A stretch of DNA of 64,000 bases from a virus (IMGVR_UViG_3300009184_000033:1-64000), one strand, 5' to 3'; positions 1 to 64,000 are shown, numbered from the stretch's first letter. The notes: generated by a model from the sequence alone, not told the origin. Numbers and translations: made by a program.

Positions 1-1363
1 CCCTGATGTACTTCGACAGGTTGGCAAAGTTGCCGTCGATTACGAGCTTCTGGGAGCCCACCGACTTGTCGAAGTCGAAGTAGGTGTGGATATCACCAAT
101 CCTACGGGCGATGTAGTTGTTCGATCCTGGATTGAGATCCAGCCCGCGGAAGGCTTCCAGCACGACCGGCTTTGCGTCCGTGTCGTTGAAGTCTCTCACG
201 ATCACGTCAAATGATCCGTAGTCGCCATCGACCTTTGAGCTCTTGATGTTCTCGATCGAGATCTTGAAATCGAAGGTCGCTGAGGCGCCATCATCCAGCG
301 CGTGGAAGCGGAACAGGTTCTTGTTTCTGCTGCCGAACTTCTGCGAGATCACCTGCGGTGAGAACGCGGTCCTGAACCTGTCGGCAAAGCCTTCAAAGTT
401 CGGGATCGTAGCGCTTCCAACGTTCCTGGCGAGAGAGCTCGTGAGGATGAAGGCAGCGAGCTCAACATTACCTGTCTTCACTGGGACGCTGTAACCAGAT
501 GCCGTGACTGCCGCAAGCTGAGGATATACGTCGTAGTGAGCGTACAGGTAGTGGCCGGCCTGCTGGATGAGCGTCGGATCAGTATTGAACACGTTCGCAA
601 AGTAGTTAGGCGAGACAGGAGAGAGCGATGCGGTGATTATGTTCGGGTACTGTGACGTCGCAATGTGACCGTTAAGAACGACTGAGAAGCTCAGGTCAGA
701 AGAGTCGAGATTGACGTTTCCGATGTGTGAGCCCTGGTCAGAAGTTCCTGCAACAGTGGCAGGAATGTGACCATTTGCGCCGCTCGTGAGGGTGATGAGA
801 ACGCCTGACGGTGCCATCACCACGCCGCGGAGGATCGGCTGCGCAACATTCTGGCCTGCAGTCTGGATTCCTGCTGAGCTGAACGCCGTGCTTCCTGCGC
901 TTTCTGACATGAATGCGCCGAGGAAGTAAGTCCTTCCAGGAACACCCAGATTAGTGGCGTATGGATTCCTGCCGAGGAAACCATTTGTGCCGACCTGCTT
1001 GGAGCCTACGACGAATCCAGCATTCTTCACCGCGCCGGCGTAGATTGTGCTGCCATCTGCGGAGGTGGACGTCGAGGTGACCCTCTTGAGACCGTCTCCA
1101 ACGCCGAGGACTCGGACGTAGGTACCTGCCCTAGCGTTCTTGAACCACTCGTTCATGGCAAGCGGGCCAAACTTCTCCCCATCGGTCTCACCGAAGGTTG
1201 CCGTGAAGTCCTGGTACGTGGCCAGAGTCACGGGGACAAAGGCCGGACCAAAATTTGCAGTACCAATCACTCCCGCCGGAGTCCCCTGGGGAGCAATAGC
1301 GGTCGGACCGGTGAGGTCGATCTCTCTAGTGCTAACGCCTGGGCTCTTAAACTTTAGCTCCAT
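1..1363 (-). CDS. Tail sheath protein, paralog 2 (runs off the left edge; C-terminal part outside the window)
   Basis: Not in the ORF track because no stop is reached. Hand translation from ATG 1363: MELKFKSPGVSTREIDLTGPTAIAPQGTPAGVIGTANFGPAFVPVT...TYVRVLG...FRFHALDDG...DYGSFDV...LDLNPGSNNYIARRIGD, collinear with the sheath at 1398-4478. AGGAG RBS upstream. Confidence 0.9.
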   Translation of the reverse strand, partial: MELKFKSPGVSTREIDLTGPTAIAPQGTPAGVIGTANFGPAFVPVTLATYQDFTATFGETDGEKFGPLAMNEWFKNARAGTYVRVLGVGDGLKRVTSTSTSADGSTIYAGAVKNAGFVVGSKQVGTNGFLGRNPYATNLGVPGRTYFLGAFMSESAGSTAFSSAGIQTAGQNVAQPILRGVVMAPSGVLITLTSGANGHIPATVAGTSDQGSHIGNVNLDSSDLSFSVVLNGHIATSQYPNIITASLSPVSPNYFANVFNTDPTLIQQAGHYLYAHYDVYPQLAAVTASGYSVPVKTGNVELAAFILTSSLARNVGSATIPNFEGFADRFRTAFSPQVISQKFGSRNKNLFRFHALDDGASATFDFKISIENIKSSKVDGDYGSFDVIVRDFNDTDAKPVVLEAFRGLDLNPGSNNYIARRIGDIHTYFDFDKSVGSQKLVIDGNFANLSKYIR

Positions 1364-1387
1364 TTGCCTAACTCCTAATCTCTGATG

Positions 1388-1394
1388 TAACTAT
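1388..1394 (-). promoter_or_regulatory. Putative late promoter ATAGTTA
   Basis: ATANNTA motif 24 nt before the ATG of sheath 2; the same motif recurs in ten intergenic gaps. Confidence 0.65.
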
Positions 1395-1397
1395 GTC

Positions 1398-4300
1398 TCA
1401 AGCGAAGATTACACCACTGTTAGTGATGATGAAGTCGATCGAGATGAATTCTACTGCGCGGGTCGGAACGAGGACGATCCTACCGTTGAGCTTGTTCTGC
1501 TCGACGTCTGACTGGGTGTTGTTGGTGTCGTCCATGATGACCTTGAACTTCTCGATACCAGCCTGGGACTGGACGAGTGCGAGGATCGGGGTGACCTGTC
1601 CAATGAACCGCGCGCGGGTGGCGGCGTTGTTCGGCTCGAACAGGAGGTTGTTTGCAACCTGGACCACGAGGCGCTTGACCTCGAGAAGCATCCTGCGGAC
1701 GTTGACGCGATCGAGCGCGCTCTTTGTCATCTGGAGAGTCTTCTGTCCGAAGATCACATATCCACCGTTCGGGAAGTTTGCGATCGGGTTGATCCTTGCA
1801 TCGTAGAGGTTGTCCCTATCTGCAGAGGTGAGCCTGACCTCGCTGTTCCTGACAAAGTCCATCGCACCGCGGTTGAAGCCTGCTGGGGCGAACCACGGGT
1901 AGGAAACCTTGTCGCTGTAGCCGAGGGCACCGAGCGCCGCGACAGATGACGGAACCTTGACTGGACGATTGTTGACTTCGTCGTTGATGAACACGTCTGG
2001 GAAGTAGGTCGCCGTGTAGTTGTTGTCAACCTGGCGTCCCTCAAACTGCTCGACCGTGGACCTGACGTCCCTCTTCGCCGTTGAGTCGGTGTAGAGCCTG
2101 TTGCCATCCTCATCGTAGTGCTGGATGTCCATCAGGTACATCGCCATCGAGTAGTCACGGTTGCTTACCGCGGCGTAGTCGGTGATGTATGTGTCTCTGA
2201 TTCCAGGAATTGCGAGGAGGTTGGTGCTCACCGTCATCGGATCGGTCATGATGTCGATCGCCGCGCGGTACGAGTTGATGATATTGTTGAGCCTTCCAGC
2301 TCCAGACATCGCGCCGTTGTTGGTTCCAGTGAGTCCGAGACCACCCGTGTATGTCGATGCGGCCTTTCCACCAGCGTCAGTTGAGGAAGCCTTGTCAGTG
2401 AGAAGGAGGTTGTCCTTATCGAGGATATTGACTCCATCGAATCCACCATACATCGGCGCCGTGAACTTTGCGTAGTCAGTGAAGCGGTTGAACTTCACTG
2501 AGCTTGAGTGGACCAGCGTGGCCATCGTGATTCTGCCACTGAGAGTTCCGTCATTGACTGTGTAGTTCACTGCGTCCGGTGCGCCGTTCCTGATGTATGC
2601 CGCATCCTTCATGTGCTCAGCGGCAGAGCCGGTGAGTGTGGAGAGGTTGGTCTCTGTGTTGACGAAAGCGACCTTGGCGAGCGTGAACTTGTTATTGTTG
2701 AACGCATCGGCGCCAGAGCCCGTCACGAGGTTGTCGAGCTTGAAGATTCCCTGGAACTTGCTGTAAGCCGTCAGGAGCGGGTTGAGCATGTCTGAGGAGT
2801 TCGGGTTGTAGATCGCGTTCTCAGTAGAGGACGTGAGCGGGAGAGACTCGAACTTTGTTCCCCAGTAGAGCCTGGCATCGACCCTCTCGTTCTTGCCCGG
2901 CTGTCCAGCAAAGTACGGAGAGATGTTGGTCTCTCCACGCGTGACCTTGAATCGGAGCGGGAGAGGAGGAACGATGGAGCCCGTGAGGTTTGTCGCCGCG
3001 AGAGCCGAGGTCCTGACCACTGCTGGAAAGCCGAAGGTCGTGCCATCGAAGGCGAGGGCAGAGTGGCCGAGGTCCGTCATGCTGTTTGTGGTCTTGAGGA
3101 CTGGAATTCCACGGAATCCGAACGGAAGGGCATCGGCAGGAACCTCTCCCCTATCGATCGAAGAGTTGATCACCACTCTCACGAATGCCGAGCGGTTCGG
3201 GTACTTGCCAGATATAACGATTCGGCGCTCGTCTTCGTCAGTAGAGTCGAAGTTGAACCTTGCAGCGTAGTCTCCGATTATCCTGCCGATGTACTTCTCG
3301 CTGTTTGGATCGAGAGTGAGGGCAGGGAAGGCCTCGAGGATTGCAGGGTTGGTATCGGTGTCGTCGAAGCGGCGGACCTGGACTTCGAAGGTTCCGTAAT
3401 CGTAATTCGGATCAGTAGAGGCGCGGATGTTCGCTATCGAGATCTTCACCTTGTCGTTGGCGTAAACGCCATCGCTCAGCGCCTCGAAGTGGAAGAGGTC
3501 AAACTCCACCTTTCCGTAGGGCTGGGAGATGAACTCGGTCGTCTGTGGCGTCGTGAATCTCGTGTCAAAGCGTCCGAATGAGTTGGTCCAGGAGTCTGAG
3601 AGTCCAACGGGATTTGTCGAGCTAGAACCAGAGATCAGTGCGATGGAGTTTGCTCCGAGATCGACGCCAGCAAGCTCGTTCTCGACTGCAAAGTCGAGAT
3701 AGAGAAGGTGGTTGAGCTCCTGGAACTTCCTCGGATCGGTGTTGAGTATCTTTCCAACGTAGTTGTTGCTGTGCGGGTTCAGAGAAGCGCTGTAGACCCT
3801 TACGCCTGCCACACCGTCGTCGTTCGAGAACACAGAGCCCTCGCTTGAGGACACAATAAACTTGAAGTTTGTGAGGTCGCTGACGGTCGCCAGGTTGTCG
3901 CTGGCGTTGACGTTCGAGGCATTGACGGTCTGGTTGTGGTCCAGAACCACGCCGCGGGAGGCTGTGGTGAAGAACAGGACAGCCCTCACCAGATTCGGAG
4001 AGGTCGCAGTGTTGACGCTGGCGTTGTCTGAGAAGGCAGGGAAAGCGACCGCCTCAGAGGCAGAGACGTAGTGCTTTGCGCATAGGAAGGTGACAGTGCC
4101 TCGTGCAGAGGCGCCAGACACATCAGCCGCCACGCTGGCCACCTTGAATCCGGCATTCTTGACGATTCCGTAGGTGGAGGTGTTCGTCATGTCTGTCGTC
4201 GACTCGTTGGCGCCAGCTCCGAGAACTCGGAGATACGTGACTGCGTCCTTGTTCTTCAGGTATTCACGGGCAGCGTATGGTCCATGGCGATCCGGATCAA

Positions 4301-4478
4301 GGGTGCCGAACTTGGTCTCAAAGTCTGCGAAAGATCCGACAGTGACAGGCACGAATGCGGGACCCTTCTCTGCCGTTCCAATGATTCCGGCCGGGGTCCC
4401 AGTTGGGGCCTGCTGACGAGCAGAGAGGTCGATCTCTCTCTCGAAAAAGCCGGGAGAACGAAATGTTTGTTCAGCCAT
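1398..4478 (-). CDS. gp18: Contractile tail sheath protein (T4 gp18-like), 1026 aa
   Basis: N-terminal SPGFFEREIDLS; C-terminal sheath motifs WFAPAGFNRG, RINPIANFPNGGYVIFGQKTL, LDRVNVRRMLL, FEPNN, PTRAVEFISIDF. AAGGAG RBS. Confidence 0.95.
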   Translation of the reverse strand: MAEQTFRSPGFFEREIDLSARQQAPTGTPAGIIGTAEKGPAFVPVTVGSFADFETKFGTLDPDRHGPYAAREYLKNKDAVTYLRVLGAGANESTTDMTNTSTYGIVKNAGFKVASVAADVSGASARGTVTFLCAKHYVSASEAVAFPAFSDNASVNTATSPNLVRAVLFFTTASRGVVLDHNQTVNASNVNASDNLATVSDLTNFKFIVSSSEGSVFSNDDGVAGVRVYSASLNPHSNNYVGKILNTDPRKFQELNHLLYLDFAVENELAGVDLGANSIALISGSSSTNPVGLSDSWTNSFGRFDTRFTTPQTTEFISQPYGKVEFDLFHFEALSDGVYANDKVKISIANIRASTDPNYDYGTFEVQVRRFDDTDTNPAILEAFPALTLDPNSEKYIGRIIGDYAARFNFDSTDEDERRIVISGKYPNRSAFVRVVINSSIDRGEVPADALPFGFRGIPVLKTTNSMTDLGHSALAFDGTTFGFPAVVRTSALAATNLTGSIVPPLPLRFKVTRGETNISPYFAGQPGKNERVDARLYWGTKFESLPLTSSTENAIYNPNSSDMLNPLLTAYSKFQGIFKLDNLVTGSGADAFNNNKFTLAKVAFVNTETNLSTLTGSAAEHMKDAAYIRNGAPDAVNYTVNDGTLSGRITMATLVHSSSVKFNRFTDYAKFTAPMYGGFDGVNILDKDNLLLTDKASSTDAGGKAASTYTGGLGLTGTNNGAMSGAGRLNNIINSYRAAIDIMTDPMTVSTNLLAIPGIRDTYITDYAAVSNRDYSMAMYLMDIQHYDEDGNRLYTDSTAKRDVRSTVEQFEGRQVDNNYTATYFPDVFINDEVNNRPVKVPSSVAALGALGYSDKVSYPWFAPAGFNRGAMDFVRNSEVRLTSADRDNLYDARINPIANFPNGGYVIFGQKTLQMTKSALDRVNVRRMLLEVKRLVVQVANNLLFEPNNAATRARFIGQVTPILALVQSQAGIEKFKVIMDDTNNTQSDVEQNKLNGRIVLVPTRAVEFISIDFIITNSGVIFA

Positions 4479-4510
4479 CCTAATCTCCTTTTACGATTTG
4501 CGGTCTTTCA

Positions 4511-4517
4511 TAAGTAT
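4511..4517 (-). promoter_or_regulatory. Putative late promoter ATACTTA
   Basis: ATANNTA motif 32 nt before the sheath ATG. Confidence 0.65.
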
Positions 4518-4528
4518 CAGGCCGAGCG

Positions 4529-5800
4529 TCAAGATTCCTCTCCCTGCTCCAAGACTAGGGATCCGAGATCTGTAAAAATCTGCTCCCTGTAAACCGTCTC
4601 TCCGACTCGCTTGTTTCTTCCAATTGGCTTGAGATTCTGGCGAACCAAGAGTCCCGTGGTTGGATCTACATATTCTCTTGCTATTGTGAGTGCATCTTTG
4701 CCCGCGCTAGTTCCACCAATGCTGGTCACATCATAGTATGGATCACCGCTCACGGTTCCGCGCTCTTGTATGAGTGTGGTCTGCGCTGGCTCGTCATCTG
4801 GCCTGACGTCTTCAAGGACAAACGACTGTACGTCTGTGCTTTTGACTCCACCTGACTTGATCTTTGAGATCTCGCCACTGGATTGAACGAAGTCAAAGCT
4901 CACAGTTGGCGCAGAGTAGTACTTCTTGACGGACTGTTTCGAGCCAGGATACTTGGGATTTATGATGTAACCCACGACGTCCATCGTGAAAGATGCACGG
5001 ACAATCCTCTCATCTTCTGAGAAGTTGTCAAAGTTGTTCCCAGAGCTGACGCCAGAGTTGAGATACGCCACGAAGTAGTATCCCTTCGGAGACTCGATCC
5101 TGAAGGTCTGCACCTGGTTGGTGTGACCAGAGCTCAGGAACACCGTGAGTAGGTCGTTCATCTGCTGCGTGTACTGGGTCCAGATGCTTATCTCGTAGGT
5201 CACGAGGAAGTACCTTGGCGCTGGAATCGTTATAATCTCATAGATTCCGCGCTCAGTGTTGTTGGTGATGCTGGGCGCTGTGGCGTTGGTGGGAATCCTG
5301 CGGCGAGTGGCCACTGTCCCTGGCAGAGCGCCGGCACCATCTGGTAAGCCGCTGATCTGCGAGATGTAGTTTGCGCTGGTGGCTCTCTCTGGCTCGTTCT
5401 GGATTCTTTCCTTGTTTATCAATCTCTGGTACTCAGGATCCTTCTCAGAGATTCGCCGTTTGATCACGATCTCATTTTGCTGATTTGTACCCATCCCGCG
5501 GGAGATGTCCTTCTCGATGCCACTGCGTGTTATAGAAATCACAGGAAGCACAAGGGTGCCAGACTTGTCTCTCAGGGGGAGTTTGCGCCGCAGCAAGGCA
5601 AATCTTTCTCCAGTGGCAAACACCACCGGGACTCTCTTTGTCTCTCCCTGCTTCTCGTACTGGAGCTCTAGGTCTCGGTCAAAGAGATTAAACATTGCTC
5701 TGTCAACATCTTCGACAGAGCATGAGGGTATGACAATCTCGCCATTGAGAGAGTTCTCTGGCGTGATCCTTTCTGCGCCCGTCTGGTGCTTAGTCGACAT
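4529..5800 (-). CDS. Tail terminator / sheath stabiliser (T4 gp15-like), 423 aa
   Basis: RVPVVFATGERF...LPVISITRSG...WTQYTQQMNDLL pattern; position between neck genes and sheath. Confidence 0.6.
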   Translation of the reverse strand: MSTKHQTGAERITPENSLNGEIVIPSCSVEDVDRAMFNLFDRDLELQYEKQGETKRVPVVFATGERFALLRRKLPLRDKSGTLVLPVISITRSGIEKDISRGMGTNQQNEIVIKRRISEKDPEYQRLINKERIQNEPERATSANYISQISGLPDGAGALPGTVATRRRIPTNATAPSITNNTERGIYEIITIPAPRYFLVTYEISIWTQYTQQMNDLLTVFLSSGHTNQVQTFRIESPKGYYFVAYLNSGVSSGNNFDNFSEDERIVRASFTMDVVGYIINPKYPGSKQSVKKYYSAPTVSFDFVQSSGEISKIKSGGVKSTDVQSFVLEDVRPDDEPAQTTLIQERGTVSGDPYYDVTSIGGTSAGKDALTIAREYVDPTTGLLVRQNLKPIGRNKRVGETVYREQIFTDLGSLVLEQGEES

Positions 5801-6471
5801 CAGTTAACCTCATCATCATAGAAGGACGATGAGAAACCACCGTCATCACCTCTCGGAGAGACTTCGCGTGGACCATCTTCTGGTAGGTCGAGCTTGCCCT
5901 GATCGATGAGCTTCCTCTTGTCAGCCGTCTTACCAAGCGAGTTCTCCTCGAAACCTCTCTGCTGTACGAATGTGTCCTGGACGGCATCCGGATCTGTGAA
6001 GATCTGTTCCGTTGGTCCTTTCGGCTTCCGATCGATAATTCCCTTACGGGCTTGCTTGAGCTCCAGCTTGAATCCGATAGGGTACTCAACCTGTCCAAAC
6101 GCAATCTGGTCGATGTTGATCTTCAGTATCTCGTAGAAGAACTGTCCGAAGCTCAGGAAGTCTCCCTCTTGCGGTTCGACCTCCTTATCGAGGAGGTCAG
6201 AGTACTGCATATATGCGGTCGCAGACCTGAACTGGTCAACACCGAAGTTTGTCGTTGAGGTCTCTGGGTCTTGCCACTCCACTCTGGCATCGAGCTCGAT
6301 GGGCTCGTTGAAGACCTTCTCGATCGCCTCTTCATACACGTCATGCACCTCAGAGACATCTTCCCGGACGTGGTAGTAGTAGACCTTCTGGCCAACCACG
6401 TCCTTGATGATTTCCTTGGTGATGTCCGAGATGAAATCAATCTCTCTCGGGGTGATGAAGAGTCTTGCCAT
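5800..6471 (-). CDS. Neck / head-closure protein (T4 gp14-like), 223 aa
   Basis: VYYY...VYEEAIEKVFNEPIELDARVE...FGVD...PQEGDFL...FYEI...FGQ pattern; follows the gp13-like gene. Confidence 0.65.
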   Translation of the reverse strand: MARLFITPREIDFISDITKEIIKDVVGQKVYYYHVREDVSEVHDVYEEAIEKVFNEPIELDARVEWQDPETSTTNFGVDQFRSATAYMQYSDLLDKEVEPQEGDFLSFGQFFYEILKINIDQIAFGQVEYPIGFKLELKQARKGIIDRKPKGPTEQIFTDPDAVQDTFVQQRGFEENSLGKTADKRKLIDQGKLDLPEDGPREVSPRGDDGGFSSSFYDDEVN

Positions 6472-6474
6472 GGG

Positions 6475-7641
6475 TTATCCTATCACGATGCATTTGCCCA
6501 TCGGGACTGGCACAGATTTGAGAACCTTCATCAGGTTGTCAACCTTGCTAGCCTCGGTCTCAAGCATCTTGTCATACGTCATGGTGTCGAGAAGCTCCTT
6601 GAGCTGGGTGTACATCTTCTCCTTGTCTTCCCTGGCCTGACTGATCAGGTCAGTGCCGTTGAGCTGGAGATCTCCTCCAGGGATCGGCACAGTTCCGAAC
6701 TTGCTTCTGACAAGTCCGAGGATCTCTCTCGACAGAGCCAGTGTGTACTCTCTGATCCACTGTCTTCCGATGGAGTTGATGAATTTGTACTGTATGTTGC
6801 CAAACGAGACGGTGGCGAGGCTGTTAGTGCCATAGATTGTCGGGTCATTGAAGGCAGCCTCGTCTGGCTTGCTCTGGAATCCCACCCTGAACCAGAGCTT
6901 TGGTGGGATATCTTGCGTAGGTGTCGGGAAGATCCTGATCTGAGTTCCGCTGGTCCGATAAGAGTAGTTTGAGCGCCTGACCCTGTTGGAGAGACCGAGC
7001 TGGCCACCGCGCAGGACGTCCTCGAACGTCGGGAGGACGTAGAACACGGTCTCAGGGGTGAACGACTCAAAGCTGAACTCATTGTTCAGGTAGTTGATCG
7101 CTGATGTGGTGTCGAAGAATCGATACGCAGCCTGTGGAGAGAAGTGAAAGATCTCATAGATCTTCATCTTGCCACCCGGGTTCATGCTGGAGCTGAATAT
7201 CTTGTTTCCGTCTCCATCGACAAGATTCTCGTAGATGTCGTAATCCTGGATGTTCTTCGAAAGCTGTATTGATCCAGAGATTGTGTTGTGGACCCCGCCG
7301 CCGATTGCCGCCTCCTGGGCGTAAGGCTGAGAGAGGCGCAAGAAGAAGTCCAGGGACTGGTGGAGGTACTTGTGCTGGTGATTGCTTCCTGTCGGAGTTC
7401 CCATGAGCGTCGCCATCTGGGACTTGGCCTGGTACTCATTGATGATCTTACCATATTCCAGCGTGGCCTCTTCAAAGCAGGCCCAGATCTGCTTCTTGGT
7501 GAGCTCGACGCTGAGTATGTCATCTCCAAGCTTACGCTTAACAAACTTCACCAGGCCATCAGCCTCGCTCTGGAAATCTGCATCAGAGTCAAAGAAGCCG
7601 AACGGCGTAGGTGAGAGAGTCTGGTAGAACATTGATGACAT
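6475..7641 (-). CDS. Neck / head-tail adaptor protein (T4 gp13-like), 388 aa
   Basis: KRKLG...VELTKKQIWACFEEA at the N-terminus; WIREYTLALSREILGLVRSKFGTVPIPGGDLQLNG at the C-terminus. Confidence 0.8.
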   Translation of the reverse strand: MSSMFYQTLSPTPFGFFDSDADFQSEADGLVKFVKRKLGDDILSVELTKKQIWACFEEATLEYGKIINEYQAKSQMATLMGTPTGSNHQHKYLHQSLDFFLRLSQPYAQEAAIGGGVHNTISGSIQLSKNIQDYDIYENLVDGDGNKIFSSSMNPGGKMKIYEIFHFSPQAAYRFFDTTSAINYLNNEFSFESFTPETVFYVLPTFEDVLRGGQLGLSNRVRRSNYSYRTSGTQIRIFPTPTQDIPPKLWFRVGFQSKPDEAAFNDPTIYGTNSLATVSFGNIQYKFINSIGRQWIREYTLALSREILGLVRSKFGTVPIPGGDLQLNGTDLISQAREDKEKMYTQLKELLDTMTYDKMLETEASKVDNLMKVLKSVPVPMGKCIVIG

Positions 7642-7643
7642 GA

Positions 7644-7700
7644 AAGCCCCGTTAGCCTATAGTCTTATGTATGCACACGAGACGCTGGCTAACGGGGCTT
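7644..7700. repeat. Perfect 14-bp inverted repeat (AAGCCCCGTTAGCC / GGCTAACGGGGCTT), 29-nt loop, overlapping the neck-gene RBS
   Basis: Arms 7644-7657 and 7687-7700 are exact reverse complements; on the mRNA the downstream arm ends 2 nt before ATG 7641. Confidence 0.9.
7666..7672 (-). promoter_or_regulatory. Putative late promoter ATACATA inside the hairpin loop
   Basis: ATANNTA motif 24 nt before the gp13-like ATG. Confidence 0.6.
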
Positions 7701-7719
7701 GGGTTTGTTGATCGTTAGT

Positions 7720-7977
7720 TTATCGACCGCGACCGATGAAATTGCTTACGCGGGCTTCAAGCGCTGCTAGCGCACTTGCAAGTCCAGAGCTATCAGCTGG
7801 TGCGGCCACCTTGAGAGCATCGAGTGTCTTCGCCAGATCATCGAGCTTTGCCTCTACAAGGGCCAAACGCTTCTCGACAGCTCCGAGGTCAACGGTGGCA
7901 TCAGTTGCAGCCGTGGTGGCAACGGCGGTCTCAACAGGGCTCTCAGTGGCTGGGGTAGTAACAGTGTTCTTTGCCAT
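7720..7977 (-). CDS. Hypothetical protein, 85 aa (Thr/Ala-rich N-terminus plus coiled coil)
   Basis: AGGAGGA RBS, coding strand, heptad pattern VEKRLALVEAKLDDLAKTLDAL. Confidence 0.8.
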   Translation of the reverse strand: MAKNTVTTPATESPVETAVATTAATDATVDLGAVEKRLALVEAKLDDLAKTLDALKVAAPADSSGLASALAALEARVSNFIGRGR

Positions 7978-8001
7978 TTTTCCTCCTGGCAGATATTATC
8001 G

Positions 8002-8035
8002 AGGCTCCAGGAAACTTAAAGGATTCCTGGAGCCT
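8002..8035. repeat. Perfect 12-bp inverted repeat (AGGCTCCAGGAA / TTCCTGGAGCCT), 10-nt loop
   Basis: Intergenic; arms 8002-8013 and 8024-8035; no U-tract on either side. Confidence 0.85.
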
Positions 8036-8051
8036 GCGAAGATTTGATCTA

Positions 8052-8480
8052 TCAGGTGCCGCCGACGGTGAGGGAGCCGCTTGACGCCATGATGAGGTAG
8101 CTCTTGCCGTCTGAGACTAGCGCCACAGATGAGCCGAGAATGTTGTTGAGCGTGAGCTTGCTGCCGATCTTGCCGTCCGCTGCGTCTGTGAACACCTTGG
8201 TTCCGACAGCCTCAGCCGAGCCAGTCAGAGAGTAGGCGTGGGCAGAACCAGCCCTGATAATGAACATCGAGCCGGGATATGCTGACGCCAGAGGCATCGA
8301 GCCAGTTGCTGCTCCGCCAGCGTTGAACAGGTAGACACCTGGTGCTGAGACCGTGGCGTCACCGCCGTTCGAGGCTGTGCTGAGAGCCTGGACTGGAGAG
8401 AACGGCATCGTCTCAAACTGAATACCAGAACCGGACTCCTGGACGAGTCCCCTTGCTGCATCATAAGTTACTTTTGGCAT
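8052..8480 (-). CDS. Small virion protein, candidate head decoration protein (142 aa from MPKVTYD)
   Basis: Start moved to ATG 8480 because AAGGAGG lies directly upstream. Gly/Ser/Ala-rich beta-type sequence; first gene after the MCP. Function inferred from position only. Confidence 0.6.
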   Translation of the reverse strand: MPKVTYDAARGLVQESGSGIQFETMPFSPVQALSTASNGGDATVSAPGVYLFNAGGAATGSMPLASAYPGSMFIIRAGSAHAYSLTGSAEAVGTKVFTDAADGKIGSKLTLNNILGSSVALVSDGKSYLIMASSGSLTVGGT

Positions 8481-8552
8481 GTGATCCTCCTTTGCTCCGA
8501 ATGCTTCCAATCCCCCGTCGGTGTCAGGTGATCACTGGATTGGGCTTGTCAT

Positions 8553-8559
8553 TACATAT
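8553..8559 (-). promoter_or_regulatory. Putative late promoter ATATGTA
   Basis: Directly after the MCP terminator; 72 nt before ATG 8480. Confidence 0.6.
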
Positions 8560-8562
8560 ACC

Positions 8563-8596
8563 ACAAAAACTGAATCGACCACCCGAAGGTGGCCGA
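8563..8596 (-). terminator. Rho-independent terminator after the major capsid gene, C(UUCG)G tetraloop
   Basis: Minus strand TCGGCCACC-TTCG-GGTGGTCGA (9-bp stem, one G-U pair) followed by TTCAGTTTTT. Confidence 0.8.
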
Positions 8597-8618
8597 CCAG
8601 TGCCTGGAGGCTAGAACA

Positions 8619-10517
8619 TCAGATGATGTTCATGTCTGTGCAGGTGACCGTGCCGTAGAAGTCGGAGCGGACCATCTTCTTGCCGTACCTGGTCATGACG
8701 CCCTTACGCGGGGTGAAGTCTTCCGGAGCAAAGATCGTCGGGGTGACGATGAGCGGGACGTACGGAGCGTAGACGTATCCAGTCTCCAGGTAGCTTCCGC
8801 CCTTGTAACCGACGAGGATCTTGTTACGCGGGAAGTACGGGTCCTTGTAGACCGTGAAGCGGTTCGAGAGGGTACCAACCTTCTCTGCGCCGATGGTGAA
8901 CGGAGCGCCGACCTGGCCGGAGCCGTCGATGCTGTAGTTCGGGCGGTAGAGGACGGAGGCCTCAAGAACCGTGGCGACCTCAGGGGAGACCACGATGAAG
9001 TTCGCCGAGCCGCGCAGGGTCAACCTGTGGATCTCGTTGGCGACGTCGATGATCGTCTCGGTGAGGGTCTCGTACCACTCGCGGACCGTACCGGTGAACG
9101 CCGGACCCGGATTGAGCGTGTTGCCACGGGCAATCTCAGCGCCGGTGCGCTTGTTGAGGAACTTGCCTGGGCTGCGCGACCAGAAGAAGTTCGTCTTGGC
9201 GCCGGTGACGAGGTCGTTGAGGACCTCGCGGTCAATCTCAAGCGCGATCTGCTCGGAGAGGATCTGGGTGAGCTCAACCTCAGCATCCAGCGAGTGGTAT
9301 GCATTGAGGTCCTGCGCCAGTTCCGGGGACCAACGAGCACGGAGCTTGCGGGTCTGAGCGGTGACTGCGATCGACTCGATCTTGATGTCGATTTCCGGGA
9401 TCGTGGGGTTGGCCGCGCCGGTGCTGAACGTCGATTCGAAGGCCGGGATCGTGATCGCGGAACCATCGGTCGAGTTAGCGCTGAACTGGTCACCGACAAC
9501 GAAGTCGACCTTGAAGTTCGAGCTCATGTCTACCTGGCTGAGCGCACCGGAAACAACCATCTTCACAACCGTGGTGGAAGCGGAGAGGGGTGCAAGGGGG
9601 TTCGCTGTGAAGACGCCACCCGAGTAGGTGCCGAGCTCGTTAAGGCGACGGACGTTGTAGACGCCGATGCCCTGCTGGAGGTCGCCGCTGATCGGCGCGA
9701 GGCCGATCTGGGCGCCAATCGTCGCAGTTGACGAGACGAGTGCCACGTCCTTGATCATCGTACCGTCGCAGTTGTTGAGACCAGCTGTCGGGTAGATCAC
9801 GAAGGAGTAGACGCCGTCACCAGTCGAAGCGCCTGCGCCAGCCGAGTTGTTCTCGATCGCGTTGGTGACCTGGGGATCGAATCCGAGGAGACGACCGTCA
9901 GTACCAGTGGCGAAGGCCACGGTGCCGGCAGTGATCGTGTTCGTACCACGGTATGCACCGCGAGCGCCGTTGGTGCCAACGTTGTTAACGCCAGTGACCG
10001 AGCTGCGGACCCTGGAGTAGCCAGAGCCGGCGAGGTCGTACTGACCACCGACCGCGAGAGATCCGCTCTGGATGCCCTTGCCTGTCGGTGAGGTGTAGAT
10101 CGATGAGCCAGTGGCGTAGACCGCTGAGCCGGCGTCCAGTCCACCCTGGTTGGTACCATAGGTGTAGTCCATGTAGAACAGGAGGCCTGACGGGAGGCTC
10201 ATCGGCTGGATCGAGACGAGCTCGTTGGCGATGAGTCCGCCGAACACCCTACGGACGATCGGGAACGCGACGTTCTGGAATCCACGGATATCACCGGAGT
10301 CAGAGGCGCTAGCGCCACCAGTTCCGAGTGAGTTCACCTCGCGGAGGACCTGGGCAGCCTGGTTCTCCAGGAGGGTTGCCATATTCTCGCGGCCAGTGCC
10401 CTCGAGACCACGGAGGAGGCCTGTGCGGCTCCACTTCTCTACCAGGTGACGGTTCTGGGAGCCAACGTGGCGCTGGCGAATCCCCTCAGTCAGCTGGTCT
10501 AATGAAAACTTAGACAT
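8619..10517 (-). CDS. gp23: Major capsid protein (T4 gp23-like, HK97 fold), 632 aa
   Basis: LVEKWS...LLENQ propeptide; FPIVRRVF...SIQPMSLPSGLLFY; VTAQTRKLRARWSPELAQDLNAYHSLDAEVELT; YAPYVPL...FTPRKGVMTRYG. AGGAG RBS; strong codon bias. Confidence 0.97.
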   Translation of the reverse strand: MSKFSLDQLTEGIRQRHVGSQNRHLVEKWSRTGLLRGLEGTGRENMATLLENQAAQVLREVNSLGTGGASASDSGDIRGFQNVAFPIVRRVFGGLIANELVSIQPMSLPSGLLFYMDYTYGTNQGGLDAGSAVYATGSSIYTSPTGKGIQSGSLAVGGQYDLAGSGYSRVRSSVTGVNNVGTNGARGAYRGTNTITAGTVAFATGTDGRLLGFDPQVTNAIENNSAGAGASTGDGVYSFVIYPTAGLNNCDGTMIKDVALVSSTATIGAQIGLAPISGDLQQGIGVYNVRRLNELGTYSGGVFTANPLAPLSASTTVVKMVVSGALSQVDMSSNFKVDFVVGDQFSANSTDGSAITIPAFESTFSTGAANPTIPEIDIKIESIAVTAQTRKLRARWSPELAQDLNAYHSLDAEVELTQILSEQIALEIDREVLNDLVTGAKTNFFWSRSPGKFLNKRTGAEIARGNTLNPGPAFTGTVREWYETLTETIIDVANEIHRLTLRGSANFIVVSPEVATVLEASVLYRPNYSIDGSGQVGAPFTIGAEKVGTLSNRFTVYKDPYFPRNKILVGYKGGSYLETGYVYAPYVPLIVTPTIFAPEDFTPRKGVMTRYGKKMVRSDFYGTVTCTDMNII

Positions 10518-10553
10518 GATTTTTATTCTCCTGATTGGGTTATAGATTCGAGA

Positions 10554-12395
10554 TCACTCGCCGCCGTTTCTGATGCCGGCGAGGGTTGCCCAGCGGTCCA
10601 CCTCAACACCACTATTGGCCGGAGCACCGGACCGGGTTGATCTGGAAGAAGATGCGAGCAGTCTGTTGTTGCTCTCGGTTAGAGAGCCACTTGTTGACGA
10701 CTTACGGAGTGAGGAGCTGAGGCTCTCATAGAGAAGCTTCGCCTCACGGATTGTCTTGGCGCCGTCGAGCGCCTCGACCACAGCGCGCTGCTGGTTGTTC
10801 GAAAGCTCACGATTCTGCATGAGCTTATTTGCGAACAGCAACTTCGCGTTGAAAAGGTTCATTTCAGAGATCTGACGCTTGAGCTTGTCAGCCGCCGCCT
10901 CAGCAACCTGGGCGCGACGCTCAGCGGAGGCGGTACGACGGCGCGACTCAGAAGCCATCTTCTTCGGCACCGGTGCATCACCGATCTCATCGACTAGGGC
11001 GTTGAGTAGGGTGTCCTCGTCAACGTCCACAAACATCTCATCGCCGACCTCACCACCACCGAATGAACCGGCGGCGGCGACGGCCTCGCCCTCATAGAGG
11101 CGACGGCCACGGCGGGAAACTGGACGACGGCTCTCGCGAAGATTGCGGAGGCGACCGAGCTCACGGCGGATCATGGACTCGTCGATCTCGTAGACCTTCT
11201 CGTCCTCGGCTGCCTCATCCTCGGCCTCCATCATGTCACCGTCATCGCACTCATCAACCTCGTCCTCAGAGGCGCCTTCCATGAGGCCCATGGCGCGGAG
11301 AGCACGAGCGCGAGTCTCGTTCTTCTTCTTTGCCTCGTCCTTCTTCTTCTTGGCCTCATTCTTCTTCTTGTCGGCTTCCTTCTTCTTCTTGGTCTCAGCC
11401 TTCTTCTTGTCAGACTCGTTGGTCTTCTTCTTGCGGGCTTCGACAAGAGCGCGGGTGGCACGGCGGACAGCCTCCTCGACCGTCTCCTCCTCACCGCCTT
11501 CCTCTTCCTCTTCGCCACCCTCTTCATCAGAGGCCGAGACTTCCATTCCGACCGCGCCGGCAAGCTGCTCGATGGCGGACTTCACGGCGTCGACGTCGAC
11601 GTCACCGCCCTCGTCGCCCATGTCCTCATCGCCGCCCTCGTCGTCTCCGAGGTCGAGCTCGTCGCCGCCCTCTTCGTCGTCGGCCTCGTACATCTCGTCG
11701 TGCATTCCCTCGTCGTGCATTCCAGTCTCACCGACCATCTCCAAGAAAAGCTTCTTGAAGGCCGCTGTGTCTCTTCTGTTAGCCATGTTCTTAATCTCCA
11801 AAAGTGTTGCGTCCAAAAGTCTCTTGAGCCTAGAGCCTCTCGACTCTGTCATAACTATATTGCTGCCGAGCAAAGTTGCCGCCTCGTGCAACAGCCTCCC
11901 ATAGTATAGGATTGCCGTCTTGCGCTCAGTGGCTGATACATTCCGGAGGTCAACTCCCTTGAGTGCCTCCTGCAGGTTTATTGCCTTGCCCGCTAACTTG
12001 AGGATTCGAGACTTCGCCGCAGACCTGTTTAGGCTCTCCTTATTCAGGATCAGGTTCCTTCTGGACTTGTCACCCTCGAGATTGAGATTGAGATCACCCT
12101 GCACGGAGATCGAGAGCTTGGAGCTCGGATCTGACATTGCGGGTGTGGCTAGGCTGGAGAGGTCAATTGACTCTCCGCCAGTTGTGTCTGGCTCAGGCGA
12201 CGCCTCATCGGGCATCTCCATGTCCATGGAATCACTACCTTCTGAGTCCTCTTCCTCACCGACCAGCTCAGCCTCAATCAGGCGCTGGATCCTCGGCGTG
12301 ACGGCCTCAAGGATTTTGTTCTTTGCGTTATTCTCAGCGAGCTCTCTAAGCTGCCTGGCTTCGATAACTGCTTCCTGGAATATGTTGATGCTCAT
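10554..12395 (-). CDS. Prohead core / scaffolding protein (T4 gp22-like role), 613 aa
   Basis: Directly upstream of the MCP; very acidic low-complexity middle, coiled-coil C-terminus (LFNAKLLFANKL...IREAKLLYESL), many L/I-x-E sites. Confidence 0.8.
   Translation of the reverse strand: MSINIFQEAVIEARQLRELAENNAKNKILEAVTPRIQRLIEAELVGEEEDSEGSDSMDMEMPDEASPEPDTTGGESIDLSSLATPAMSDPSSKLSISVQGDLNLNLEGDKSRRNLILNKESLNRSAAKSRILKLAGKAINLQEALKGVDLRNVSATERKTAILYYGRLLHEAATLLGSNIVMTESRGSRLKRLLDATLLEIKNMANRRDTAAFKKLFLEMVGETGMHDEGMHDEMYEADDEEGGDELDLGDDEGGDEDMGDEGGDVDVDAVKSAIEQLAGAVGMEVSASDEEGGEEEEEGGEEETVEEAVRRATRALVEARKKKTNESDKKKAETKKKKEADKKKNEAKKKKDEAKKKNETRARALRAMGLMEGASEDEVDECDDGDMMEAEDEAAEDEKVYEIDESMIRRELGRLRNLRESRRPVSRRGRRLYEGEAVAAAGSFGGGEVGDEMFVDVDEDTLLNALVDEIGDAPVPKKMASESRRRTASAERRAQVAEAAADKLKRQISEMNLFNAKLLFANKLMQNRELSNNQQRAVVEALDGAKTIREAKLLYESLSSSLRKSSTSGSLTESNNRLLASSSRSTRSGAPANSGVEVDRWATLAGIRNGGE
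11313..11433 (-). repeat. Six imperfect 18-24 nt tandem repeats encoding KKK-x(0-2)-E-[AST] units
   Basis: KKKTNESD KKKAETK KKKEAD KKKNEAK KKKDEA KKKNET. Confidence 0.85.
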
Positions 12396-12421
12396 TCCTT
12401 CCTCAGATGATTGCTCAAGAT

Positions 12422-12428
12422 TATCTAT
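12422..12428 (-). promoter_or_regulatory. Putative late promoter ATAGATA (scaffold-MCP operon)
   Basis: ATANNTA motif 26 nt before the scaffold ATG; no such motif between scaffold and MCP. Confidence 0.65.
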
Positions 12429-12453
12429 TACGATCCAGCAGAGACTTCCTACG

Positions 12454-13065
12454 CTATCTGCGATTCTGCGATGTCACCTTGCGGGTTTTGCGCAAAATGT
12501 CATTGAGGTGGTCTTCATCCAGATCTTTTTCCATTATGTCGCTGAGCGAGAGCGGATCATAGTCCTCTTCTTCGAACTGCGGATATGGTGGCTTGGAGAA
12601 ACCAAGCTTTGTTCCCGTTGGCCTTATCCTGGAGCTGAAGCCGTCAGTGGGTCCCTGAGGGTAGACTGGCGCTGTACCGCCGGCAACTGCTTGTCTTCCC
12701 TGGTACATCCTTGGAAACGGCACCATGCCTTTTGAGGTGGAGGTCTCAGAGAGCTTGGTTGCCGCGCCGGCGAACGTGAACGGATCGACCTTGTTCTTTG
12801 CATAGGGGTCGCCAGGATTGTACGTGGAGAGCCTGGAGAGCACCGCCTCGTAGGTCTCATCATCGATCTCATCGGCGGCTTCAGTATCTTCAGCCGGAGA
12901 CGCTTCGTAGTCGTACTGGTAATACGCGCGAGGGTTATGGAACTTTGCTTTGAGAGTCCCATAACCCAAGTCGGTTTTTGCATCCGCCGCATTGGGGATG
13001 TTGTTGATGTGTCCGCGTCCAGAGACAGTGTTGACGCCCTTACTGTCCCTGAAGTAGTGGTTCAC
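12454..13065 (-). CDS. Hypothetical head-module protein (about 203 aa)
   Basis: Start moved to GTG 13065, 1 nt after the TAA of the upstream gene; the longer ORF-track version overlaps that gene. Confidence 0.7.
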   Translation of the reverse strand: MNHYFRDSKGVNTVSGRGHINNIPNAADAKTDLGYGTLKAKFHNPRAYYQYDYEASPAEDTEAADEIDDETYEAVLSRLSTYNPGDPYAKNKVDPFTFAGAATKLSETSTSKGMVPFPRMYQGRQAVAGGTAPVYPQGPTDGFSSRIRPTGTKLGFSKPPYPQFEEEDYDPLSLSDIMEKDLDEDHLNDILRKTRKVTSQNRR

Positions 13066-13066
13066 G

Positions 13067-13576
13067 TTATCTTGACCCTGCGGACTTTCCTGACATGTAG
13101 TCACCAAGCTTAGACGTGGACTGCTTCTTAGAAGCCTCAGAGGGCGAAGCACCAACGCCAGTTGCAAAGACTCCGTAGGAAGAGTCGGTGGCTGTAGTGC
13201 CGTAATCGGCAGGTGCCGCCACCTTGTCTGCGGGGTTTATGCTTCCAGGCCCCGGGGAGACTGGATTCGGCGTCCAAGCAGAGGCTGGTAGGCCAGCGGC
13301 GCCTGTCGGGACATCGCCCCAGTCAGGGGCTCCATTCTTGGAGTAGTCCATGTGAACCGTGCTACCAAACAGGCCATTTTCGACGTCTCCGTCAAGAACA
13401 TTTGTCTGGTAGTACTGGTGCAACTTGCTTTCAAGCCTGTTGGCCGCGATGGTAAGAGGCTCCTCTACGCCAACGGGGCTAGCAGGAAAGCAGCTCTTGA
13501 GCACGGCAGTGTCTGATTTTGATAGTGACGTGTCCTTACGGACTACCTCAACTGTTCCCTGTGTTCCTGTTGGCAT
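13067..13576 (-). CDS. Hypothetical head-module protein, 169 aa (Pro/Gly-rich)
   Basis: AAGGAG RBS; coding strand; motif APDWGDVPTG...AWTPNPVSPGPGS. Confidence 0.8.
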   Translation of the reverse strand: MPTGTQGTVEVVRKDTSLSKSDTAVLKSCFPASPVGVEEPLTIAANRLESKLHQYYQTNVLDGDVENGLFGSTVHMDYSKNGAPDWGDVPTGAAGLPASAWTPNPVSPGPGSINPADKVAAPADYGTTATDSSYGVFATGVGASPSEASKKQSTSKLGDYMSGKSAGSR

Positions 13577-13600
13577 CTCTTATCTCCTTGTCCTATTCAC

Positions 13601-13607
13601 TAATTAG
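13601..13607 (-). promoter_or_regulatory. Variant late promoter CTAATTA
   Basis: One mismatch to ATANNTA; 24 nt before ATG 13576; overlaps the stop of the upstream gene. Confidence 0.35.
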
Positions 13608-13879
13608 GCGTTTCTGCGGATCTTGCGACCGAGACGTACCTTGGACTCTGAGATCTTCCTGAGCTGATTGCGAAGGCGAGCTTCATGGATCTTCAGAGCC
13701 TTGTAGTGGTCGATGTCCTTCTCGAGCGTGTCGGCATAGCCGTCCGCGTCGGTCTCATCGGCGTCGACATCTTCAGGGTGCTCCTTTCCGGTCTCGAGGA
13801 CTTCCATGAGCTTTGCACGCTCTTCAAGAACGATCTTCCTGAGCAGTGCTGGGGTGAGTGATCTTACGTTACGTGACAT
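13604..13879 (-). CDS. Putative internal head / core protein, 91 aa
   Basis: GGAG RBS; N-terminal LTPALLRKIVLEE helix; acidic middle and basic tail. Confidence 0.7.
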   Translation of the reverse strand: MSRNVRSLTPALLRKIVLEERAKLMEVLETGKEHPEDVDADETDADGYADTLEKDIDHYKALKIHEARLRNQLRKISESKVRLGRKIRRNA

Positions 13880-13905
13880 TTTTACTCCGTGCTAAGCAGC
13901 AAGAT

Positions 13906-13912
13906 TACATAT
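13906..13912 (-). promoter_or_regulatory. Putative late promoter ATATGTA
   Basis: 26 nt before ATG 13879; shares ATATGTAAT with the 8553 site. Confidence 0.65.
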
Positions 13913-13940
13913 TCTGCTGGCGGTAAAACCAACTTCAATA

Positions 13941-14411
13941 CTAGATTGGACCGCCCCTCTTTGGCATAAACGCCAGATTTGCCCAATTGCCGGCGCCCTC
14001 AAAGAGGTCTGCAGGATCTGAGTTGGCTACCTTGAGCGTCGCTTGATCCACGCTTCCCTCTCTGAGACTAGCTAGCCCCGGATTCTTCTCAGCCTGGATC
14101 ATCTGCACCAGCGTGGTATTTGCTGTGTCCGCAAGAATATCGGCGAGTATTGGATCGCTGGTCACTCTTGCAATTGTCTGGGCATGCGTATTTACTTGTG
14201 ATGCTGGTCCGACCCTAGTGTTCTCAGCCAGCTTCCTGCGGAACTCAGCCTGGTCTGGCATCTTATTTGCCATTGCGGGTCTTGGAAGCGCCTGACGCAA
14301 AGACTTCGATTCAGCAATCTTGGAGCTTGAGCTCACAAGACCTTCGCTCAGGATCTCGACAAGGCACTCCTTGACAATCGACTTGAGCTCATCTCTGGAG
14401 AGCTTACTCAT
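13941..14411 (-). CDS. Putative internal head / core protein, 156 aa
   Basis: TGATG-coupled to the upstream gene; N-terminal LSRDELKSIVKECLVEILSEG; several L/I-x-E-[SG] sites. Confidence 0.7.
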   Translation of the reverse strand: MSKLSRDELKSIVKECLVEILSEGLVSSSSKIAESKSLRQALPRPAMANKMPDQAEFRRKLAENTRVGPASQVNTHAQTIARVTSDPILADILADTANTTLVQMIQAEKNPGLASLREGSVDQATLKVANSDPADLFEGAGNWANLAFMPKRGGPI

Positions 14412-14815
14412 CAACCGACTCCGAGAACGCCATTGGAGGCGCTGATCGCAGGCAGAGAGCCTGCTGGGATATTTGTCAGTCCGGCAAGAATGCTAAACGG
14501 TACAGCCGATGAGGAGCCAGAGAAGAACAGCGTGGTGCACTTCACCTCTAGTCTCGGTGTGGTCTGACCAGCCTGGACAATGAACTTGTTTCCACCATTG
14601 GATCCCGTGAGGGAGAAACCGAAAGCAAGGTTATCTGATACCGCTCTTGTCGCGCTGGTGCCCTGGTTGCTGATCACGACCCAGCGAGCAACATATGGAA
14701 ATGTGACAGAGGTGATACCATTGGCTGTAGTAACAGATGAAGTCACGTATGGGATTACGGACTGCTGGTACTCAGGAACGTAATTGTGATTGAGATTTGG
14801 CCAATTGGTTGACAT
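14411..14815 (-). CDS. Small beta-rich virion protein, 134 aa
   Basis: TAATG-coupled to the protease gene; Ser/Thr/Gly-rich and nearly uncharged. Confidence 0.65.
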   Translation of the reverse strand: MSTNWPNLNHNYVPEYQQSVIPYVTSSVTTANGITSVTFPYVARWVVISNQGTSATRAVSDNLAFGFSLTGSNGGNKFIVQAGQTTPRLEVKCTTLFFSGSSSAVPFSILAGLTNIPAGSLPAISASNGVLGVG

Positions 14816-15426
14816 TACTTCTTCCAGTCCAAGATGTCGTTAAAGATTCGGTCGATCCTATCGGTCTTATTGAAGACTCTGTTCAGGTCTCGACGGGAGA
14901 CTTCGACTCCCTCTCTCATCATGAAGGCGCCTGGAGTGCTGGGCTCTGATACGAAGTCCCAGCAGATCAGCTGGAAGTCGTCCTGGACGACCTGATAGTC
15001 TCCCTCTCTCTTCGTTGATCCTACGCCGCGCGATGAAATACCCAGCGTTACGCCAGACTCAACGAGGCTCTGGAGAATCTTTCCTGACGGAGTGTCGAGG
15101 AGCTCTACGGTTCCGTAGCAGACGTCGCCTTCCATGTGGGCTTCCCTGACGATGTGAGAGACATTCTTCAGCTCAACGACAGAAGACTCAGGGTGATCGC
15201 ACTCTCCAAGTGCGCGGTTCTCCTTGATGAACTTCTGGTAATTTCTGACCTCTCTCTCCAGAATCACTCTCGGGTAGACTCTGCCATTCTGGTTGAGGGT
15301 GTCAGACTTCTGAAGGATGCCTCGCATGACGATCTTGCCGCCATTCTTGTCGCGAGATTCCTTGATCTGATTTACTGTGTACTCGAACGGAGCCCAGTCC
15401 GTGATGAGCTTTAGGTTATTCTGCAT
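14815..15426 (-). CDS. gp21: Prohead core protein protease (T4 gp21-like), 203 aa
   Basis: NQNGRVYP, ALGECDHP (His), VSHIV, LLDTPSGKIL, LGISSRGVGS (Ser), DFVSEPS. Confidence 0.95.
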   Translation of the reverse strand: MQNNLKLITDWAPFEYTVNQIKESRDKNGGKIVMRGILQKSDTLNQNGRVYPRVILEREVRNYQKFIKENRALGECDHPESSVVELKNVSHIVREAHMEGDVCYGTVELLDTPSGKILQSLVESGVTLGISSRGVGSTKREGDYQVVQDDFQLICWDFVSEPSTPGAFMMREGVEVSRRDLNRVFNKTDRIDRIFNDILDWKK

Positions 15427-16249
15427 CCTTCGACTCCATTATCTCGTCCTTGAGCTTCGACAGGAGCAGGAACCTAGAGACCTGATCGTCATCGAGAACA
15501 TTCTCGTTCAGGATCTTGACGCCTGATTCTACCCTGTCGATCTTCTCAAGCAAAACCTTGTTTCCGCACTCTCTCTTGTATTTGGAGAGGCTCTTCTCTG
15601 CTGATTCCTTGATCGACTTCATGACTTTCTTAGCCTTCGTGCCATCACCAAAGATGTATGATCGCATCAGCTCAGACTGTTCTTCATTGAGGAGAGCGCC
15701 ATACTTCTTGTTGAACTTCTCTTGCATGATTCTAAGAGTCAGTTTGTCAGCCTTCGGCTCCTTGCTCAGGTCAGCCACCGACTTCTCCTCCCTCAGCATG
15801 CCAAACACCTTGGATTCATACTCGGCAGAAATAGCAATGTCTGGACTTGCGCTTCTCCAAGTGTTTAAGAGGGTCTGGATGGTCGCATATGACTTGTAGG
15901 CGTTTACCTTCTGGTCGTAGAAGCTAGACTCATTGACGATGTAGTTCACGTCCTTGATGAGCAGGGATTTCTCCCTCTCTAGCTTCATTGGGTCATGATT
16001 GCGCGCCGCCTTCATGGACTCTTCCAAAATCCTCGTTGCCAGGGAATCAGAAGGCACTGTGGTTTTTATGAGAGCGTTGAAGAGTCGGAACTCTTTGTAC
16101 AGCTCAGTTCCCTGCTTGAAGTGCTTCTTTATGATGCCCTTGATCGACTCGACCTTGGCCATATCATTCTCAACGATCGCGTTGGACATCGACAGCAATA
16201 GCTGTTCATAGATTATGCCAACATTCCGCTTCTTGTTGTGCTTAGCCAT
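15416..16249 (-). CDS. Hypothetical protein between portal and protease (probable prohead core component), 277 aa
   Basis: Start at MAKHNKKRN (ATG 16249); helical; L/I-x-E sites. Confidence 0.75.
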   Translation of the reverse strand: MAKHNKKRNVGIIYEQLLLSMSNAIVENDMAKVESIKGIIKKHFKQGTELYKEFRLFNALIKTTVPSDSLATRILEESMKAARNHDPMKLEREKSLLIKDVNYIVNESSFYDQKVNAYKSYATIQTLLNTWRSASPDIAISAEYESKVFGMLREEKSVADLSKEPKADKLTLRIMQEKFNKKYGALLNEEQSELMRSYIFGDGTKAKKVMKSIKESAEKSLSKYKRECGNKVLLEKIDRVESGVKILNENVLDDDQVSRFLLLSKLKDEIMESKDAE

Positions 16250-18287
16250 TGTCACTCTCTTTGTTTTCCTCAAAGTCTACTTCGAAATCGTTCTCTTCCC
16301 CTTCGGCAAGGACTCCTCTCGTTCTTATATCTATACTTCCCCTGAGCTGATTGAGCATCGTTAGGGCTGCGCGATCAAGTCTAGGCCTTTCTGTTGGGGC
16401 ATCTGCTTTCGCAAATTGCTTTGAGAGTTCGCCTTCAAGCGACTCAGAGAAGGGATTCTTCATAATGTCGTCGCCGAACGGCTTGTTGATTGAGTTTCTA
16501 CTGCGTGTGTTCCTACCTGCACCGGTCATACTGGCAAAATCTGGCATATGGGTCTTTGCGGGACCGCCACTCTTTTTCCTAGACTTAGCCATCGGCTCAT
16601 TCCAGATGTTCTTGACCATCCTGTCGACCTTCACCGGAGCATCAGCGTCCTTGATGGACATAGGGATCACGACATCGTCGTCATCTTCCTCATCAAGATT
16701 GTCCTCGTCGTTGTCGGCTTCCTTAAATCTCGACCTTCCAGAGGGCTTGATTGGTCCTCCAGATAGGACTGTGCCACGCTTTCTGTCGCCTGCAAAGAGT
16801 CCGCCAGCCGCCTCGCCACCGCCAGCATCTCCTCCGCCAGTATCGCCACCAGCCGGAGCGGCTCCGCCACCAGCATCGCCACCCGCGGTGCCGGCGCTCT
16901 CAACTCCAGCGTCGTTTACCTTGTCCTTCTTGCGACCATCTTCGATTTCGTTGATCTCATCATCGGTGAAGCCCATGATGTTCTTACGGATCCACTTCCT
17001 GTCGACCAAACCCTCAGGAGCCTTACCCGCGATGTCAAATCTGGTGCTGATGAGCTCAAGCTTTTGCTGCTGGGCAACAGAAGATGGGTTACTGAGCTTC
17101 AATTCAAAGTCTACAAGCTGCTCACCCTCAAATCCGTGCGCATAGAGGTGAACCATGGCAATCTTGTTGAGCTCTGCGATTATCGTCTTCTGGATTCTCG
17201 TGATCGTCCTTGAAAACCTGATGTCTTCCTGTGCCAGAGTTGCCTTCGAGCTCAACATTTCGTCGTAGCCGAGGTAAGCCTTCGGGACTTTTAGAGCCGA
17301 GAACAACTTCTTCTGGATGTACTCAACGTCTTCGATCGCTGTCGTGTTCTGACCGCCGGCAAGTGTGTCAATTTTTGTGCCCGAGTCACCACCGCGGACC
17401 GGAATGAAGTAGTCCTCGTCAACTGACATGGGATTGAAGCGGAGGTCGACCCTTCCGTCCTGCTTGTTTACCACTGGAGAGCGCTTCAGGGAGTTCTTTG
17501 CCTGCTCGAGGTACTCAGGAACGTTCTCTGGAGGCACATTTCCAACATCGATGTAGAATACTCGGCGCTCAGGAGACCTGATGACGCGGTACACAAGCAT
17601 CGCGTCCTCGATCAGGATCAGCTGGCGCCATATTCTCCTGGCAGACTCAAGGACTGATGAACCGTAGGGCAAAAATGCATCATTTCCAAGCAGTCTGAAG
17701 TGCGTGACCTGCCAGTTCTCAAGCGTCTGGTTGCCCTGCGTCATCCACTTGAACCTGACAGCCGTCGGATCCTTCGGATCGAACCCCTCTTCCCTCTCGA
17801 TCTCAGAAATTGGGATCGGGTAGGCTCCGATGACGCCGTACTCAGGCGAGACGTCATTAAACACGAAGAAGTCTCCGTACTTGCAGAGATTTCTGACCCA
17901 CATCGGGAGGTTGAAGTTGACGTTGAGTGTGTCTATGAACAGAGTGTCGAGGAGTTCCTTGACCTTCCTGTTGTCAGAGTGCACGTGGAGGATTGTTCCC
18001 CTCTCATCGCTGCTTGCGCTCTCTTCAGCGTAAATGTCAAGCGCGCTGGCTATCTCCGGAGTGGATTCCATCTCCGAGAAGTCAGAGTACCTCGACATGC
18101 GGTCGAATGAGCCATATGCGCTCATTGTGCTGGTGTAAACATCACTGTGAGCACGTCTAAATGCTTGTAGTGAGCTGGTACCAGGACCGGTCTTTGAGTT
18201 AAAGTCCTTGACGCGACGCTTGATAGTCGGTCCAGACCTGAATAGTTGTGTGAGCTTCCTAAAAAGCCCAGCTTGATTGTCTGCCAT
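16242..18287 (-). CDS. gp20: Portal vertex protein (T4 gp20-like), about 681 aa
   Basis: EIASALDIYAEES, SVLESARRIWRQLILIEDAMLVYRVIRSPERRVFYIDVGN, EDYFIPVRG, IDTLAGGQN, DVEYIQKKLFSALKVP, EDIRFSRTI. Confidence 0.96.
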   Translation of the reverse strand: MADNQAGLFRKLTQLFRSGPTIKRRVKDFNSKTGPGTSSLQAFRRAHSDVYTSTMSAYGSFDRMSRYSDFSEMESTPEIASALDIYAEESASSDERGTILHVHSDNRKVKELLDTLFIDTLNVNFNLPMWVRNLCKYGDFFVFNDVSPEYGVIGAYPIPISEIEREEGFDPKDPTAVRFKWMTQGNQTLENWQVTHFRLLGNDAFLPYGSSVLESARRIWRQLILIEDAMLVYRVIRSPERRVFYIDVGNVPPENVPEYLEQAKNSLKRSPVVNKQDGRVDLRFNPMSVDEDYFIPVRGGDSGTKIDTLAGGQNTTAIEDVEYIQKKLFSALKVPKAYLGYDEMLSSKATLAQEDIRFSRTITRIQKTIIAELNKIAMVHLYAHGFEGEQLVDFELKLSNPSSVAQQQKLELISTRFDIAGKAPEGLVDRKWIRKNIMGFTDDEINEIEDGRKKDKVNDAGVESAGTAGGDAGGGAAPAGGDTGGGDAGGGEAAGGLFAGDRKRGTVLSGGPIKPSGRSRFKEADNDEDNLDEEDDDDVVIPMSIKDADAPVKVDRMVKNIWNEPMAKSRKKSGGPAKTHMPDFASMTGAGRNTRSRNSINKPFGDDIMKNPFSESLEGELSKQFAKADAPTERPRLDRAALTMLNQLRGSIDIRTRGVLAEGEENDFEVDFEENKESDNG

Positions 18288-18305
18288 CAACCCACTCTAA
18301 TGATG

Positions 18306-18312
18306 TAAATAT
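18306..18312 (-). promoter_or_regulatory. Putative late promoter ATATTTA
   Basis: 18 nt before the portal ATG. Confidence 0.65.
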
Positions 18313-18338
18313 CACCACAGACGGCTAGACATAAACTA

Positions 18339-19949
18339 CTATGACCAAAGCCACCTGAAATCGACGGGGCCGACCGGTGCCCTCGTTCCGCTGTCTGGAC
18401 CTGGGACTCCTAGCTCACCAGACCATACAACGGGCTTTCCAGCCTTCGCAGCGTGCGAGAGGAATGGATCAAGAGCCTCACCTGTCCCGCCACGGTTGAC
18501 GGACATAGCTTTGAGAATCGCCATATTGATGTCGACAGCCTGCTTGTTGTGTGGAGTGACCTCAAACAGCCAGACTCCAATAGCAAGGGACATGACAAGG
18601 TCATCATTCTTGTCTTTCATGGCCTGAGCCTTGTTGTTCTTCCAGATGAAGGTCTTCATCTCGTCATAGAGCCTCGATGAGTAGCTCCTGATGTTCTTAT
18701 TTCTCACAATCTCTTCGAGTTTCGTGAGAATCTTTGCGCGAGATGGACCCTGAGTAGAGAATCCTGCCTTCGATATCGACCCGTCACCGTACATGAAGGC
18801 ATAGCGGTCACTCTGCTTCTCAAAGTACAGGTTAGGGTACCTGAGCTCTGACAATTTCATCAGCAGAGCATATCCGTATGTGTTGCTCTCTGGACAGAGA
18901 AGCGCCTTATTGTATCGCAGCGCAGCCTCATTTAGCACGATTGCGAACTGGTCAGGTGGAGACTTTCCCTTGAACTCTGCCACAATCTCAGACTCATTGG
19001 TGTCTATGACATGGAAAGTCGAGTAGTCAGCGCCATCTCCTCGAGCCACGTCGGCGGAAACTATGTAGGAGTGGCCAGGCATCGGGTATTTCCAGACCCA
19101 GACTCCCATCTCTGGACCCCACTTCTCTATCGGGTTCCTAATCAGAGATCTGAGATACTCGATATCATCGATCGTGAGGAAAGTGTCACCTGATGCGGAG
19201 AAGTCGCACAGGAGTTCCTGTGCGACCTGTTGCTGGGTCAGGTTCTTTGACTCTTTCTCAAACCAAGCCTCATCACGCTCAGGATGGACGTCCCATGGGA
19301 GCTTTATCGGGTGGAATTCGTTCTCACCGGACTCAGCCTTGACGTACAGGTCATAGTACTGGCCTCCGACACCGTTCGGAGTGGAGAGGATGATCGCACG
19401 ACCACCGGTAGATAGCGTGGGGTAGAGACCCATCCACAGAGTGTCGAAGTCTCTAACGAATGCAGCCTCGTCAACGATCAGGAGTGACAGTGCTTCAGAA
19501 CGACCTGCGTCTTCTGACGTCGGGATCGCCTTGATGGAGGAGCCATTCCCAAACTCTATCGCCTGCTTGTTGTCTCCAACCACGTCCGTCATGACAAGCC
19601 AGGGCGGAAGAGCCCTAATTGCCGTCTTGACCTTCTTGATGAAGTTCATTGCGACAGAGAGCTTGGTCGCAATGACCAGGATGTTCTTGTCCTTGTAGAA
19701 CAGCGCTTGCCACACGGCATAACCGGCGACAAGGGTCGATAGACCCAGCTGTCTGGACTTCAGAACAATGTTGAAGCGATGGTCAATGAAGTCCTTGACG
19801 CAATCATCCTGGAATGGGAACGTCTTGAACGGTATCGTTCCTTTCGTGGGGTGCTGGATCTTGACGTACTTGTTCAGAAAGTAGACTGGATCCTTGCCGC
19901 ACCTGATTATCTCTTCGATCTGCTTCTTTTTCTGAAGTGGGGTGGTCAA
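18339..19949 (-). CDS. terL: Terminase large subunit (T4 gp17-like), 536 aa, TTG start
   Basis: Walker A region KSRQLGLST, Walker B LLIVDEAAF, coupling motif STPNG, nuclease ADVARGDGADYS and NDDLVMSLA. Confidence 0.96.
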   Translation of the reverse strand: MTTPLQKKKQIEEIIRCGKDPVYFLNKYVKIQHPTKGTIPFKTFPFQDDCVKDFIDHRFNIVLKSRQLGLSTLVAGYAVWQALFYKDKNILVIATKLSVAMNFIKKVKTAIRALPPWLVMTDVVGDNKQAIEFGNGSSIKAIPTSEDAGRSEALSLLIVDEAAFVRDFDTLWMGLYPTLSTGGRAIILSTPNGVGGQYYDLYVKAESGENEFHPIKLPWDVHPERDEAWFEKESKNLTQQQVAQELLCDFSASGDTFLTIDDIEYLRSLIRNPIEKWGPEMGVWVWKYPMPGHSYIVSADVARGDGADYSTFHVIDTNESEIVAEFKGKSPPDQFAIVLNEAALRYNKALLCPESNTYGYALLMKLSELRYPNLYFEKQSDRYAFMYGDGSISKAGFSTQGPSRAKILTKLEEIVRNKNIRSYSSRLYDEMKTFIWKNNKAQAMKDKNDDLVMSLAIGVWLFEVTPHNKQAVDINMAILKAMSVNRGGTGEALDPFLSHAAKAGKPVVWSGELGVPGPDSGTRAPVGPVDFRWLWS

Positions 19950-19952
19950 GGA

Positions 19953-20330
19953 TCACCCCAGGTCGTAGACGAACTTTCTCTTGTAGAGGACCACCTTGCG
20001 CGGGCTGTTGTATGACGCCTGCACAAACTCTACGGCATCAGACATACCAGGATTTGCCAACTTGATGTTCTGCCCAGACCTTTCTTTGTACGCGAGCTTC
20101 ACCTCTGCGATCAGGGAATCCACTCTCTGGTTGGCCTGGTCAGCCAGCATCGGTATGTTCTGCTGGATCGACCTCTCGCCAGGGAGATACGCCATCGTAT
20201 TGTAGTTTATGATCAGCCTGTTTCCAGCAATGTGCGGCTTGATCCCATAGGTCCCGTCGTTTGACGAAGCCTTTCCAAAGTCAGAGTTGATTATCTCTCC
20301 GAGCAGATTTACCTGTTGCATGCTTAGCAT
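19953..20330 (-). CDS. Hypothetical protein, 125 aa
   Basis: Coding strand, AGGA upstream, directly before terL. Confidence 0.75.
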   Translation of the reverse strand: MLSMQQVNLLGEIINSDFGKASSNDGTYGIKPHIAGNRLIINYNTMAYLPGERSIQQNIPMLADQANQRVDSLIAEVKLAYKERSGQNIKLANPGMSDAVEFVQASYNSPRKVVLYKRKFVYDLG

Positions 20331-20617
20331 GGTGAAGTCCTCAGCAGATAACTAGGAACCTGCTTGCGTTTTTTCCTGATCCCCTCTAATTCATCTCCCG
20401 TTGGGCGCCAACCAGACATCCACTTGGATTTGTTGGGATATGCGACCTCGATCTCACACAGTCTGCAGCATCCATAAGAGCTCTGCGCGAGCATGTCATT
20501 CCTGTCGCGAAGAAGGATCTTGCACACGGGGCATGCAAGGGGATTCCTGTTCGAGAGCTTGTTCTCCACGACAATCTTGACGTTCCCAACTTCTACTATC
20601 TTTCTGCTTTCACTCAT
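20324..20617 (-). CDS. Small zinc-finger protein (CxxC...CCxxC), 97 aa
   Basis: Start moved to ATG 20617, overlapping the end of the SbcD-SbcC gene; ACPVCKILL...YGCCRLCE. Confidence 0.7.
   Translation of the reverse strand: MSESRKIVEVGNVKIVVENKLSNRNPLACPVCKILLRDRNDMLAQSSYGCCRLCEIEVAYPNKSKWMSGWRPTGDELEGIRKKRKQVPSYLLRTSPC
20349..20355 (-). promoter_or_regulatory. Variant late promoter CTAGTTA
   Basis: One mismatch to ATANNTA; 18 nt before ATG 20330; lies inside the upstream gene's 3' end. Confidence 0.35.
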
Positions 20618-23600
20618 AGTGCACTCTGGAGTCCTTGCCGTTGCTGGTGATCTCCACAAAGTTGTCAACAGCATCCTTGACGGCATCGACATGGGAGATC
20701 ACGAATATCACTCGGAACCACCGCTTGAGGCTCTGGAGCATCCTGTTACAGGCCTCGACATTCATCTCATCAAGGGCACCGAAGCCCTCATCAATGATGA
20801 GCATGTCGCTCTTTGGCAGGGAGGAGACATTGATGAGCGCGACACGGATCGCAAGAGATGCCATCATCTTCTCCATGCCTGAAGCGCACTCGATGATCCG
20901 CCTGGAGTCGCCGTAGTTGATGAAGACATCCATGGAGTTGGACTGGTGGTCCGCCTCTAGCTCAACTGTGAAACCGACCACACCCTGGAGGATCTTTGAG
21001 ATCTCTGAGTTGATCTTGGGCAGCTCGCTTGACAGGACCTGGAGCGGGATTCCGCGCTTGTTGGTCGCAACGACAATGTTCTCAAACACTGTCCACTCAG
21101 AGATCAGGCGCTGGTACTCTTTCTGCTCCTTCTCAAGCTGAGCAATGTTCGAGGTGGTGAGGCCTATCTTCTCACTGAGGCTGACCCTCTGCTGGTCACC
21201 ATTGCGAAGGGCATCATCAAGGGATGCCAGCTCCTTCTTCAGAGAGCTTACCTCGCTGGTCTCACCGACGTCCACAACGGAGTTCTTGGCGACAAGTAGA
21301 TTGTCATCCAGGCGGGCCACTTCCTTCTTTGCGTCGTCAAGCTCCCTGGTGATCCGCACCTTTGCGCTCTCAAGGTTGGCGACAGAGACCTTTGTCGCAT
21401 TCTCCTGGTCGAGGACCTTCTGGTACTTCTCTATCTTCTCGCCATAGTTCTCTTCAGAGATCTTCTTCAGCGTCTTTCTGATCGCATTGAGACCATCCTT
21501 GAGCTGGTCGCACTTTGCTACCTGGTCGTCAAGCGTCAGCTTGTTCTTGTGCGAGTCCTTGATGAACTTGCATGTAGGAAAGCCATCTCCACAAGGCACT
21601 TGCTCAAGCAGCTTGACTGACTTCTGCTGGCTTGAGAGCTCAATCTTTTCTCTCTCAAGTTCGTGCTCAAGCTTCAGTATCGACCTCTCGAGGTCGTTCT
21701 GCTCTGCAAGCTTTGCCTTCAGCTCCTCGATGGGAAACTGGCTCTTGATCGCAGAGATCTTCGTGAGCCTTTCCTTGGCGGCGGATATGTCAGAATCACA
21801 CTTGGCAAGATTCTGTGTCAATTGGTCTTGAAGCGCCTTGGCGTTATCAAGAGCTCGCTGGATCCTCTCCACATCCTCTTTGGTAACAAGCTTGTCTGCT
21901 CCAAGATCAGCAGACTTCTTCTTCAAGACTTCAATTCTGGACTTTGTGCTCTCCAGCTGAGACTCTACGTCCGCGCGTTCGTTCTTGAGGGACGCCAGCT
22001 CAGACTTCTTCTCGGAGATTGTAACATTCCAGTCGCGCTGCGGCATTCTATCAATGAGCGCCTTTGTCGGCAGTGACTCATTCTTTGCCATGTCGCAGAT
22101 CTTGTCAAAGATGTCGAGGTCTAAGAAGTTTGCCAGAGTGCTCTTTCTGAACGTGGACTTCTGCTTAATGAAGTTGTTCATCTCGCCCTGGCTCGCGAAA
22201 GAAGTCAGCAGGAAATCTTCCTTTGTGCCGATGAGCTCCTGCATCAGGACATCGGTGTCTCGGCGCTGCTCACCACTCACGTCCTTGAGGCTTCCGTTTG
22301 GAAGGATCTGAAAGATGTTGGCGTGCGTCTTACCTGATACCTCTCCAGACTTATTCTGATTCTTGACGGTCTGGCGCTCAAGTCGGTACTGCTGGCCATT
22401 GACGGTGAAGTCCAGCTCCACTGAGCAGTGGCTCTTTCGAGTGTTGATCACGTGGAGGTTCTTGACGATGCCACGGTCATTGGAGTTGTAGAGACCGTAC
22501 ATCATTGTGCCAGGAATCGAGGACTTTCCAATCCTGTTCTTTCCAAAGAGGCCGATCACTCCGCTGAGACCATCAAAGTTGATGTAGTTCTCTTTGCCGT
22601 ATCCAAACGTGTTATCGAACTTCATGGAATTCACAGACCACTTGACGTTTCTGACCGGATCAGACTTTCCAATCTCGTCGCAGTACTTTGTGACCTTTCC
22701 AGAGATCTTCTCCCAGGTCTCTTCACTAATCTGCTTGTTGCTATAGAACTGCTTGATGAGCTCCAAGATGTTGGCAGGATTGTGATAGTTGTGATCTTCA
22801 GTCGATATCGTCTCAGTGTCAACTGATCCGGCCTGGAGATCGTTATCGAACTTAAACACGATCTCAGACGCGTTCTTCTGCTCCTTGAGTTCAGAGTAGA
22901 GCAGCTTGATCTCAGCCTGGGGAAGGGCATCGGTGTGCCGCACCCTGAACCTCGATCGGTTAGGGAACTGGAGGGCGTGGCGAGCTGTCTCCATGACAGA
23001 GCCCTGCCAGTCGATGGTGATGAACGGAGAGGGGTTCTTGACTGGAATGAACTTCGAGCTGTAGCTGTCCTTCGAGCTGATCTGCCAGTACAGGAATCCC
23101 TTCTCGAGGTCTTCACCATAGTTCTGCTGGAGCGTGGAGCCTGGGTAAGCGATCCTCTTTGCTGAATCAAGATACTGGAACTTGTGAATGTCCCCCAGGA
23201 AACCGAAGTCGAAACCTTCGAACAGGTTGTTCTCAACCTCGCCCTCGATTTCGTACTCGCTGTCGATCTGAGAACCTCGAACTGCGCCGTGGAAGAGCGC
23301 AATGTTGATCTCTCCCGGCACAGGCTTGACGTCTGCCCACCCTTCTTCATCAAAGCAAGAGAGGACGCACCAGTTGTAGCCTGGAACGCCAGTCGGGTAG
23401 ACTCCAGACTTCTTGTACAGCGTGAGCCGTGGATTGTTCAGAGCGTTGATCAGCGGACTGATCGCATCTTGGCGGTCCTTGTTGGTGATGAGACCGTCAT
23501 GGTTTCCCAAGATGATGTGCGTGGGTGCAATCTCTGAGAGCTTGGAGAACCACCAGACAAGAATATCGACAAGCTCTGGCGAGATTCCCTGCGTCTTAGA

Positions 23601-23750
23601 GTGGACAACGTCACCACCGACCATGATGACGTCAGGCTTGAGATCCTTCGCCTTCAGGAAGAAGTCCTCAAACGCCTCTCGGTACTCATCGTGCCTGGAC
23701 AGGCCTCGAAAGTGGATGTCAGAGAGGTGTACGCAGCTAAATGACTTCAT
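20610..23750 (-). CDS. sbcDC: Fused Mre11/SbcD nuclease + Rad50/SbcC ABC-ATPase (T4 gp47+gp46 equivalent), 1046 aa
   Basis: N-terminal phosphoesterase motifs HLSDIH, GGDVVH, GNHD, FHG, GDIH; then GKNRIGKSS, long coiled coil, ASGMEK, LIIDEGFGALD, VISH; one uninterrupted ORF. Confidence 0.95.
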   Translation of the reverse strand: MKSFSCVHLSDIHFRGLSRHDEYREAFEDFFLKAKDLKPDVIMVGGDVVHSKTQGISPELVDILVWWFSKLSEIAPTHIILGNHDGLITNKDRQDAISPLINALNNPRLTLYKKSGVYPTGVPGYNWCVLSCFDEEGWADVKPVPGEINIALFHGAVRGSQIDSEYEIEGEVENNLFEGFDFGFLGDIHKFQYLDSAKRIAYPGSTLQQNYGEDLEKGFLYWQISSKDSYSSKFIPVKNPSPFITIDWQGSVMETARHALQFPNRSRFRVRHTDALPQAEIKLLYSELKEQKNASEIVFKFDNDLQAGSVDTETISTEDHNYHNPANILELIKQFYSNKQISEETWEKISGKVTKYCDEIGKSDPVRNVKWSVNSMKFDNTFGYGKENYINFDGLSGVIGLFGKNRIGKSSIPGTMMYGLYNSNDRGIVKNLHVINTRKSHCSVELDFTVNGQQYRLERQTVKNQNKSGEVSGKTHANIFQILPNGSLKDVSGEQRRDTDVLMQELIGTKEDFLLTSFASQGEMNNFIKQKSTFRKSTLANFLDLDIFDKICDMAKNESLPTKALIDRMPQRDWNVTISEKKSELASLKNERADVESQLESTKSRIEVLKKKSADLGADKLVTKEDVERIQRALDNAKALQDQLTQNLAKCDSDISAAKERLTKISAIKSQFPIEELKAKLAEQNDLERSILKLEHELEREKIELSSQQKSVKLLEQVPCGDGFPTCKFIKDSHKNKLTLDDQVAKCDQLKDGLNAIRKTLKKISEENYGEKIEKYQKVLDQENATKVSVANLESAKVRITRELDDAKKEVARLDDNLLVAKNSVVDVGETSEVSSLKKELASLDDALRNGDQQRVSLSEKIGLTTSNIAQLEKEQKEYQRLISEWTVFENIVVATNKRGIPLQVLSSELPKINSEISKILQGVVGFTVELEADHQSNSMDVFINYGDSRRIIECASGMEKMMASLAIRVALINVSSLPKSDMLIIDEGFGALDEMNVEACNRMLQSLKRWFRVIFVISHVDAVKDAVDNFVEITSNGKDSRVHYE

Positions 23751-23760
23751 GTTTCTCCGA

Positions 23761-24720
23761 TTAGATGAGCGAGCCGCTTCTTATCTTAGTGAAGAGGTGA
23801 TGGAGGCGATCTTCAGGGGACCAAATCTTGGCCGCCTCTTTCCTAGCAAGGAACTCCTGCTTGGACATCTCGCCGACATCCTTAAAGGGCTCCACGTTCA
23901 TAACTCTAACTCTAATTCCATATGAATACAGACGGGAGCAGACTTTTTCTGACTTGTCCCTTGCGTCAGGATCCAGTGCCAGGACGACTGGAGTCATGTT
24001 TGTTACTATCTTTCTAAAGAGCTCATAGCCCTCGTTGAGTCCAGATCCGAGAAGGGTCACTGCGTTCCTGTCGCACTTGACTAAGTCAAATGGCCCTTCG
24101 ACGATTGTGAGCTCTTTCTTCCAGTCGATGTTGATCTCGTTGAAGATGAGGCCCTTCTTCTCCGCCTTGGAGTTCATGTACTTGTACTTGCTTTCAGGAT
24201 CGATGGATCTGGCAGTGATGTAGTTGAGCTCTCCCTCAGAATCAAATGAGGGCATGATCACTCTACGTCGGTACTTTCCAGAAGAACAAGCGCCGAGCTT
24301 GAAGTACCAGATATCACGCTCTGTCAAGCCTCTTGACAGGCAATACTCTCTAGATGCCTGTATGTCTGGATCGAGGCTGTCGGCTGCCGGACCGAGCGGC
24401 ACAAAGTCGCTTGGCAGCTCAACCTTCTCCTTGACTTCTTCGGCTAGAACGCTGTCATAGTCTCCCGATTCGAATATCCGGAGGTACATGTCAAGCTTAT
24501 CTGGCGCATACTTCTTGACAGTATACGTAAGCGTCTTGCCCTTGAGTTCACAGACCCAACAGTGGTGAAGTCCATTCTCAAGCTGGATGATGAGCTTCTT
24601 CTTATCGGGATTGTCTTTCGAGCACTTTGGACAGGCGACGGCGACCGCGCCTTTGTTTACTACTCCTGGACCAAAAATGGAAGTGATGAAATGCAGTTTG
24701 GCTTCGAGATTTACTTCCAT
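23761..24720 (-). CDS. DNA primase (DnaG / T4 gp61 type), 319 aa
   Basis: Zn ribbon CPKC...HCWVC; RVIMP...YITARSI...KYMN; TOPRIM IVEGPFD...ALDPDA...KDVGE. Confidence 0.9.
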   Translation of the reverse strand: MEVNLEAKLHFITSIFGPGVVNKGAVAVACPKCSKDNPDKKKLIIQLENGLHHCWVCELKGKTLTYTVKKYAPDKLDMYLRIFESGDYDSVLAEEVKEKVELPSDFVPLGPAADSLDPDIQASREYCLSRGLTERDIWYFKLGACSSGKYRRRVIMPSFDSEGELNYITARSIDPESKYKYMNSKAEKKGLIFNEINIDWKKELTIVEGPFDLVKCDRNAVTLLGSGLNEGYELFRKIVTNMTPVVLALDPDARDKSEKVCSRLYSYGIRVRVMNVEPFKDVGEMSKQEFLARKEAAKIWSPEDRLHHLFTKIRSGSLI

Positions 24721-24723
24721 ACG

Positions 24724-25284
24724 CTAATTTACATCTACAGACTTCCGTTGTTCAAGCCCTGCGACCGCGATCACAATTGAGTCAGCAATGTCGAAGTGGT
24801 GGGTCTCGATTACCATCTGACCCTTCTTCTTGCCAGTCTTCACGGCTCTCGATGTAGGAGTGTAGCCAAACTTGGCGGTGGCCCACTCAAGCACCTGCTC
24901 CTTGGTGTCACGGGTCCTGTCTATCTTGAGGGAGACCAGCTTCCGCGCTGCCGTGACATTGATGTACTCTGGAACGATGCCCAGCTCCAGAAACACTATG
25001 TACGATGCCACGCCGTTGAATCTGGCCAGAGTGAGGAGCGTTCCAGCAGATGAGAGACCCGGCCTGAATCCCTGCAGGTTCTCCTCGATGTAGACAGCGC
25101 TTATGTGCTGTTTAGTGACCTTGCACTGGCGAAGCCACTGGCTGAGCTGTATCCTGAAGCTGTTCGCCTTCTGGAACATGTCGTCTCCACCAGGCTTTAT
25201 TGCCATCGTGTGGAGCAGTTCTCCATCGCTCGATATGATGGAAGCACCTGTGCAAGAAGTCGATATGTCTAGACCTAGAATCAT
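24724..25284 (-). CDS. RuvC-like Holliday junction resolvase, 186 aa
   Basis: ILGLDISTSCTG (Asp1), VYIEE (Glu), FDIADSIVIA (Asp pair). Confidence 0.85.
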   Translation of the reverse strand: MILGLDISTSCTGASIISSDGELLHTMAIKPGGDDMFQKANSFRIQLSQWLRQCKVTKQHISAVYIEENLQGFRPGLSSAGTLLTLARFNGVASYIVFLELGIVPEYINVTAARKLVSLKIDRTRDTKEQVLEWATAKFGYTPTSRAVKTGKKKGQMVIETHHFDIADSIVIAVAGLEQRKSVDVN

Positions 25285-25310
25285 GTTCAAAGGTATCTTG
25301 CAGGAACTGA

Positions 25311-27638
25311 TTAGAAATCGAACTTGAGCCTGAACATGTACTTGTCGTTCTGCTTCTTCACCGCTGGCTGAGCCAAGTTTGCTCTTGCGATGACGTTCAA
25401 GTTCTCATCGTGTATCAGAAGACCAGATATCACAGTGTAGTTCGTGTCCGTGTCGGAGGCGTTGGCTGATGGTGTGGCTGTCACAAATGAGGGATTCGAC
25501 GAGGAGTTTATCATGCCTGGCATCGAGAGAGCATTGAGCTCCAGTATGTGGAGGTTCTGAACTCCTTCGAACGATACCTCGAACTCGTCCTTCCCAAAGT
25601 GCAGTATGTTTGGTGACTTGACCACTATCAAGCCCTCATCATACAGCACGTTTCCTACCGAAGACCACTTGGCAGATTCCGTGTTGCTGTCAGCCCTGAA
25701 CAGGTTGCCGTACCCATCGTCCTTTAGAGTCATAGAAACCCTGGAGTTCGAGGCTGTAACTGAGGGGTCAGTTATAACAACTGTGCCAGGCCTGATGCTC
25801 TTGCCGTAGAACAAGTTTGAGCTGTCGAAGAACACAACTTCGTTAGAAGAGTTGTCTCTTGTGCGCTGGAGGATTGTGAAGCCACTGCCAGGACTTACCC
25901 CGGGATTCTCAGGAGAAGACCCCAGCATCTCCTGCATGATGCCGCTTGGATCCGAGCTGTCAGTGCCGTCCTGGTTAGACTGTAGCATTCCAGGATTTAT
26001 TGAAGAAGTCGAGATCAGGTTCAGAAGAGACACCATCGTGAGGTCTTGCGCTCCGGTGTCATTCACAAAGCGGTCATTGCTTCCTGAAGAGAGAAGCTTA
26101 AAGTTTGGAGCAAACTTTCCGTTATCGCACGGAAGTATCAGCAAATTTCTCGCTCTTGTCGATGGAGCTGACGGAGAGATGTCGTACAGAAACTGGTCTG
26201 CCGTGTAAGTCTGAGTCGTTGTGTCTATCACTGAAGAAGTGAGGAAGAACATTCTTGGGTATCTTCCCTGGACCATCTCGCGGAGGTAGTTCTCGGCGTT
26301 GATGTCCTTTCCGCGAACTCCAAACGCCAGCTCTTCGTTGAAGGGGACTTCTGTGGCGCGAGACTTTGATTGGAACGGCGTGACTAACACGTCTCTTGTC
26401 GGGCTCTCTTTGACGAACTGCACGGGCAAGTAGAAGAGCAGGTCGTTGTAGCTCTCGGGACCTTGCAGAGAGGCGCTCACAATTTCGCCCTTTGTGAGGG
26501 TCTTAGAGTAGATCCTGACATCGTGCAACTCGGCGTTGAGCGGGAGGTTTAGCCAACTGGTGGTCACGTCGCTGGCCACTCCAGCGTCGTATATTCCCTC
26601 GTCAGCGCTCACTCCAGTGTTGAAGAACCTGTTCTGGGCATCCAGAACTCCAGTGTTCAGATAGTTGCCGACTATCACTGGATTGAAGCCATAAGAGTCT
26701 ACAGAGGTGTTGATGTTGGACGTGCCAAGCGTGAATCTCGAGCTCACGTCTTCGACACCATCGATGAAGAAAGATCCAGTTCCAGCGTTGAAATCAGTTC
26801 CCCATCTAACTGCAACATGGTGCCAACTGTTCAAAGAAAGAGAATTGTCGCTAGTTGTGAACACCTGCGAGAGAGGTGTTAAGTCGGGATTGATAAGAGA
26901 AGGGCTTGTGTCAGCGCTAGATGAGAGCTGGAGCATGATCCTGAACTTATCAGGGCGTCCATCTTGTCCGATGTGAGATCCCGTGATCAGGGAGATCGCA
27001 TAGGCAGATGACATATGCAATATGCAGCCTGCGGTGTAACTGTCACCAACGTTGATGACCGTGCTTCTTGGATTGACGTAGAAGCTGAACGTGAAGCTGC
27101 CTGTGACATTGTAGTCGTTCCTGCTTCCGGCTGTCGGAGCTGGATATGCCAGGCACTTGTATGATGGAACATTCGACGACGTGAAGAAATTCAAGCACTG
27201 GTAGTTCGTGAAACCCCAGTGAGCCGTCGTGTAAGTCGGTCTGTAGAATGGAAATAACACATCCCGTGTCACAGACTTTCTCAGAGTGTTACTCGTGAAA
27301 TCGCTTGATGGTATGAAGCGTATGACTTCAACTTGCTTCGACTGCCGCGCGGTGACCTGAGTCTGATTGACTGAGTTCAAATAGCTAAGGGTTTCGACGT
27401 AGAGGTTCGAGCTTGTGCTCGAGAACAACAGCTCCCTAACAGACTCGAGGTTGTTATCGTCTGCCTTGCCATCATTGAAGGCGGCAAGACCCAACATCTC
27501 CTTGTTGTAGCTAGACCTCTCAGCAAGCACATACACAGAACCAGTCGTTCCGTGGGAAGAAGATGAGAACGACCGTTTCGGGTGTAACTCTAGGACAACT
27601 GTTTCAAAGTTGTCTTTAGTGAGCGGAAGTATGGCCAT
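25311..27638 (-). CDS. Baseplate / tail structural protein with LamG (ConA-like lectin) domain, 775 aa
   Basis: FTFSFYVNP...WHHVAVRW...FFIDG...ELHDVRIYSKTL; C-terminal ISGLLIHDENLNVIARANL...FRLKFDF. Confidence 0.7.
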   Translation of the reverse strand: MAILPLTKDNFETVVLELHPKRSFSSSSHGTTGSVYVLAERSSYNKEMLGLAAFNDGKADDNNLESVRELLFSSTSSNLYVETLSYLNSVNQTQVTARQSKQVEVIRFIPSSDFTSNTLRKSVTRDVLFPFYRPTYTTAHWGFTNYQCLNFFTSSNVPSYKCLAYPAPTAGSRNDYNVTGSFTFSFYVNPRSTVINVGDSYTAGCILHMSSAYAISLITGSHIGQDGRPDKFRIMLQLSSSADTSPSLINPDLTPLSQVFTTSDNSLSLNSWHHVAVRWGTDFNAGTGSFFIDGVEDVSSRFTLGTSNINTSVDSYGFNPVIVGNYLNTGVLDAQNRFFNTGVSADEGIYDAGVASDVTTSWLNLPLNAELHDVRIYSKTLTKGEIVSASLQGPESYNDLLFYLPVQFVKESPTRDVLVTPFQSKSRATEVPFNEELAFGVRGKDINAENYLREMVQGRYPRMFFLTSSVIDTTTQTYTADQFLYDISPSAPSTRARNLLILPCDNGKFAPNFKLLSSGSNDRFVNDTGAQDLTMVSLLNLISTSSINPGMLQSNQDGTDSSDPSGIMQEMLGSSPENPGVSPGSGFTILQRTRDNSSNEVVFFDSSNLFYGKSIRPGTVVITDPSVTASNSRVSMTLKDDGYGNLFRADSNTESAKWSSVGNVLYDEGLIVVKSPNILHFGKDEFEVSFEGVQNLHILELNALSMPGMINSSSNPSFVTATPSANASDTDTNYTVISGLLIHDENLNVIARANLAQPAVKKQNDKYMFRLKFDF

Positions 27639-27650
27639 TGCATCGCCGCC

Positions 27651-28991
27651 TCAGAAGTCTAGCCTGACTCTTACAGATAGGTCCTTCTCATCGTTCTTCT
27701 CAACAGCCCTCGAGAGCTTTGCGACCGCAAGTAGCTCATTGTTGGAGTTGTAGAGACCGACTGTAGTCACAAAGGTAAATGATCTCTGTCCGGTGCTGTT
27801 ACCTGGATCAATGACCGTGATATTGCCGCTTGTGTCCCTAAAGGTGGGATTTGATGAGTAGTTGAACTCATCAGCTGTGGCACGGCAGAACAGCAATGTG
27901 GAGTTGATACCCGTGGTATTCTGGAATGTTGCAGCCGTCAGAGAACCTGAACCGAATCTTGTGGAAGCGATGTGGTCCACGATATTGTCTATGGAGGCTG
28001 AGACAACCAAATCTGGAATGAACTTCGCGTTAGGATTATCACCGCCCTTAGTGCCGTTGCCGAGCATCACTTGTCCAACGTTGGTCGAATTTCCGTATAC
28101 GGAAGAAGCCACCGTTGACATGGCGTCTATTGCGCCAGACATGTGCTGCTTTGCTGCAAAGACCCTCCCCATGTCGAGGACCATGATGCCGTGATCGTAC
28201 CAGACGAGGCCAACGTACTCACTGGTGTTTGCGGTGTTCTTGATGTAGCCGACATCACCACCAAAGTACTTTAGCTGTGCGGTCGAAGATCCAACATCAG
28301 CATAGATCGCAGAGCCAGACGGAGATGTCTTGTAGAGGTTTGATCCAGTATAGGCCTGGTTGATACCGCCCGCTGTGGTGAAATTTAGTCCAAGACCATT
28401 TGCGCTGCCATCAAGAGAGTTGCCATCTAGGGCTGCGCTCTGGAACAACCTAAGAGCAAAAGTCTCTTTCTTGATTTCATCCCTGGCAAATAGACGCTTG
28501 AAGCTCAGGAATAGAGCCTCCTCGATTCTATCTCCTGCAGAACCCGTCTGCATACCTGTGAACGAGGTGTTGACATCGAACGCATTTACACCTGGTGAGA
28601 AGAATGCGGCCTCAGAGTCTCCTAGCAGGAACTGCGAGTACTGCTTGTAGTTCTGGACCTTCTCTCTCATCATCAGGGACTGGGATGGGAACAGCAACTT
28701 TCCATTTGCATCAGTGCCCGTGGTGCAGTCCTGCACAGTATCTCCATCCTCAAACAATCCGACAGTCATGTCGAACACTGCGTTTGCGGTCTGGAGCGAG
28801 AAGTCCTGATCGTACACTGTCTGGAAGAGGGAAGACGTGACGCCTGGACCCACGCCGCCAGTCACGAATACCTGGTACTTCCTTCTAGAAGAGGAACCAG
28901 ATACGTCTTCCTGGATTACATCGACCAGCTGGTTCAGAACGCTGGTCGTTACCTGAATGTCTTCCGCTGTTATGGTCTTGAATGTGGACAT
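27651..28991 (-). CDS. Baseplate / tail structural protein, 446 aa
   Basis: C-terminal VTTVGLYNSNNELLAVAKLS...VRVRLDF, related to the C-terminus of the 775-aa neighbour. Confidence 0.7.
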   Translation of the reverse strand: MSTFKTITAEDIQVTTSVLNQLVDVIQEDVSGSSSRRKYQVFVTGGVGPGVTSSLFQTVYDQDFSLQTANAVFDMTVGLFEDGDTVQDCTTGTDANGKLLFPSQSLMMREKVQNYKQYSQFLLGDSEAAFFSPGVNAFDVNTSFTGMQTGSAGDRIEEALFLSFKRLFARDEIKKETFALRLFQSAALDGNSLDGSANGLGLNFTTAGGINQAYTGSNLYKTSPSGSAIYADVGSSTAQLKYFGGDVGYIKNTANTSEYVGLVWYDHGIMVLDMGRVFAAKQHMSGAIDAMSTVASSVYGNSTNVGQVMLGNGTKGGDNPNAKFIPDLVVSASIDNIVDHIASTRFGSGSLTAATFQNTTGINSTLLFCRATADEFNYSSNPTFRDTSGNITVIDPGNSTGQRSFTFVTTVGLYNSNNELLAVAKLSRAVEKNDEKDLSVRVRLDF

Positions 28992-28992
28992 G

Positions 28993-29715
28993 TTATACGC
29001 TACTGTTCTTGTTGATGTTGATCTGCTGAGTCACCACGGCGCCTGAAGCGGTGCCAGATATGTTGATGAAAGTGGTGATCACGCCAGAATTAGTTGCAGT
29101 AGCGTAGTAGTTGTAGTAGTCGTCATTGAATCCCTTCACGGAGACTCTAAACGTCGATATAGAACCTTCGCTACCGTCGGAATTTGTCGATGTCTGTCGA
29201 ACACGAACTGTGGAGATGTAGTTCTGGCCAGTAGTCGGCGTCGAAACGTTGTTCTCATAGCCAGTGACCGTGAGGAATCTTGAATCGTAGCTGACAATGA
29301 AGCTCGTGTCTCTCAGGTCGACTTCTATTGTGGAGTTGTTCTGAGAAGTCTGCTTGACCTGCAGGTCAACCTGCGTCGGTGTGCTACCTCTCACCAGAGT
29401 GGTTGCACCGTTGACGGTAGAGATAGACAGGAACGGAAGATTGTCGAGATAAGGATTTGCTACGCTGATCATCCTGTACTTGAGCGCGAGATCTGCGTTT
29501 GTCTGCGCTTCAAACACTGGCGTGTTCTTCTCTATCTTCTCCTTCCCGACAGTCCTGCCAAACTTCTTGATGATCGAGTAGTCTACCTCGTCATCGCCAA
29601 AAGAGAACCTGGTGATCTGGAAAGAGCCATCATTTCTCGCCAAGAGCTGGCGACCCCTGTCCGTCAAGACAGCGTCAATGATGATGTTGTTTGTCGAGTG
29701 GTCGAGAAATCCCAT
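28993..29715 (-). CDS. Baseplate / tail structural protein, 240 aa
   Basis: MGFLD...IIDAVLTDRGRQLLA...ITRFSFGDDEVDY; related to the N-terminus of 37662-38564. Confidence 0.7.
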   Translation of the reverse strand: MGFLDHSTNNIIIDAVLTDRGRQLLARNDGSFQITRFSFGDDEVDYSIIKKFGRTVGKEKIEKNTPVFEAQTNADLALKYRMISVANPYLDNLPFLSISTVNGATTLVRGSTPTQVDLQVKQTSQNNSTIEVDLRDTSFIVSYDSRFLTVTGYENNVSTPTTGQNYISTVRVRQTSTNSDGSEGSISTFRVSVKGFNDDYYNYYATATNSGVITTFINISGTASGAVVTQQININKNSSV

Positions 29716-29733
29716 ACTTGAATCTCCACGCTA

Positions 29734-29740
29734 TAACTAT
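29734..29740 (-). promoter_or_regulatory. Putative late promoter ATAGTTA
   Basis: 18 nt before ATG 29715; embedded in the palindrome GCTATA-GT-TATAGC. Confidence 0.65.
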
Positions 29741-29762
29741 AGCACTAAGCAAAATGAAGTGG

Positions 29763-31496
29763 CTATCTCTTGTCCACTACTGAAAAGCTAACTTTCGAGT
29801 CCTGCTGTAAATCAACGTTGATCATTTGTACAGAGTAAGTTGGAGAATCTGGACTGGTGGCCAGATGACCGAGGTCCTTCTCCTTGATGTCCAGGACCTG
29901 CAAGTAGTCGGGGTCGAAGTAGACTTTGAGCTTGCTTGAGCCGCTCGTTTTTATAGAGTCGACCGTCAGAGGCCTGTCCAGCGTGAAGTTGGGGTATGGC
30001 TTTGGTGCTCCAGCCGAAGCGATTCTTTCGACCTTGAGCTTTGCGTACTCCCTCTGGAAGGTGACCCTAAACTGCTCAGAGTAGCCTGAGCTCAGGTCTC
30101 TTGCATCCACAGAGCAGACCGAGTAGATGTAATCAGAGTCTAACCCAAATGACTTGTCGTAGAAAGTCGCAGTTGGATACTGGTACGCAAGCTTCGACTG
30201 GTTCGGTATCTTTTCAGCTCTCGGGGTCTTCACAGCGCTGTCATCGAAATCCAGCTCTGCAATGAGCTGGAATGGCTCGGAGATGCTCCTCCTCCTGAAG
30301 ACCTGATAGCGCTTTACGTCCTCTTGCCTGTTGAACGGATGCTGCCACTCTATGTAGAACTTCTTCTCCTGGGTGAACCAGAACCGGAGATCCACGGGAT
30401 GGGGCGGCGGCTTGGCCTCTTCGCATAGGACTTCACTAAATGGAGATTGCCTCGAAGAAATCAGGTAGTCTGATGATATCAGATCAGATCCATCATAGGA
30501 CAGGATCCTGACCAAGTAAACGCTCTGGATTGAGTACCGGTACCTCTGCCCATAGATTATCGCAGTGTCGACAAAGCTCGCCTGGCTTGGGTTGGTCACC
30601 GTAAAGCTGGCAAGGTCCTGCACGGTGCCGTCCTGGTTTACGATCTGCTTCGTTATCAGGTACCCAAGAAGGGTGTTTCCGTACACTGACATTGTGTCAA
30701 CGTCTAGCACAGTGGTGGACACGGGCGTGGTAGAGGGTTCAAAGTCGTCGATCTCTATGACCGATGACTTATCGGAGCTGGCAGAAGACTGCGAGATCGA
30801 GTTGGCACTGCTCAAGATCGGCTCGATCGAGTCAAATATGGGGCTGAGCGCGGCTTTCTGCGAGCGGATCGCTACGTCTGAGATGAACTTGTTGTTGATT
30901 GTCAGGGAGAAAGCCAGCTTGCCAACGTCTCCCTCGCCGACCTTCGACACGACATCTCCCGTCACGGGATCAAAAGTCGAGTACTCATTGGTGGCATCGA
31001 CATCAGTGTAGTCTAGCAGGCTCTGGGTATCGACCTCAGTGGGAAGAGAGCCATACTTGAGCACCTTCTGGATCGGTGACAGCCCTGCAGATGGCTTCTT
31101 GTTGACCGCGAGAGAGTTCTCGATGGCGTATTGCAGCGCTGCATTTGCCGTGGGGTCCTGCACAATAACTGTCGTGTAAGCCCTGGATCCGACCGAGAGC
31201 TCATTTGAGATGGCCGATATGTTCTCGAGGAATATTTTGGTCTTTTCGGCAGAGGTGAACTGTAGCTCTTTCTGTCCAGTCCCGATTCCGATCTTCGAGG
31301 TCGCCGGCGAGAATTCGATCAAGATGTCCCTGGCGTAACTTTGACCGTGGCGCCTAAACTCAGAGTCGGCGCCCTTTGTGTTGTCACTGATCTTCTCATC
31401 GCGCTGGAAGTACCGGTACCTGAACTTAGCACTTATTCCAGAGGGCTCCGGAACATCAAAGATGAATGCCGCTTTCGACGGATAAGAAGAGTTCAT
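29763..31496 (-). CDS. Virion structural protein with FN3-like modules, 577 aa
   Basis: ...SFVDTAIIYGQRYRYSIQSV and FYIEWQHP...RYQVFRR...FYDKSFGLDSDYIYSVCSVD match FN3 strand patterns by eye. Confidence 0.6.
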   Translation of the reverse strand: MNSSYPSKAAFIFDVPEPSGISAKFRYRYFQRDEKISDNTKGADSEFRRHGQSYARDILIEFSPATSKIGIGTGQKELQFTSAEKTKIFLENISAISNELSVGSRAYTTVIVQDPTANAALQYAIENSLAVNKKPSAGLSPIQKVLKYGSLPTEVDTQSLLDYTDVDATNEYSTFDPVTGDVVSKVGEGDVGKLAFSLTINNKFISDVAIRSQKAALSPIFDSIEPILSSANSISQSSASSDKSSVIEIDDFEPSTTPVSTTVLDVDTMSVYGNTLLGYLITKQIVNQDGTVQDLASFTVTNPSQASFVDTAIIYGQRYRYSIQSVYLVRILSYDGSDLISSDYLISSRQSPFSEVLCEEAKPPPHPVDLRFWFTQEKKFYIEWQHPFNRQEDVKRYQVFRRRSISEPFQLIAELDFDDSAVKTPRAEKIPNQSKLAYQYPTATFYDKSFGLDSDYIYSVCSVDARDLSSGYSEQFRVTFQREYAKLKVERIASAGAPKPYPNFTLDRPLTVDSIKTSGSSKLKVYFDPDYLQVLDIKEKDLGHLATSPDSPTYSVQMINVDLQQDSKVSFSVVDKR

Positions 31497-34400
31497 TTTT
31501 CCACCAGTAGGCTTCCAGTGTTGCTTGGTGCTTCAAGAGATGCCATCATCTTCACGAATGCCATTCTTCCATCAGCAACTTTTCTCGGAGCAAGCTTGTA
31601 GTTTGTCGCGCCATTCTCTGTGAAAGCCAACAAGATTCCCTTCCTGATGTACTTATCAATCACGGGACCCGGCGTGAAAGAAGACTTGGAGTTTGCCTGG
31701 GTCGCTATGACGAACTCATCGGGATCGATTGGGAGATACAGCACCCTGTCAAAGATCTTAGCCTTGAGCACTGCGTCCTTCATGTCTTCTGCGCTGAGCA
31801 GCCTTGTCGTGAACGCATTCCTCATGCTCGCCACAAACTCCGCATCAAGCTCCGTGAATCCATCGATTGCAACTGCTCTCGAGGCATTCTTCTCTGAAGT
31901 TATGTCCGCAGCGGTCTTGTAGTACTCCGCAGCTTTCGAATTTGGTGGTGCCAGATCTGCCGAGAGAGACGCCAGCGCCGCGGTCAGGTTTCCAGCATAC
32001 TTGTTCAGCGGAATGCCTGAGGAGCCCTGTACGCTCGGGAATGTATCCTCATTGATCTCTATTCCGACCAGGGTCTTGTAGTAGAGCTCAAGGATGGAAG
32101 ACACCGCAGTGTTTGAGCAGATGTCGAACTTCTGCGTGTTCGATTTCACGTATCTTATGGTCTGCTTCTTGATGAGCTTTGGAGCCGTCCCAGGAACCTC
32201 TTGTACCTCAAAGTCGTTGTAGTAGAAGCTAGCCTGGTTGACAAGATCGTTAAAGTTGGAGAATGTGGTGACTCTGTCGAACGCCGATGGACCAGCGTAC
32301 AGCCTGTTGTCAAAGTTGAAGCTCTTTGGCAGGAAGGTGAGATCGCTGTACTCTAGGTCAGCTATCCTTACTGCGACAGAGTACTCATTCTCATAGCCTA
32401 TGTTTCCATTTGCGCCTGCGGGAATCCCGACTATCAGATTTCTAACGTTCAGACCCTCAGGAGATCTCATCCTCTGGGAAGCCGCAAGGCACTCTATCGC
32501 AAGCTTCTCTCTGGAGCTAACGATGGAAATTCCTGGCACGTACCCATTTGCACGATCTCCAGACTGCCTAGACAGCGAGATGTCACGGAGAGTTATCTGG
32601 GTCTGGTTGAGAGATTCAAGAATGTCAAGACCAGCATTTCCCTGCTTGACCAGACTTGTGGCTAGTTCATAGACAGCGTTTGTGTCGTCGCTTGATCCCG
32701 TGAACGTGTCAATTGCCTTCTCAGAGAAACTGGAAGACCTCTTTGCGAAGCCATCGAGGATCTGTATTGCAACCTTGAGTCTCAGGTCATCTTCCTTGAC
32801 CGATGTGATTGATGACTTAATCCGCTCTAGAGCTTTTAGGGTCGATGAGTTTGTAGACGCCACAGTGACATTTTTATACGAAGCTGGAGTGCTAGCAAGC
32901 ACTGCAATGAACGCGTTTGGCACTTCAGAGAAGTATTGCTTGTAGCGCGAATTACCAGGAGGTCTTCCACCAACAATTGATGCAGTAGAAGTAGCCTCAG
33001 GAACATCTACAGAGAGATAAGCAAACTCAAGCTTGGGCATGCCTGCGACAAGAATCTCAGGCTGTTCTGCCCTCTTGACTTTCAGCATCTCGTAGTTTGT
33101 GCTCATCAGATTGCTCTGAACTCTGTAGATTCCTGTGAGGACATTTGCTACTGACATGCCGCTGAGCCATGTCTTTCCAGTGGATCCGCGGAAGAATCTA
33201 GATGAAAACTCTCTCACTGTTGGAATCCAGAATCTCGAGCTCAGGGTGGCCACGGGAAGCTGGTTGTAGTAAGGAGCTGGAACTTGATTGGACGTCGGGA
33301 ATGATGGCTCAACCACAGTGTTTGTGGTGATCGACACGTACTTCCCAGGATTTGGCCAGACTGGATCATCTTCTTCCAGCTCATTGATTGTGGCAAATCG
33401 TGAGATCAAACCCTTGAGCACGTCGATTCCGTAATCGATAATCTCAAATATCGCAACGTCCTCAAATGAAGAAACCTTAGACTCGTTGCCAGAGACAGTC
33501 GAGCTGGTGAAGATCACTGTCTGGGATCTAAGGTCTCCATCGACGGTTATCAAGACCTCTGGATCAGTCTTCTTTGAGAGGAAGCTTGGACTTGACTTTG
33601 AGCTGGTCTTTGTGGCAGTGCCGAGGTTAGATACCAGCTCCCTGGATCTCAGCCAGTCCCTGAAGTACTTCTTTGCCGACTGCAAGTTCGAGGACTGTGG
33701 CACCAGAGAAACAGCCGTACCGATGGAAGCAACTGCAACTGAAGTCCCAATTGCGCTAGCGGTAGGTGATGTGTTCAGCTTTCCTGAGTTGTAGTCCTTG
33801 ATGAAGGCTTCGAGAATCTTTGCCGCGCCCGATGGATTGTCCCTAATGAATACGTGTGCGATGCTCTTTACGTACTGGATTTGCTCATTCCCAGAGGTCA
33901 TTTTACCAGAAGACGGATAGGCTGAGCTTGAGATCTTGGTCGCAAACCGGTCGCTGAATGTCTTGATCGACGCCTGGAGCATTGATGCCGCAGTTATTCT
34001 CTCACCGACGGCAAAAGATGTCTCGGTGGGCGTCTTTCCTCTGAACCTCGGAAAGTAGAGAGTCCTCAGAAGACTTGACGCGTTCTTGCATGACGTGTAG
34101 AATGCCCTAGAAGCGTTCGTATAATCAGTGAAGTTCAGGGGAGAGGATGGTTTAAACGCGCTGTTGACAAGAGCGTTCGATGGCGTGTATGTGATCCCGT
34201 TATAGCTCCTGCTCCCATTCTCAAGCAGTAAGATGTTCTTGTCTGGTATGTCTATCTGCCCTATGAGTCCAGAGAAGTTTAGGGCATCTGTGATTTTGAT
34301 TGGAGACCTCGACTTCAAGTCAAAGTCTAGCTCCACTGACAGGTCCTGCCACGGATCAATTCCAATAGAGCGCTCAAAGACGGACTGATCTGGTACGACC

Positions 34401-35299
34401 GTGAGGCTGAAGTAGTCGCTTCCGACCGTCGACTTGATGGTGGGGTGAAGTTCCTTCTCATCTCCGCTGCCAGACTGGACCTCGCCAAGCTTCAGAGATG
34501 CGGCCAGCTCCCTGGCTATCCTGATCGAAGCGAGTGTCGTGCTGGTCTTTTGGACAGTAGAGACTCCAGGGTCATTGATTATCGCGTCAATTAGTAGGCT
34601 TCTCTGCTTTGAACCTATTGCACCTGGGAATCCAACCCTCGAGAAGATCACGATATCTGAGAGAAACTGACCGAACATTACGCTGGCATTCTTGGCAAAG
34701 CTGGGACTTTTGGGGTCGATCAGCAGAGACACTGGGTAGAAGTCCAGTGCCAGAGATCCGATGTTGGCGCCGTCAGAATTCTGGAGGATAGTGTTGCTCA
34801 GGTGGGAGTTGTAGTCAAGAGCTCTGGCACCATACTCTTTCATGAGATATGCGGTCTTGAGAAGCTCAGTGTCAACTCTTGCGGACTCTAAGTTGGCGGT
34901 GTAGATGTCAAGAGCGTTCTGGAAAGCATCTGGATTCTTAGTCTTCAGGTCAGAGATGATCTTCTTTGTTGTGGCAAGATCGATGCTCCGGAGACCATAC
35001 CTGACATTCAGCAAGTTCCCAGCTAGAGACCTAGACTCGCCCTCAAATAGTGGCTGAAAGTCCATGAGCGCAAGGATCTCGAGCCTCGTGTTGGTGATGC
35101 CCTTTGCCTGAAGCATGCGAGTGTCAAACTTGCTGCCAACGTCGATAGAAGTGTCTGACGTGGGCTTTGTGACCTGATTGGACTCCTTGTTCTCAACAAT
35201 CCTGACCGCACCTGAGTTCTTAAACTTCAGGGAAGAGCTTGCCGTCGACTTGCTCTGGGGAACCGGAGGTGGACCAATCTTAGAGCTGGCTGCTGGCAT
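31493..35299 (-). CDS. Large hypothetical protein in the tail module, 1268 aa
   Basis: Long ORF overlapping both neighbours by 1-4 nt; no recognised family motif. Confidence 0.8.
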   Translation of the reverse strand: MPAASSKIGPPPVPQSKSTASSSLKFKNSGAVRIVENKESNQVTKPTSDTSIDVGSKFDTRMLQAKGITNTRLEILALMDFQPLFEGESRSLAGNLLNVRYGLRSIDLATTKKIISDLKTKNPDAFQNALDIYTANLESARVDTELLKTAYLMKEYGARALDYNSHLSNTILQNSDGANIGSLALDFYPVSLLIDPKSPSFAKNASVMFGQFLSDIVIFSRVGFPGAIGSKQRSLLIDAIINDPGVSTVQKTSTTLASIRIARELAASLKLGEVQSGSGDEKELHPTIKSTVGSDYFSLTVVPDQSVFERSIGIDPWQDLSVELDFDLKSRSPIKITDALNFSGLIGQIDIPDKNILLLENGSRSYNGITYTPSNALVNSAFKPSSPLNFTDYTNASRAFYTSCKNASSLLRTLYFPRFRGKTPTETSFAVGERITAASMLQASIKTFSDRFATKISSSAYPSSGKMTSGNEQIQYVKSIAHVFIRDNPSGAAKILEAFIKDYNSGKLNTSPTASAIGTSVAVASIGTAVSLVPQSSNLQSAKKYFRDWLRSRELVSNLGTATKTSSKSSPSFLSKKTDPEVLITVDGDLRSQTVIFTSSTVSGNESKVSSFEDVAIFEIIDYGIDVLKGLISRFATINELEEDDPVWPNPGKYVSITTNTVVEPSFPTSNQVPAPYYNQLPVATLSSRFWIPTVREFSSRFFRGSTGKTWLSGMSVANVLTGIYRVQSNLMSTNYEMLKVKRAEQPEILVAGMPKLEFAYLSVDVPEATSTASIVGGRPPGNSRYKQYFSEVPNAFIAVLASTPASYKNVTVASTNSSTLKALERIKSSITSVKEDDLRLKVAIQILDGFAKRSSSFSEKAIDTFTGSSDDTNAVYELATSLVKQGNAGLDILESLNQTQITLRDISLSRQSGDRANGYVPGISIVSSREKLAIECLAASQRMRSPEGLNVRNLIVGIPAGANGNIGYENEYSVAVRIADLEYSDLTFLPKSFNFDNRLYAGPSAFDRVTTFSNFNDLVNQASFYYNDFEVQEVPGTAPKLIKKQTIRYVKSNTQKFDICSNTAVSSILELYYKTLVGIEINEDTFPSVQGSSGIPLNKYAGNLTAALASLSADLAPPNSKAAEYYKTAADITSEKNASRAVAIDGFTELDAEFVASMRNAFTTRLLSAEDMKDAVLKAKIFDRVLYLPIDPDEFVIATQANSKSSFTPGPVIDKYIRKGILLAFTENGATNYKLAPRKVADGRMAFVKMMASLEAPSNTGSLLVEK

Positions 35300-37662
35300 T
35301 ATCTGTTGCTCCTCAAGAGTGTTCTCTCTGGTACGCTCTGGTCTATTGAGATAGACACAGGTCCGACTGGTTGCTTAAACTGCATGCCTCTCTCCACAAG
35401 AATTACCCTGTACTTCACTTCTCCAAGAAGATTTGCCAGCTTTCGATCTTCAAAAGCGAACGGAGAGCCAGAATCGAACTTGCTGCGCGAGGCTGTTCCA
35501 AGAACTCTCTCAGAACCCGAGTACTCTCCAAGAATCAAGAAGTGGTCGACTTCAGTGACGTCGCCGTTGACTGACCATGTCAGGTAGTTTACACGATTTG
35601 GTGCGTCTTGCTGGACCGCGAGGTCAGATACTTCTGGCCTCTTGATAGAGGGGCTGACCTCTATCGTCTTTTGCTCGCCCATGCCACCGATCTCCACGCC
35701 GTCTTCAAGTGAGTTCTTGACAATCTGTTGCTGGGACGGAAGCGACTCAATTCTCTTGATGCCAGAGCTTCTCCACTTTCTGTACCTGAACTTGTACCCG
35801 TTGCCAGTCTTAACGTCTTCTCTCTGCACCACCGTGAGATAGGAGACAGAAGCGGTGTTGACTGCAAGGAGCTTCACGATGTACTTGTACACGTGAGTTG
35901 GATCTCCATTGAATGACACCGTGATCGGACCAGGGCTATAGAGAGTCGGTATCGTCACCATGGCTCCGGTCTCAAGGTCCACCCTGGTGATCTTGTACCT
36001 GGAAGTGACAGAGAGCTGGGACTTGTTGTTCTCTCGCTCTTCATCGAACTTGTCACTGAGTCCTGACGAAACTATCTCACTCTGGAGAGATCCGGCCACC
36101 GTTGTGGTTCGAGTTTCATCTATCTGGATTACGTGGGTGATCAAGTTGCCGTTTGCCGAGCTGTTTGCGAGAGAGACGCTAAAGTCGATTTCAAGTATCT
36201 CCCTCTTTTTCTCCAGCACGGTTATGGGTATCGTGATCTTCTCGAGCACCTCACAGCCACCAGATATGAACCTGACACGGTAAACGTAGGGAGTGTACTC
36301 GATTATCTGCTGGTCAACGTACGGCGTGTTCGGCGGCACTGAGGTGAGGGTTTCGTATGAGTCTGAGTACTTGTCTTTCCTCTCAATCTTGACGGCGTCA
36401 ACAAAGTCGGGAACATTTTTGGTGTACACCGTCACTGTGTCACCACTCTGCTCTGCAAATGCTTCCAGCTTGATGGACTCATAGCTTATTTTTCTTGCCG
36501 CTGGAATCGAGACGCAATCCATGATCTTTGAACTTCCGTTCTTGACTGGCAGGTCCCTTATCCCAGACAGAGTGTATGACCTAGACTCAGACTTGTTGCC
36601 AAAGTCGACTTTTCCCGTGACTATCGTGGATGACTTCGGGAGTATCTTGCCCGAAGAAACTTTGGTGACCGTGAATGCCTGATTGACTATGGCATGCTGT
36701 TCAAGGTTGTAGAGCATGGGAAAAGGATTCGGGTTCGATATCCTGATCGAGTCTTTGCCAACCGTGAACTGGCCATTAGTGAGAGTCAGGCTCATGTCTT
36801 GAGCCCTGGTGCACAGGTTCTGAAACTCGGTCCTGTTCTGAAAACCAAACGAAGACTTGAGCTTGGGGACCTGGGATCGGTAGAACACGAGATCCAAGAA
36901 GTACTGCCTCTTTGCCGCGAGGCTCAGGAATTGCTGTTCGGTGAGAGAGTTTATGACCACGACTATTTCACAGGGCTTGTACTTCTGCTTTGCGCTCTCC
37001 GATGTTATCTTTGGGCTTGATGGTTGTGCTTCATCTAGAAGTTCAAACAGCTCAAGAGACGGAAGGAAATTGCTTGGAATTCTCCGAGAAAACATCTTGA
37101 CAATCTCGCTCGGATGAAGAGAGTACTCTTCAAAAGACTTCTTTGCGTTTCTAGACGCAGAGACTAAGTCGATATCTCTTGGCTTTGTTTCTGTCTCTAT
37201 CCATGAGTTCTTTGCGACATCCACACTCGGCAAGAACAGCTCATAGTTCTCTTCGTTGATTCTGCCGGAACCGATTCTCGCGACAGTCTGATCATCCAAG
37301 TAGGATGAGACTTTCACCCTTGTGCTGGCCAGCTCTGAGGTCTTTCTTGAGTCAGTAAGAGTCGTCCTGACTCTTGAGATGAAGCTGGTGACAGAGCTGG
37401 ATACTCCCTCTGGCGAAGTGTCTGATGTGAAGTAGCTGAGCTTCGGCTCTGTGTGATCTGTTATCCTGGCCTCTATCTCATCAAACTCCTTGATGAGAGC
37501 CAGATGCAGGTTCAGGTAGACACGCATGACGTACTTGACGTCGTAGAGCAGGCTGGCAGCCCCTTTGGAAGACCTCACGGTGCGCTGTGCCACGGTGACA
37601 TTCACGAAGTCAGGCTCGACAAACACAAAGTCCTTGTCTCTGAGCAGTTCTGGAGTGAGCAT
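35299..37662 (-). CDS. Virion structural protein with C-terminal FN3-like modules, 787 aa
   Basis: VKIERKD...PYVDQQIIEYTPYVYRVRF; NYLTWSV...FAFEDRKL...VKYRVILV. Confidence 0.6.
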   Translation of the reverse strand: MLTPELLRDKDFVFVEPDFVNVTVAQRTVRSSKGAASLLYDVKYVMRVYLNLHLALIKEFDEIEARITDHTEPKLSYFTSDTSPEGVSSSVTSFISRVRTTLTDSRKTSELASTRVKVSSYLDDQTVARIGSGRINEENYELFLPSVDVAKNSWIETETKPRDIDLVSASRNAKKSFEEYSLHPSEIVKMFSRRIPSNFLPSLELFELLDEAQPSSPKITSESAKQKYKPCEIVVVINSLTEQQFLSLAAKRQYFLDLVFYRSQVPKLKSSFGFQNRTEFQNLCTRAQDMSLTLTNGQFTVGKDSIRISNPNPFPMLYNLEQHAIVNQAFTVTKVSSGKILPKSSTIVTGKVDFGNKSESRSYTLSGIRDLPVKNGSSKIMDCVSIPAARKISYESIKLEAFAEQSGDTVTVYTKNVPDFVDAVKIERKDKYSDSYETLTSVPPNTPYVDQQIIEYTPYVYRVRFISGGCEVLEKITIPITVLEKKREILEIDFSVSLANSSANGNLITHVIQIDETRTTTVAGSLQSEIVSSGLSDKFDEERENNKSQLSVTSRYKITRVDLETGAMVTIPTLYSPGPITVSFNGDPTHVYKYIVKLLAVNTASVSYLTVVQREDVKTGNGYKFRYRKWRSSGIKRIESLPSQQQIVKNSLEDGVEIGGMGEQKTIEVSPSIKRPEVSDLAVQQDAPNRVNYLTWSVNGDVTEVDHFLILGEYSGSERVLGTASRSKFDSGSPFAFEDRKLANLLGEVKYRVILVERGMQFKQPVGPVSISIDQSVPERTLLRSNR

Positions 37663-38564
37663 TACTCAAACACCATGGTGAAAATGTTGACAAAGTTCAA
37701 GTTCTGAGCCGTGTCCCTGTATAGCTTTCCAGCGAAGAACACATGCTGGAACTTCCCATCTGAGCCTTCGAACTGGCCACCATCTACGACGGAAAGCTTC
37801 ATCACGCCGTTTGTCCCATGCTCAAACACCTGCGAGACCAAGTTGTTGCTGTCACTTGTGTTGGTGAATCTTATCTCTGAGATCTGCTTGCCAGCAAGGT
37901 ATTGCTGGAGCTCTTCCAAAGTGTCTAGTGGATTCTCGTTGATCTGTGTATAGGTTGCCATCTGCTTTGGGGCGATAGACTCATCGATGGGTCTATCGAG
38001 AGGCGGCATGAACTTATAGTTGTCAAAGTTCCCGAACCTGTAGTCTTGGAACACGCACTCGATATCATCGACGTAAGCTCGAGAAATTCCATTCGACTGT
38101 GAGACGAGGCTATCTGTGATGTAGAACTCCGTGTTGTCCACCCCCACTCGGAATCCGTAGTCCAGCTGGACCCTTAGCGTGTCTCGAGATCCAATGATCA
38201 TCTGCCTTCTGAAGCTGTCTATTGAAGAGCTTGATATGCTCTCGTACACTTGGACGCTTCCAGTTAGACTATGACCTGGAACTCTTCCGTTTGTCGTCTC
38301 AAAGTCATTGGTGCTGAACGGGAGCATGTCTCCATCAAAACTGGTCTCTGGAATGATCGAGTCGTCATTGTTGGACGAGGCTTCAAAGTAGATGCTCAAG
38401 CCCGGGTCCTCCAAGTACCCGTCTGAATCCTTGGAGTACACCACGTTTCGATCAGTGAAGCTTATGAAGTTCGCGCGCAGCATACCAGACGCAATCTGTC
38501 TTCTGCCCTCTCGGGTGATGATCGCGTCTACTACTCTTGACTTGTTGTCGAGGATGCCAGCCAA
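37662..38564 (-). CDS. Baseplate / tail structural protein, 300 aa, TTG start
   Basis: (M)AGILDNKSRVVDAIITREGRRQIA...ISFTD, paralogous N-terminus to 28993-29715. Confidence 0.7.
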   Translation of the reverse strand: MAGILDNKSRVVDAIITREGRRQIASGMLRANFISFTDRNVVYSKDSDGYLEDPGLSIYFEASSNNDDSIIPETSFDGDMLPFSTNDFETTNGRVPGHSLTGSVQVYESISSSSIDSFRRQMIIGSRDTLRVQLDYGFRVGVDNTEFYITDSLVSQSNGISRAYVDDIECVFQDYRFGNFDNYKFMPPLDRPIDESIAPKQMATYTQINENPLDTLEELQQYLAGKQISEIRFTNTSDSNNLVSQVFEHGTNGVMKLSVVDGGQFEGSDGKFQHVFFAGKLYRDTAQNLNFVNIFTMVFE

Positions 38565-38579
38565 TTCATTCCCTCACTC

Positions 38580-38586
38580 TAAGTAT
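38580..38586 (-). promoter_or_regulatory. Putative late promoter ATACTTA
   Basis: 15 nt before the TTG start at 38564. Confidence 0.65.
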
Positions 38587-38602
38587 GAGACACTCAAAGT
38601 TT

Positions 38603-38962
38603 TCAAGTGGCAGACTGTCCCTCAAACTTGCTTGCGATCTGCTCGAAATCCTTAGAGTCCTCAGACTCCAGGGACTCGAGGACCTCGTCATAGGCCAGAA
38701 CCTTTCCACGCTCTATGTCGCCAGCCGATCGGAGCTTCACTGGTATCTGGACAATCTGGTCCCGGATGACCTCAAACGACTTCAGTAGTATGGTGCAAGC
38801 CGCCTCATAGTCGGGCGCTCCATTCACTGTCTGCAGGCGTTCTTGCATCGTGAGGATGACTGACTCGAGGTGAGGCAGGGTGTGCTTCTCTGCGACCTCA
38901 AACTCTCCAGCCAACTTGCTGGAGGCTTCTCTCTTTGTCTCTAGAACAGATTGGGGTATCAT
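38603..38962 (-). CDS. Hypothetical helical protein, 119 aa
   Basis: AGGAG RBS; coding strand. Confidence 0.75.
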   Translation of the reverse strand: MIPQSVLETKREASSKLAGEFEVAEKHTLPHLESVILTMQERLQTVNGAPDYEAACTILLKSFEVIRDQIVQIPVKLRSAGDIERGKVLAYDEVLESLESEDSKDFEQIASKFEGQSAT

Positions 38963-39008
38963 GCTTTCTCCTGTGCAATCTTACACACGGGAGATCAGAT
39001 GATAGGCG

Positions 39009-42000
39009 CTAGATCGTGCCAGATGGATATGTCCTGTTCCTCACGACTTCATCATCAAAGTATGGGAGCGAAGACGTGGCATAGATGCTCAAGTTGCAGG
39101 ACTGGGTGGACATTGGATCTTTGCTGGAGCCAAGAAGGGTCGGATTCTCGTGCACTGGAGTCCTGAACTTGATCTCGATAGGGAACTTGGTTGGAGATTC
39201 AGTCTTTGGCCTGGTCGCCTTTTTGATCCTAGCAGATTTGCTGTTGGTGGCTGGAAAGATCTGAGACTTTTCTTGTATACTCTCCAGAGTTATCGCGGCG
39301 TACTGTCTCTGCTCAAGCATGTCTCTGAGATGTCCATAGTGGGTTGCTCTAAAGACAGCGCTGGTTGGCATCGGATTTGCGTTGATCAACCCGTACTTAA
39401 ATCCGACTGGCTTCTGGAGTGTGACGAGGGGAAGGGTCACATTTGCAAGAGTTGCCATAAATCTTGTTCTTTCTGCCGGAAGATGGATGCCATAGGGACC
39501 ATCTCCGATTCCAAACAGGATCCTGTTAGAAACTTCTGCGGGTAGTTGCTTAAGACCACCGACAATCGATGCATAAGCCGTAGAAGAAGTGTCTAGCGAA
39601 GTTCTTCTGATACCACTCAAGACATTTGAATTGCGCTGAGGATAAGAGAAATAGCTCAAGACGTCAGTGTACCCGCTTGAAGTCAAGAAACCGATATCTT
39701 GATTTACTAATCCCCTGTCTAGCTCATAGACAATAGAGTATGTCAGTTTTCTCTGCCTGCGCTGGAGGCCTGCAAACTCGCTTGAGAAGGGGTACTTGTG
39801 GAGCCAGCTGTCATTGATGTACTTTGTTCCTCCGGTCGCATTTCCAAAGAAAATCTCATATGTGCTACCTCCACCGCTGCCGTTTGTGCTAAATGGCGTG
39901 ATCTTGAGCAGATACAAGCCATCTTTTAGGCTCTGGCTGGTGCCAGATCCAACCAAGATCGGAGTGTAGCCAGTGGCTCTCCACATTTCCACGGGATCTG
40001 GAACAAAGCTGTCATAATAACGCTCTGCGGCATCAACGATCCTGATGTTTCTCTGCAAGCTAGCCATATCCCCTGCAGTTCCATCGATCACACTTCCAAA
40101 GACTTTTCTGATAGTGTTATCACCCTCAATCAGCTCAGAAGAACCAGATCTTGGCCAGCCAGTCCTTGGAACTGTCATGGATCCAGTGATCCAGCTAGAG
40201 CGGACCGATCCCGTGTACTCATTGATGCTAGCCACCTCGTGCTGATCTAGGACAGGGTTCAGATAGTGCAGAGACTCATGCACGGCTGGAGTATTAAGAG
40301 TCTGAGGGAGAGATGTGTGGTACTTTTCTCCGTCCTTGACATACCTTCCTTTTATGACCAGGCTCGTTATCTGCGGAGGCAAGCTCAGGTAAGATCCCGT
40401 TGAGAAAGAGTACTGCGGATATACTTCTGGGTCAGTGGTATAGAAGTCTGGCGCCGTATTGTTGACGTTGATTCCAAAGATCAGGTTATCTGTTGGCAGG
40501 AGCAAGTAAGACGTTTTGACAACTTCGGCGCTCTGGTTGTAGATTTGGAAGTCTCCAGGAGTCTTGACACTGAGCACTCCTGGCTTTCTACCGCTGAATG
40601 GAAATTTGGTTCTTGCGGATGGCCTGGCAGCCAGAGTGACAGTATCAAATGGGTTTCTTGCAGTGGTTGCAGTTACTTCCTGCGTCACCAGTGGTATCGA
40701 TTTTCCTGTCGGATCCACTCCCTCGCAGGAATAGTCATATGTGACTCCCGGAGTGGCTAACAAAACTGGCTGTGGGAGATTAGAAGATCCACCTCCCCAC
40801 CAACCACCTCTATCGAGATATCCAACTGATACCTGGTGGATATTTGCAGGTGCAATCTTTGGAGTCAGGTCTAAGGTACAGTCAAAACCTATCGAGCTAG
40901 TCCCTATTGCGGTCTGTCCATCTTGTCCCCACTCGTGCGAGAAAGCAAAATTGTCTTTGTTTATGAAGTAATCTAGACTTGCAGTGTAGCGTATCTTGAG
41001 ATTTCTTGTTCCTACTGAGTCTGCAAAGCTACCACTGAAGTAGTTGTTCTTGTTCCAGGCAAGCAGGGTGCTGTATGAGACCAGCTCCCTATAACTTGAT
41101 GAGACGTTCTTTGCGGTGGCGACATTGGCGTTGGGTCCGTCTTGGCGTATCAGGAAGAAAGTGTAAGCGTCGAATGGATAACCACCGGTGAACTGGCCAT
41201 CGAAAATCTTGTTCAGGCTTCCTGTAACTCGAATCTCTATGCTCTCCACCTCGAACGCAGCATTGATGTAGTCGCTCATCTTTATGAGGTTGCTAGAAGT
41301 AGCATAGAACCTAAAATTTGATGGACCACCGAAGACGTTAGAGGGCTGTCCCACTGAGGCGAACGAGCTTGTGAAGTAGGAATTGATCACATCATCTCCC
41401 CCAGTTCCAAGCTGTGACAGAAGAGACACTGCGTCCATCGACATCTCATGGAACATCGTGGCGCGAGTGGTGATTGGACTAGTCAGCCTCTGGTAGCCGT
41501 TCGGAGCCGTGTATGTGGCGTTGGTGTGATTTGCCGGCCTGTAGTAGCGAAATCCCGTGACCGGATCTCTTGGACCCACGATGTCAAACTCATAACCATT
41601 CTTGCTGTTGTAGTAGAAGACGCCATTTGAGGTCTCTCTTTTGTACCCTGGAACGCCAGTTGTCAGGGCTCTAGAGAACCGGTTTACACTACCTGAGAAT
41701 CTCATATCAATCTTGATGACGTCTTTCTCTCCAACACTGTCGATATTCTGCTCCGTGAATGGCGCCAGATTTGGAGATGGCCTGTTGGAGTCTTGGTACG
41801 GATCGAACTCCGCATACACAGAGCTACCAAAACCACCGTAGACCGTGATTGTAGAGCCTGAGTTTGGGGTCGTAACTGCGCTTTTTCGAAGCCCATATGG
41901 GCTCTCGGTGGGTATAGCCGATGGATAAGAGACAGTAAGTGGCCTGCTTCCAGTCTGGAAGACCCTGACGTTCGTGTCGTCGAAACACCACGTACGGGAA

Positions 42001-42134
42001 CCAAGGCGATTCTGGTCTCCTGGCAGCTGGATTACGGGGTACTCTGATCTGCTATCCCTGTCAGCCAAGATGTTCCTGGGGCTGGCAGAGATCACACCAC
42101 TTCCAGAGAAGTTAGTTCTTGAGTCTATCTTCAC
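39009..42134 (-). CDS. Large virion structural protein (baseplate region), 1041 aa
   Basis: Ser/Thr/Gly-rich beta-type sequence; 4-nt overlap with the upstream gene. Confidence 0.75.
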   Translation of the reverse strand: MKIDSRTNFSGSGVISASPRNILADRDSRSEYPVIQLPGDQNRLGSRTWCFDDTNVRVFQTGSRPLTVSYPSAIPTESPYGLRKSAVTTPNSGSTITVYGGFGSSVYAEFDPYQDSNRPSPNLAPFTEQNIDSVGEKDVIKIDMRFSGSVNRFSRALTTGVPGYKRETSNGVFYYNSKNGYEFDIVGPRDPVTGFRYYRPANHTNATYTAPNGYQRLTSPITTRATMFHEMSMDAVSLLSQLGTGGDDVINSYFTSSFASVGQPSNVFGGPSNFRFYATSSNLIKMSDYINAAFEVESIEIRVTGSLNKIFDGQFTGGYPFDAYTFFLIRQDGPNANVATAKNVSSSYRELVSYSTLLAWNKNNYFSGSFADSVGTRNLKIRYTASLDYFINKDNFAFSHEWGQDGQTAIGTSSIGFDCTLDLTPKIAPANIHQVSVGYLDRGGWWGGGSSNLPQPVLLATPGVTYDYSCEGVDPTGKSIPLVTQEVTATTARNPFDTVTLAARPSARTKFPFSGRKPGVLSVKTPGDFQIYNQSAEVVKTSYLLLPTDNLIFGINVNNTAPDFYTTDPEVYPQYSFSTGSYLSLPPQITSLVIKGRYVKDGEKYHTSLPQTLNTPAVHESLHYLNPVLDQHEVASINEYTGSVRSSWITGSMTVPRTGWPRSGSSELIEGDNTIRKVFGSVIDGTAGDMASLQRNIRIVDAAERYYDSFVPDPVEMWRATGYTPILVGSGTSQSLKDGLYLLKITPFSTNGSGGGSTYEIFFGNATGGTKYINDSWLHKYPFSSEFAGLQRRQRKLTYSIVYELDRGLVNQDIGFLTSSGYTDVLSYFSYPQRNSNVLSGIRRTSLDTSSTAYASIVGGLKQLPAEVSNRILFGIGDGPYGIHLPAERTRFMATLANVTLPLVTLQKPVGFKYGLINANPMPTSAVFRATHYGHLRDMLEQRQYAAITLESIQEKSQIFPATNSKSARIKKATRPKTESPTKFPIEIKFRTPVHENPTLLGSSKDPMSTQSCNLSIYATSSLPYFDDEVVRNRTYPSGTI

Positions 42135-43042
42135 TTGAGCAGCCCTCCGAACGTGATGGAGTCAGTGCCGACCAGGCAATTGTCATAGACAAAACCGCAG
42201 CCAGTGGTCCGTGCCGTGAAGCTTGTCTGGGTGACATTGCTTCCTGACAGGCTAAGTGAAGTGATCTTGCTCTTCATCACAGAATCCTCAAGTGTGGCGA
42301 CCCTGGCTTCAGCATCATCAGAGTCTGTGAATGCGGGATTGCCAAAGTGTTCATCAGTAGTATACACAGGCTTTCCGTACAGTAACACCTCGTCGTCTGT
42401 GCCCATGCACTCTTTGAACGCCTCGAGGCTGGCGTCATTGCCTGGCTCATAGAAGCTCGACATCACATACGCCCTGCCGAGAGCCGACATTCCATAGGGT
42501 CCCGAGATCCCGCCGCGGGTCGCATGGGGCTCTGGATCCTGCTCATTTCCGAGGAACAGGGAACTCCTGATCGCGACGCTCCTGATGGTCAGCGGCTCGA
42601 TCACGCCATTCATGTCAAGGGGATCTATCGCGTTCGGATGGTCAAGGACTATCGGGTACTCGTAGGTTGGCCTCTTCTCAGTGATGTACTGCTTTGCGGA
42701 CAGGACACCCATCTCGAGGTATGGAGAGGTCGCCCTAAAATTGCGAGTGATTCCGTAAGTCGTGTCCTCGAGCTCGTAGTTCGGAGCCTTGATCACCTTG
42801 CTGGTGTCATCGCTTATCGTGCCGAGCTTCTCGATGGGGAATCGCAGGGAGTCATCAAAGAATCCCTTGGATGTGTCGTACTTGAGCACTCCATCTGAGC
42901 TCGAGACATATGTCACGTCCCTGTCAGAGCGCCCAATCAGCGGCAACAGGGACGAGCCGAAGGTGCGATAGTCCTTGACGTCAGTCCCCTGAAGGGTTGC
43001 TGATATGGATCCCGTGAATGATGGAGTCACCGTGGTTGACAT
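42131..43042 (-). CDS. Hypothetical baseplate-region protein, 303 aa
   Basis: TGATG-coupled to the upstream gene. Confidence 0.75.
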   Translation of the reverse strand: MSTTVTPSFTGSISATLQGTDVKDYRTFGSSLLPLIGRSDRDVTYVSSSDGVLKYDTSKGFFDDSLRFPIEKLGTISDDTSKVIKAPNYELEDTTYGITRNFRATSPYLEMGVLSAKQYITEKRPTYEYPIVLDHPNAIDPLDMNGVIEPLTIRSVAIRSSLFLGNEQDPEPHATRGGISGPYGMSALGRAYVMSSFYEPGNDASLEAFKECMGTDDEVLLYGKPVYTTDEHFGNPAFTDSDDAEARVATLEDSVMKSKITSLSLSGSNVTQTSFTARTTGCGFVYDNCLVGTDSITFGGLLK

Positions 43043-46000
43043 CAGAACCTCTTGAGCGATCCTACGATCTGCTGTAGAAAGATGTTGGATCCAATCCCAC
43101 GCCGGTCATTCTCGCCCATGTAAATATCCTCCTGGGCGTAACGCAGCTTTGTGCGCTCCATCATGTGGGACTCGATAACGTAGTTGATCCCGAGGAACCT
43201 GGTGTTTCTCGGAAGGAGCGCCTCGATCATTCCAGCCAGTGAATCATCGAACCACTTGTAGAACTCCAGCAGGTTCTTGTAGTTGACCCTCCCAGTCAGG
43301 CGTTTGAAGTACACCTCCCTGAGTCTCTGGAGCTCAGGATATCCCAGCGAGAACTGTAGCTCAGGGGCACCAATCGCATTGTCGAAGTAGTCCAGCGCAG
43401 AGATGATGTTGATCATGTCCTCGTTCAGGGCCCGCACCGATGAGATCTCGATTGAGAACCTGTTGTCATCAGTGACCGGCTCGTAGATCGGAATCGAGCG
43501 GACTGGAGCCTTGAGGGCATTGAACTCATCTATGTTGACCTGCTCATCGAATCCACGCACTCGGATCTTGTTGTCAGCAGTCCTCTCGTCGAACTGTGGG
43601 TTCAGGATTGTGAAGTTGAACTGCGCAGGTACCACGACATTGGTGTTTCCACCCAGGCCTGATGCCGAGAGGTGCAGAGAGTTCTGAGAGAAGTCGAAGA
43701 TGTCAAGCTTTCCAAGGGAATCAGAGCCCGTGGTGAGCTGGTCAGTGCTGGCGTCTATCCTCAGGCGTTCAAATGATCCAGAGTCCTTTGTCCGGAAGTT
43801 GTAATTCAGCAGCGGGTCATCCGAACCGAGCGACTTGAAGTTCCTGGCGTGCTCCATCGACTCGGCGGTGGTGAGATCCCTTGACCAGAATCTTATGTGA
43901 CCGACCTTACCCGTGAATTTTGATGTCCTCGTAAGGCTTGAGGTCGCTACCGTGGTGTCATTCAAGAAGCCGCCAGATCCCGCAGAGGTGACTGTGGCAT
44001 TTCCGATCTCAAAGAACGAACCGCTCGAGTTCCGTGTCGAGCTCTTGTTGGAGAACACGTTCGATGTCGGAGAGTCGAAGAACAGCTGGCTCTCCTCCTT
44101 GAATACCGTGAGGTCGCCAAATTCCTGCTTGCCAACTCTCAGGAAGTAAGATGACGTCGGAAATGTCTCCGTCGCATCTCCGATGTTCCTGCCGAAGGAG
44201 ACGTACCACTTGTCATTGTCAAACAGATTGACATCATAGACCTTGATCTCTGTGAACTGGCCCGTGCTTGTTGGGGCGAGATAGAGCGACAGGGATGGGA
44301 GGTCATCTCTGGTCGAGCCCGTTCCAAATGCGACCAAGTTTGCGACCAGCGCCCTTGTGCTGGCAGGTGCAGAAGATCCCGTGGTGTAGATTCTGGCGAG
44401 GCTCATGGTCGCGGGTTGGACCGTCGATAGACCACTGAAGTGGTAGTGGGCCTCGTAGGTCCAGCTGGCGGAGGTGAATAATCCGTCCGAGCTGTTCCCT
44501 GCGACAAATGGATATCCAGGCTCTGTCCTCGAGCCGGACAGGAACGGTGAGATGACCACCGCAGCGCTCGAAGTGAGCGCCAGCATGGTGGAGACCTCTG
44601 AGACCTTTGAGCGCTGCGAGTCGGTGGTGAGCAGTCGACTGCCACCAAATTCCCTGAAGCTGAAGCTGTTGTCGGGATTTATGCCTGCCGCCCTCATGAT
44701 TGCCTTGATAGAGTGCACAGTTCCCTTCGAGCGGATGATTTCGCTCATGTTTGTAAGAATACGCCTCCAGATCGTAGATTGAATCTGAGTCAACGACAGG
44801 GTGGCTGACGAGGCATTGGTCGTGAGGTCTCGACCCTCAAGGAACTGTGAAATGCTGGCGGCTGAGAATGAGTTCGGAAGCTGGAATCCGTAGTACTTTG
44901 CGACGTACGGCAGCATCAGGTCCGAGATTCCGTCCTGTGAGTTGTAGTCCACGTGAACCAGCTTTCCGAACTGGTCAATGAACAGCTTGACCTCATCGAA
45001 GAACTTAGCCCACATGTAGAGGATGGACGCGATAATCTGCGGAGATGAGATCTTGCCACCGCCTGGGAAGTCAATGCTATAGCCGTAGTTTCCCTCGAGG
45101 ATGGTGCCGTCATCAGGAAGACCCTGAGCCGCGGCTGACTCTTCAAGATAGTGGGCTGGAACCAGCTTCGTGATCAAGTTCGGGTTGTTGCTGTCGTAAG
45201 ATGACGCAGAGGTGAGCAGCGTGGAGTTTAGCGTGACGAGGTCTGGATAGCTTGGAAATAGTACAGGACTGTAGAATGGATCTTCGGTCGCAACTGGAAC
45301 TGGAAGAGAAGACGTGGTCCTGAGGGAGGTCCTGTAGTTGCTGATCTGAGTGTGGAGAGAGTTGCCTGAGAAGTCGAGGACGACGCGGTTGTTGTCATAA
45401 GTTCCAGGACCCTCGTTGAACCTCATGTAGAGGCGGAGGTCTGCCGATGGCTCCACTGTTCCAGAAGCGCTGGTCACTATAGCGGTCTTGGACCTGTTCC
45501 CGTGATAGAACTTGAACTCGTCTATCGAGCCGCTCAGGGTCTGCTTTGGCGTGAAAGCTGGAACTCCCAGAGATGTCAGGGACTGTGTGCTTCCTGACCC
45601 GATAATCAGAGGCGCGCTTGAGAAGTCGAACTTTGAGAACTCCACGGCTGACTGAGAGTACCCCAAGAGCTCACCGTCAACATACAGCTTCAGCGCTGGA
45701 GTTGTGGCGTATTTTCTCTCCATCACCGCAGCAACGTGGCTGAATCTGCCTCTTGCTATACCACAGCTCGCTGACATTGCCAGCGTACCGCTGGTCACCA
45801 GGAAGACGAGACTTGTTCCGACCCCTGATGAGCTCGAGAGCGCCAGCGTAAACCCGTGATTGTTGGTCCCGAGCTTCTGGAGGATCACCTGGTTGTCATT
45901 GCTGGCCACGTTTGCCGGAGCAAGATACATCTCAGCTGAGAATGACTTCTCAAGTGGGTCGATAACTCTCTGGCCAGACCTGTTCTTCGAGAGGGTCGGG

Positions 46001-46476
46001 TAGAGAATTCCAGCCCTGTCCTCGATAGAGACATAGGTTCCGAGACCTGCTGAGTACCCACCGCCCGGATTCTCGTTCCCTAGTGTGCCCGAGAAGTTCA
46101 GGTACCCGATATTTTTGGGCCAGGAGTCGTAGACCCACTTCTCAAATCCCGTGAGCCCGTCGATGAACTTGTTTATCTCAGACTTCGTGGAGTCGAAAGG
46201 AAAGTAGTTGATTATCGAGTCGAACGCGACGTTAGTCTTGCTCTCTGCGGAGTCAAAGAACGTGTGGTTTGCAAAGTTGGACCAGTCAACCGGCAGTTGC
46301 TGCGTGGATCTGAAGCCGTCTTCAAAGACCGTGAAGTCCACGCCGTTGCCGCCTCCGGACGACATCTCTGGAACCTGGGACATTGTCACGCCTTCCACGG
46401 CGCTGTTTCCATTCTGGAGCTTCTTGATGAAGCTTGGCGTGAAGATCTTCTGAGTGCTGTATGGATCTGTCGACAT
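43042..46476 (-). CDS. Baseplate wedge protein (gp7 / P2 gpI-like core) with two LamG-like domains, 1144 aa
   Basis: LPYVAKYYGFQL...IIRSKGTVHSIKAIMRAAGI (gpI-like); LamG patterns FSHVAAV...LYVDG...SGSIDEFKFY and KWYVSF...TGKVGHIRFWS. Confidence 0.7.
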   Translation of the reverse strand: MSTDPYSTQKIFTPSFIKKLQNGNSAVEGVTMSQVPEMSSGGGNGVDFTVFEDGFRSTQQLPVDWSNFANHTFFDSAESKTNVAFDSIINYFPFDSTKSEINKFIDGLTGFEKWVYDSWPKNIGYLNFSGTLGNENPGGGYSAGLGTYVSIEDRAGILYPTLSKNRSGQRVIDPLEKSFSAEMYLAPANVASNDNQVILQKLGTNNHGFTLALSSSSGVGTSLVFLVTSGTLAMSASCGIARGRFSHVAAVMERKYATTPALKLYVDGELLGYSQSAVEFSKFDFSSAPLIIGSGSTQSLTSLGVPAFTPKQTLSGSIDEFKFYHGNRSKTAIVTSASGTVEPSADLRLYMRFNEGPGTYDNNRVVLDFSGNSLHTQISNYRTSLRTTSSLPVPVATEDPFYSPVLFPSYPDLVTLNSTLLTSASSYDSNNPNLITKLVPAHYLEESAAAQGLPDDGTILEGNYGYSIDFPGGGKISSPQIIASILYMWAKFFDEVKLFIDQFGKLVHVDYNSQDGISDLMLPYVAKYYGFQLPNSFSAASISQFLEGRDLTTNASSATLSLTQIQSTIWRRILTNMSEIIRSKGTVHSIKAIMRAAGINPDNSFSFREFGGSRLLTTDSQRSKVSEVSTMLALTSSAAVVISPFLSGSRTEPGYPFVAGNSSDGLFTSASWTYEAHYHFSGLSTVQPATMSLARIYTTGSSAPASTRALVANLVAFGTGSTRDDLPSLSLYLAPTSTGQFTEIKVYDVNLFDNDKWYVSFGRNIGDATETFPTSSYFLRVGKQEFGDLTVFKEESQLFFDSPTSNVFSNKSSTRNSSGSFFEIGNATVTSAGSGGFLNDTTVATSSLTRTSKFTGKVGHIRFWSRDLTTAESMEHARNFKSLGSDDPLLNYNFRTKDSGSFERLRIDASTDQLTTGSDSLGKLDIFDFSQNSLHLSASGLGGNTNVVVPAQFNFTILNPQFDERTADNKIRVRGFDEQVNIDEFNALKAPVRSIPIYEPVTDDNRFSIEISSVRALNEDMINIISALDYFDNAIGAPELQFSLGYPELQRLREVYFKRLTGRVNYKNLLEFYKWFDDSLAGMIEALLPRNTRFLGINYVIESHMMERTKLRYAQEDIYMGENDRRGIGSNIFLQQIVGSLKRF

Positions 46477-48020
46477 CAGTTACCAACCCTGAACCTTCCA
46501 CTTACGCTCTTGTGAACAGTGCTCATACCGAAGTCATCGCATAAAAACTCTACTTCGTAGGTGTAGCCCTCCTGTAGAGATTTCATGAGAATGTTGAAGT
46601 ACATTCCATCTGAGTCGCTTGAGAGCCTGGTGCTATTGTTGAGCTTGTCAAAGGGAATCACTATCGTGTTGGAGTCAGCAAGCCTGATTTGGTAGTATAC
46701 GCTCGACAAGATGATTCCCTTTCTGACATACGGGGTGCGGAACACTGCGTCTTCTCGGACTTTGTCAAAGACAAAGACTTGAAGCTTCACGTCATCGGTC
46801 TTTGAGTAGCTCTGCCGGAGATTTGTTATCTTGAACTGCAGGTCTGCGGGGTCTCCAATCTGAGATGTCGCCATCGGCTTGTTGACTCTGAGAGTCTCTT
46901 TCTTGAAGGTGAAAGAGTCGTCCAGGGAGTTCCAGTATGCGTCGAACTCGATGAAGTCGCTGCCTGAGGCATTCATGATGTCTATAATTCTGTTAGAGCC
47001 TTGGACTCGGCTCCTGCTGAACATGTCTACAGCAAACGAAGCAGAGTAGAATCCTGTCACCCTGGTGTCATTTGTGCCCTGCTTGTGTTGCGAACCCGTG
47101 AAGTACAGCGTAAGGTCGTTCTTCACCATCTTCAGTAGCAGGCAGTTGTCTCCTGTGACGGGTGAGTTGCTGGATCCAGAAGTTAGATTTGAGGGAGCGC
47201 CGCGGACAAAATTGCGGAAGAAGATTGACCCAGACTGGTTGAACACCAGATCGTTCCTGTGGTCTTGCGCTGAGTCGTCCCACGAGACGGATACGATTGG
47301 AGACTTGAACTTGTTGGCAGAGTTTCTTGAGGCGAACCTCTTGACAAATCTCGTCTTGTTGTCGGTCTCCTGAGAGCCAGAGAAGGAGACCCTAAATCCG
47401 CAGTCTGGTATCAGACCTGCTAGGGTGGCTGAAACGACTGTCGTGATGTCTATGTCTAGATTCTCGTTGCCGTTCACGAAAGTCTGATAAGATCCGAGAT
47501 GAATTACTCCCGCTCCAAGATTTCCCGAAGCAATGACGTCGATGTTATTCGATCCAAGAAGACCCAGGGCGTTTGCGCCAGTGGCGTGCCATAGCACGCT
47601 GGCACCGTCGACATAGGAGCGTGTAACAAAGTTGCATGCATCGAGGTCGCTGAAGGCTGATATGTCCCTGCCGATTCCTTCGTCAAATGAGTTTGAGAGA
47701 GGGAAGACGGATACCGTGAAGTTCGATGGAGTCGCCTGGCCTGCAATGACGTCAAAAAGCTTTAAGCTGGCTTTAAAGTTTGAAGCGTTCAAGTCTATCG
47801 AGGAGCCTGTCAGATCTCTGACGGAACTTAGATCAAACTTCAGGAGTATCCTGGAGAGCTCGATGGGGTTCTCTTCGCTCGATAGCTCCGACTCGTTGTA
47901 GAGCTTGAACAGGTCGAGAGTGCCAGCCTTGCCAACATTAGCATCGGTAGCCCTGAAGCTGTTGTTGATTATCTTGTTTGTGATGTAGGTGTCGGCGCTT
48001 GCCGTGAGCAACAACTGCAT
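46476..48020 (-). CDS. Baseplate-region structural protein, 514 aa (N-terminal beta-sandwich, DNRLRE-like by eye)
   Basis: ASADTYI...SRILLKFDLS...ASLKLF pattern; lies between the gp6-like and gp7-like genes. Confidence 0.6.
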   Translation of the reverse strand: MQLLLTASADTYITNKIINNSFRATDANVGKAGTLDLFKLYNESELSSEENPIELSRILLKFDLSSVRDLTGSSIDLNASNFKASLKLFDVIAGQATPSNFTVSVFPLSNSFDEGIGRDISAFSDLDACNFVTRSYVDGASVLWHATGANALGLLGSNNIDVIASGNLGAGVIHLGSYQTFVNGNENLDIDITTVVSATLAGLIPDCGFRVSFSGSQETDNKTRFVKRFASRNSANKFKSPIVSVSWDDSAQDHRNDLVFNQSGSIFFRNFVRGAPSNLTSGSSNSPVTGDNCLLLKMVKNDLTLYFTGSQHKQGTNDTRVTGFYSASFAVDMFSRSRVQGSNRIIDIMNASGSDFIEFDAYWNSLDDSFTFKKETLRVNKPMATSQIGDPADLQFKITNLRQSYSKTDDVKLQVFVFDKVREDAVFRTPYVRKGIILSSVYYQIRLADSNTIVIPFDKLNNSTRLSSDSDGMYFNILMKSLQEGYTYEVEFLCDDFGMSTVHKSVSGRFRVGN

Positions 48021-49870
48021 TACTGGGCCGCTCCTATGATGTCACTATCCGGATACTTGAGCTCAAATATGGAACCCTGAGGGCCAAGATACAAGCCATT
48101 CAGCTTGGACTTCTGGAAGTCAAGAGAGAAATCGCTGTATGTGCGCTCAAGAATGACTCCCGTGAGGCCAGTAAGCGTGAGGCTGACAAGAGATAGCACT
48201 CCGGACACATTGATTATCGAGTTGATGAGGTCAGCTTCGATTATCGGCTGGTCAATCTGGTAATACTTCCTGTCGAGCTTTTCCTTGAGTGCGTTGATCA
48301 CATTTGCGACCACAACATTCTTGTTGGAGTTTGGCGTGCAGATGATCGAGAAGTTCACCTTGTAGTTGATGACGGTCGCGTCCAAGATGTCGACCGCATC
48401 TGAGACAAGTCTGAAGTCGTTCAGGTACGTGGCAAGGTTCTTCTTTAGGGTGTCTGATGTGTGAGTGAGCTCATCTGAGGAGTTCTTTCCAATCAGGTAC
48501 AGCCTGGATGCCAGAGGATTGTCTGTGCTCTTTGCCACACTGGCTCGGTATACCCTACCAAAGTTTGACGGCAGTGTGTAGACTCTGGATATCAAGTCTT
48601 CCTGCGTCACAATTCTCGACTGCTGGTTCCTGGCCGCAAATATCATAGAGCGCAGGTCCTCGAGGCTCATTGCAGAAGCGCCGCCTCTGGCCTCCTCTTC
48701 GTTCCTCACATCGATGCTTGTAACCACCGCATTTGACACTGCAAGCGTTGGGCTCCTTGGGAAGTCTATTATCAGGTTCGATATTGTCCTGATTGTATTT
48801 GCGCCCACGTTGTGGTTCAGTCCACCACCATAGCGGTACGTGACTCTGAGTGTTGTGTTTCTCGGGGCTGTGCCAAGCGTCTTGGTCTGCAATAGGGAAG
48901 TTGGATCAATCGAGAACCTGCTGAGCGTCCTCTTTCCGTAAAGCGGGAGGGCTAGCTCTGACGGGTCTGGCAGAATATCATCGTCCAGAGAGGTCGCATC
49001 ACCAGATCCAAACTGGAGCGTGGTGAGTCGATTCGTTATGTTCATGGTCGCAGTGAATCTTCTCGGAGCGGGTATGATCTGTAGCGACTCTGAGACGAGG
49101 TCGTCGTCATATCCGTAATTCTTGATCCTCTTGTAGACCACGTCCTGAGACAGAGATTCGACCTCATAGTAGTCTTCATCGTCTGAGTCCTTGACTTCAA
49201 TGATCTGCGTGACGTCGGGATTTGCAAGGTTTATCGTCCTGAACGGGACAAAGCTGTCAGAGATTAGGAAAGACTCGACTTTAGTCTCTCCAGAGACAGC
49301 CTCTATCGACCTGCTTACGATGAACGTCGATGGATTTCCATCATCACCGAGCTCTCCAACAACGTACTTGGCGTAGAGAGTTCCATAGCTGTCAGTTTCA
49401 CCAAAGTCAAGCTCGGAGTCGATCCTGAACTTGACGCCGGCTCCGCTTGACATTGTCGTGCCAGACCCTATGATGGGCAGCGCAGAACTGTCTGGCAGAT
49501 ATTCTCCATCCTCAGAGAGGAGAGCTGGCACCTCGATGTAGAAAGTCACGTTTGCAACGGCAGGAGCCGCGCCGATGGCTTTTACTCCAGCGTTTCTAGC
49601 ATGCGCCTGAATGTTGACTGACTCTACAGCCGTTCCAGGATCAAGCTCATTGAACTGGTGGTCCAGGTAGAACGACATGGAGTCGCCGACGTAGGCAGCC
49701 AGCTCAAGGAACATTCCACCGAGAGAAGCCTCGTTGAAGTCCTGGATCTGCTCGCCAAAATAGTTCCTCGCATAGGTGAGGAGATCTGCTCTGAATCCGG
49801 CAAAATCCTTTGCGAGGTAGGTCTTCTGGCTGAACCGACTGTTCAGTGATGTGGTCTTTAGTGTCGCCAT
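48020..49870 (-). CDS. gp6: Baseplate wedge subunit (T4 gp6 / baseplate J-like), 616 aa
   Basis: KDFAGFRADLLTYA...DFNEAS...LELAAYVGDSMSFYLD; LQFGSG; YRYGGGLNHNV; RIVTQEDL. Confidence 0.9.
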   Translation of the reverse strand: MATLKTTSLNSRFSQKTYLAKDFAGFRADLLTYARNYFGEQIQDFNEASLGGMFLELAAYVGDSMSFYLDHQFNELDPGTAVESVNIQAHARNAGVKAIGAAPAVANVTFYIEVPALLSEDGEYLPDSSALPIIGSGTTMSSGAGVKFRIDSELDFGETDSYGTLYAKYVVGELGDDGNPSTFIVSRSIEAVSGETKVESFLISDSFVPFRTINLANPDVTQIIEVKDSDDEDYYEVESLSQDVVYKRIKNYGYDDDLVSESLQIIPAPRRFTATMNITNRLTTLQFGSGDATSLDDDILPDPSELALPLYGKRTLSRFSIDPTSLLQTKTLGTAPRNTTLRVTYRYGGGLNHNVGANTIRTISNLIIDFPRSPTLAVSNAVVTSIDVRNEEEARGGASAMSLEDLRSMIFAARNQQSRIVTQEDLISRVYTLPSNFGRVYRASVAKSTDNPLASRLYLIGKNSSDELTHTSDTLKKNLATYLNDFRLVSDAVDILDATVINYKVNFSIICTPNSNKNVVVANVINALKEKLDRKYYQIDQPIIEADLINSIINVSGVLSLVSLTLTGLTGVILERTYSDFSLDFQKSKLNGLYLGPQGSIFELKYPDSDIIGAAQ

Positions 49871-50365
49871 TTATGCCGCCATGTACATGATAACTTCTAG
49901 ACCCTGATTCGTAACTCTCAAGTTCGGAATAGAGTATGTGATCTTGATGGATATTGCCGTAAGATCTTGTGTGGTAAGCAGCGCCAGCCTCCCTGTCTCA
50001 AATGTCTGGGGCTCGACAAATGGCATGTACCTCTTGATTGCAGCCTTGATCCTAGAGATTGCTTCTATGTCACCGTCTTCAGAGCCAAGCTCAGTGAGCA
50101 GCTCTTTAAGGTTTGCGCCAAAGTAATAGTTTCCAAGCCTCTCACCGTGATTTGTCAAGATCAGGTTCTTGAGATTGTCCTGGATGGTATCTTTTAGATT
50201 GTAATGCATGGCGAGAAATCCCTCTTTCTCGCCGCCGAGCTGGACTGGCGTCTTGATGCCAATTGGATTGATGACCTCGTCGTCCAACCGGTTGTTCTGC
50301 CGGTAGGGCGAGACTCTCTCTCCAACTGACTTGAAGTCATAGACTGTGCGGTTCTGCTGTGGCAT
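49871..50365 (-). CDS. gp25: Baseplate wedge / sheath initiator (T4 gp25-like), 164 aa
   Basis: IQDNLKNLILTNHGERLGNYYFGANLKELL...IKAAIKRYMPFV. Confidence 0.9.
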   Translation of the reverse strand: MPQQNRTVYDFKSVGERVSPYRQNNRLDDEVINPIGIKTPVQLGGEKEGFLAMHYNLKDTIQDNLKNLILTNHGERLGNYYFGANLKELLTELGSEDGDIEAISRIKAAIKRYMPFVEPQTFETGRLALLTTQDLTAISIKITYSIPNLRVTNQGLEVIMYMAA

Positions 50366-50379
50366 GGTATCTTACCTTC

Positions 50380-50386
50380 TAAGTAT
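50380..50386 (-). promoter_or_regulatory. Putative late promoter ATACTTA
   Basis: 14 nt before the gp25-like ATG. Confidence 0.65.
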
Positions 50387-50414
50387 TGTCGAACCGCTTT
50401 TTCAGTGTGCTTGC

Positions 50415-50681
50415 TTACGAAACTCCGACTCCAGGTCCTGTGGTAGCTCCCACTTGAGCCGACGGAGATCCAGCAGTTGTCACGGGTATTCCCGGTGACA
50501 CATTGACTGTCACTACAATTGTGGTGACGTAAGCATCTACCGCAGCGGCAATATCTGAGGCAAGCTCTGCAGTAATCTGGTCAGGATCAGCACCGTCCTG
50601 GGCACCAGCATCTTTGGCCTTCACAAAGGCAGCCCTTATCGACTGCTGCATAATGGATTTGCCCGGCGCGGCTATTGGCAT
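50415..50681 (-). CDS. Small protein following the central spike gene, 88 aa
   Basis: ATG abuts the spike TAG; helical N-terminus and Gly/Pro/Thr-rich tail. Confidence 0.7.
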   Translation of the reverse strand: MPIAAPGKSIMQQSIRAAFVKAKDAGAQDGADPDQITAELASDIAAAVDAYVTTIVVTVNVSPGIPVTTAGSPSAQVGATTGPGVGVS

Positions 50682-52229
50682 CTACTCTCCAAATATCCTT
50701 TCAGATTTGATGTTTGCTATCTCGCTCTCTCGAGTTGCCATGGCAGCCTTGAGCGCTGCTTGGGCTGACAGAATTTGAGGAGATGGCGCGCCGTACCCTG
50801 GCGTAGTGTGGGTGCTCAGCGTATCGCAGAAAGTCTTGATGTCTGCGATAATTGCCTTGAGCAGGTCTTCAAGCTGCTGGTACTTGACATATGGCTGACC
50901 CTCTCCTGGTCCGGGTCCACCGCCAGCTCCACCATCGTCTTTTGTGCGTCCCAAGAAGATCTTGCTTCCGCTTACCTGGACGGTACCGTCTGGCAGAAGA
51001 GCAATAACTGCAAGATCTTCTGATGGAGTTCCCTCTTTGACGATTCTAATTCCGCCATTTATGGTCTGCTCTTCATTCTTTCTTGCGATGATTCGAACTT
51101 GATCAGACTTGATCACTGCAAACGGAGAGTCAGCGATGTCCTCAATTGGGGACTCGAAGGGCTTTGCCATCCTCTCGTTGGCAGTGTCAATTCCGAACTG
51201 CAAGTCTCCTGAAGACCGCATAGAGAGGTACACCCTAGAAGAATCGTTGACTAGATCTGGATCTCCCTCAGAGGCTAGCCCTGGCTTTATCTTGTTGATT
51301 CCGGGATTCTTATCGAGCTCGTTAAATTTCCTAGAGTTTGCTATGACCCTTGGCGCGGTGAGCTTAGGGTCCTCTCCAGCTGCGCTCTCACTCGTTGGAC
51401 TTGCCGGTAAGAACCTGCCGCGGCCAACGACTATGTCAATTGCGCCCGCTTGCAAGATCTTTCTCTGGTCTTCTGTTTTTATCGCGTTGCTCGTCTTTGA
51501 CTTGTCAGGCTCTGAGTCTGCTCCCCAGCCGCGCTCCTCACCAAGGCATATGAGCGTGTTGTTAGAGCCCTGGATAGTCATGTCACCTGGTCTCTTTGTG
51601 AAGCGAGGCACAGGCTCTAGTGCGAGGTCCTTGTACGACTCAGAGCCTGCGATCAGGTCATCATATGGGTTCTTCTTTACGTCATCTAACCTAAGAGTAG
51701 CGCGAGCAATCGTTCCATCGCCATTTTCGAAGCTGGGTATTTTATTCCCGCCAGAAGATGCAGACTTGTCAGATTTCTCTGCGGTCGAGAGAGAAGTTGA
51801 GAGAGCTAGCTTCCTGTCACCATGGGTGAAGTTCAGGTCATCGATGGCTGAATTCTCTGGAATTCTTGAAATCCAGTAGGGTAGAGGTCCGACCCCGTCT
51901 GATCCTTCAGATATGAGCCAGACCTGCTCTCCAGGCTTGATTGGCATGCAGATATGCGGAGGAAACAGCGGGTAGGCAATCATTGCCTTTCCCTGCTTAT
52001 CAAAGTTGTCCGTCACAATCCTGACTATGCAGGAATTTCTAGGACAGGTGAGAAGATAGTTCTCATTTCCAATCGTAGGCTTGAGGAGTGCCAGCTTCTC
52101 TGCCGTGAATACCGATGGGTCACCTATGAATTCTGAGACCACAGCGCGGTACAGTATCTTTCCGCCTCCCGCGCCGGCAGTAGACGGAGAGGCTGGACCT
52201 GGAGCAGACTTATTGCGTACGTCAGACAT
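50682..52229 (-). CDS. Baseplate central spike / hub protein (gp5 / gpV-like), 515 aa
   Basis: AYPLFPPHICMPIKPGEQVWLI (OB-fold-like), PGDMTIQGSNNTLICLG, C-terminal QPYVKYQQLEDLL...HTTP...IKSERIFGE; directly upstream of gp25/gp6. Confidence 0.65.
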   Translation of the reverse strand: MSDVRNKSAPGPASPSTAGAGGGKILYRAVVSEFIGDPSVFTAEKLALLKPTIGNENYLLTCPRNSCIVRIVTDNFDKQGKAMIAYPLFPPHICMPIKPGEQVWLISEGSDGVGPLPYWISRIPENSAIDDLNFTHGDRKLALSTSLSTAEKSDKSASSGGNKIPSFENGDGTIARATLRLDDVKKNPYDDLIAGSESYKDLALEPVPRFTKRPGDMTIQGSNNTLICLGEERGWGADSEPDKSKTSNAIKTEDQRKILQAGAIDIVVGRGRFLPASPTSESAAGEDPKLTAPRVIANSRKFNELDKNPGINKIKPGLASEGDPDLVNDSSRVYLSMRSSGDLQFGIDTANERMAKPFESPIEDIADSPFAVIKSDQVRIIARKNEEQTINGGIRIVKEGTPSEDLAVIALLPDGTVQVSGSKIFLGRTKDDGGAGGGPGPGEGQPYVKYQQLEDLLKAIIADIKTFCDTLSTHTTPGYGAPSPQILSAQAALKAAMATRESEIANIKSERIFGE

Positions 52230-52588
52230 CAGTCCTTGATCTTGCTGAAGACGTCGTCGGGGTCTATCTTTGCGTTCTGAGCCTCAGCTTCAGAGACTAG
52301 CTCAGCAAGCTTGATGAGCTGTTCATTGCTCTTTGCCATTCTCTCGATGTACTTGTTCAGGATCGGTCCAACAGCAATGTGCTCAGCAACTGAATTCTGC
52401 ATGTTTCCATAAGCTTCGTGGAATAGCAGGAAGGCGTTCTGTCGGTCAGAGATCGCATTCTCGTAGATCTCCTTCCAAAGCGCCTTTTTCTTGTCCTCGG
52501 TGGTCGTGATGGTGTCAAGCAGCTCAGAAAATTGCTTGATCTTATTGAGCTTAACCTCTTGGAGATCTGCAACGTCAACGTGATTCAT
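52229..52588 (-). CDS. Hypothetical helical protein, 119 aa
   Basis: Overlaps the sigma gene end and the spike start; AGGGAG RBS. Confidence 0.75.
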   Translation of the reverse strand: MNHVDVADLQEVKLNKIKQFSELLDTITTTEDKKKALWKEIYENAISDRQNAFLLFHEAYGNMQNSVAEHIAVGPILNKYIERMAKSNEQLIKLAELVSEAEAQNAKIDPDDVFSKIKD

Positions 52589-53324
52589 CTTTTCTCCCTG
52601 AGTCCTCGAGGTAAATTTCTCTCTGAACGTCCTTGTACAGCCGCCTTATCATCGACATTGATGACGAAAGCTGTTTGGAATTCAGGCCAGAAATGTCTCT
52701 CACATAGACATAAATAGCCCTCTTGTTCAAAAAGTCTAGATTGTCTAGGTTCTCGTGGACAGTTATGACGGCGTTAATGCAGGACACATCATTTTCGCTC
52801 TCGACACGGCTCTTGATACCGTGGAGGATACGCATGATCTCACCTCGCTTCTCGCGGTCGATCATGACATCATCAGGCGACGGTGAGATCTGACTGCTGG
52901 CTATCAGGTACTCATCTCTCTTCGAGAGCCTATCGGTGTCGTTGATGCTGACGTGATTATCGCGGTTCTTTTTCTTCCGGCGAGAGTTCAAGATCAGCCA
53001 GTTCTTTGCCACAACGTTGAAGTATGAGAAGGCCTTGGTGCCTCTTGAGCTGTCGAACTTGTGAAGTGTCTCATACAGGAATGAGACGCAGTCGTTCTTG
53101 AGCACTGAAAAGCTGTCATCTCTGGAGAATCCATAGATGAGGATCAGGTTCTCAACCAGCGTATTGAACGCTGGCATGATCTGCTGTTCGTAAACAACTG
53201 CCCTTGCGAGGTGGTCTGGAGTATTTTGGAACTCCACTATCCCCTGCTGGGTCTTGCTGTCAAAGTAGAAATTAGGACCGTCTGTCCCTGACTTCTTGGA
53301 GCGCCTAGTTCTTTTCTTCAGCAT
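52575..53324 (-). CDS. RNA polymerase sigma factor, T4 gp55-like late sigma, 249 aa
   Basis: Sigma region 2 pattern NDCVSFLYETLHKFDSSRGTKAFSYFNVVAKNWLI; N-terminal YFD; no clear region 4 motif. Confidence 0.75.
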   Translation of the reverse strand: MLKKRTRRSKKSGTDGPNFYFDSKTQQGIVEFQNTPDHLARAVVYEQQIMPAFNTLVENLILIYGFSRDDSFSVLKNDCVSFLYETLHKFDSSRGTKAFSYFNVVAKNWLILNSRRKKKNRDNHVSINDTDRLSKRDEYLIASSQISPSPDDVMIDREKRGEIMRILHGIKSRVESENDVSCINAVITVHENLDNLDFLNKRAIYVYVRDISGLNSKQLSSSMSMIRRLYKDVQREIYLEDSGRKDESR

Positions 53325-53631
53325 TTGAACCCTCCTCTAGTTGCACTTCCTCTACTTTGCCGATGAGGTTGGCGACCTTCAGAATGGCATCTCTACAGAT
53401 TCTGATGTCCTCAAGCACGGCTCGTACCTGCGGGCTATCGAAGAACAGTGGGATTTGCAGTATCTCAGAAATCGAAGCATATCTCTCATCTAAGATGTCA
53501 AGAGAAGATTCGATCCTGTCAACTATCTTGAGAATCATCAGGCCATGCTTATAGTTGAAGTACAGAGAAACTATCAGCAAAACCAGCAAAACGATACATA
53601 TCACGCTAAGAGATACAACAGTGCCCATCAT
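53305..53631 (-). CDS. Single-pass membrane protein with coiled coil, 108 aa
   Basis: N-terminal hydrophobic stretch VVSLSVICIVLLVLLIVSLYF. Confidence 0.75.
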   Translation of the reverse strand: MMGTVVSLSVICIVLLVLLIVSLYFNYKHGLMILKIVDRIESSLDILDERYASISEILQIPLFFDSPQVRAVLEDIRICRDAILKVANLIGKVEEVQLEEGSNAEEKN

Positions 53632-54782
53632 CTGAAGTACCGTCCTATCTCCCTGTCGTAGCTCTCAGAAATTGCGGCGTGAGAGAAATTTTTCCGGACC
53701 TTGTCACCGAGATCAATGGCCCATTCCTTCGGCACCGCGCTTGATTCTCTGAACTTAGTGACCTTCTTCTTGAACTCTTGTTCAGATACTGATGCCCACT
53801 TCATTCCAGGAACAAATATCGTTCCATCAATTTTGCTCTGGTGCACATCAGTCAGCTGGTTCTCAAGCTTCACAAACTTCCCAAGGTTCATGAAGTCAAG
53901 GTGTCCAGACCAGTTTGTGGCAATCACAGGAACATCGCTTGCAGCCGCTTCCAAGATGGGAAGACCAAATCCCTCGCCTCTTGTCGCTGTAATGAGGGCC
54001 TTGATCTTCTCATTCTTGTACAGAGATGCAACTTCAGAAGTAGTCATCTCGCCGTGAAGAAGGTGGAATCTAGGGAATGGACCCTGTCGAACTTCCTTAA
54101 GAAGCTGGCGTAACATGTTCTCAGTGTGCTTTCTATCAAGAGTGCAGTTGCTGCCATGGTTGGTCTTGATGATGATGCCAACCTTGGGATCATTTCTAAA
54201 CAGCTCGCAAAGCCACTTGATGGTGTAGAACGTGTTCTTTCGGTCGTTCTCAGGGTTGTTCCCAGTGATCTGTCCGAACATGAGAAAGTTGAAGTCAGTC
54301 TGGACATCGATATCAAGAGGATCTGGACTCTTGAGAATATCTTCTGGAAAGCACTCGTGGACCACGGAAATCGGAGTGTTGACCCTTCCAGTCCTCTCGA
54401 TTGTCGATTTGACGAACGTAGAGGGAACTACAACGTGGCTCATGTTGTTGCATGCTTCAAGCCACTGTGGGTTGCACTTATCAGTCTCAACAAAGGCTGA
54501 GAGTCCAATGTTTACCTTTGCGAGGCTTGGATCCCACTCATTTGGAAGCTGGAGCTGAACAGAGACGTCGAACTTTTCATTTATCGGCGCAGTCCTCTTC
54601 ATGATCTCGCCGATGAGTCCATCTTCCATGTCGGGGTTTATCATCCAGGGTGTGATTCCCCAGTTCAAGACCTGACAGCGGAGGTCAATTCCCTTTTGGT
54701 CAAGAAGCCAGCGGAAGACTTGCCTCGAGTGATTTCCGTAACCAGATAAGGTGAGCAGCGGTGCTCGGCACAGTACTTTCAC
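53628..54782 (-). CDS. Glycosyltransferase family 4 (GT-B), 384 aa
   Basis: SGYGNHSR; RKN; ATRGEGFGLPILEAAASDVPVIATNWSGHLDF. Confidence 0.93.
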   Translation of the reverse strand: MKVLCRAPLLTLSGYGNHSRQVFRWLLDQKGIDLRCQVLNWGITPWMINPDMEDGLIGEIMKRTAPINEKFDVSVQLQLPNEWDPSLAKVNIGLSAFVETDKCNPQWLEACNNMSHVVVPSTFVKSTIERTGRVNTPISVVHECFPEDILKSPDPLDIDVQTDFNFLMFGQITGNNPENDRKNTFYTIKWLCELFRNDPKVGIIIKTNHGSNCTLDRKHTENMLRQLLKEVRQGPFPRFHLLHGEMTTSEVASLYKNEKIKALITATRGEGFGLPILEAAASDVPVIATNWSGHLDFMNLGKFVKLENQLTDVHQSKIDGTIFVPGMKWASVSEQEFKKKVTKFRESSAVPKEWAIDLGDKVRKNFSHAAISESYDREIGRYFR

Positions 54783-56032
54783 TTGACCTCCTTGAGATTC
54801 CAGCGGCTCTTCTTAGTAGTCTTCCAGTCTTCTACAGTCTTCTTTAGGGTCTCATGCCAAAGATCGACTGTCTTCTGGTAAGAGAATTCGCTCTTGACAT
54901 AGCTCTTGGCCTTTGTGCCGAGCTCACGCCTCTTGTCAAATCCCATGTCGTACATCTTCACAAGGGCTTGCGCGGTCTCATCGATATCGCAAAAGTCTTC
55001 ATAGATGTAGGGAACGTGCTGAGATCCTACAAGCGTCTTCTGCCGGATCTCTAGAGCGATTCCATTCTCAGATCCATCTCTGTGGTCTACAACTTGCCTT
55101 GTCAGGCCTCCAGTCTTTGCAGCAATGATTGGCCTGCCGCACTGCATGGCCTCTAACGTTGCTAGACCAAATCCCTCTGCGTAAGATATGTTGAGACAAC
55201 AGTCCGAAACATTGTGGAGGATGTTGATCTGCTCAAACCCGACGCGATCTGGAGAGAAGACTACGGTGTCTCTAAGCTCCAACTGCTCGGCGACCGAGTA
55301 GAGATTCGGGCCTTCCATGTCTTTTGGATCCGTGTGCATCACGAGAGTCGCTTTCGGATTTGCGTCTCCACGAGACTTGAGAATATCAAGCATCTTTTTC
55401 CAGGCCCAAAGCACGTCAGAAGGGCGCTTGCGCCTAGCATTCCTGTTCATCCAGAAAGTAACAAAGTGATCTTCTCTGGCAGGTCCAAGAATGTTTCTCT
55501 TGTGGATCTTGACCTGATCTTCTGGCATCTGATAGTAGACGGAATCAGGAAGAGCGTGGGGAATGAAGTTCGTCTTCTCAGGGAACTTTTCCCTGATGAG
55601 CTCATAAGTCATGTGAGAGTGGCAATTGATCAGATCAGTCGCCTCATAGAACGGCGAGTTGAACTCTGGATACGGGTGATTGTCCCATACATGCCACCAA
55701 ACGATCGGACAGACCTGGTGTACTTCATCTTCCATCTCAAAAAGCCAATAGAAGAACCTGGGGTCCGTGAACAGGAAGATGACATCTGGCTTTTCGGCAG
55801 CCAAAGTCTTCCTGATCAAATCTCTATCCCCAAATCCGTCTATTGGCTTTATGATGAAGTCTGGGTTGACCTGTATCGCGTCGTAGTTATCGTGCTTGAC
55901 CGCAGCGCCGAACTGTCTAACAGTCCACTCGCCCTTTGCAATCAGGCCGTTCACCAGGTGGCGGCTCTGAGTTCCCACGCCAGAAGTGCTCAGTGCGTGA
56001 TCAGACAAAAGTAGTATTTTCTTCTTGCTCAT
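54779..56032 (-). CDS. Glycosyltransferase family 4 (GT-B), 417 aa
   Basis: ILLLSDH...SGVG; NRNARRKRP; ISYAEGFGLATLEAMQCGRPIIA. Confidence 0.93.
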   Translation of the reverse strand: MSKKKILLLSDHALSTSGVGTQSRHLVNGLIAKGEWTVRQFGAAVKHDNYDAIQVNPDFIIKPIDGFGDRDLIRKTLAAEKPDVIFLFTDPRFFYWLFEMEDEVHQVCPIVWWHVWDNHPYPEFNSPFYEATDLINCHSHMTYELIREKFPEKTNFIPHALPDSVYYQMPEDQVKIHKRNILGPAREDHFVTFWMNRNARRKRPSDVLWAWKKMLDILKSRGDANPKATLVMHTDPKDMEGPNLYSVAEQLELRDTVVFSPDRVGFEQINILHNVSDCCLNISYAEGFGLATLEAMQCGRPIIAAKTGGLTRQVVDHRDGSENGIALEIRQKTLVGSQHVPYIYEDFCDIDETAQALVKMYDMGFDKRRELGTKAKSYVKSEFSYQKTVDLWHETLKKTVEDWKTTKKSRWNLKEVK

Positions 56033-56086
56033 ATTCCTCTAGAACCTTTGCAAAACTATCAATGGCTCTAGATGGTTTAAAGGAGA

Positions 56087-56884
56087 TCAAGTGCAATACT
56101 TAGTCTGATGGTAGTCACAGTACTTACAGGACTCTCGATTCTTCATGAAGAGTCCGCGCTTCACTGAGGCGATCATGTTGGCAACCATCTTCCTCGCCTT
56201 CTCTTCAACGGTTGGCCCGACCGAGACTGTGAACAGCTCACAGGAGCGTCCAGGCTTCACGCCCTTCTTGAGAAGAACATAGCCGCACTTCACGTCCTTT
56301 GACGGCAAAGACTTCTTGGCTCGCCAGAAAGACTTGTAGAGAGCGATCTGTGCCAGGACATTGAAGTCTCGGCGTTTGTCTGTGCTCCATCCACGGGCAC
56401 TGGAAGTCTTCCAGTCGATCACCCAGTAGACCCGACCCCGCTTGCCATCGCACTCAATGAGACCGTCGATGAATCCCTTGAACTTGATCTCCTGCCCAGG
56501 GATATCCTCATAGAGTGCATGCTCAGCCTCTATTGCGACCCAATTAGGAAAATTCTGATCAAGGAAAGCTGGAACTTCATCAAGGATCTGACGAGCCCAC
56601 TTGACCCAGCTGTCGACAAGTCCATTCTTCTTGGCGTCAGGAAGCTCATCAAACTTCTTCTCCGCCCACACGCGGCGAATCTCAGCCTCGACATTGTCAG
56701 GATTCATGGTCCTGGTTGTCAGGAAGTTCTCGAGCTCGGCGTGGACTATGGTTCCAAAGTCAAGATTGGGAGATGGCTTCGAAAGATCGACCTTGTCGAT
56801 CTGAGCCAGCTTGTGACGCCATGGACACTCCTTCCAGGTCTTGATTTCAGAGTAAGATACGTGTGGCTTTTGGGTTGGGAACAT
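56087..56884 (-). CDS. PD-(D/E)XK RecB-family nuclease (Cas4/AddB-like, predicted 4Fe-4S), 265 aa
   Basis: ECPW...FGTIVH...KGFIDGL...VIDWKTS...QIALY...CKYCDYHQTKYC. Confidence 0.85.
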   Translation of the reverse strand: MFPTQKPHVSYSEIKTWKECPWRHKLAQIDKVDLSKPSPNLDFGTIVHAELENFLTTRTMNPDNVEAEIRRVWAEKKFDELPDAKKNGLVDSWVKWARQILDEVPAFLDQNFPNWVAIEAEHALYEDIPGQEIKFKGFIDGLIECDGKRGRVYWVIDWKTSSARGWSTDKRRDFNVLAQIALYKSFWRAKKSLPSKDVKCGYVLLKKGVKPGRSCELFTVSVGPTVEEKARKMVANMIASVKRGLFMKNRESCKYCDYHQTKYCT

Positions 56885-56920
56885 GCAAAATCATATACCA
56901 ACGCAATCTCAATTTCACAT

Positions 56921-57892
56921 TTACAGAGACTTTTTTGTGAGTTCAAGATCCGCTTCGTACATCAGCTTTGCCAGACTCTTGAACGTAGTCTTAGGAGTCC
57001 ATCCAAGCTTTTCCTTCGCCTTTGAGTAGTCGCCCTCAAGCCACGGAACCTCGTGTGGCCTCTTCAACCTGTCGTCAATCACAAGGTGCTCGTCCACATT
57101 GAGACCCGCAATATCAAACACTTCGTTCAGGAATTCTCTGACCGTGTGGGTCTCACCAGTTGCGACAACGTAGTCATCAGGCTTGTCCTGTTGGAGCATA
57201 AGCCACATCGCCTCAACGTAGTCCTTGGCATAGCCCCAGTCTCGTAGAGCGTCGAGGTTCCCAAGAGAGATCTTGTCCTGTAGGCCAAGCTTGATCCGCG
57301 CCGCCGCCAAGGTGATCTTGCGAGTCACAAAAGTCTCGCCACGCCGCGGACTCTCATGATTGAACAGAATACCAGAAGATGCGTGGATTCCGTAACCCTC
57401 ACGGTAGTTGCGAGTGAGACCATGCGCGAAGACCTTGGCGCAAGCATATGGTGAGGCTGGCATCAGACGAGTCTCCTCACTCTGAGGGTGCTCGGGATTA
57501 TCTCCGTACATCTCAGAAGAAGATGCCTGGTAAAATCTGCAGCTCGGCTGCATGGTCCTGATACATTCTAGCAGTCTCAAAGGACCAACAGCGACGGCAT
57601 CCACAGTCTCTTCTGGAACGTCAAAAGAAACTCGGACGTGAGACTGCGCAGCAAGATTGTAGACTTCATCGAACTTTTGATTCGAAAAGAGCCTGTAGAA
57701 AGATCCTGCATCATTCATGGAGCCATAGACAAGCTGAAAGTTCGGGTGCTTAAGCAGGTGATCAATTCGATCAGTCGCAAGAAGAGAAGTTCTCCTCTTC
57801 ATTCCAATAACTCTGTAGTCTTTCTCTAGAAGGAGCTCGGCGAGATAGCTCCCATCTTGCCCAGTGACTCCAGTGACTAGTGCAGTCTTCAC
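56921..57892 (-). CDS. gmd: GDP-mannose 4,6-dehydratase, 323 aa
   Basis: [19 protein letters not shown]; [13 protein letters not shown]; YQASSSE; SPYACAK; [18 protein letters not shown]; [10 protein letters not shown]. Confidence 0.97.
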
Positions 57893-58602
57893 GTTGAGTC
57901 CTTTGTGCGGTTAAAGATTTCTTGCTTGACAAACACTGTGTTTACTTGATCTCTATAGACTTCACTATAACCAGAATTCAAGATGAAGTTTCTTACTCTC
58001 TGCTCTCTTTCTACAATTTCACTGTATCTGGCAAAGTCTTTGTGCCCATCTTGAATCTCGCAAATCAGCATCTTGGGGTCTAGCTGCTTGAGATCGAAAG
58101 ATCTCAATACGCTTTCTTCGTAGCCTTCAACGTCGATCACGAGTAGATCAGCATTCTTCAAGCCAACGGCGTCTAAGATAGTTTCCAACCTATAGACTTG
58201 AACCTCTCTTACTCCAGAGAAATTCTGTTCCAAAGCTTCTTTAGCCCACGAGATCTCTTTGTAAGCTTCAAGATGGTCCTTGTCAAGTGTCGTGATGCTG
58301 GCTGCGACAGCAATTCTTGCTTTTGATTCGACTTCTCCAACAGCGCAACAAACTACTTTTATCTCAGGATTGTGAGAGTGATTCAAAGAGCAGGCACGAG
58401 CGTACTCAGAGACAGGCTCAACATATAGCCCTTTCCAGCCAAGCTTAGATAAGGCGTAAGTGTTGCTCCAGCTTATTCCATCATAAGCGCCGACCTCTAC
58501 AAAAACTGGGTCCTCACCAGCGTTTGGCAAGAGCCACTTATTGTATATCTGCTCCAAAGATTCAATCTGGCAATCATGAGGAACCTCAAGCTTAGTGTAC
58601 AT
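57889..58602 (-). CDS. FkbM-family SAM methyltransferase, 237 aa
   Basis: [15 protein letters not shown]...GWKGLYVEP...[14 protein letters not shown]. Confidence 0.9.
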
Positions 58603-59524
58603 GGAATCCTCTTACGTTTGGATATCGATCTTGGAATTTTCTAATAGTCTCTTGAAGGCCTTCTCGAAGTGGTGTATACTCTGCTGACCAGCCAAGAGAC
58701 CTCAGCTTATCATTTGAAGACGGCTTCTCGTACTGTCCGTCAGGCTTTGAAGAGTCAAACTTGATGTGTCCCTCAAATCCGATTTCCTCTCCGATCATCA
58801 GAGAAAGATTTTCGATAGAGACCCAATCAGGGTTACCGATGTTGATAGGCTCCTCGCCATCATAGTTTTCCGCAAGCCACAGAATGATCTTGGCTGCGTC
58901 CCTGGCAAAAGTGAACTCACGGATTGGACGTCCAGATCCCCAGACAACGACTTCATTCCTGCCTGCCTGCATTGCCTCATGGAACTTCCGGATGAGAGCT
59001 GGAATGACATGACCACTGTTGAGATCGTAGTTGTCATTGATACCGTAGAGATTGTTTGGAATGACCGAGATGAAGTTGCACCCAAACTGCTGGCGATAAG
59101 CCCTGCTCTGGACCTCAAGCATCCTCTTTGCGTACGCATATCCAAAGTTCGATAGATGCGGAGGACCCATGTGAAGCTGATCCTCTGTGAGCGGGTACTT
59201 CACATAAGGCGCGTCTGGGTAGATGCAGGTCGAGAGCACAGAGACAAGCTTCAGCTTATTCACTCTGCAGGCATTCAGCACATTCATGTTCATCTTGACA
59301 TTGTCATCAAAGAAGTCAGCGACATAGTCAGTGTTAGCCTTCACACCTCCGACCCTTGCGGCACAGTGAATGACCGTGTCTACTCGTCCATCTTCCAGAG
59401 TGAGGATAGCATGATTCGAATCCGTGAGATCACATTCTCTCGAGCTGAGTCCAACGGAACCAGGAGACAGAGCAAGAATCTCGCTGCCAAGAAGTCCAGT
59501 TGCTCCTGTGACTAAATTTTTCAT
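58592..59524 (-). CDS. fcl: GDP-L-fucose synthase (GDP-4-keto-6-deoxymannose epimerase/reductase), 310 aa
   Basis: Start at MKNLVTGATGLLGS (ATG 59524, ATGA overlap); HCAARVGGV; STCIYP; YAYAKR; PNNLYGINDNY; HVIPALI; WGSGRPIREF. Confidence 0.95.
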   Translation of the reverse strand: MKNLVTGATGLLGSEILALSPGSVGLSSRECDLTDSNHAILTLEDGRVDTVIHCAARVGGVKANTDYVADFFDDNVKMNMNVLNACRVNKLKLVSVLSTCIYPDAPYVKYPLTEDQLHMGPPHLSNFGYAYAKRMLEVQSRAYRQQFGCNFISVIPNNLYGINDNYDLNSGHVIPALIRKFHEAMQAGRNEVVVWGSGRPIREFTFARDAAKIILWLAENYDGEEPINIGNPDWVSIENLSLMIGEEIGFEGHIKFDSSKPDGQYEKPSSNDKLRSLGWSAEYTPLREGLQETIRKFQDRYPNVRGFHVH

Positions 59525-59751
59525 TTGATAAGGACCTCGTCGCCTGTCCAGACAGCGACTCCAAGACAAGCTAAGTTCCACTTTTTCACGTCACCCTCAA
59601 GCGAAGATTCACTCCAGGATGGGACTTTAATGTTGACTCCAGAAGCGCATCTCTCGACTCCGTCTTGGAAGATACGCCACACAAGATTGCTATTGCCATG
59701 CTTTGTGTTAAATCTGATCAAGAACTTGCTGGTAGCTATGTCATCTTTCAT
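59521..59751 (-). CDS. Hypothetical protein, 76 aa
   Basis: ATGA overlaps at both ends. Confidence 0.65.
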   Translation of the reverse strand: MKDDIATSKFLIRFNTKHGNSNLVWRIFQDGVERCASGVNIKVPSWSESSLEGDVKKWNLACLGVAVWTGDEVLIK

Positions 59752-60395
59752 GGCGCAATCTCAAAGAGGTAATCTGCCCACCATCTGTCATCAGAGAAAT
59801 CATGAAACTCTCCTCTAGTCACTATGCCGTGGCTAGAACCAACTAAAATGTAACCAAACTGTTTGAGATATTCAGCTGCTGATTGTACTGTGTTGTCTGG
59901 AAGATCAGGGTAGATTTTCCCCTTCCTTGCGTCTTCTAGCTCTAGGGTTATCGATCCAATCTTCTGCGACCTGAGATAAGCCTCAAAGGTCTTCAATATT
60001 GTGAGATCTGCACCCTGGGCGTCTGTTATCAGAGTGTCTATCTGTTCGATTCCCTTAGACTGCAAATAAGCAGGATAGTTCACGCTTCTGACCTTCACAA
60101 CTTTGCCATTATGAAGATTTTCATGTGAACGATAGGGAAAATCTAAACTATTTCCCTTTGATATAGAGCTTGTGCCAAGGTCTGATCCACCTGAAAGCGT
60201 AAACTCAATCTCGCCATCATGAGTCCATGCTGCGGCAGTCATGACCTCGACATTTGGAATCTCATTAAGTCGCTTGTGAAGATCCGCATACTTCTCAAGA
60301 GGGTCAATCCCATAGTGCCTATCGAATCTTCCTGAGTTCACTAGCTCTATGAATGTAGAGCAATAAGATAGACCGATGTATACCAGATTCTTCAC
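59748..60395 (-). CDS. FkbM-like SAM methyltransferase, 215 aa
   Basis: HYGIDPL...TAAAW...LITDAQGADLTILK...ITLE; motif I is degenerate (YIGLSY). Confidence 0.75.
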   Translation of the reverse strand: MKNLVYIGLSYCSTFIELVNSGRFDRHYGIDPLEKYADLHKRLNEIPNVEVMTAAAWTHDGEIEFTLSGGSDLGTSSISKGNSLDFPYRSHENLHNGKVVKVRSVNYPAYLQSKGIEQIDTLITDAQGADLTILKTFEAYLRSQKIGSITLELEDARKGKIYPDLPDNTVQSAAEYLKQFGYILVGSSHGIVTRGEFHDFSDDRWWADYLFEIAP

Positions 60396-60410
60396 GGCTA
60401 ATTCCTTTGT

Positions 60411-61091
60411 CTAGGCTTCAAAGAGAGGGCTAGTAATGTTCTCACTGGTGATCATGCACCACGAAGAACAGCTGGGGTTGGGGTCAAAATCTAATCTTCC
60501 GCCTTGAAATCGATGGGTAGCGCTGTACTTTGGCCAAACTGCGCCGGCAGAATTTAGAGTGTCAATTATGGAAGCAGACCTAATCTGTGCATTGCAGCCT
60601 TCGACTCTAGGATTCTTGAGGTCGTCAATCAGTATGACGTAATTCTTGTACTTTTGAGTTATTAGCTCAACTTCTCTTAGGACGGTTGGATCATCATCTT
60701 CATCAGAATGAGCGTCTAGCCAAAATACAGGAATAGCATCGCGGGGCACGGCCTTATCGATCTGCCCAAGAAAGCTCAAAGAGTCCGAGTGAGTTATCGA
60801 GACATTTTTGCGGACGGAACATTGCAAAGTTGCTGCTTCGTAGTTGCTCCTTGAGAGCTCGCAGCTATGTAAAATTGTCCCTGGAGAATTCAAAGAAACG
60901 TAGTCGCAGGTGATGCCTAAGTACGTTCCTGTCTCTACAAAGATGTCATAATGCCTCAAGAGCTTGATCATAAAATCACAGAGAATCGCGTCTCTATGAA
61001 ATCCAGAGATCCTCTCGTTACGAAACTCGATGCAAGAGTTTGTTCTCAGGAACTCTTGCGCGTCAAACGCCGCAATTGAAACAGAAGACAT
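60411..61091 (-). CDS. Class I SAM-dependent methyltransferase, 226 aa
   Basis: FVETGTYLG...LHSCELS...SDSLSFL...FWLDAH...ILIDD. Confidence 0.85.
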   Translation of the reverse strand: MSSVSIAAFDAQEFLRTNSCIEFRNERISGFHRDAILCDFMIKLLRHYDIFVETGTYLGITCDYVSLNSPGTILHSCELSRSNYEAATLQCSVRKNVSITHSDSLSFLGQIDKAVPRDAIPVFWLDAHSDEDDDPTVLREVELITQKYKNYVILIDDLKNPRVEGCNAQIRSASIIDTLNSAGAVWPKYSATHRFQGGRLDFDPNPSCSSWCMITSENITSPLFEA

Positions 61092-61757
61092 TCACTTACC
61101 GGTGCTTTGAAAGATTTCTAGTCCTGAGACGTCGTGGTACTTCCAAGAACCGCCACAGTCTTTGTTGTCGTCAGAGACCTCAAGGAACAGTTGAATTCCT
61201 CTAGCGGCCTGCTCGGGTGGCATGTACATGTTCCATCCCATCATCTGGATCTTGTCCTGATCGTAGGGCACAGTAATATCGCGCCCCTCGTACCGAGCAA
61301 GCTTGAACCAGTCATATGCTGCCTTGTCATTTGTCAGGATCATGCCGCCCTTTCCAATCGGCACTGTCTTCTTGATGTGGAAGGAAAGACAGTGGAATGT
61401 ATCCTGCACATACATCCCCTTGGTGAATCTCGTAGCTCCATCGACAATGTTGTATGGATCTAGCTTGTAGCACCCAGACCAATCGAAGTCGACAAAATCT
61501 GGAGTACAGCCAGCGTGTATGATAGTCTGTGGAACTGAGACATACGTGCGGGATGGAATTTTTATCTTGCCGCTAGCGTTGTTGTACCTGAGACAGAGAA
61601 ACAACGCGTCGGTGCAATTATCGACGCTTACAGCGTACTTGCTACCTGCGTAGTTAGCGACCATCTTCTCAAACGCATCAACAACGTCCCAGGGGTCATT
61701 GATGACAAACCCAAGACCCTCTAGCTTTGGCTTAATTTCCTCAATACTAGCGAACAT
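61092..61757 (-). CDS. DegT/DnrJ/EryC1/StrS-family PLP sugar aminotransferase, short form, 221 aa
   Basis: AFEKMVANYAGSKYAVSVDNCTDAL; PSRTYVS; IVDGA; LSFHIKKTVPIGKGGMILTND. Confidence 0.85.
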   Translation of the reverse strand: MFASIEEIKPKLEGLGFVINDPWDVVDAFEKMVANYAGSKYAVSVDNCTDALFLCLRYNNASGKIKIPSRTYVSVPQTIIHAGCTPDFVDFDWSGCYKLDPYNIVDGATRFTKGMYVQDTFHCLSFHIKKTVPIGKGGMILTNDKAAYDWFKLARYEGRDITVPYDQDKIQMMGWNMYMPPEQAARGIQLFLEVSDDNKDCGGSWKYHDVSGLEIFQSTGK

Positions 61758-62643
61758 TCTCCTCCCACCAAAGCAACAGGTTCAAATACTGCAGCTCATG
61801 TTCCTTTAGTTTATCTCGAGAGATCAGAAGTTTAGCAAGCTGCTTAGATCTCACGGGAGATCTTGACTTCCAAACTTCTGACTGATCATCTATGGCGCCT
61901 GCAACGTGGTCTTTGGTCAGCGTGAAGCTCTCAGCAGATGGACTCAAGCCGTACGTCAAAGCACAATTTTGAGCGTCTCTAAACTTGTGCGGGAAATCCT
62001 TGTGGTGAGTCATCTGATTGAAGACTTTCCAGACTAGATCGACAACTGATTCGCTTCTAGCGACTCTCTCAGGGTGCGCAAAAGTATCGTGCTCGTGTCT
62101 GGTGTTCCTTACTCTTATGCTGTCAAAGCATACCTGCTTGTTCGGCGCAATCTTGTTGCCCAAATACTGGCAGAATAAGCTGACTCCGCCGCTTGCGTGG
62201 CAAACAAATGGAAAGACATTCTCCATGAACGACCGGTGATAGACATTAGTCTGTTGGTCGTAGTCGGTGATGCAGAACGCCTCTTTGCCTTCTGGATTTT
62301 CATAAACAATTTTTCCGCTACTGACTTCTTGGAAAGTAGCGCAAAGTGGCTTCCACTTCTCGAGGCAACGAAGAATCTCGCTGGCAGGATCTTCAGTGAT
62401 GAATTCCGTGTCATCATCTATGAAGATGTAGTACTCGTAGTTCTTCTGGACCACATCGTACAAGAATGTCCGACCCTCAGAAAATAGAAGCTTAGACTGG
62501 TAGAAGTCCGACGCAGGATCTTCAGGGGTGCTCCAGTTCAGTCTATAGAAGTCGCAAAAGTCACGCGTGAATAGCTCGCGCTTTTGGACTGACAGAGGGT
62601 CATTGACGTACCTTCCCTGCTCGAGTATGCAGAACTTTTTCAT
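61747..62643 (-). CDS. Putative GT-A fold glycosyltransferase, 298 aa
   Basis: FSEGRTFLY...YEYYIFIDDD (DxD motif after a hydrophobic strand); gene context. Confidence 0.55.
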   Translation of the reverse strand: MKKFCILEQGRYVNDPLSVQKRELFTRDFCDFYRLNWSTPEDPASDFYQSKLLFSEGRTFLYDVVQKNYEYYIFIDDDTEFITEDPASEILRCLEKWKPLCATFQEVSSGKIVYENPEGKEAFCITDYDQQTNVYHRSFMENVFPFVCHASGGVSLFCQYLGNKIAPNKQVCFDSIRVRNTRHEHDTFAHPERVARSESVVDLVWKVFNQMTHHKDFPHKFRDAQNCALTYGLSPSAESFTLTKDHVAGAIDDQSEVWKSRSPVRSKQLAKLLISRDKLKEHELQYLNLLLWWEENVR

Positions 62644-63311
62644 CGAGAAAACTCAGAGTAGTAGCCTCCAACCTTGAAATCTGTTCCCTTGGTGACTGAG
62701 GTGAGGTTTCTCTCTGGAAAGTATTTGTCTCTTGGCAGGATTCTAAAGTCCAAGCTCACGCGAGTGAGACCAGTCTCATTGATCTTGTTTCCGTGCGTGA
62801 GCTTGTTTCCATTGAAGCAGACCAGTTGGCCAGGATGACAGTTCATGGGCTTATAGTCTCCGAGTCCTGGTACGCTCTCGCACCAAGTAGCGCTGGTCCC
62901 ATACATCACTGTGAGAGGGATCTGGAAATTGATTTCTCCATCAGGGTGCCTGTGGTCTATATCGCTATCATAGTGCCACTTGTAAGTGGCCTTGTAGTTT
63001 GGAACATGGACTCTGAACGAAGGAAATGTCTGATAGATAAATTCCTTGTTGACGAGGGGAGAAACGACTTCACGCAAGATGCCGTGATAAGCATCGATGA
63101 TTTCAGTCCAAGAGAATGGACCATCATGGTTCAGCCTCTTATAGAAAGCAGAGTGATACTCAGTCTTGCTCTCATTGCTACTGTCAAGGTTATCGAACAT
63201 GAGGTCGCTTCTCTGGACATGCAGAAGCTCTAAAGCAGTCACGCCGAACAGATCTTGCACGTGGCTTCTGATCGGAAATTTGGTCTCATCGTAGTCAAGA
63301 ATTACCGGCAT
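62640..63311 (-). CDS. StrG-like Fe(II)/2-oxoglutarate-type oxygenase, 223 aa
   Basis: YQTFPSFRVH...WHYDSD (HxD)...INFQIPLT...FNGNKLTHGN (distal His)...TRVSLDFR. Confidence 0.75.
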   Translation of the reverse strand: MPVILDYDETKFPIRSHVQDLFGVTALELLHVQRSDLMFDNLDSSNESKTEYHSAFYKRLNHDGPFSWTEIIDAYHGILREVVSPLVNKEFIYQTFPSFRVHVPNYKATYKWHYDSDIDHRHPDGEINFQIPLTVMYGTSATWCESVPGLGDYKPMNCHPGQLVCFNGNKLTHGNKINETGLTRVSLDFRILPRDKYFPERNLTSVTKGTDFKVGGYYSEFSR

Positions 63312-63319
63312 GGAGTCTC

Positions 63320-64000
63320 CTATCTTAGTCCCGCAAATTGCTCTCTGATGATTGAATCGTAAGCGACCCTGAACCTCTCTCTGGTGTTCTCATAGACTTC
63401 GGGGGCTTGGACGGCTTCAGCACTTAACGCGGCTGGATCATGAGGAGTCACAGACTTAGTGAGGCTCTTGTTGCACTTCTCATATACGGCAAGAATTTTG
63501 GTGGTATCTACTTCCCTACCGAGGAATCTAAGAACGTGGGCCATGGATTCGACTGGATTTGACTTGAGCTCTTCATAAGAGAGGCTGATCATCGACTCAA
63601 TGTCAGAATTATCCCTAGTCCACCTGGAGAGGTGCGCTCTGTATTCTTCAACTAGAGACTGAACCTGATCGTCAAGCCACTGATTCCTCTCGCCGTTCCA
63701 GTTGCTGGCAATAGTGTGATCGTAGCGTAACTGGGAATAAATCGTGTCTACTGGGTCTCTGTGGAGGTAGATCACCTTCTTGAGGCCAGCGGTGAGACCC
63801 TCAGAGGGTTCGTAATTTCCCACGCGCCGATCATGAATGTGGAATCCCCAGAACGACTTTGGATTAGGGTCAAAGAAGCTCTGGACATAAGACGGCTCTC
63901 CGAGATATGACTCGAGCAGAATTCTGAGCCAGTGAGAACCAGTCCTCGGATAAGAGACTAGCCGTGGAAATTCCGGATTGTTCTTGACTCCATCCCTATC
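63320..64000 (-). CDS. PAPS-dependent sulfotransferase (N-terminus beyond the right edge)
   Basis: The frame stays open from 63823 to 64000: ...LVSYPRTGSHWLRILLE (5'-PSB loop); YLHRDPVDTIYS (3'-PB); LSYEELKSNP. Confidence 0.85.
   Translation of the reverse strand, partial: DRDGVKNNPEFPRLVSYPRTGSHWLRILLESYLGEPSYVQSFFDPNPKSFWGFHIHDRRVGNYEPSEGLTAGLKKVIYLHRDPVDTIYSQLRYDHTIASNWNGERNQWLDDQVQSLVEEYRAHLSRWTRDNSDIESMISLSYEELKSNPVESMAHVLRFLGREVDTTKILAVYEKCNKSLTKSVTPHDPAALSAEAVQAPEVYENTRERFRVAYDSIIREQFAGLR

Follow-up and report, generated by a model that had tools for sequence, protein, structure and literature searches.

An [S/T]-G-S tripeptide under selection on the peripheral virion proteins of aquatic T4-like phages and its possible role as an O-glycosylation sequon

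Why should a single tripeptide, [S/T]-G-S (here [ST]GS), be so frequent in the outer structural proteins of a phage, and could it be the site at which the phage's own glycosyltransferases act? The window, by which we mean the whole stretch of 64,000 nucleotides that was analysed, comes from an uncultured T4-like phage. In our analysis the tail, baseplate and fibre proteins that face outwards, in this phage and in hundreds of its relatives, had [ST]GS 3-6 times above chance. The initial annotation had counted the motif by hand, and a recount returned identical values for its five main proteins (first five rows of Table 1); the smaller counts for sheath, major capsid protein (MCP), neck adaptor and 134-aa protein held as well. 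For a protein given as 142 aa long with four copies the number of copies was right, whereas the length is in fact 152 aa. The motif had also been described as nearly absent from enzymes. Its share is indeed low, 2/32 GS in a non-virion set of 7694 aa (TerL to RuvC plus 52229-69608), and one of these two copies is the sulfotransferase RTGS that had been set aside in the annotation; a depletion is not clear, however, with 2 copies against 4.0 expected. Seven inner or core virion proteins, when pooled, have [ST]GS at 1/13 GS. Four fibre genes beyond the window (71560-83089 of the contig) are richer still (16/23, 14/26, 13/21 and 13/23).

Table 1. Features of the window, with the share of GS dipeptides that belong to [ST]GS
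Feature	Position	Strand	[ST]GS/GS	Remarks
1041-aa baseplate-distal protein	39009..42134	-	10/18	no family match
1144-aa protein, Laminin_G_3/ConA-like domain	43042..46476	-	8/14	
514-aa protein directly after baseplate J	46476..48020	-	6/9	multi-domain beta-sandwich, CBM-like module
775-aa protein, Laminin_G_3 domain	25311..27638	-	5/8	
446-aa fibre-like protein	27651..28991	-	5/8	
Structural-cluster proteins of 240, 577, 1268, 787 and 300 aa	28993..38564	-	0/4, 1/4, 3/10, 2/5, 1/3	weaker
303-aa protein	42131..43042	-	2/3	
Tail sheath, 1026 aa	1398..4478	-	4/6	PHROG sheath match at 683-1025
152-aa protein adjoining the MCP gene	8052..8510	-	4/8	no family match
Major capsid protein, 632 aa	8619..10517	-	2/9	residues 136 and 151, N-terminal part
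Neck/head-tail adaptor-like protein	6475..7641	-	2/2	
134-aa protein upstream of the prohead protease	14411..14815	-	2/3	
Baseplate J-like (616 aa) and gp25-like (164 aa), inner baseplate	48020..50365	-	0/4	negative contrast
GT4-B glycosyltransferase, 384 aa	53628..54782	-		candidate motif reader/writer
GT4-A glycosyltransferase, 417 aa	54779..56032	-		partner of GT4-B; also in unenriched LR756508
PD-(D/E)XK nuclease	56087..56884	-		neighbours the GT4 pair in this phage, immuto, Mel-JY01 and LR756508
gmd, FkbM methyltransferase, fcl-like epimerase	56921..59581	-		start of lineage-specific sugar island, not tracking the motif

It could be argued that the count is inflated by low-complexity or repeated segments rich in Ser, Thr and Gly, as the outer proteins have higher S, T and G contents than the enzymes and the fibres outside the window have internal repeats that bear the motif. 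We find such a statistical or compositional artefact hardly credible. The annotation had held that composition would be an insufficient cause and had proposed composition-preserving shuffles; the excess persists under every shuffle type. For the 12 proteins at 25311-48020, 43 copies were observed against 11.5 expected in whole-protein shuffles and 12.3, 12.9 and 13.7 in shuffles of local blocks of 30, 15 and 8 residues, z staying at 8.2-9.4, and 0/2000 shuffles attained 43. The five main proteins hold 34 copies against 7-8.5 expected from shuffles, head, neck and sheath together 15 against 5-7 (z 3-4), and the remaining genome 11 against about 17. In an unbiased survey of all tripeptides SGS ranked first (z 10.5) and TGS second (z 7.6), while the neighbouring tripeptides SGT, TGT, SGA, AGS, NGS and GGS stood at expectation. 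Among the 43 window sites the flanks resemble one another no more than random windows do, which rules out repeated homologous segments in the window proteins (such repetition is confined to parts of the fibres beyond the window), and the pattern recurs in about 155 diverged relatives. The artefact is thus refuted by local shuffles, flat neighbouring tripeptides and unrelated flanks.

The specificity of the motif was examined clade-wide in 856 unique sites from 80 relatives. Within this set xGS is raised for S (6.0x) and T (4.9x) only, [ST]Gx for S alone (5.5x) and [ST]xS for G (5.5x) more than for A (2.9x) and S (2.6x), and there is no rise for NGS and DGS, the look-alikes of Asx turns. The related [ST]AS and [ST]SS forms noted in the annotation, with their 2.9x and 2.6x across the clade, show a mild excess in this phage too (z 2.8 and 2.0), and the hydrophobic residue that it had seen ahead of the motif is found at position -1 in 48-65% of cases against a background of about 30%. 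Flanks are hydrophobic at -2, -1 and +1, with Pro excluded at +1, so that a relaxed motif can be written as [ST]-[G>A,S]-S, usually with one or two hydrophobic residues before it and Leu or Ile after it. Codon use is diverse: 127 sites are encoded by 81 different 9-mers, which rules out a motif at the DNA level and, together with the unrelated flanks, shows that the motif is one of the protein. In 24 orthologues about 8 alignment columns are hot and about 17 sporadic, pointing to turnover of sites, and sites have been gained de novo in unrelated contexts. A motif that is sharply defined, oriented and turning over between orthologues is what might be expected of a tag read by another factor. 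We conclude that [ST]-G-S is a short linear motif under selection on peripheral virion proteins of a large aquatic T4-like clade, carried by baseplate-distal proteins, fibres, outer sheath domains and some head-surface proteins.

Searches of the motif-rich proteins against PHROGs and Pfam gave Laminin_G_3 as the sole family match; the structural-cluster proteins at 28993..38564 had no family match in either, and the 577-aa protein among them gave no hit by tblastn against isolate phages. On comparison with its orthologues the 1041-aa protein has conserved as well as lineage-specific sites. The N-terminal ~100 aa of the 446-aa protein are found again in several paralogues of the phages Mel-JY01 and immuto, and the 514-aa protein gave Foldseek matches to carbohydrate-binding modules and Ig-like domains. 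In the tail sheath all 4 sites lie at residues 283-616, N-terminal of the conserved C-terminal core, and in the sheaths of four enriched genomes 16/16 sites lie outside this inner core.

Is the motif then a general trait of phage fibres and baseplates? This is ruled out by the ratio of observed to expected [ST]GS, which is 2.4-2.7 in this phage, immuto, Mel-JY01, RM378, G001 and G018, and 0.71 in T4, 0.82 in phiKZ and only 1.5 in S-PM2. Enrichment is clade-specific and strong in Flavobacterium phage immuto, Microcystis phage Mel-JY01 and Rhodothermus phage RM378. In about 155 IMG/VR relatives 1761/3040 GS belong to [ST]GS against ~338 expected; proteins after baseplate J contribute 901/1552 and 860/1488 (171 and 167 expected), and proteins before baseplate J have 67/474 (52.5 expected). 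One lineage has largely lost the motif. In a TerL tree LR756508 is nested within the enriched clade (support 95/96), with RM378 outside. Its orthologue of the first protein after baseplate J can be aligned over the full length but has 0 copies of the motif, where 47 sister orthologues have 4.1 on average, and the LR756508 sheath has 0/3 against 16/26 in enriched sheaths. A weak excess persists in this genome (6/23 GS against 2.3 expected); a replacement motif was looked for in LR756508 and none was found.

Another hypothesis is that [ST]-G-S has a role in folding. After a hydrophobic pair it would be a favoured means of passing from a strand or helix into a loop in the beta-sandwich and fibre domains of this clade's tail periphery. 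It would have come down with these domains and stay unmodified, and the GT4 pair would serve some unrelated purpose. By AF2 secondary structure 12/14 mapped sites are in loops or at the boundary between an element and a loop, with 1 in mid-strand and 1 at a strand start. The model of the 514-aa protein has a pLDDT of 86.8 and a pTM of 0.84; that of the 1144-aa protein is poor (pLDDT 55), and in its confident domains, which alone were used, sites are just before or after strands or in coil. As the flanks are hydrophobic (-2, -1 and +1, without Pro at +1) and sites sit at strand and helix ends, a partly buried structural cap would also fit, and so would the ~8 semi-conserved columns and one site that falls on the conserved C-terminal strand of Laminin_G_3. 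Nevertheless, we regard this explanation as somewhat unlikely. T4 and phiKZ make similar beta-rich fibres and baseplates without the motif, and there is no enrichment of the turn-formers that a structural role would lead one to expect (NGS, DGS, SGT, SGN). Since Gly is replaceable by Ala or Ser, a requirement for positive phi is unlikely. The contexts vary as well (C-terminal helix end, strand end, strand start, mid-strand, coil), with no single fold element in common; sites appear de novo in unrelated sequence, and the LR756508 orthologues still align although the motif is gone. Furthermore, the enriched phages come from a thermophile, a freshwater cyanobacterium and a Baltic flavobacterium, hosts and habitats so different that no shared physical condition explains the motif.

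Which gene, then, goes with the motif? The annotation had expected enrichment to co-occur with the glycosyltransferase/gmd/fcl cassette. This expectation failed in both directions: immuto, Mel-JY01 and RM378 are equally or more enriched and have no gmd or fcl, and LR756508 has gmd and fcl and almost no enrichment. The gene distribution among relatives thus rules out the cassette as the partner of the motif, by the very rule that the annotation had set for itself. What does track enrichment is the conserved GT4 pair (53628-56032), GT4-B in particular, through shared ancestry and a single co-loss event. Among the enzymes on the 132-kb contig (39% of the genome) GT4-B is the only one present in immuto, Mel-JY01 and RM378 yet absent from LR756508, T4, S-PM2 and phiKZ. 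The pair was found in 5/5 near-complete enriched genomes (immuto, Mel-JY01, RM378, G003, G018), while LR756508 has GT4-A and no GT4-B; GT4-A and a glycan island thus persist there although the motif does not, which speaks against the proposal. The two genes overlap by 4 nt, and they lie side by side also in many IMG/VR loci and in immuto, Mel-JY01, RM378 and G018. GT4-B and GT4-A match Glycos_transf_1 with 32.3 and 49.0 bits (cut-off 26.4) and both retain the EX7E signature: E286 and E294 of GT4-A are conserved in at least 90% of 13 sequences, and in GT4-B E270 is invariant and E278 nearly so. GT4-B has 3118 homologues on phage-sized contigs, many of them 55-60% identical. The sugar islands beside the pair differ, with GDP-fucose genes here, amino-dideoxy-sugar genes in immuto and sialyltransferase-like genes in LR756508.

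Some other factor might read the tag in place of the GT4 pair, for instance a host or phage enzyme that modifies Ser/Thr with a phosphate, acyl or nucleotidyl group, or an assembly chaperone or decoration protein might dock on it; shared descent would then account for the co-distribution with GT4-B. A sharp, oriented, turning-over motif restricted to the periphery would suit any reader, motif and GT4-B are tied by a single independent co-loss, and two strongly enriched incomplete contigs, G008 (55% complete) and G016 (70%), show no GT4-B on the piece available. We nevertheless consider another reader improbable, as the hosts span at least Bacteroidota and Cyanobacteria, which makes a common host enzyme unlikely, and no other enzyme in the 132 kb (39% of the genome) has a matching phyletic profile; further candidates may lie in the remainder of the genome. 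The pair may have a nucleic-acid or other target, given its nuclease neighbour and its setting among replication genes in RM378. Hydroxymethyl-pyrimidine DNA glucosylation is unlikely as its conserved job because Mel-JY01 and RM378 have no thymidylate-synthase/hydroxymethylase homologue (PF00303). Other DNA chemistries may apply; a paper on glycosylated 5-hydroxycytosine names neither these phages nor GT4.

The proposal that the motif is a glycosyltransferase acceptor site thus stands in part. It agrees with an excess that survives shuffling, with the peripheral virion proteins and non-core sheath regions that carry the sites and with a sharp, oriented motif, whereas its link to gmd/fcl has to be given up. 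Our best explanation, to which we would give slightly less than even credence, is that the GT4 pair recognises [ST]GS as an O-glycosylation sequon and that sugar islands peculiar to each lineage elaborate the glycan. Three elements of this reading are inferred: modification of the motif, the glycan nature of that modification and the role of GT4-B as its writer. In the cytoplasm, either ahead of assembly or in its course, the translationally coupled GT4-A and GT4-B would put the first sugar or sugars on a Ser/Thr of the motif; the variable island beside the pair would extend the glycan and the periphery of the tail would become coated with sugar.

Virion glycosylation by phage-encoded glycosyltransferases is known from mycobacteriophages, where, as summarised in PMC12619734, the capsid and tail-tube subunits were found to bear glycans at the C-terminus and the chemistry has been demonstrated (Freeman et al. 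2023). Our phages resemble them in having glycosyltransferase genes of their own, in the structural proteins proposed as targets and in the proposed sugar-coated particle. Unlike there, the candidate sites, read from sequence alone, are a discrete internal tripeptide on baseplate-distal, fibre and outer sheath proteins, and the candidate enzymes are a GT4 pair; sites are internal rather than C-terminal, and the MCP has only two (136, 151). A further comparable arrangement is that of GtfA/GtfB, two adjacent GT-B/GT4-type genes that prime the serine-rich-repeat adhesins of Gram-positive accessory Sec systems. They act in the cytoplasm on Ser/Thr of surface proteins before export or assembly, and further glycosyltransferases extend the glycan. 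The phage GT-B genes are likewise adjacent and co-inherited. However, GtfB is a non-catalytic partner, whereas both phage GT4 proteins keep EX7E, and the GtfA/GtfB substrates are long disordered Ser-rich repeats, whereas the phage sites are isolated tripeptides in folded beta domains. Similarity of the phage pair to known protein O-glycosyltransferases was not significant (E 0.75 for GtfA, 0.75-0.9 over GtfA/Gtf1), and GtfA/Gtf1 did not appear in the profile search.

Chloroviruses glycosylate their capsids with virus-encoded enzymes, the glycans being N-linked at atypical Asn motifs. Virus-encoded, host-independent machinery and unusual acceptor motifs are also what we propose here. Among solved structures the GT4-B profile had its best full-length match in B736L (PDB 3oy2; E 1.6e-5), a chlorovirus GT4-type glycosyltransferase of putative function that GT4-A matches as well (E 2e-5); this likeness extends no further than the GT4 fold. 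In the autotransporter heptosyltransferase systems TibC/TibA and Aah/AIDA-I the substrate is a single, folded, beta-rich and repeat-containing surface protein, and many of its Ser at strand-turn positions are modified by an enzyme of the cytoplasm. The likeness is one of description; enzyme family, sugar and number of substrates differ. Literature searches on Mel-JY01 and on a phage O-glycosylation sequon returned nothing relevant.

Even without any sugar, a five-fold tripeptide excess at the virion periphery of one clade, absent from T4, calls for explanation. Three carriers have been cultured (immuto, Mel-JY01 and RM378), and LR756508 offers a natural loss lineage. With slightly more doubt than for the sequon itself, we suggest that a very abundant aquatic T4-like clade, comprising thousands of contigs and infecting hosts as far apart as Bacteroidota and Cyanobacteria, may have a sequon-directed protein O-glycosylation system of its own, in which the GT4 pair would prime dozens of sites per particle and swappable islands (for fucose, amino-dideoxy sugars and sialic-acid-like sugars) would diversify the coat. 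If so, [ST]-G-S would be the first O-glycosylation sequon to be defined on a phage particle with a viral enzyme as its writer, and glyco-engineers would gain a three-residue cytoplasmic O-glycosylation tag together with its writer enzymes. Phage particles are usually regarded as bare protein; a sequon-directed sugar coat would alter that picture and would give a new view of host range, receptor binding, resistance to proteases and grazers, and immune recognition in very common aquatic phages.

The tripeptide Ser/Thr-Gly-Ser ([ST]GS), which the initial annotation had counted by hand in the outer virion proteins, is in stronger and wider excess than was seen there. All of the hand counts were reproduced on recount. 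The excess also survives the composition-preserving shuffling that had been proposed as a check (whole proteins and local blocks of 30, 15 and 8 residues): the 12 proteins encoded at 25311-48020 contain 43 [ST]GS against 11.5-13.7 expected (z 8.2-9.4), a count reached in 0 of 2000 shuffles. Among all tripeptides SGS ranks first (z 10.5) and TGS second (z 7.6), and in the same survey SGT, TGT, SGA, AGS, NGS and GGS stay at expectation. As had been claimed, the motif is scarce in non-virion proteins, where S or T precedes 2 of 32 GS dipeptides in 7694 aa; for seven inner or core virion proteins the count is 1/13. The 127 sites of the contig are encoded by 81 different 9-mers, which places the signal at the protein level, and sequences flanking the 43 window sites resemble one another no more than random windows do. 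Hence these sites are independent and not repeat copies. Nearly all window genes lie on the minus strand, and CheckV estimates the 132-kb IMG/VR contig, whose first 64 kb form the window, to be 39% complete. By MCP the nearest isolates (32-48% identity) are the uncultured 484-kb LR756508, Flavobacterium phage immuto, Microcystis phage Mel-JY01 and Rhodothermus phage RM378.

Gene content of the window and loci of the sugar islands
Feature	Genome	Coordinates	Assignment
Sheath	window	1398-4478	family search
Head-tail adaptor	window	6475-7641	family search
gp23-like MCP	window	8619-10517	family search
Prohead protease, portal, TerL, SbcC, primase, RuvC	window	14815-25290	family search
Block of large proteins	window	25311-48020	family match to two Laminin_G_3 domains only
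Baseplate J and gp25	window	48020-50365	family search
Two overlapping GT4 glycosyltransferases	window	53628-56032	family search
PD-(D/E)XK nuclease, gmd, FkbM methyltransferase, fcl-like epimerase	window	56087-59581	family search
Sugar island locus	window	53628-59581	GDP-fucose genes
Sugar island locus	immuto	47964-59944	WecE-type aminotransferases, "pilin glycosylation protein", epimerase, further glycosyltransferases
Sugar island locus	LR756508	303690-309877	CMP-sugar cytidylyltransferase, GT29 sialyltransferase-like gene

Four fibre genes just beyond the window (71560-83089) are richer still than the window proteins (56/93 GS). Two large fibre proteins at 71560-77270 share the N-terminus MAL-[IV]-G-x-ISGS, the motif thus lying inside a conserved N-terminal attachment segment, and a 687-aa fibre (81026-83089) carries a VTGSF...MTGSIGTVDGSTAF unit three times. 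Beside the fibre genes, a 343-aa protein with GLEYA/PA14 and F5/8 type C lectin domains (69775-70806, minus strand) is Thr/Gly-rich but, unlike its neighbours, has the motif at 0/5 GS. A PIN-PhoH fusion gene (79657-80973, minus strand) with homologues in immuto, Mel-JY01 and S-PM2 sits between the motif-rich fibre genes.

Enrichment of [ST]GS is clade-specific. Genome-wide, observed/expected ratios are 0.71 in T4, 0.82 in phiKZ and 1.49 in S-PM2, and 2.4-2.7 in our contig, immuto, Mel-JY01, RM378 and two further genomes (G001 and the complete 182-kb G018). For all of these enriched genomes, SGS and TGS come out at or close to the top of an unbiased tripeptide survey of the post-baseplate proteins; T4 and LR756508 give no such signal. 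A baseplate-J profile search returned more than 580 IMG/VR relatives, and in the best 80 of these the genes after baseplate J have the motif at 901/1552 GS (171 expected), those before it at 67/474 (52.5 expected). A second set of 78 relatives, seeded from LR756508, gave 860/1488 against 167 expected. Mel-JY01 shows the strongest enrichment found (45/63 GS), and the most extreme single protein is a 1521-aa product of G018 (79363-83928; 35/40 GS).

The motif itself is sharply defined in a profile of 856 unique sites from 80 relatives. Only S (6.0x) and T (4.9x) are in excess before GS, and after [ST]G only S is raised (5.5x; T 1.5x). At the middle position of [ST]xS the order is G (5.5x), A (2.9x), S (2.6x) and Q (1.75x), which agrees with the related [ST]-[AS]-S forms noticed earlier. 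W (7.9x) and F are preferred at position -2, V, L, I and F at -1, and L and I at +1, where P is excluded (0.1x); between -4 and -1 there is a deficit of charged residues. RM378 hints at a looser T-x-S form, as its post-baseplate proteins (64825-75968) over-represent TLS, TAS and TYS besides TGS and SGS.

Pairwise comparisons show individual sites turning over, with exact [ST]GS arising at positions that hold unrelated residues in close relatives. Among 24 orthologues of the 514-aa protein (46476-48020), the motif recurs in 9-17 sequences at about 8 columns and in 1-3 at about 17 others; lost motifs become SSS, SAS, TAS, SGT or unrelated residues. The AF2 model of this protein is good (pLDDT 86.8, pTM 0.84) and forms a chain of beta-sandwich domains, one of them carbohydrate-binding-module-like, resembling chondroitin- and alginate-binding modules (TM ~0.64 on target). 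Encoded directly after baseplate J, the protein may therefore be a glycan-binding peripheral baseplate protein. Two of its six modelled sites fall at a helix C-end, one each at a junction of strand with helix, a junction of coil with strand and the end of a strand, and the sixth is mid-strand. For the 1144-aa protein the model has low overall confidence (pLDDT 55); in its confident domains sites lie just before or after strands or in coil. Most sites are thus located at loop boundaries, with placements too varied for any single structural element. In the sheaths of four enriched genomes 16/16 sites are N-terminal to the conserved C-terminal core, which we take, by homology with T4 gp18, to be the inner layer.

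As the genes behind the motif, gmd and fcl had been suggested; these are rejected, being absent from the enriched isolates immuto, Mel-JY01 and RM378 and both present in unenriched LR756508. The sole enzyme on the 132-kb, 39% complete contig that is present in enriched and absent from unenriched genomes is GT4-B, one of the two adjacent glycosyltransferases. It occurs in 5/5 near-complete enriched genomes and has more than 3000 homologues on phage-sized contigs, many at 55-60% identity. GT4-A, the other of the two, lies next to it in immuto, Mel-JY01, RM378, G018 and many IMG/VR loci; in Mel-JY01 (83441-84932) GT4-A is split into ORFs of 190 and 302 aa, which may reflect a frameshift, a sequencing error or a genuine division of the gene. 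LR756508 carries GT4-A together with the nuclease and a glycan island, and GT4-B was not found in its genome. In the TerL tree LR756508 lies inside the enriched clade and RM378 outside (support 95/96), and its closest baseplate-J relatives (40-45% identity) are all enriched; hence its motif-poor state is derived. Its post-baseplate proteins have the motif at 6/23 GS (2.3 expected) and its sheath at 0/3. The first protein after baseplate J has an orthologue in LR756508 that can be aligned from end to end yet contains 0 motifs, whereas 47 sister orthologues average 4.1. The joint loss of motif and GT4-B is a single event and not a statistical association.

The earlier acceptor reading is partly supported: the motif behaves like a tag for another factor to read, and as that reader the GT4 pair, instead of the gmd/fcl cassette, is the best candidate. 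That the pair O-glycosylates [ST]GS seems to us possible, at somewhat less than even chances; an unmodified structural cap is rather unlikely, and slightly less likely still is a different factor reading the motif or another modification on it, with a small share left for explanations of other kinds. Both enzymes retain EX7E, and among solved structures they match generic GT4 enzymes and the chlorovirus glycosyltransferase B736L best; to GtfA they show no significant similarity. Since a PD-(D/E)XK nuclease is a conserved neighbour and the pair lies among replication genes in RM378, action on DNA must be considered as well, but the classical hydroxymethyl-pyrimidine route is argued against by gene content, as Mel-JY01 and RM378 have no thymidylate-synthase/hydroxymethylase homologue. 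In our contig and immuto the GT4 pair heads a variable sugar island. The order nuclease, GT4-A, (GT4-B), island is conserved and the island content is swapped. Whatever the acceptor, this layout fits a scheme in which conserved priming by the GT4 pair would be followed by lineage-specific elaboration by the island genes.
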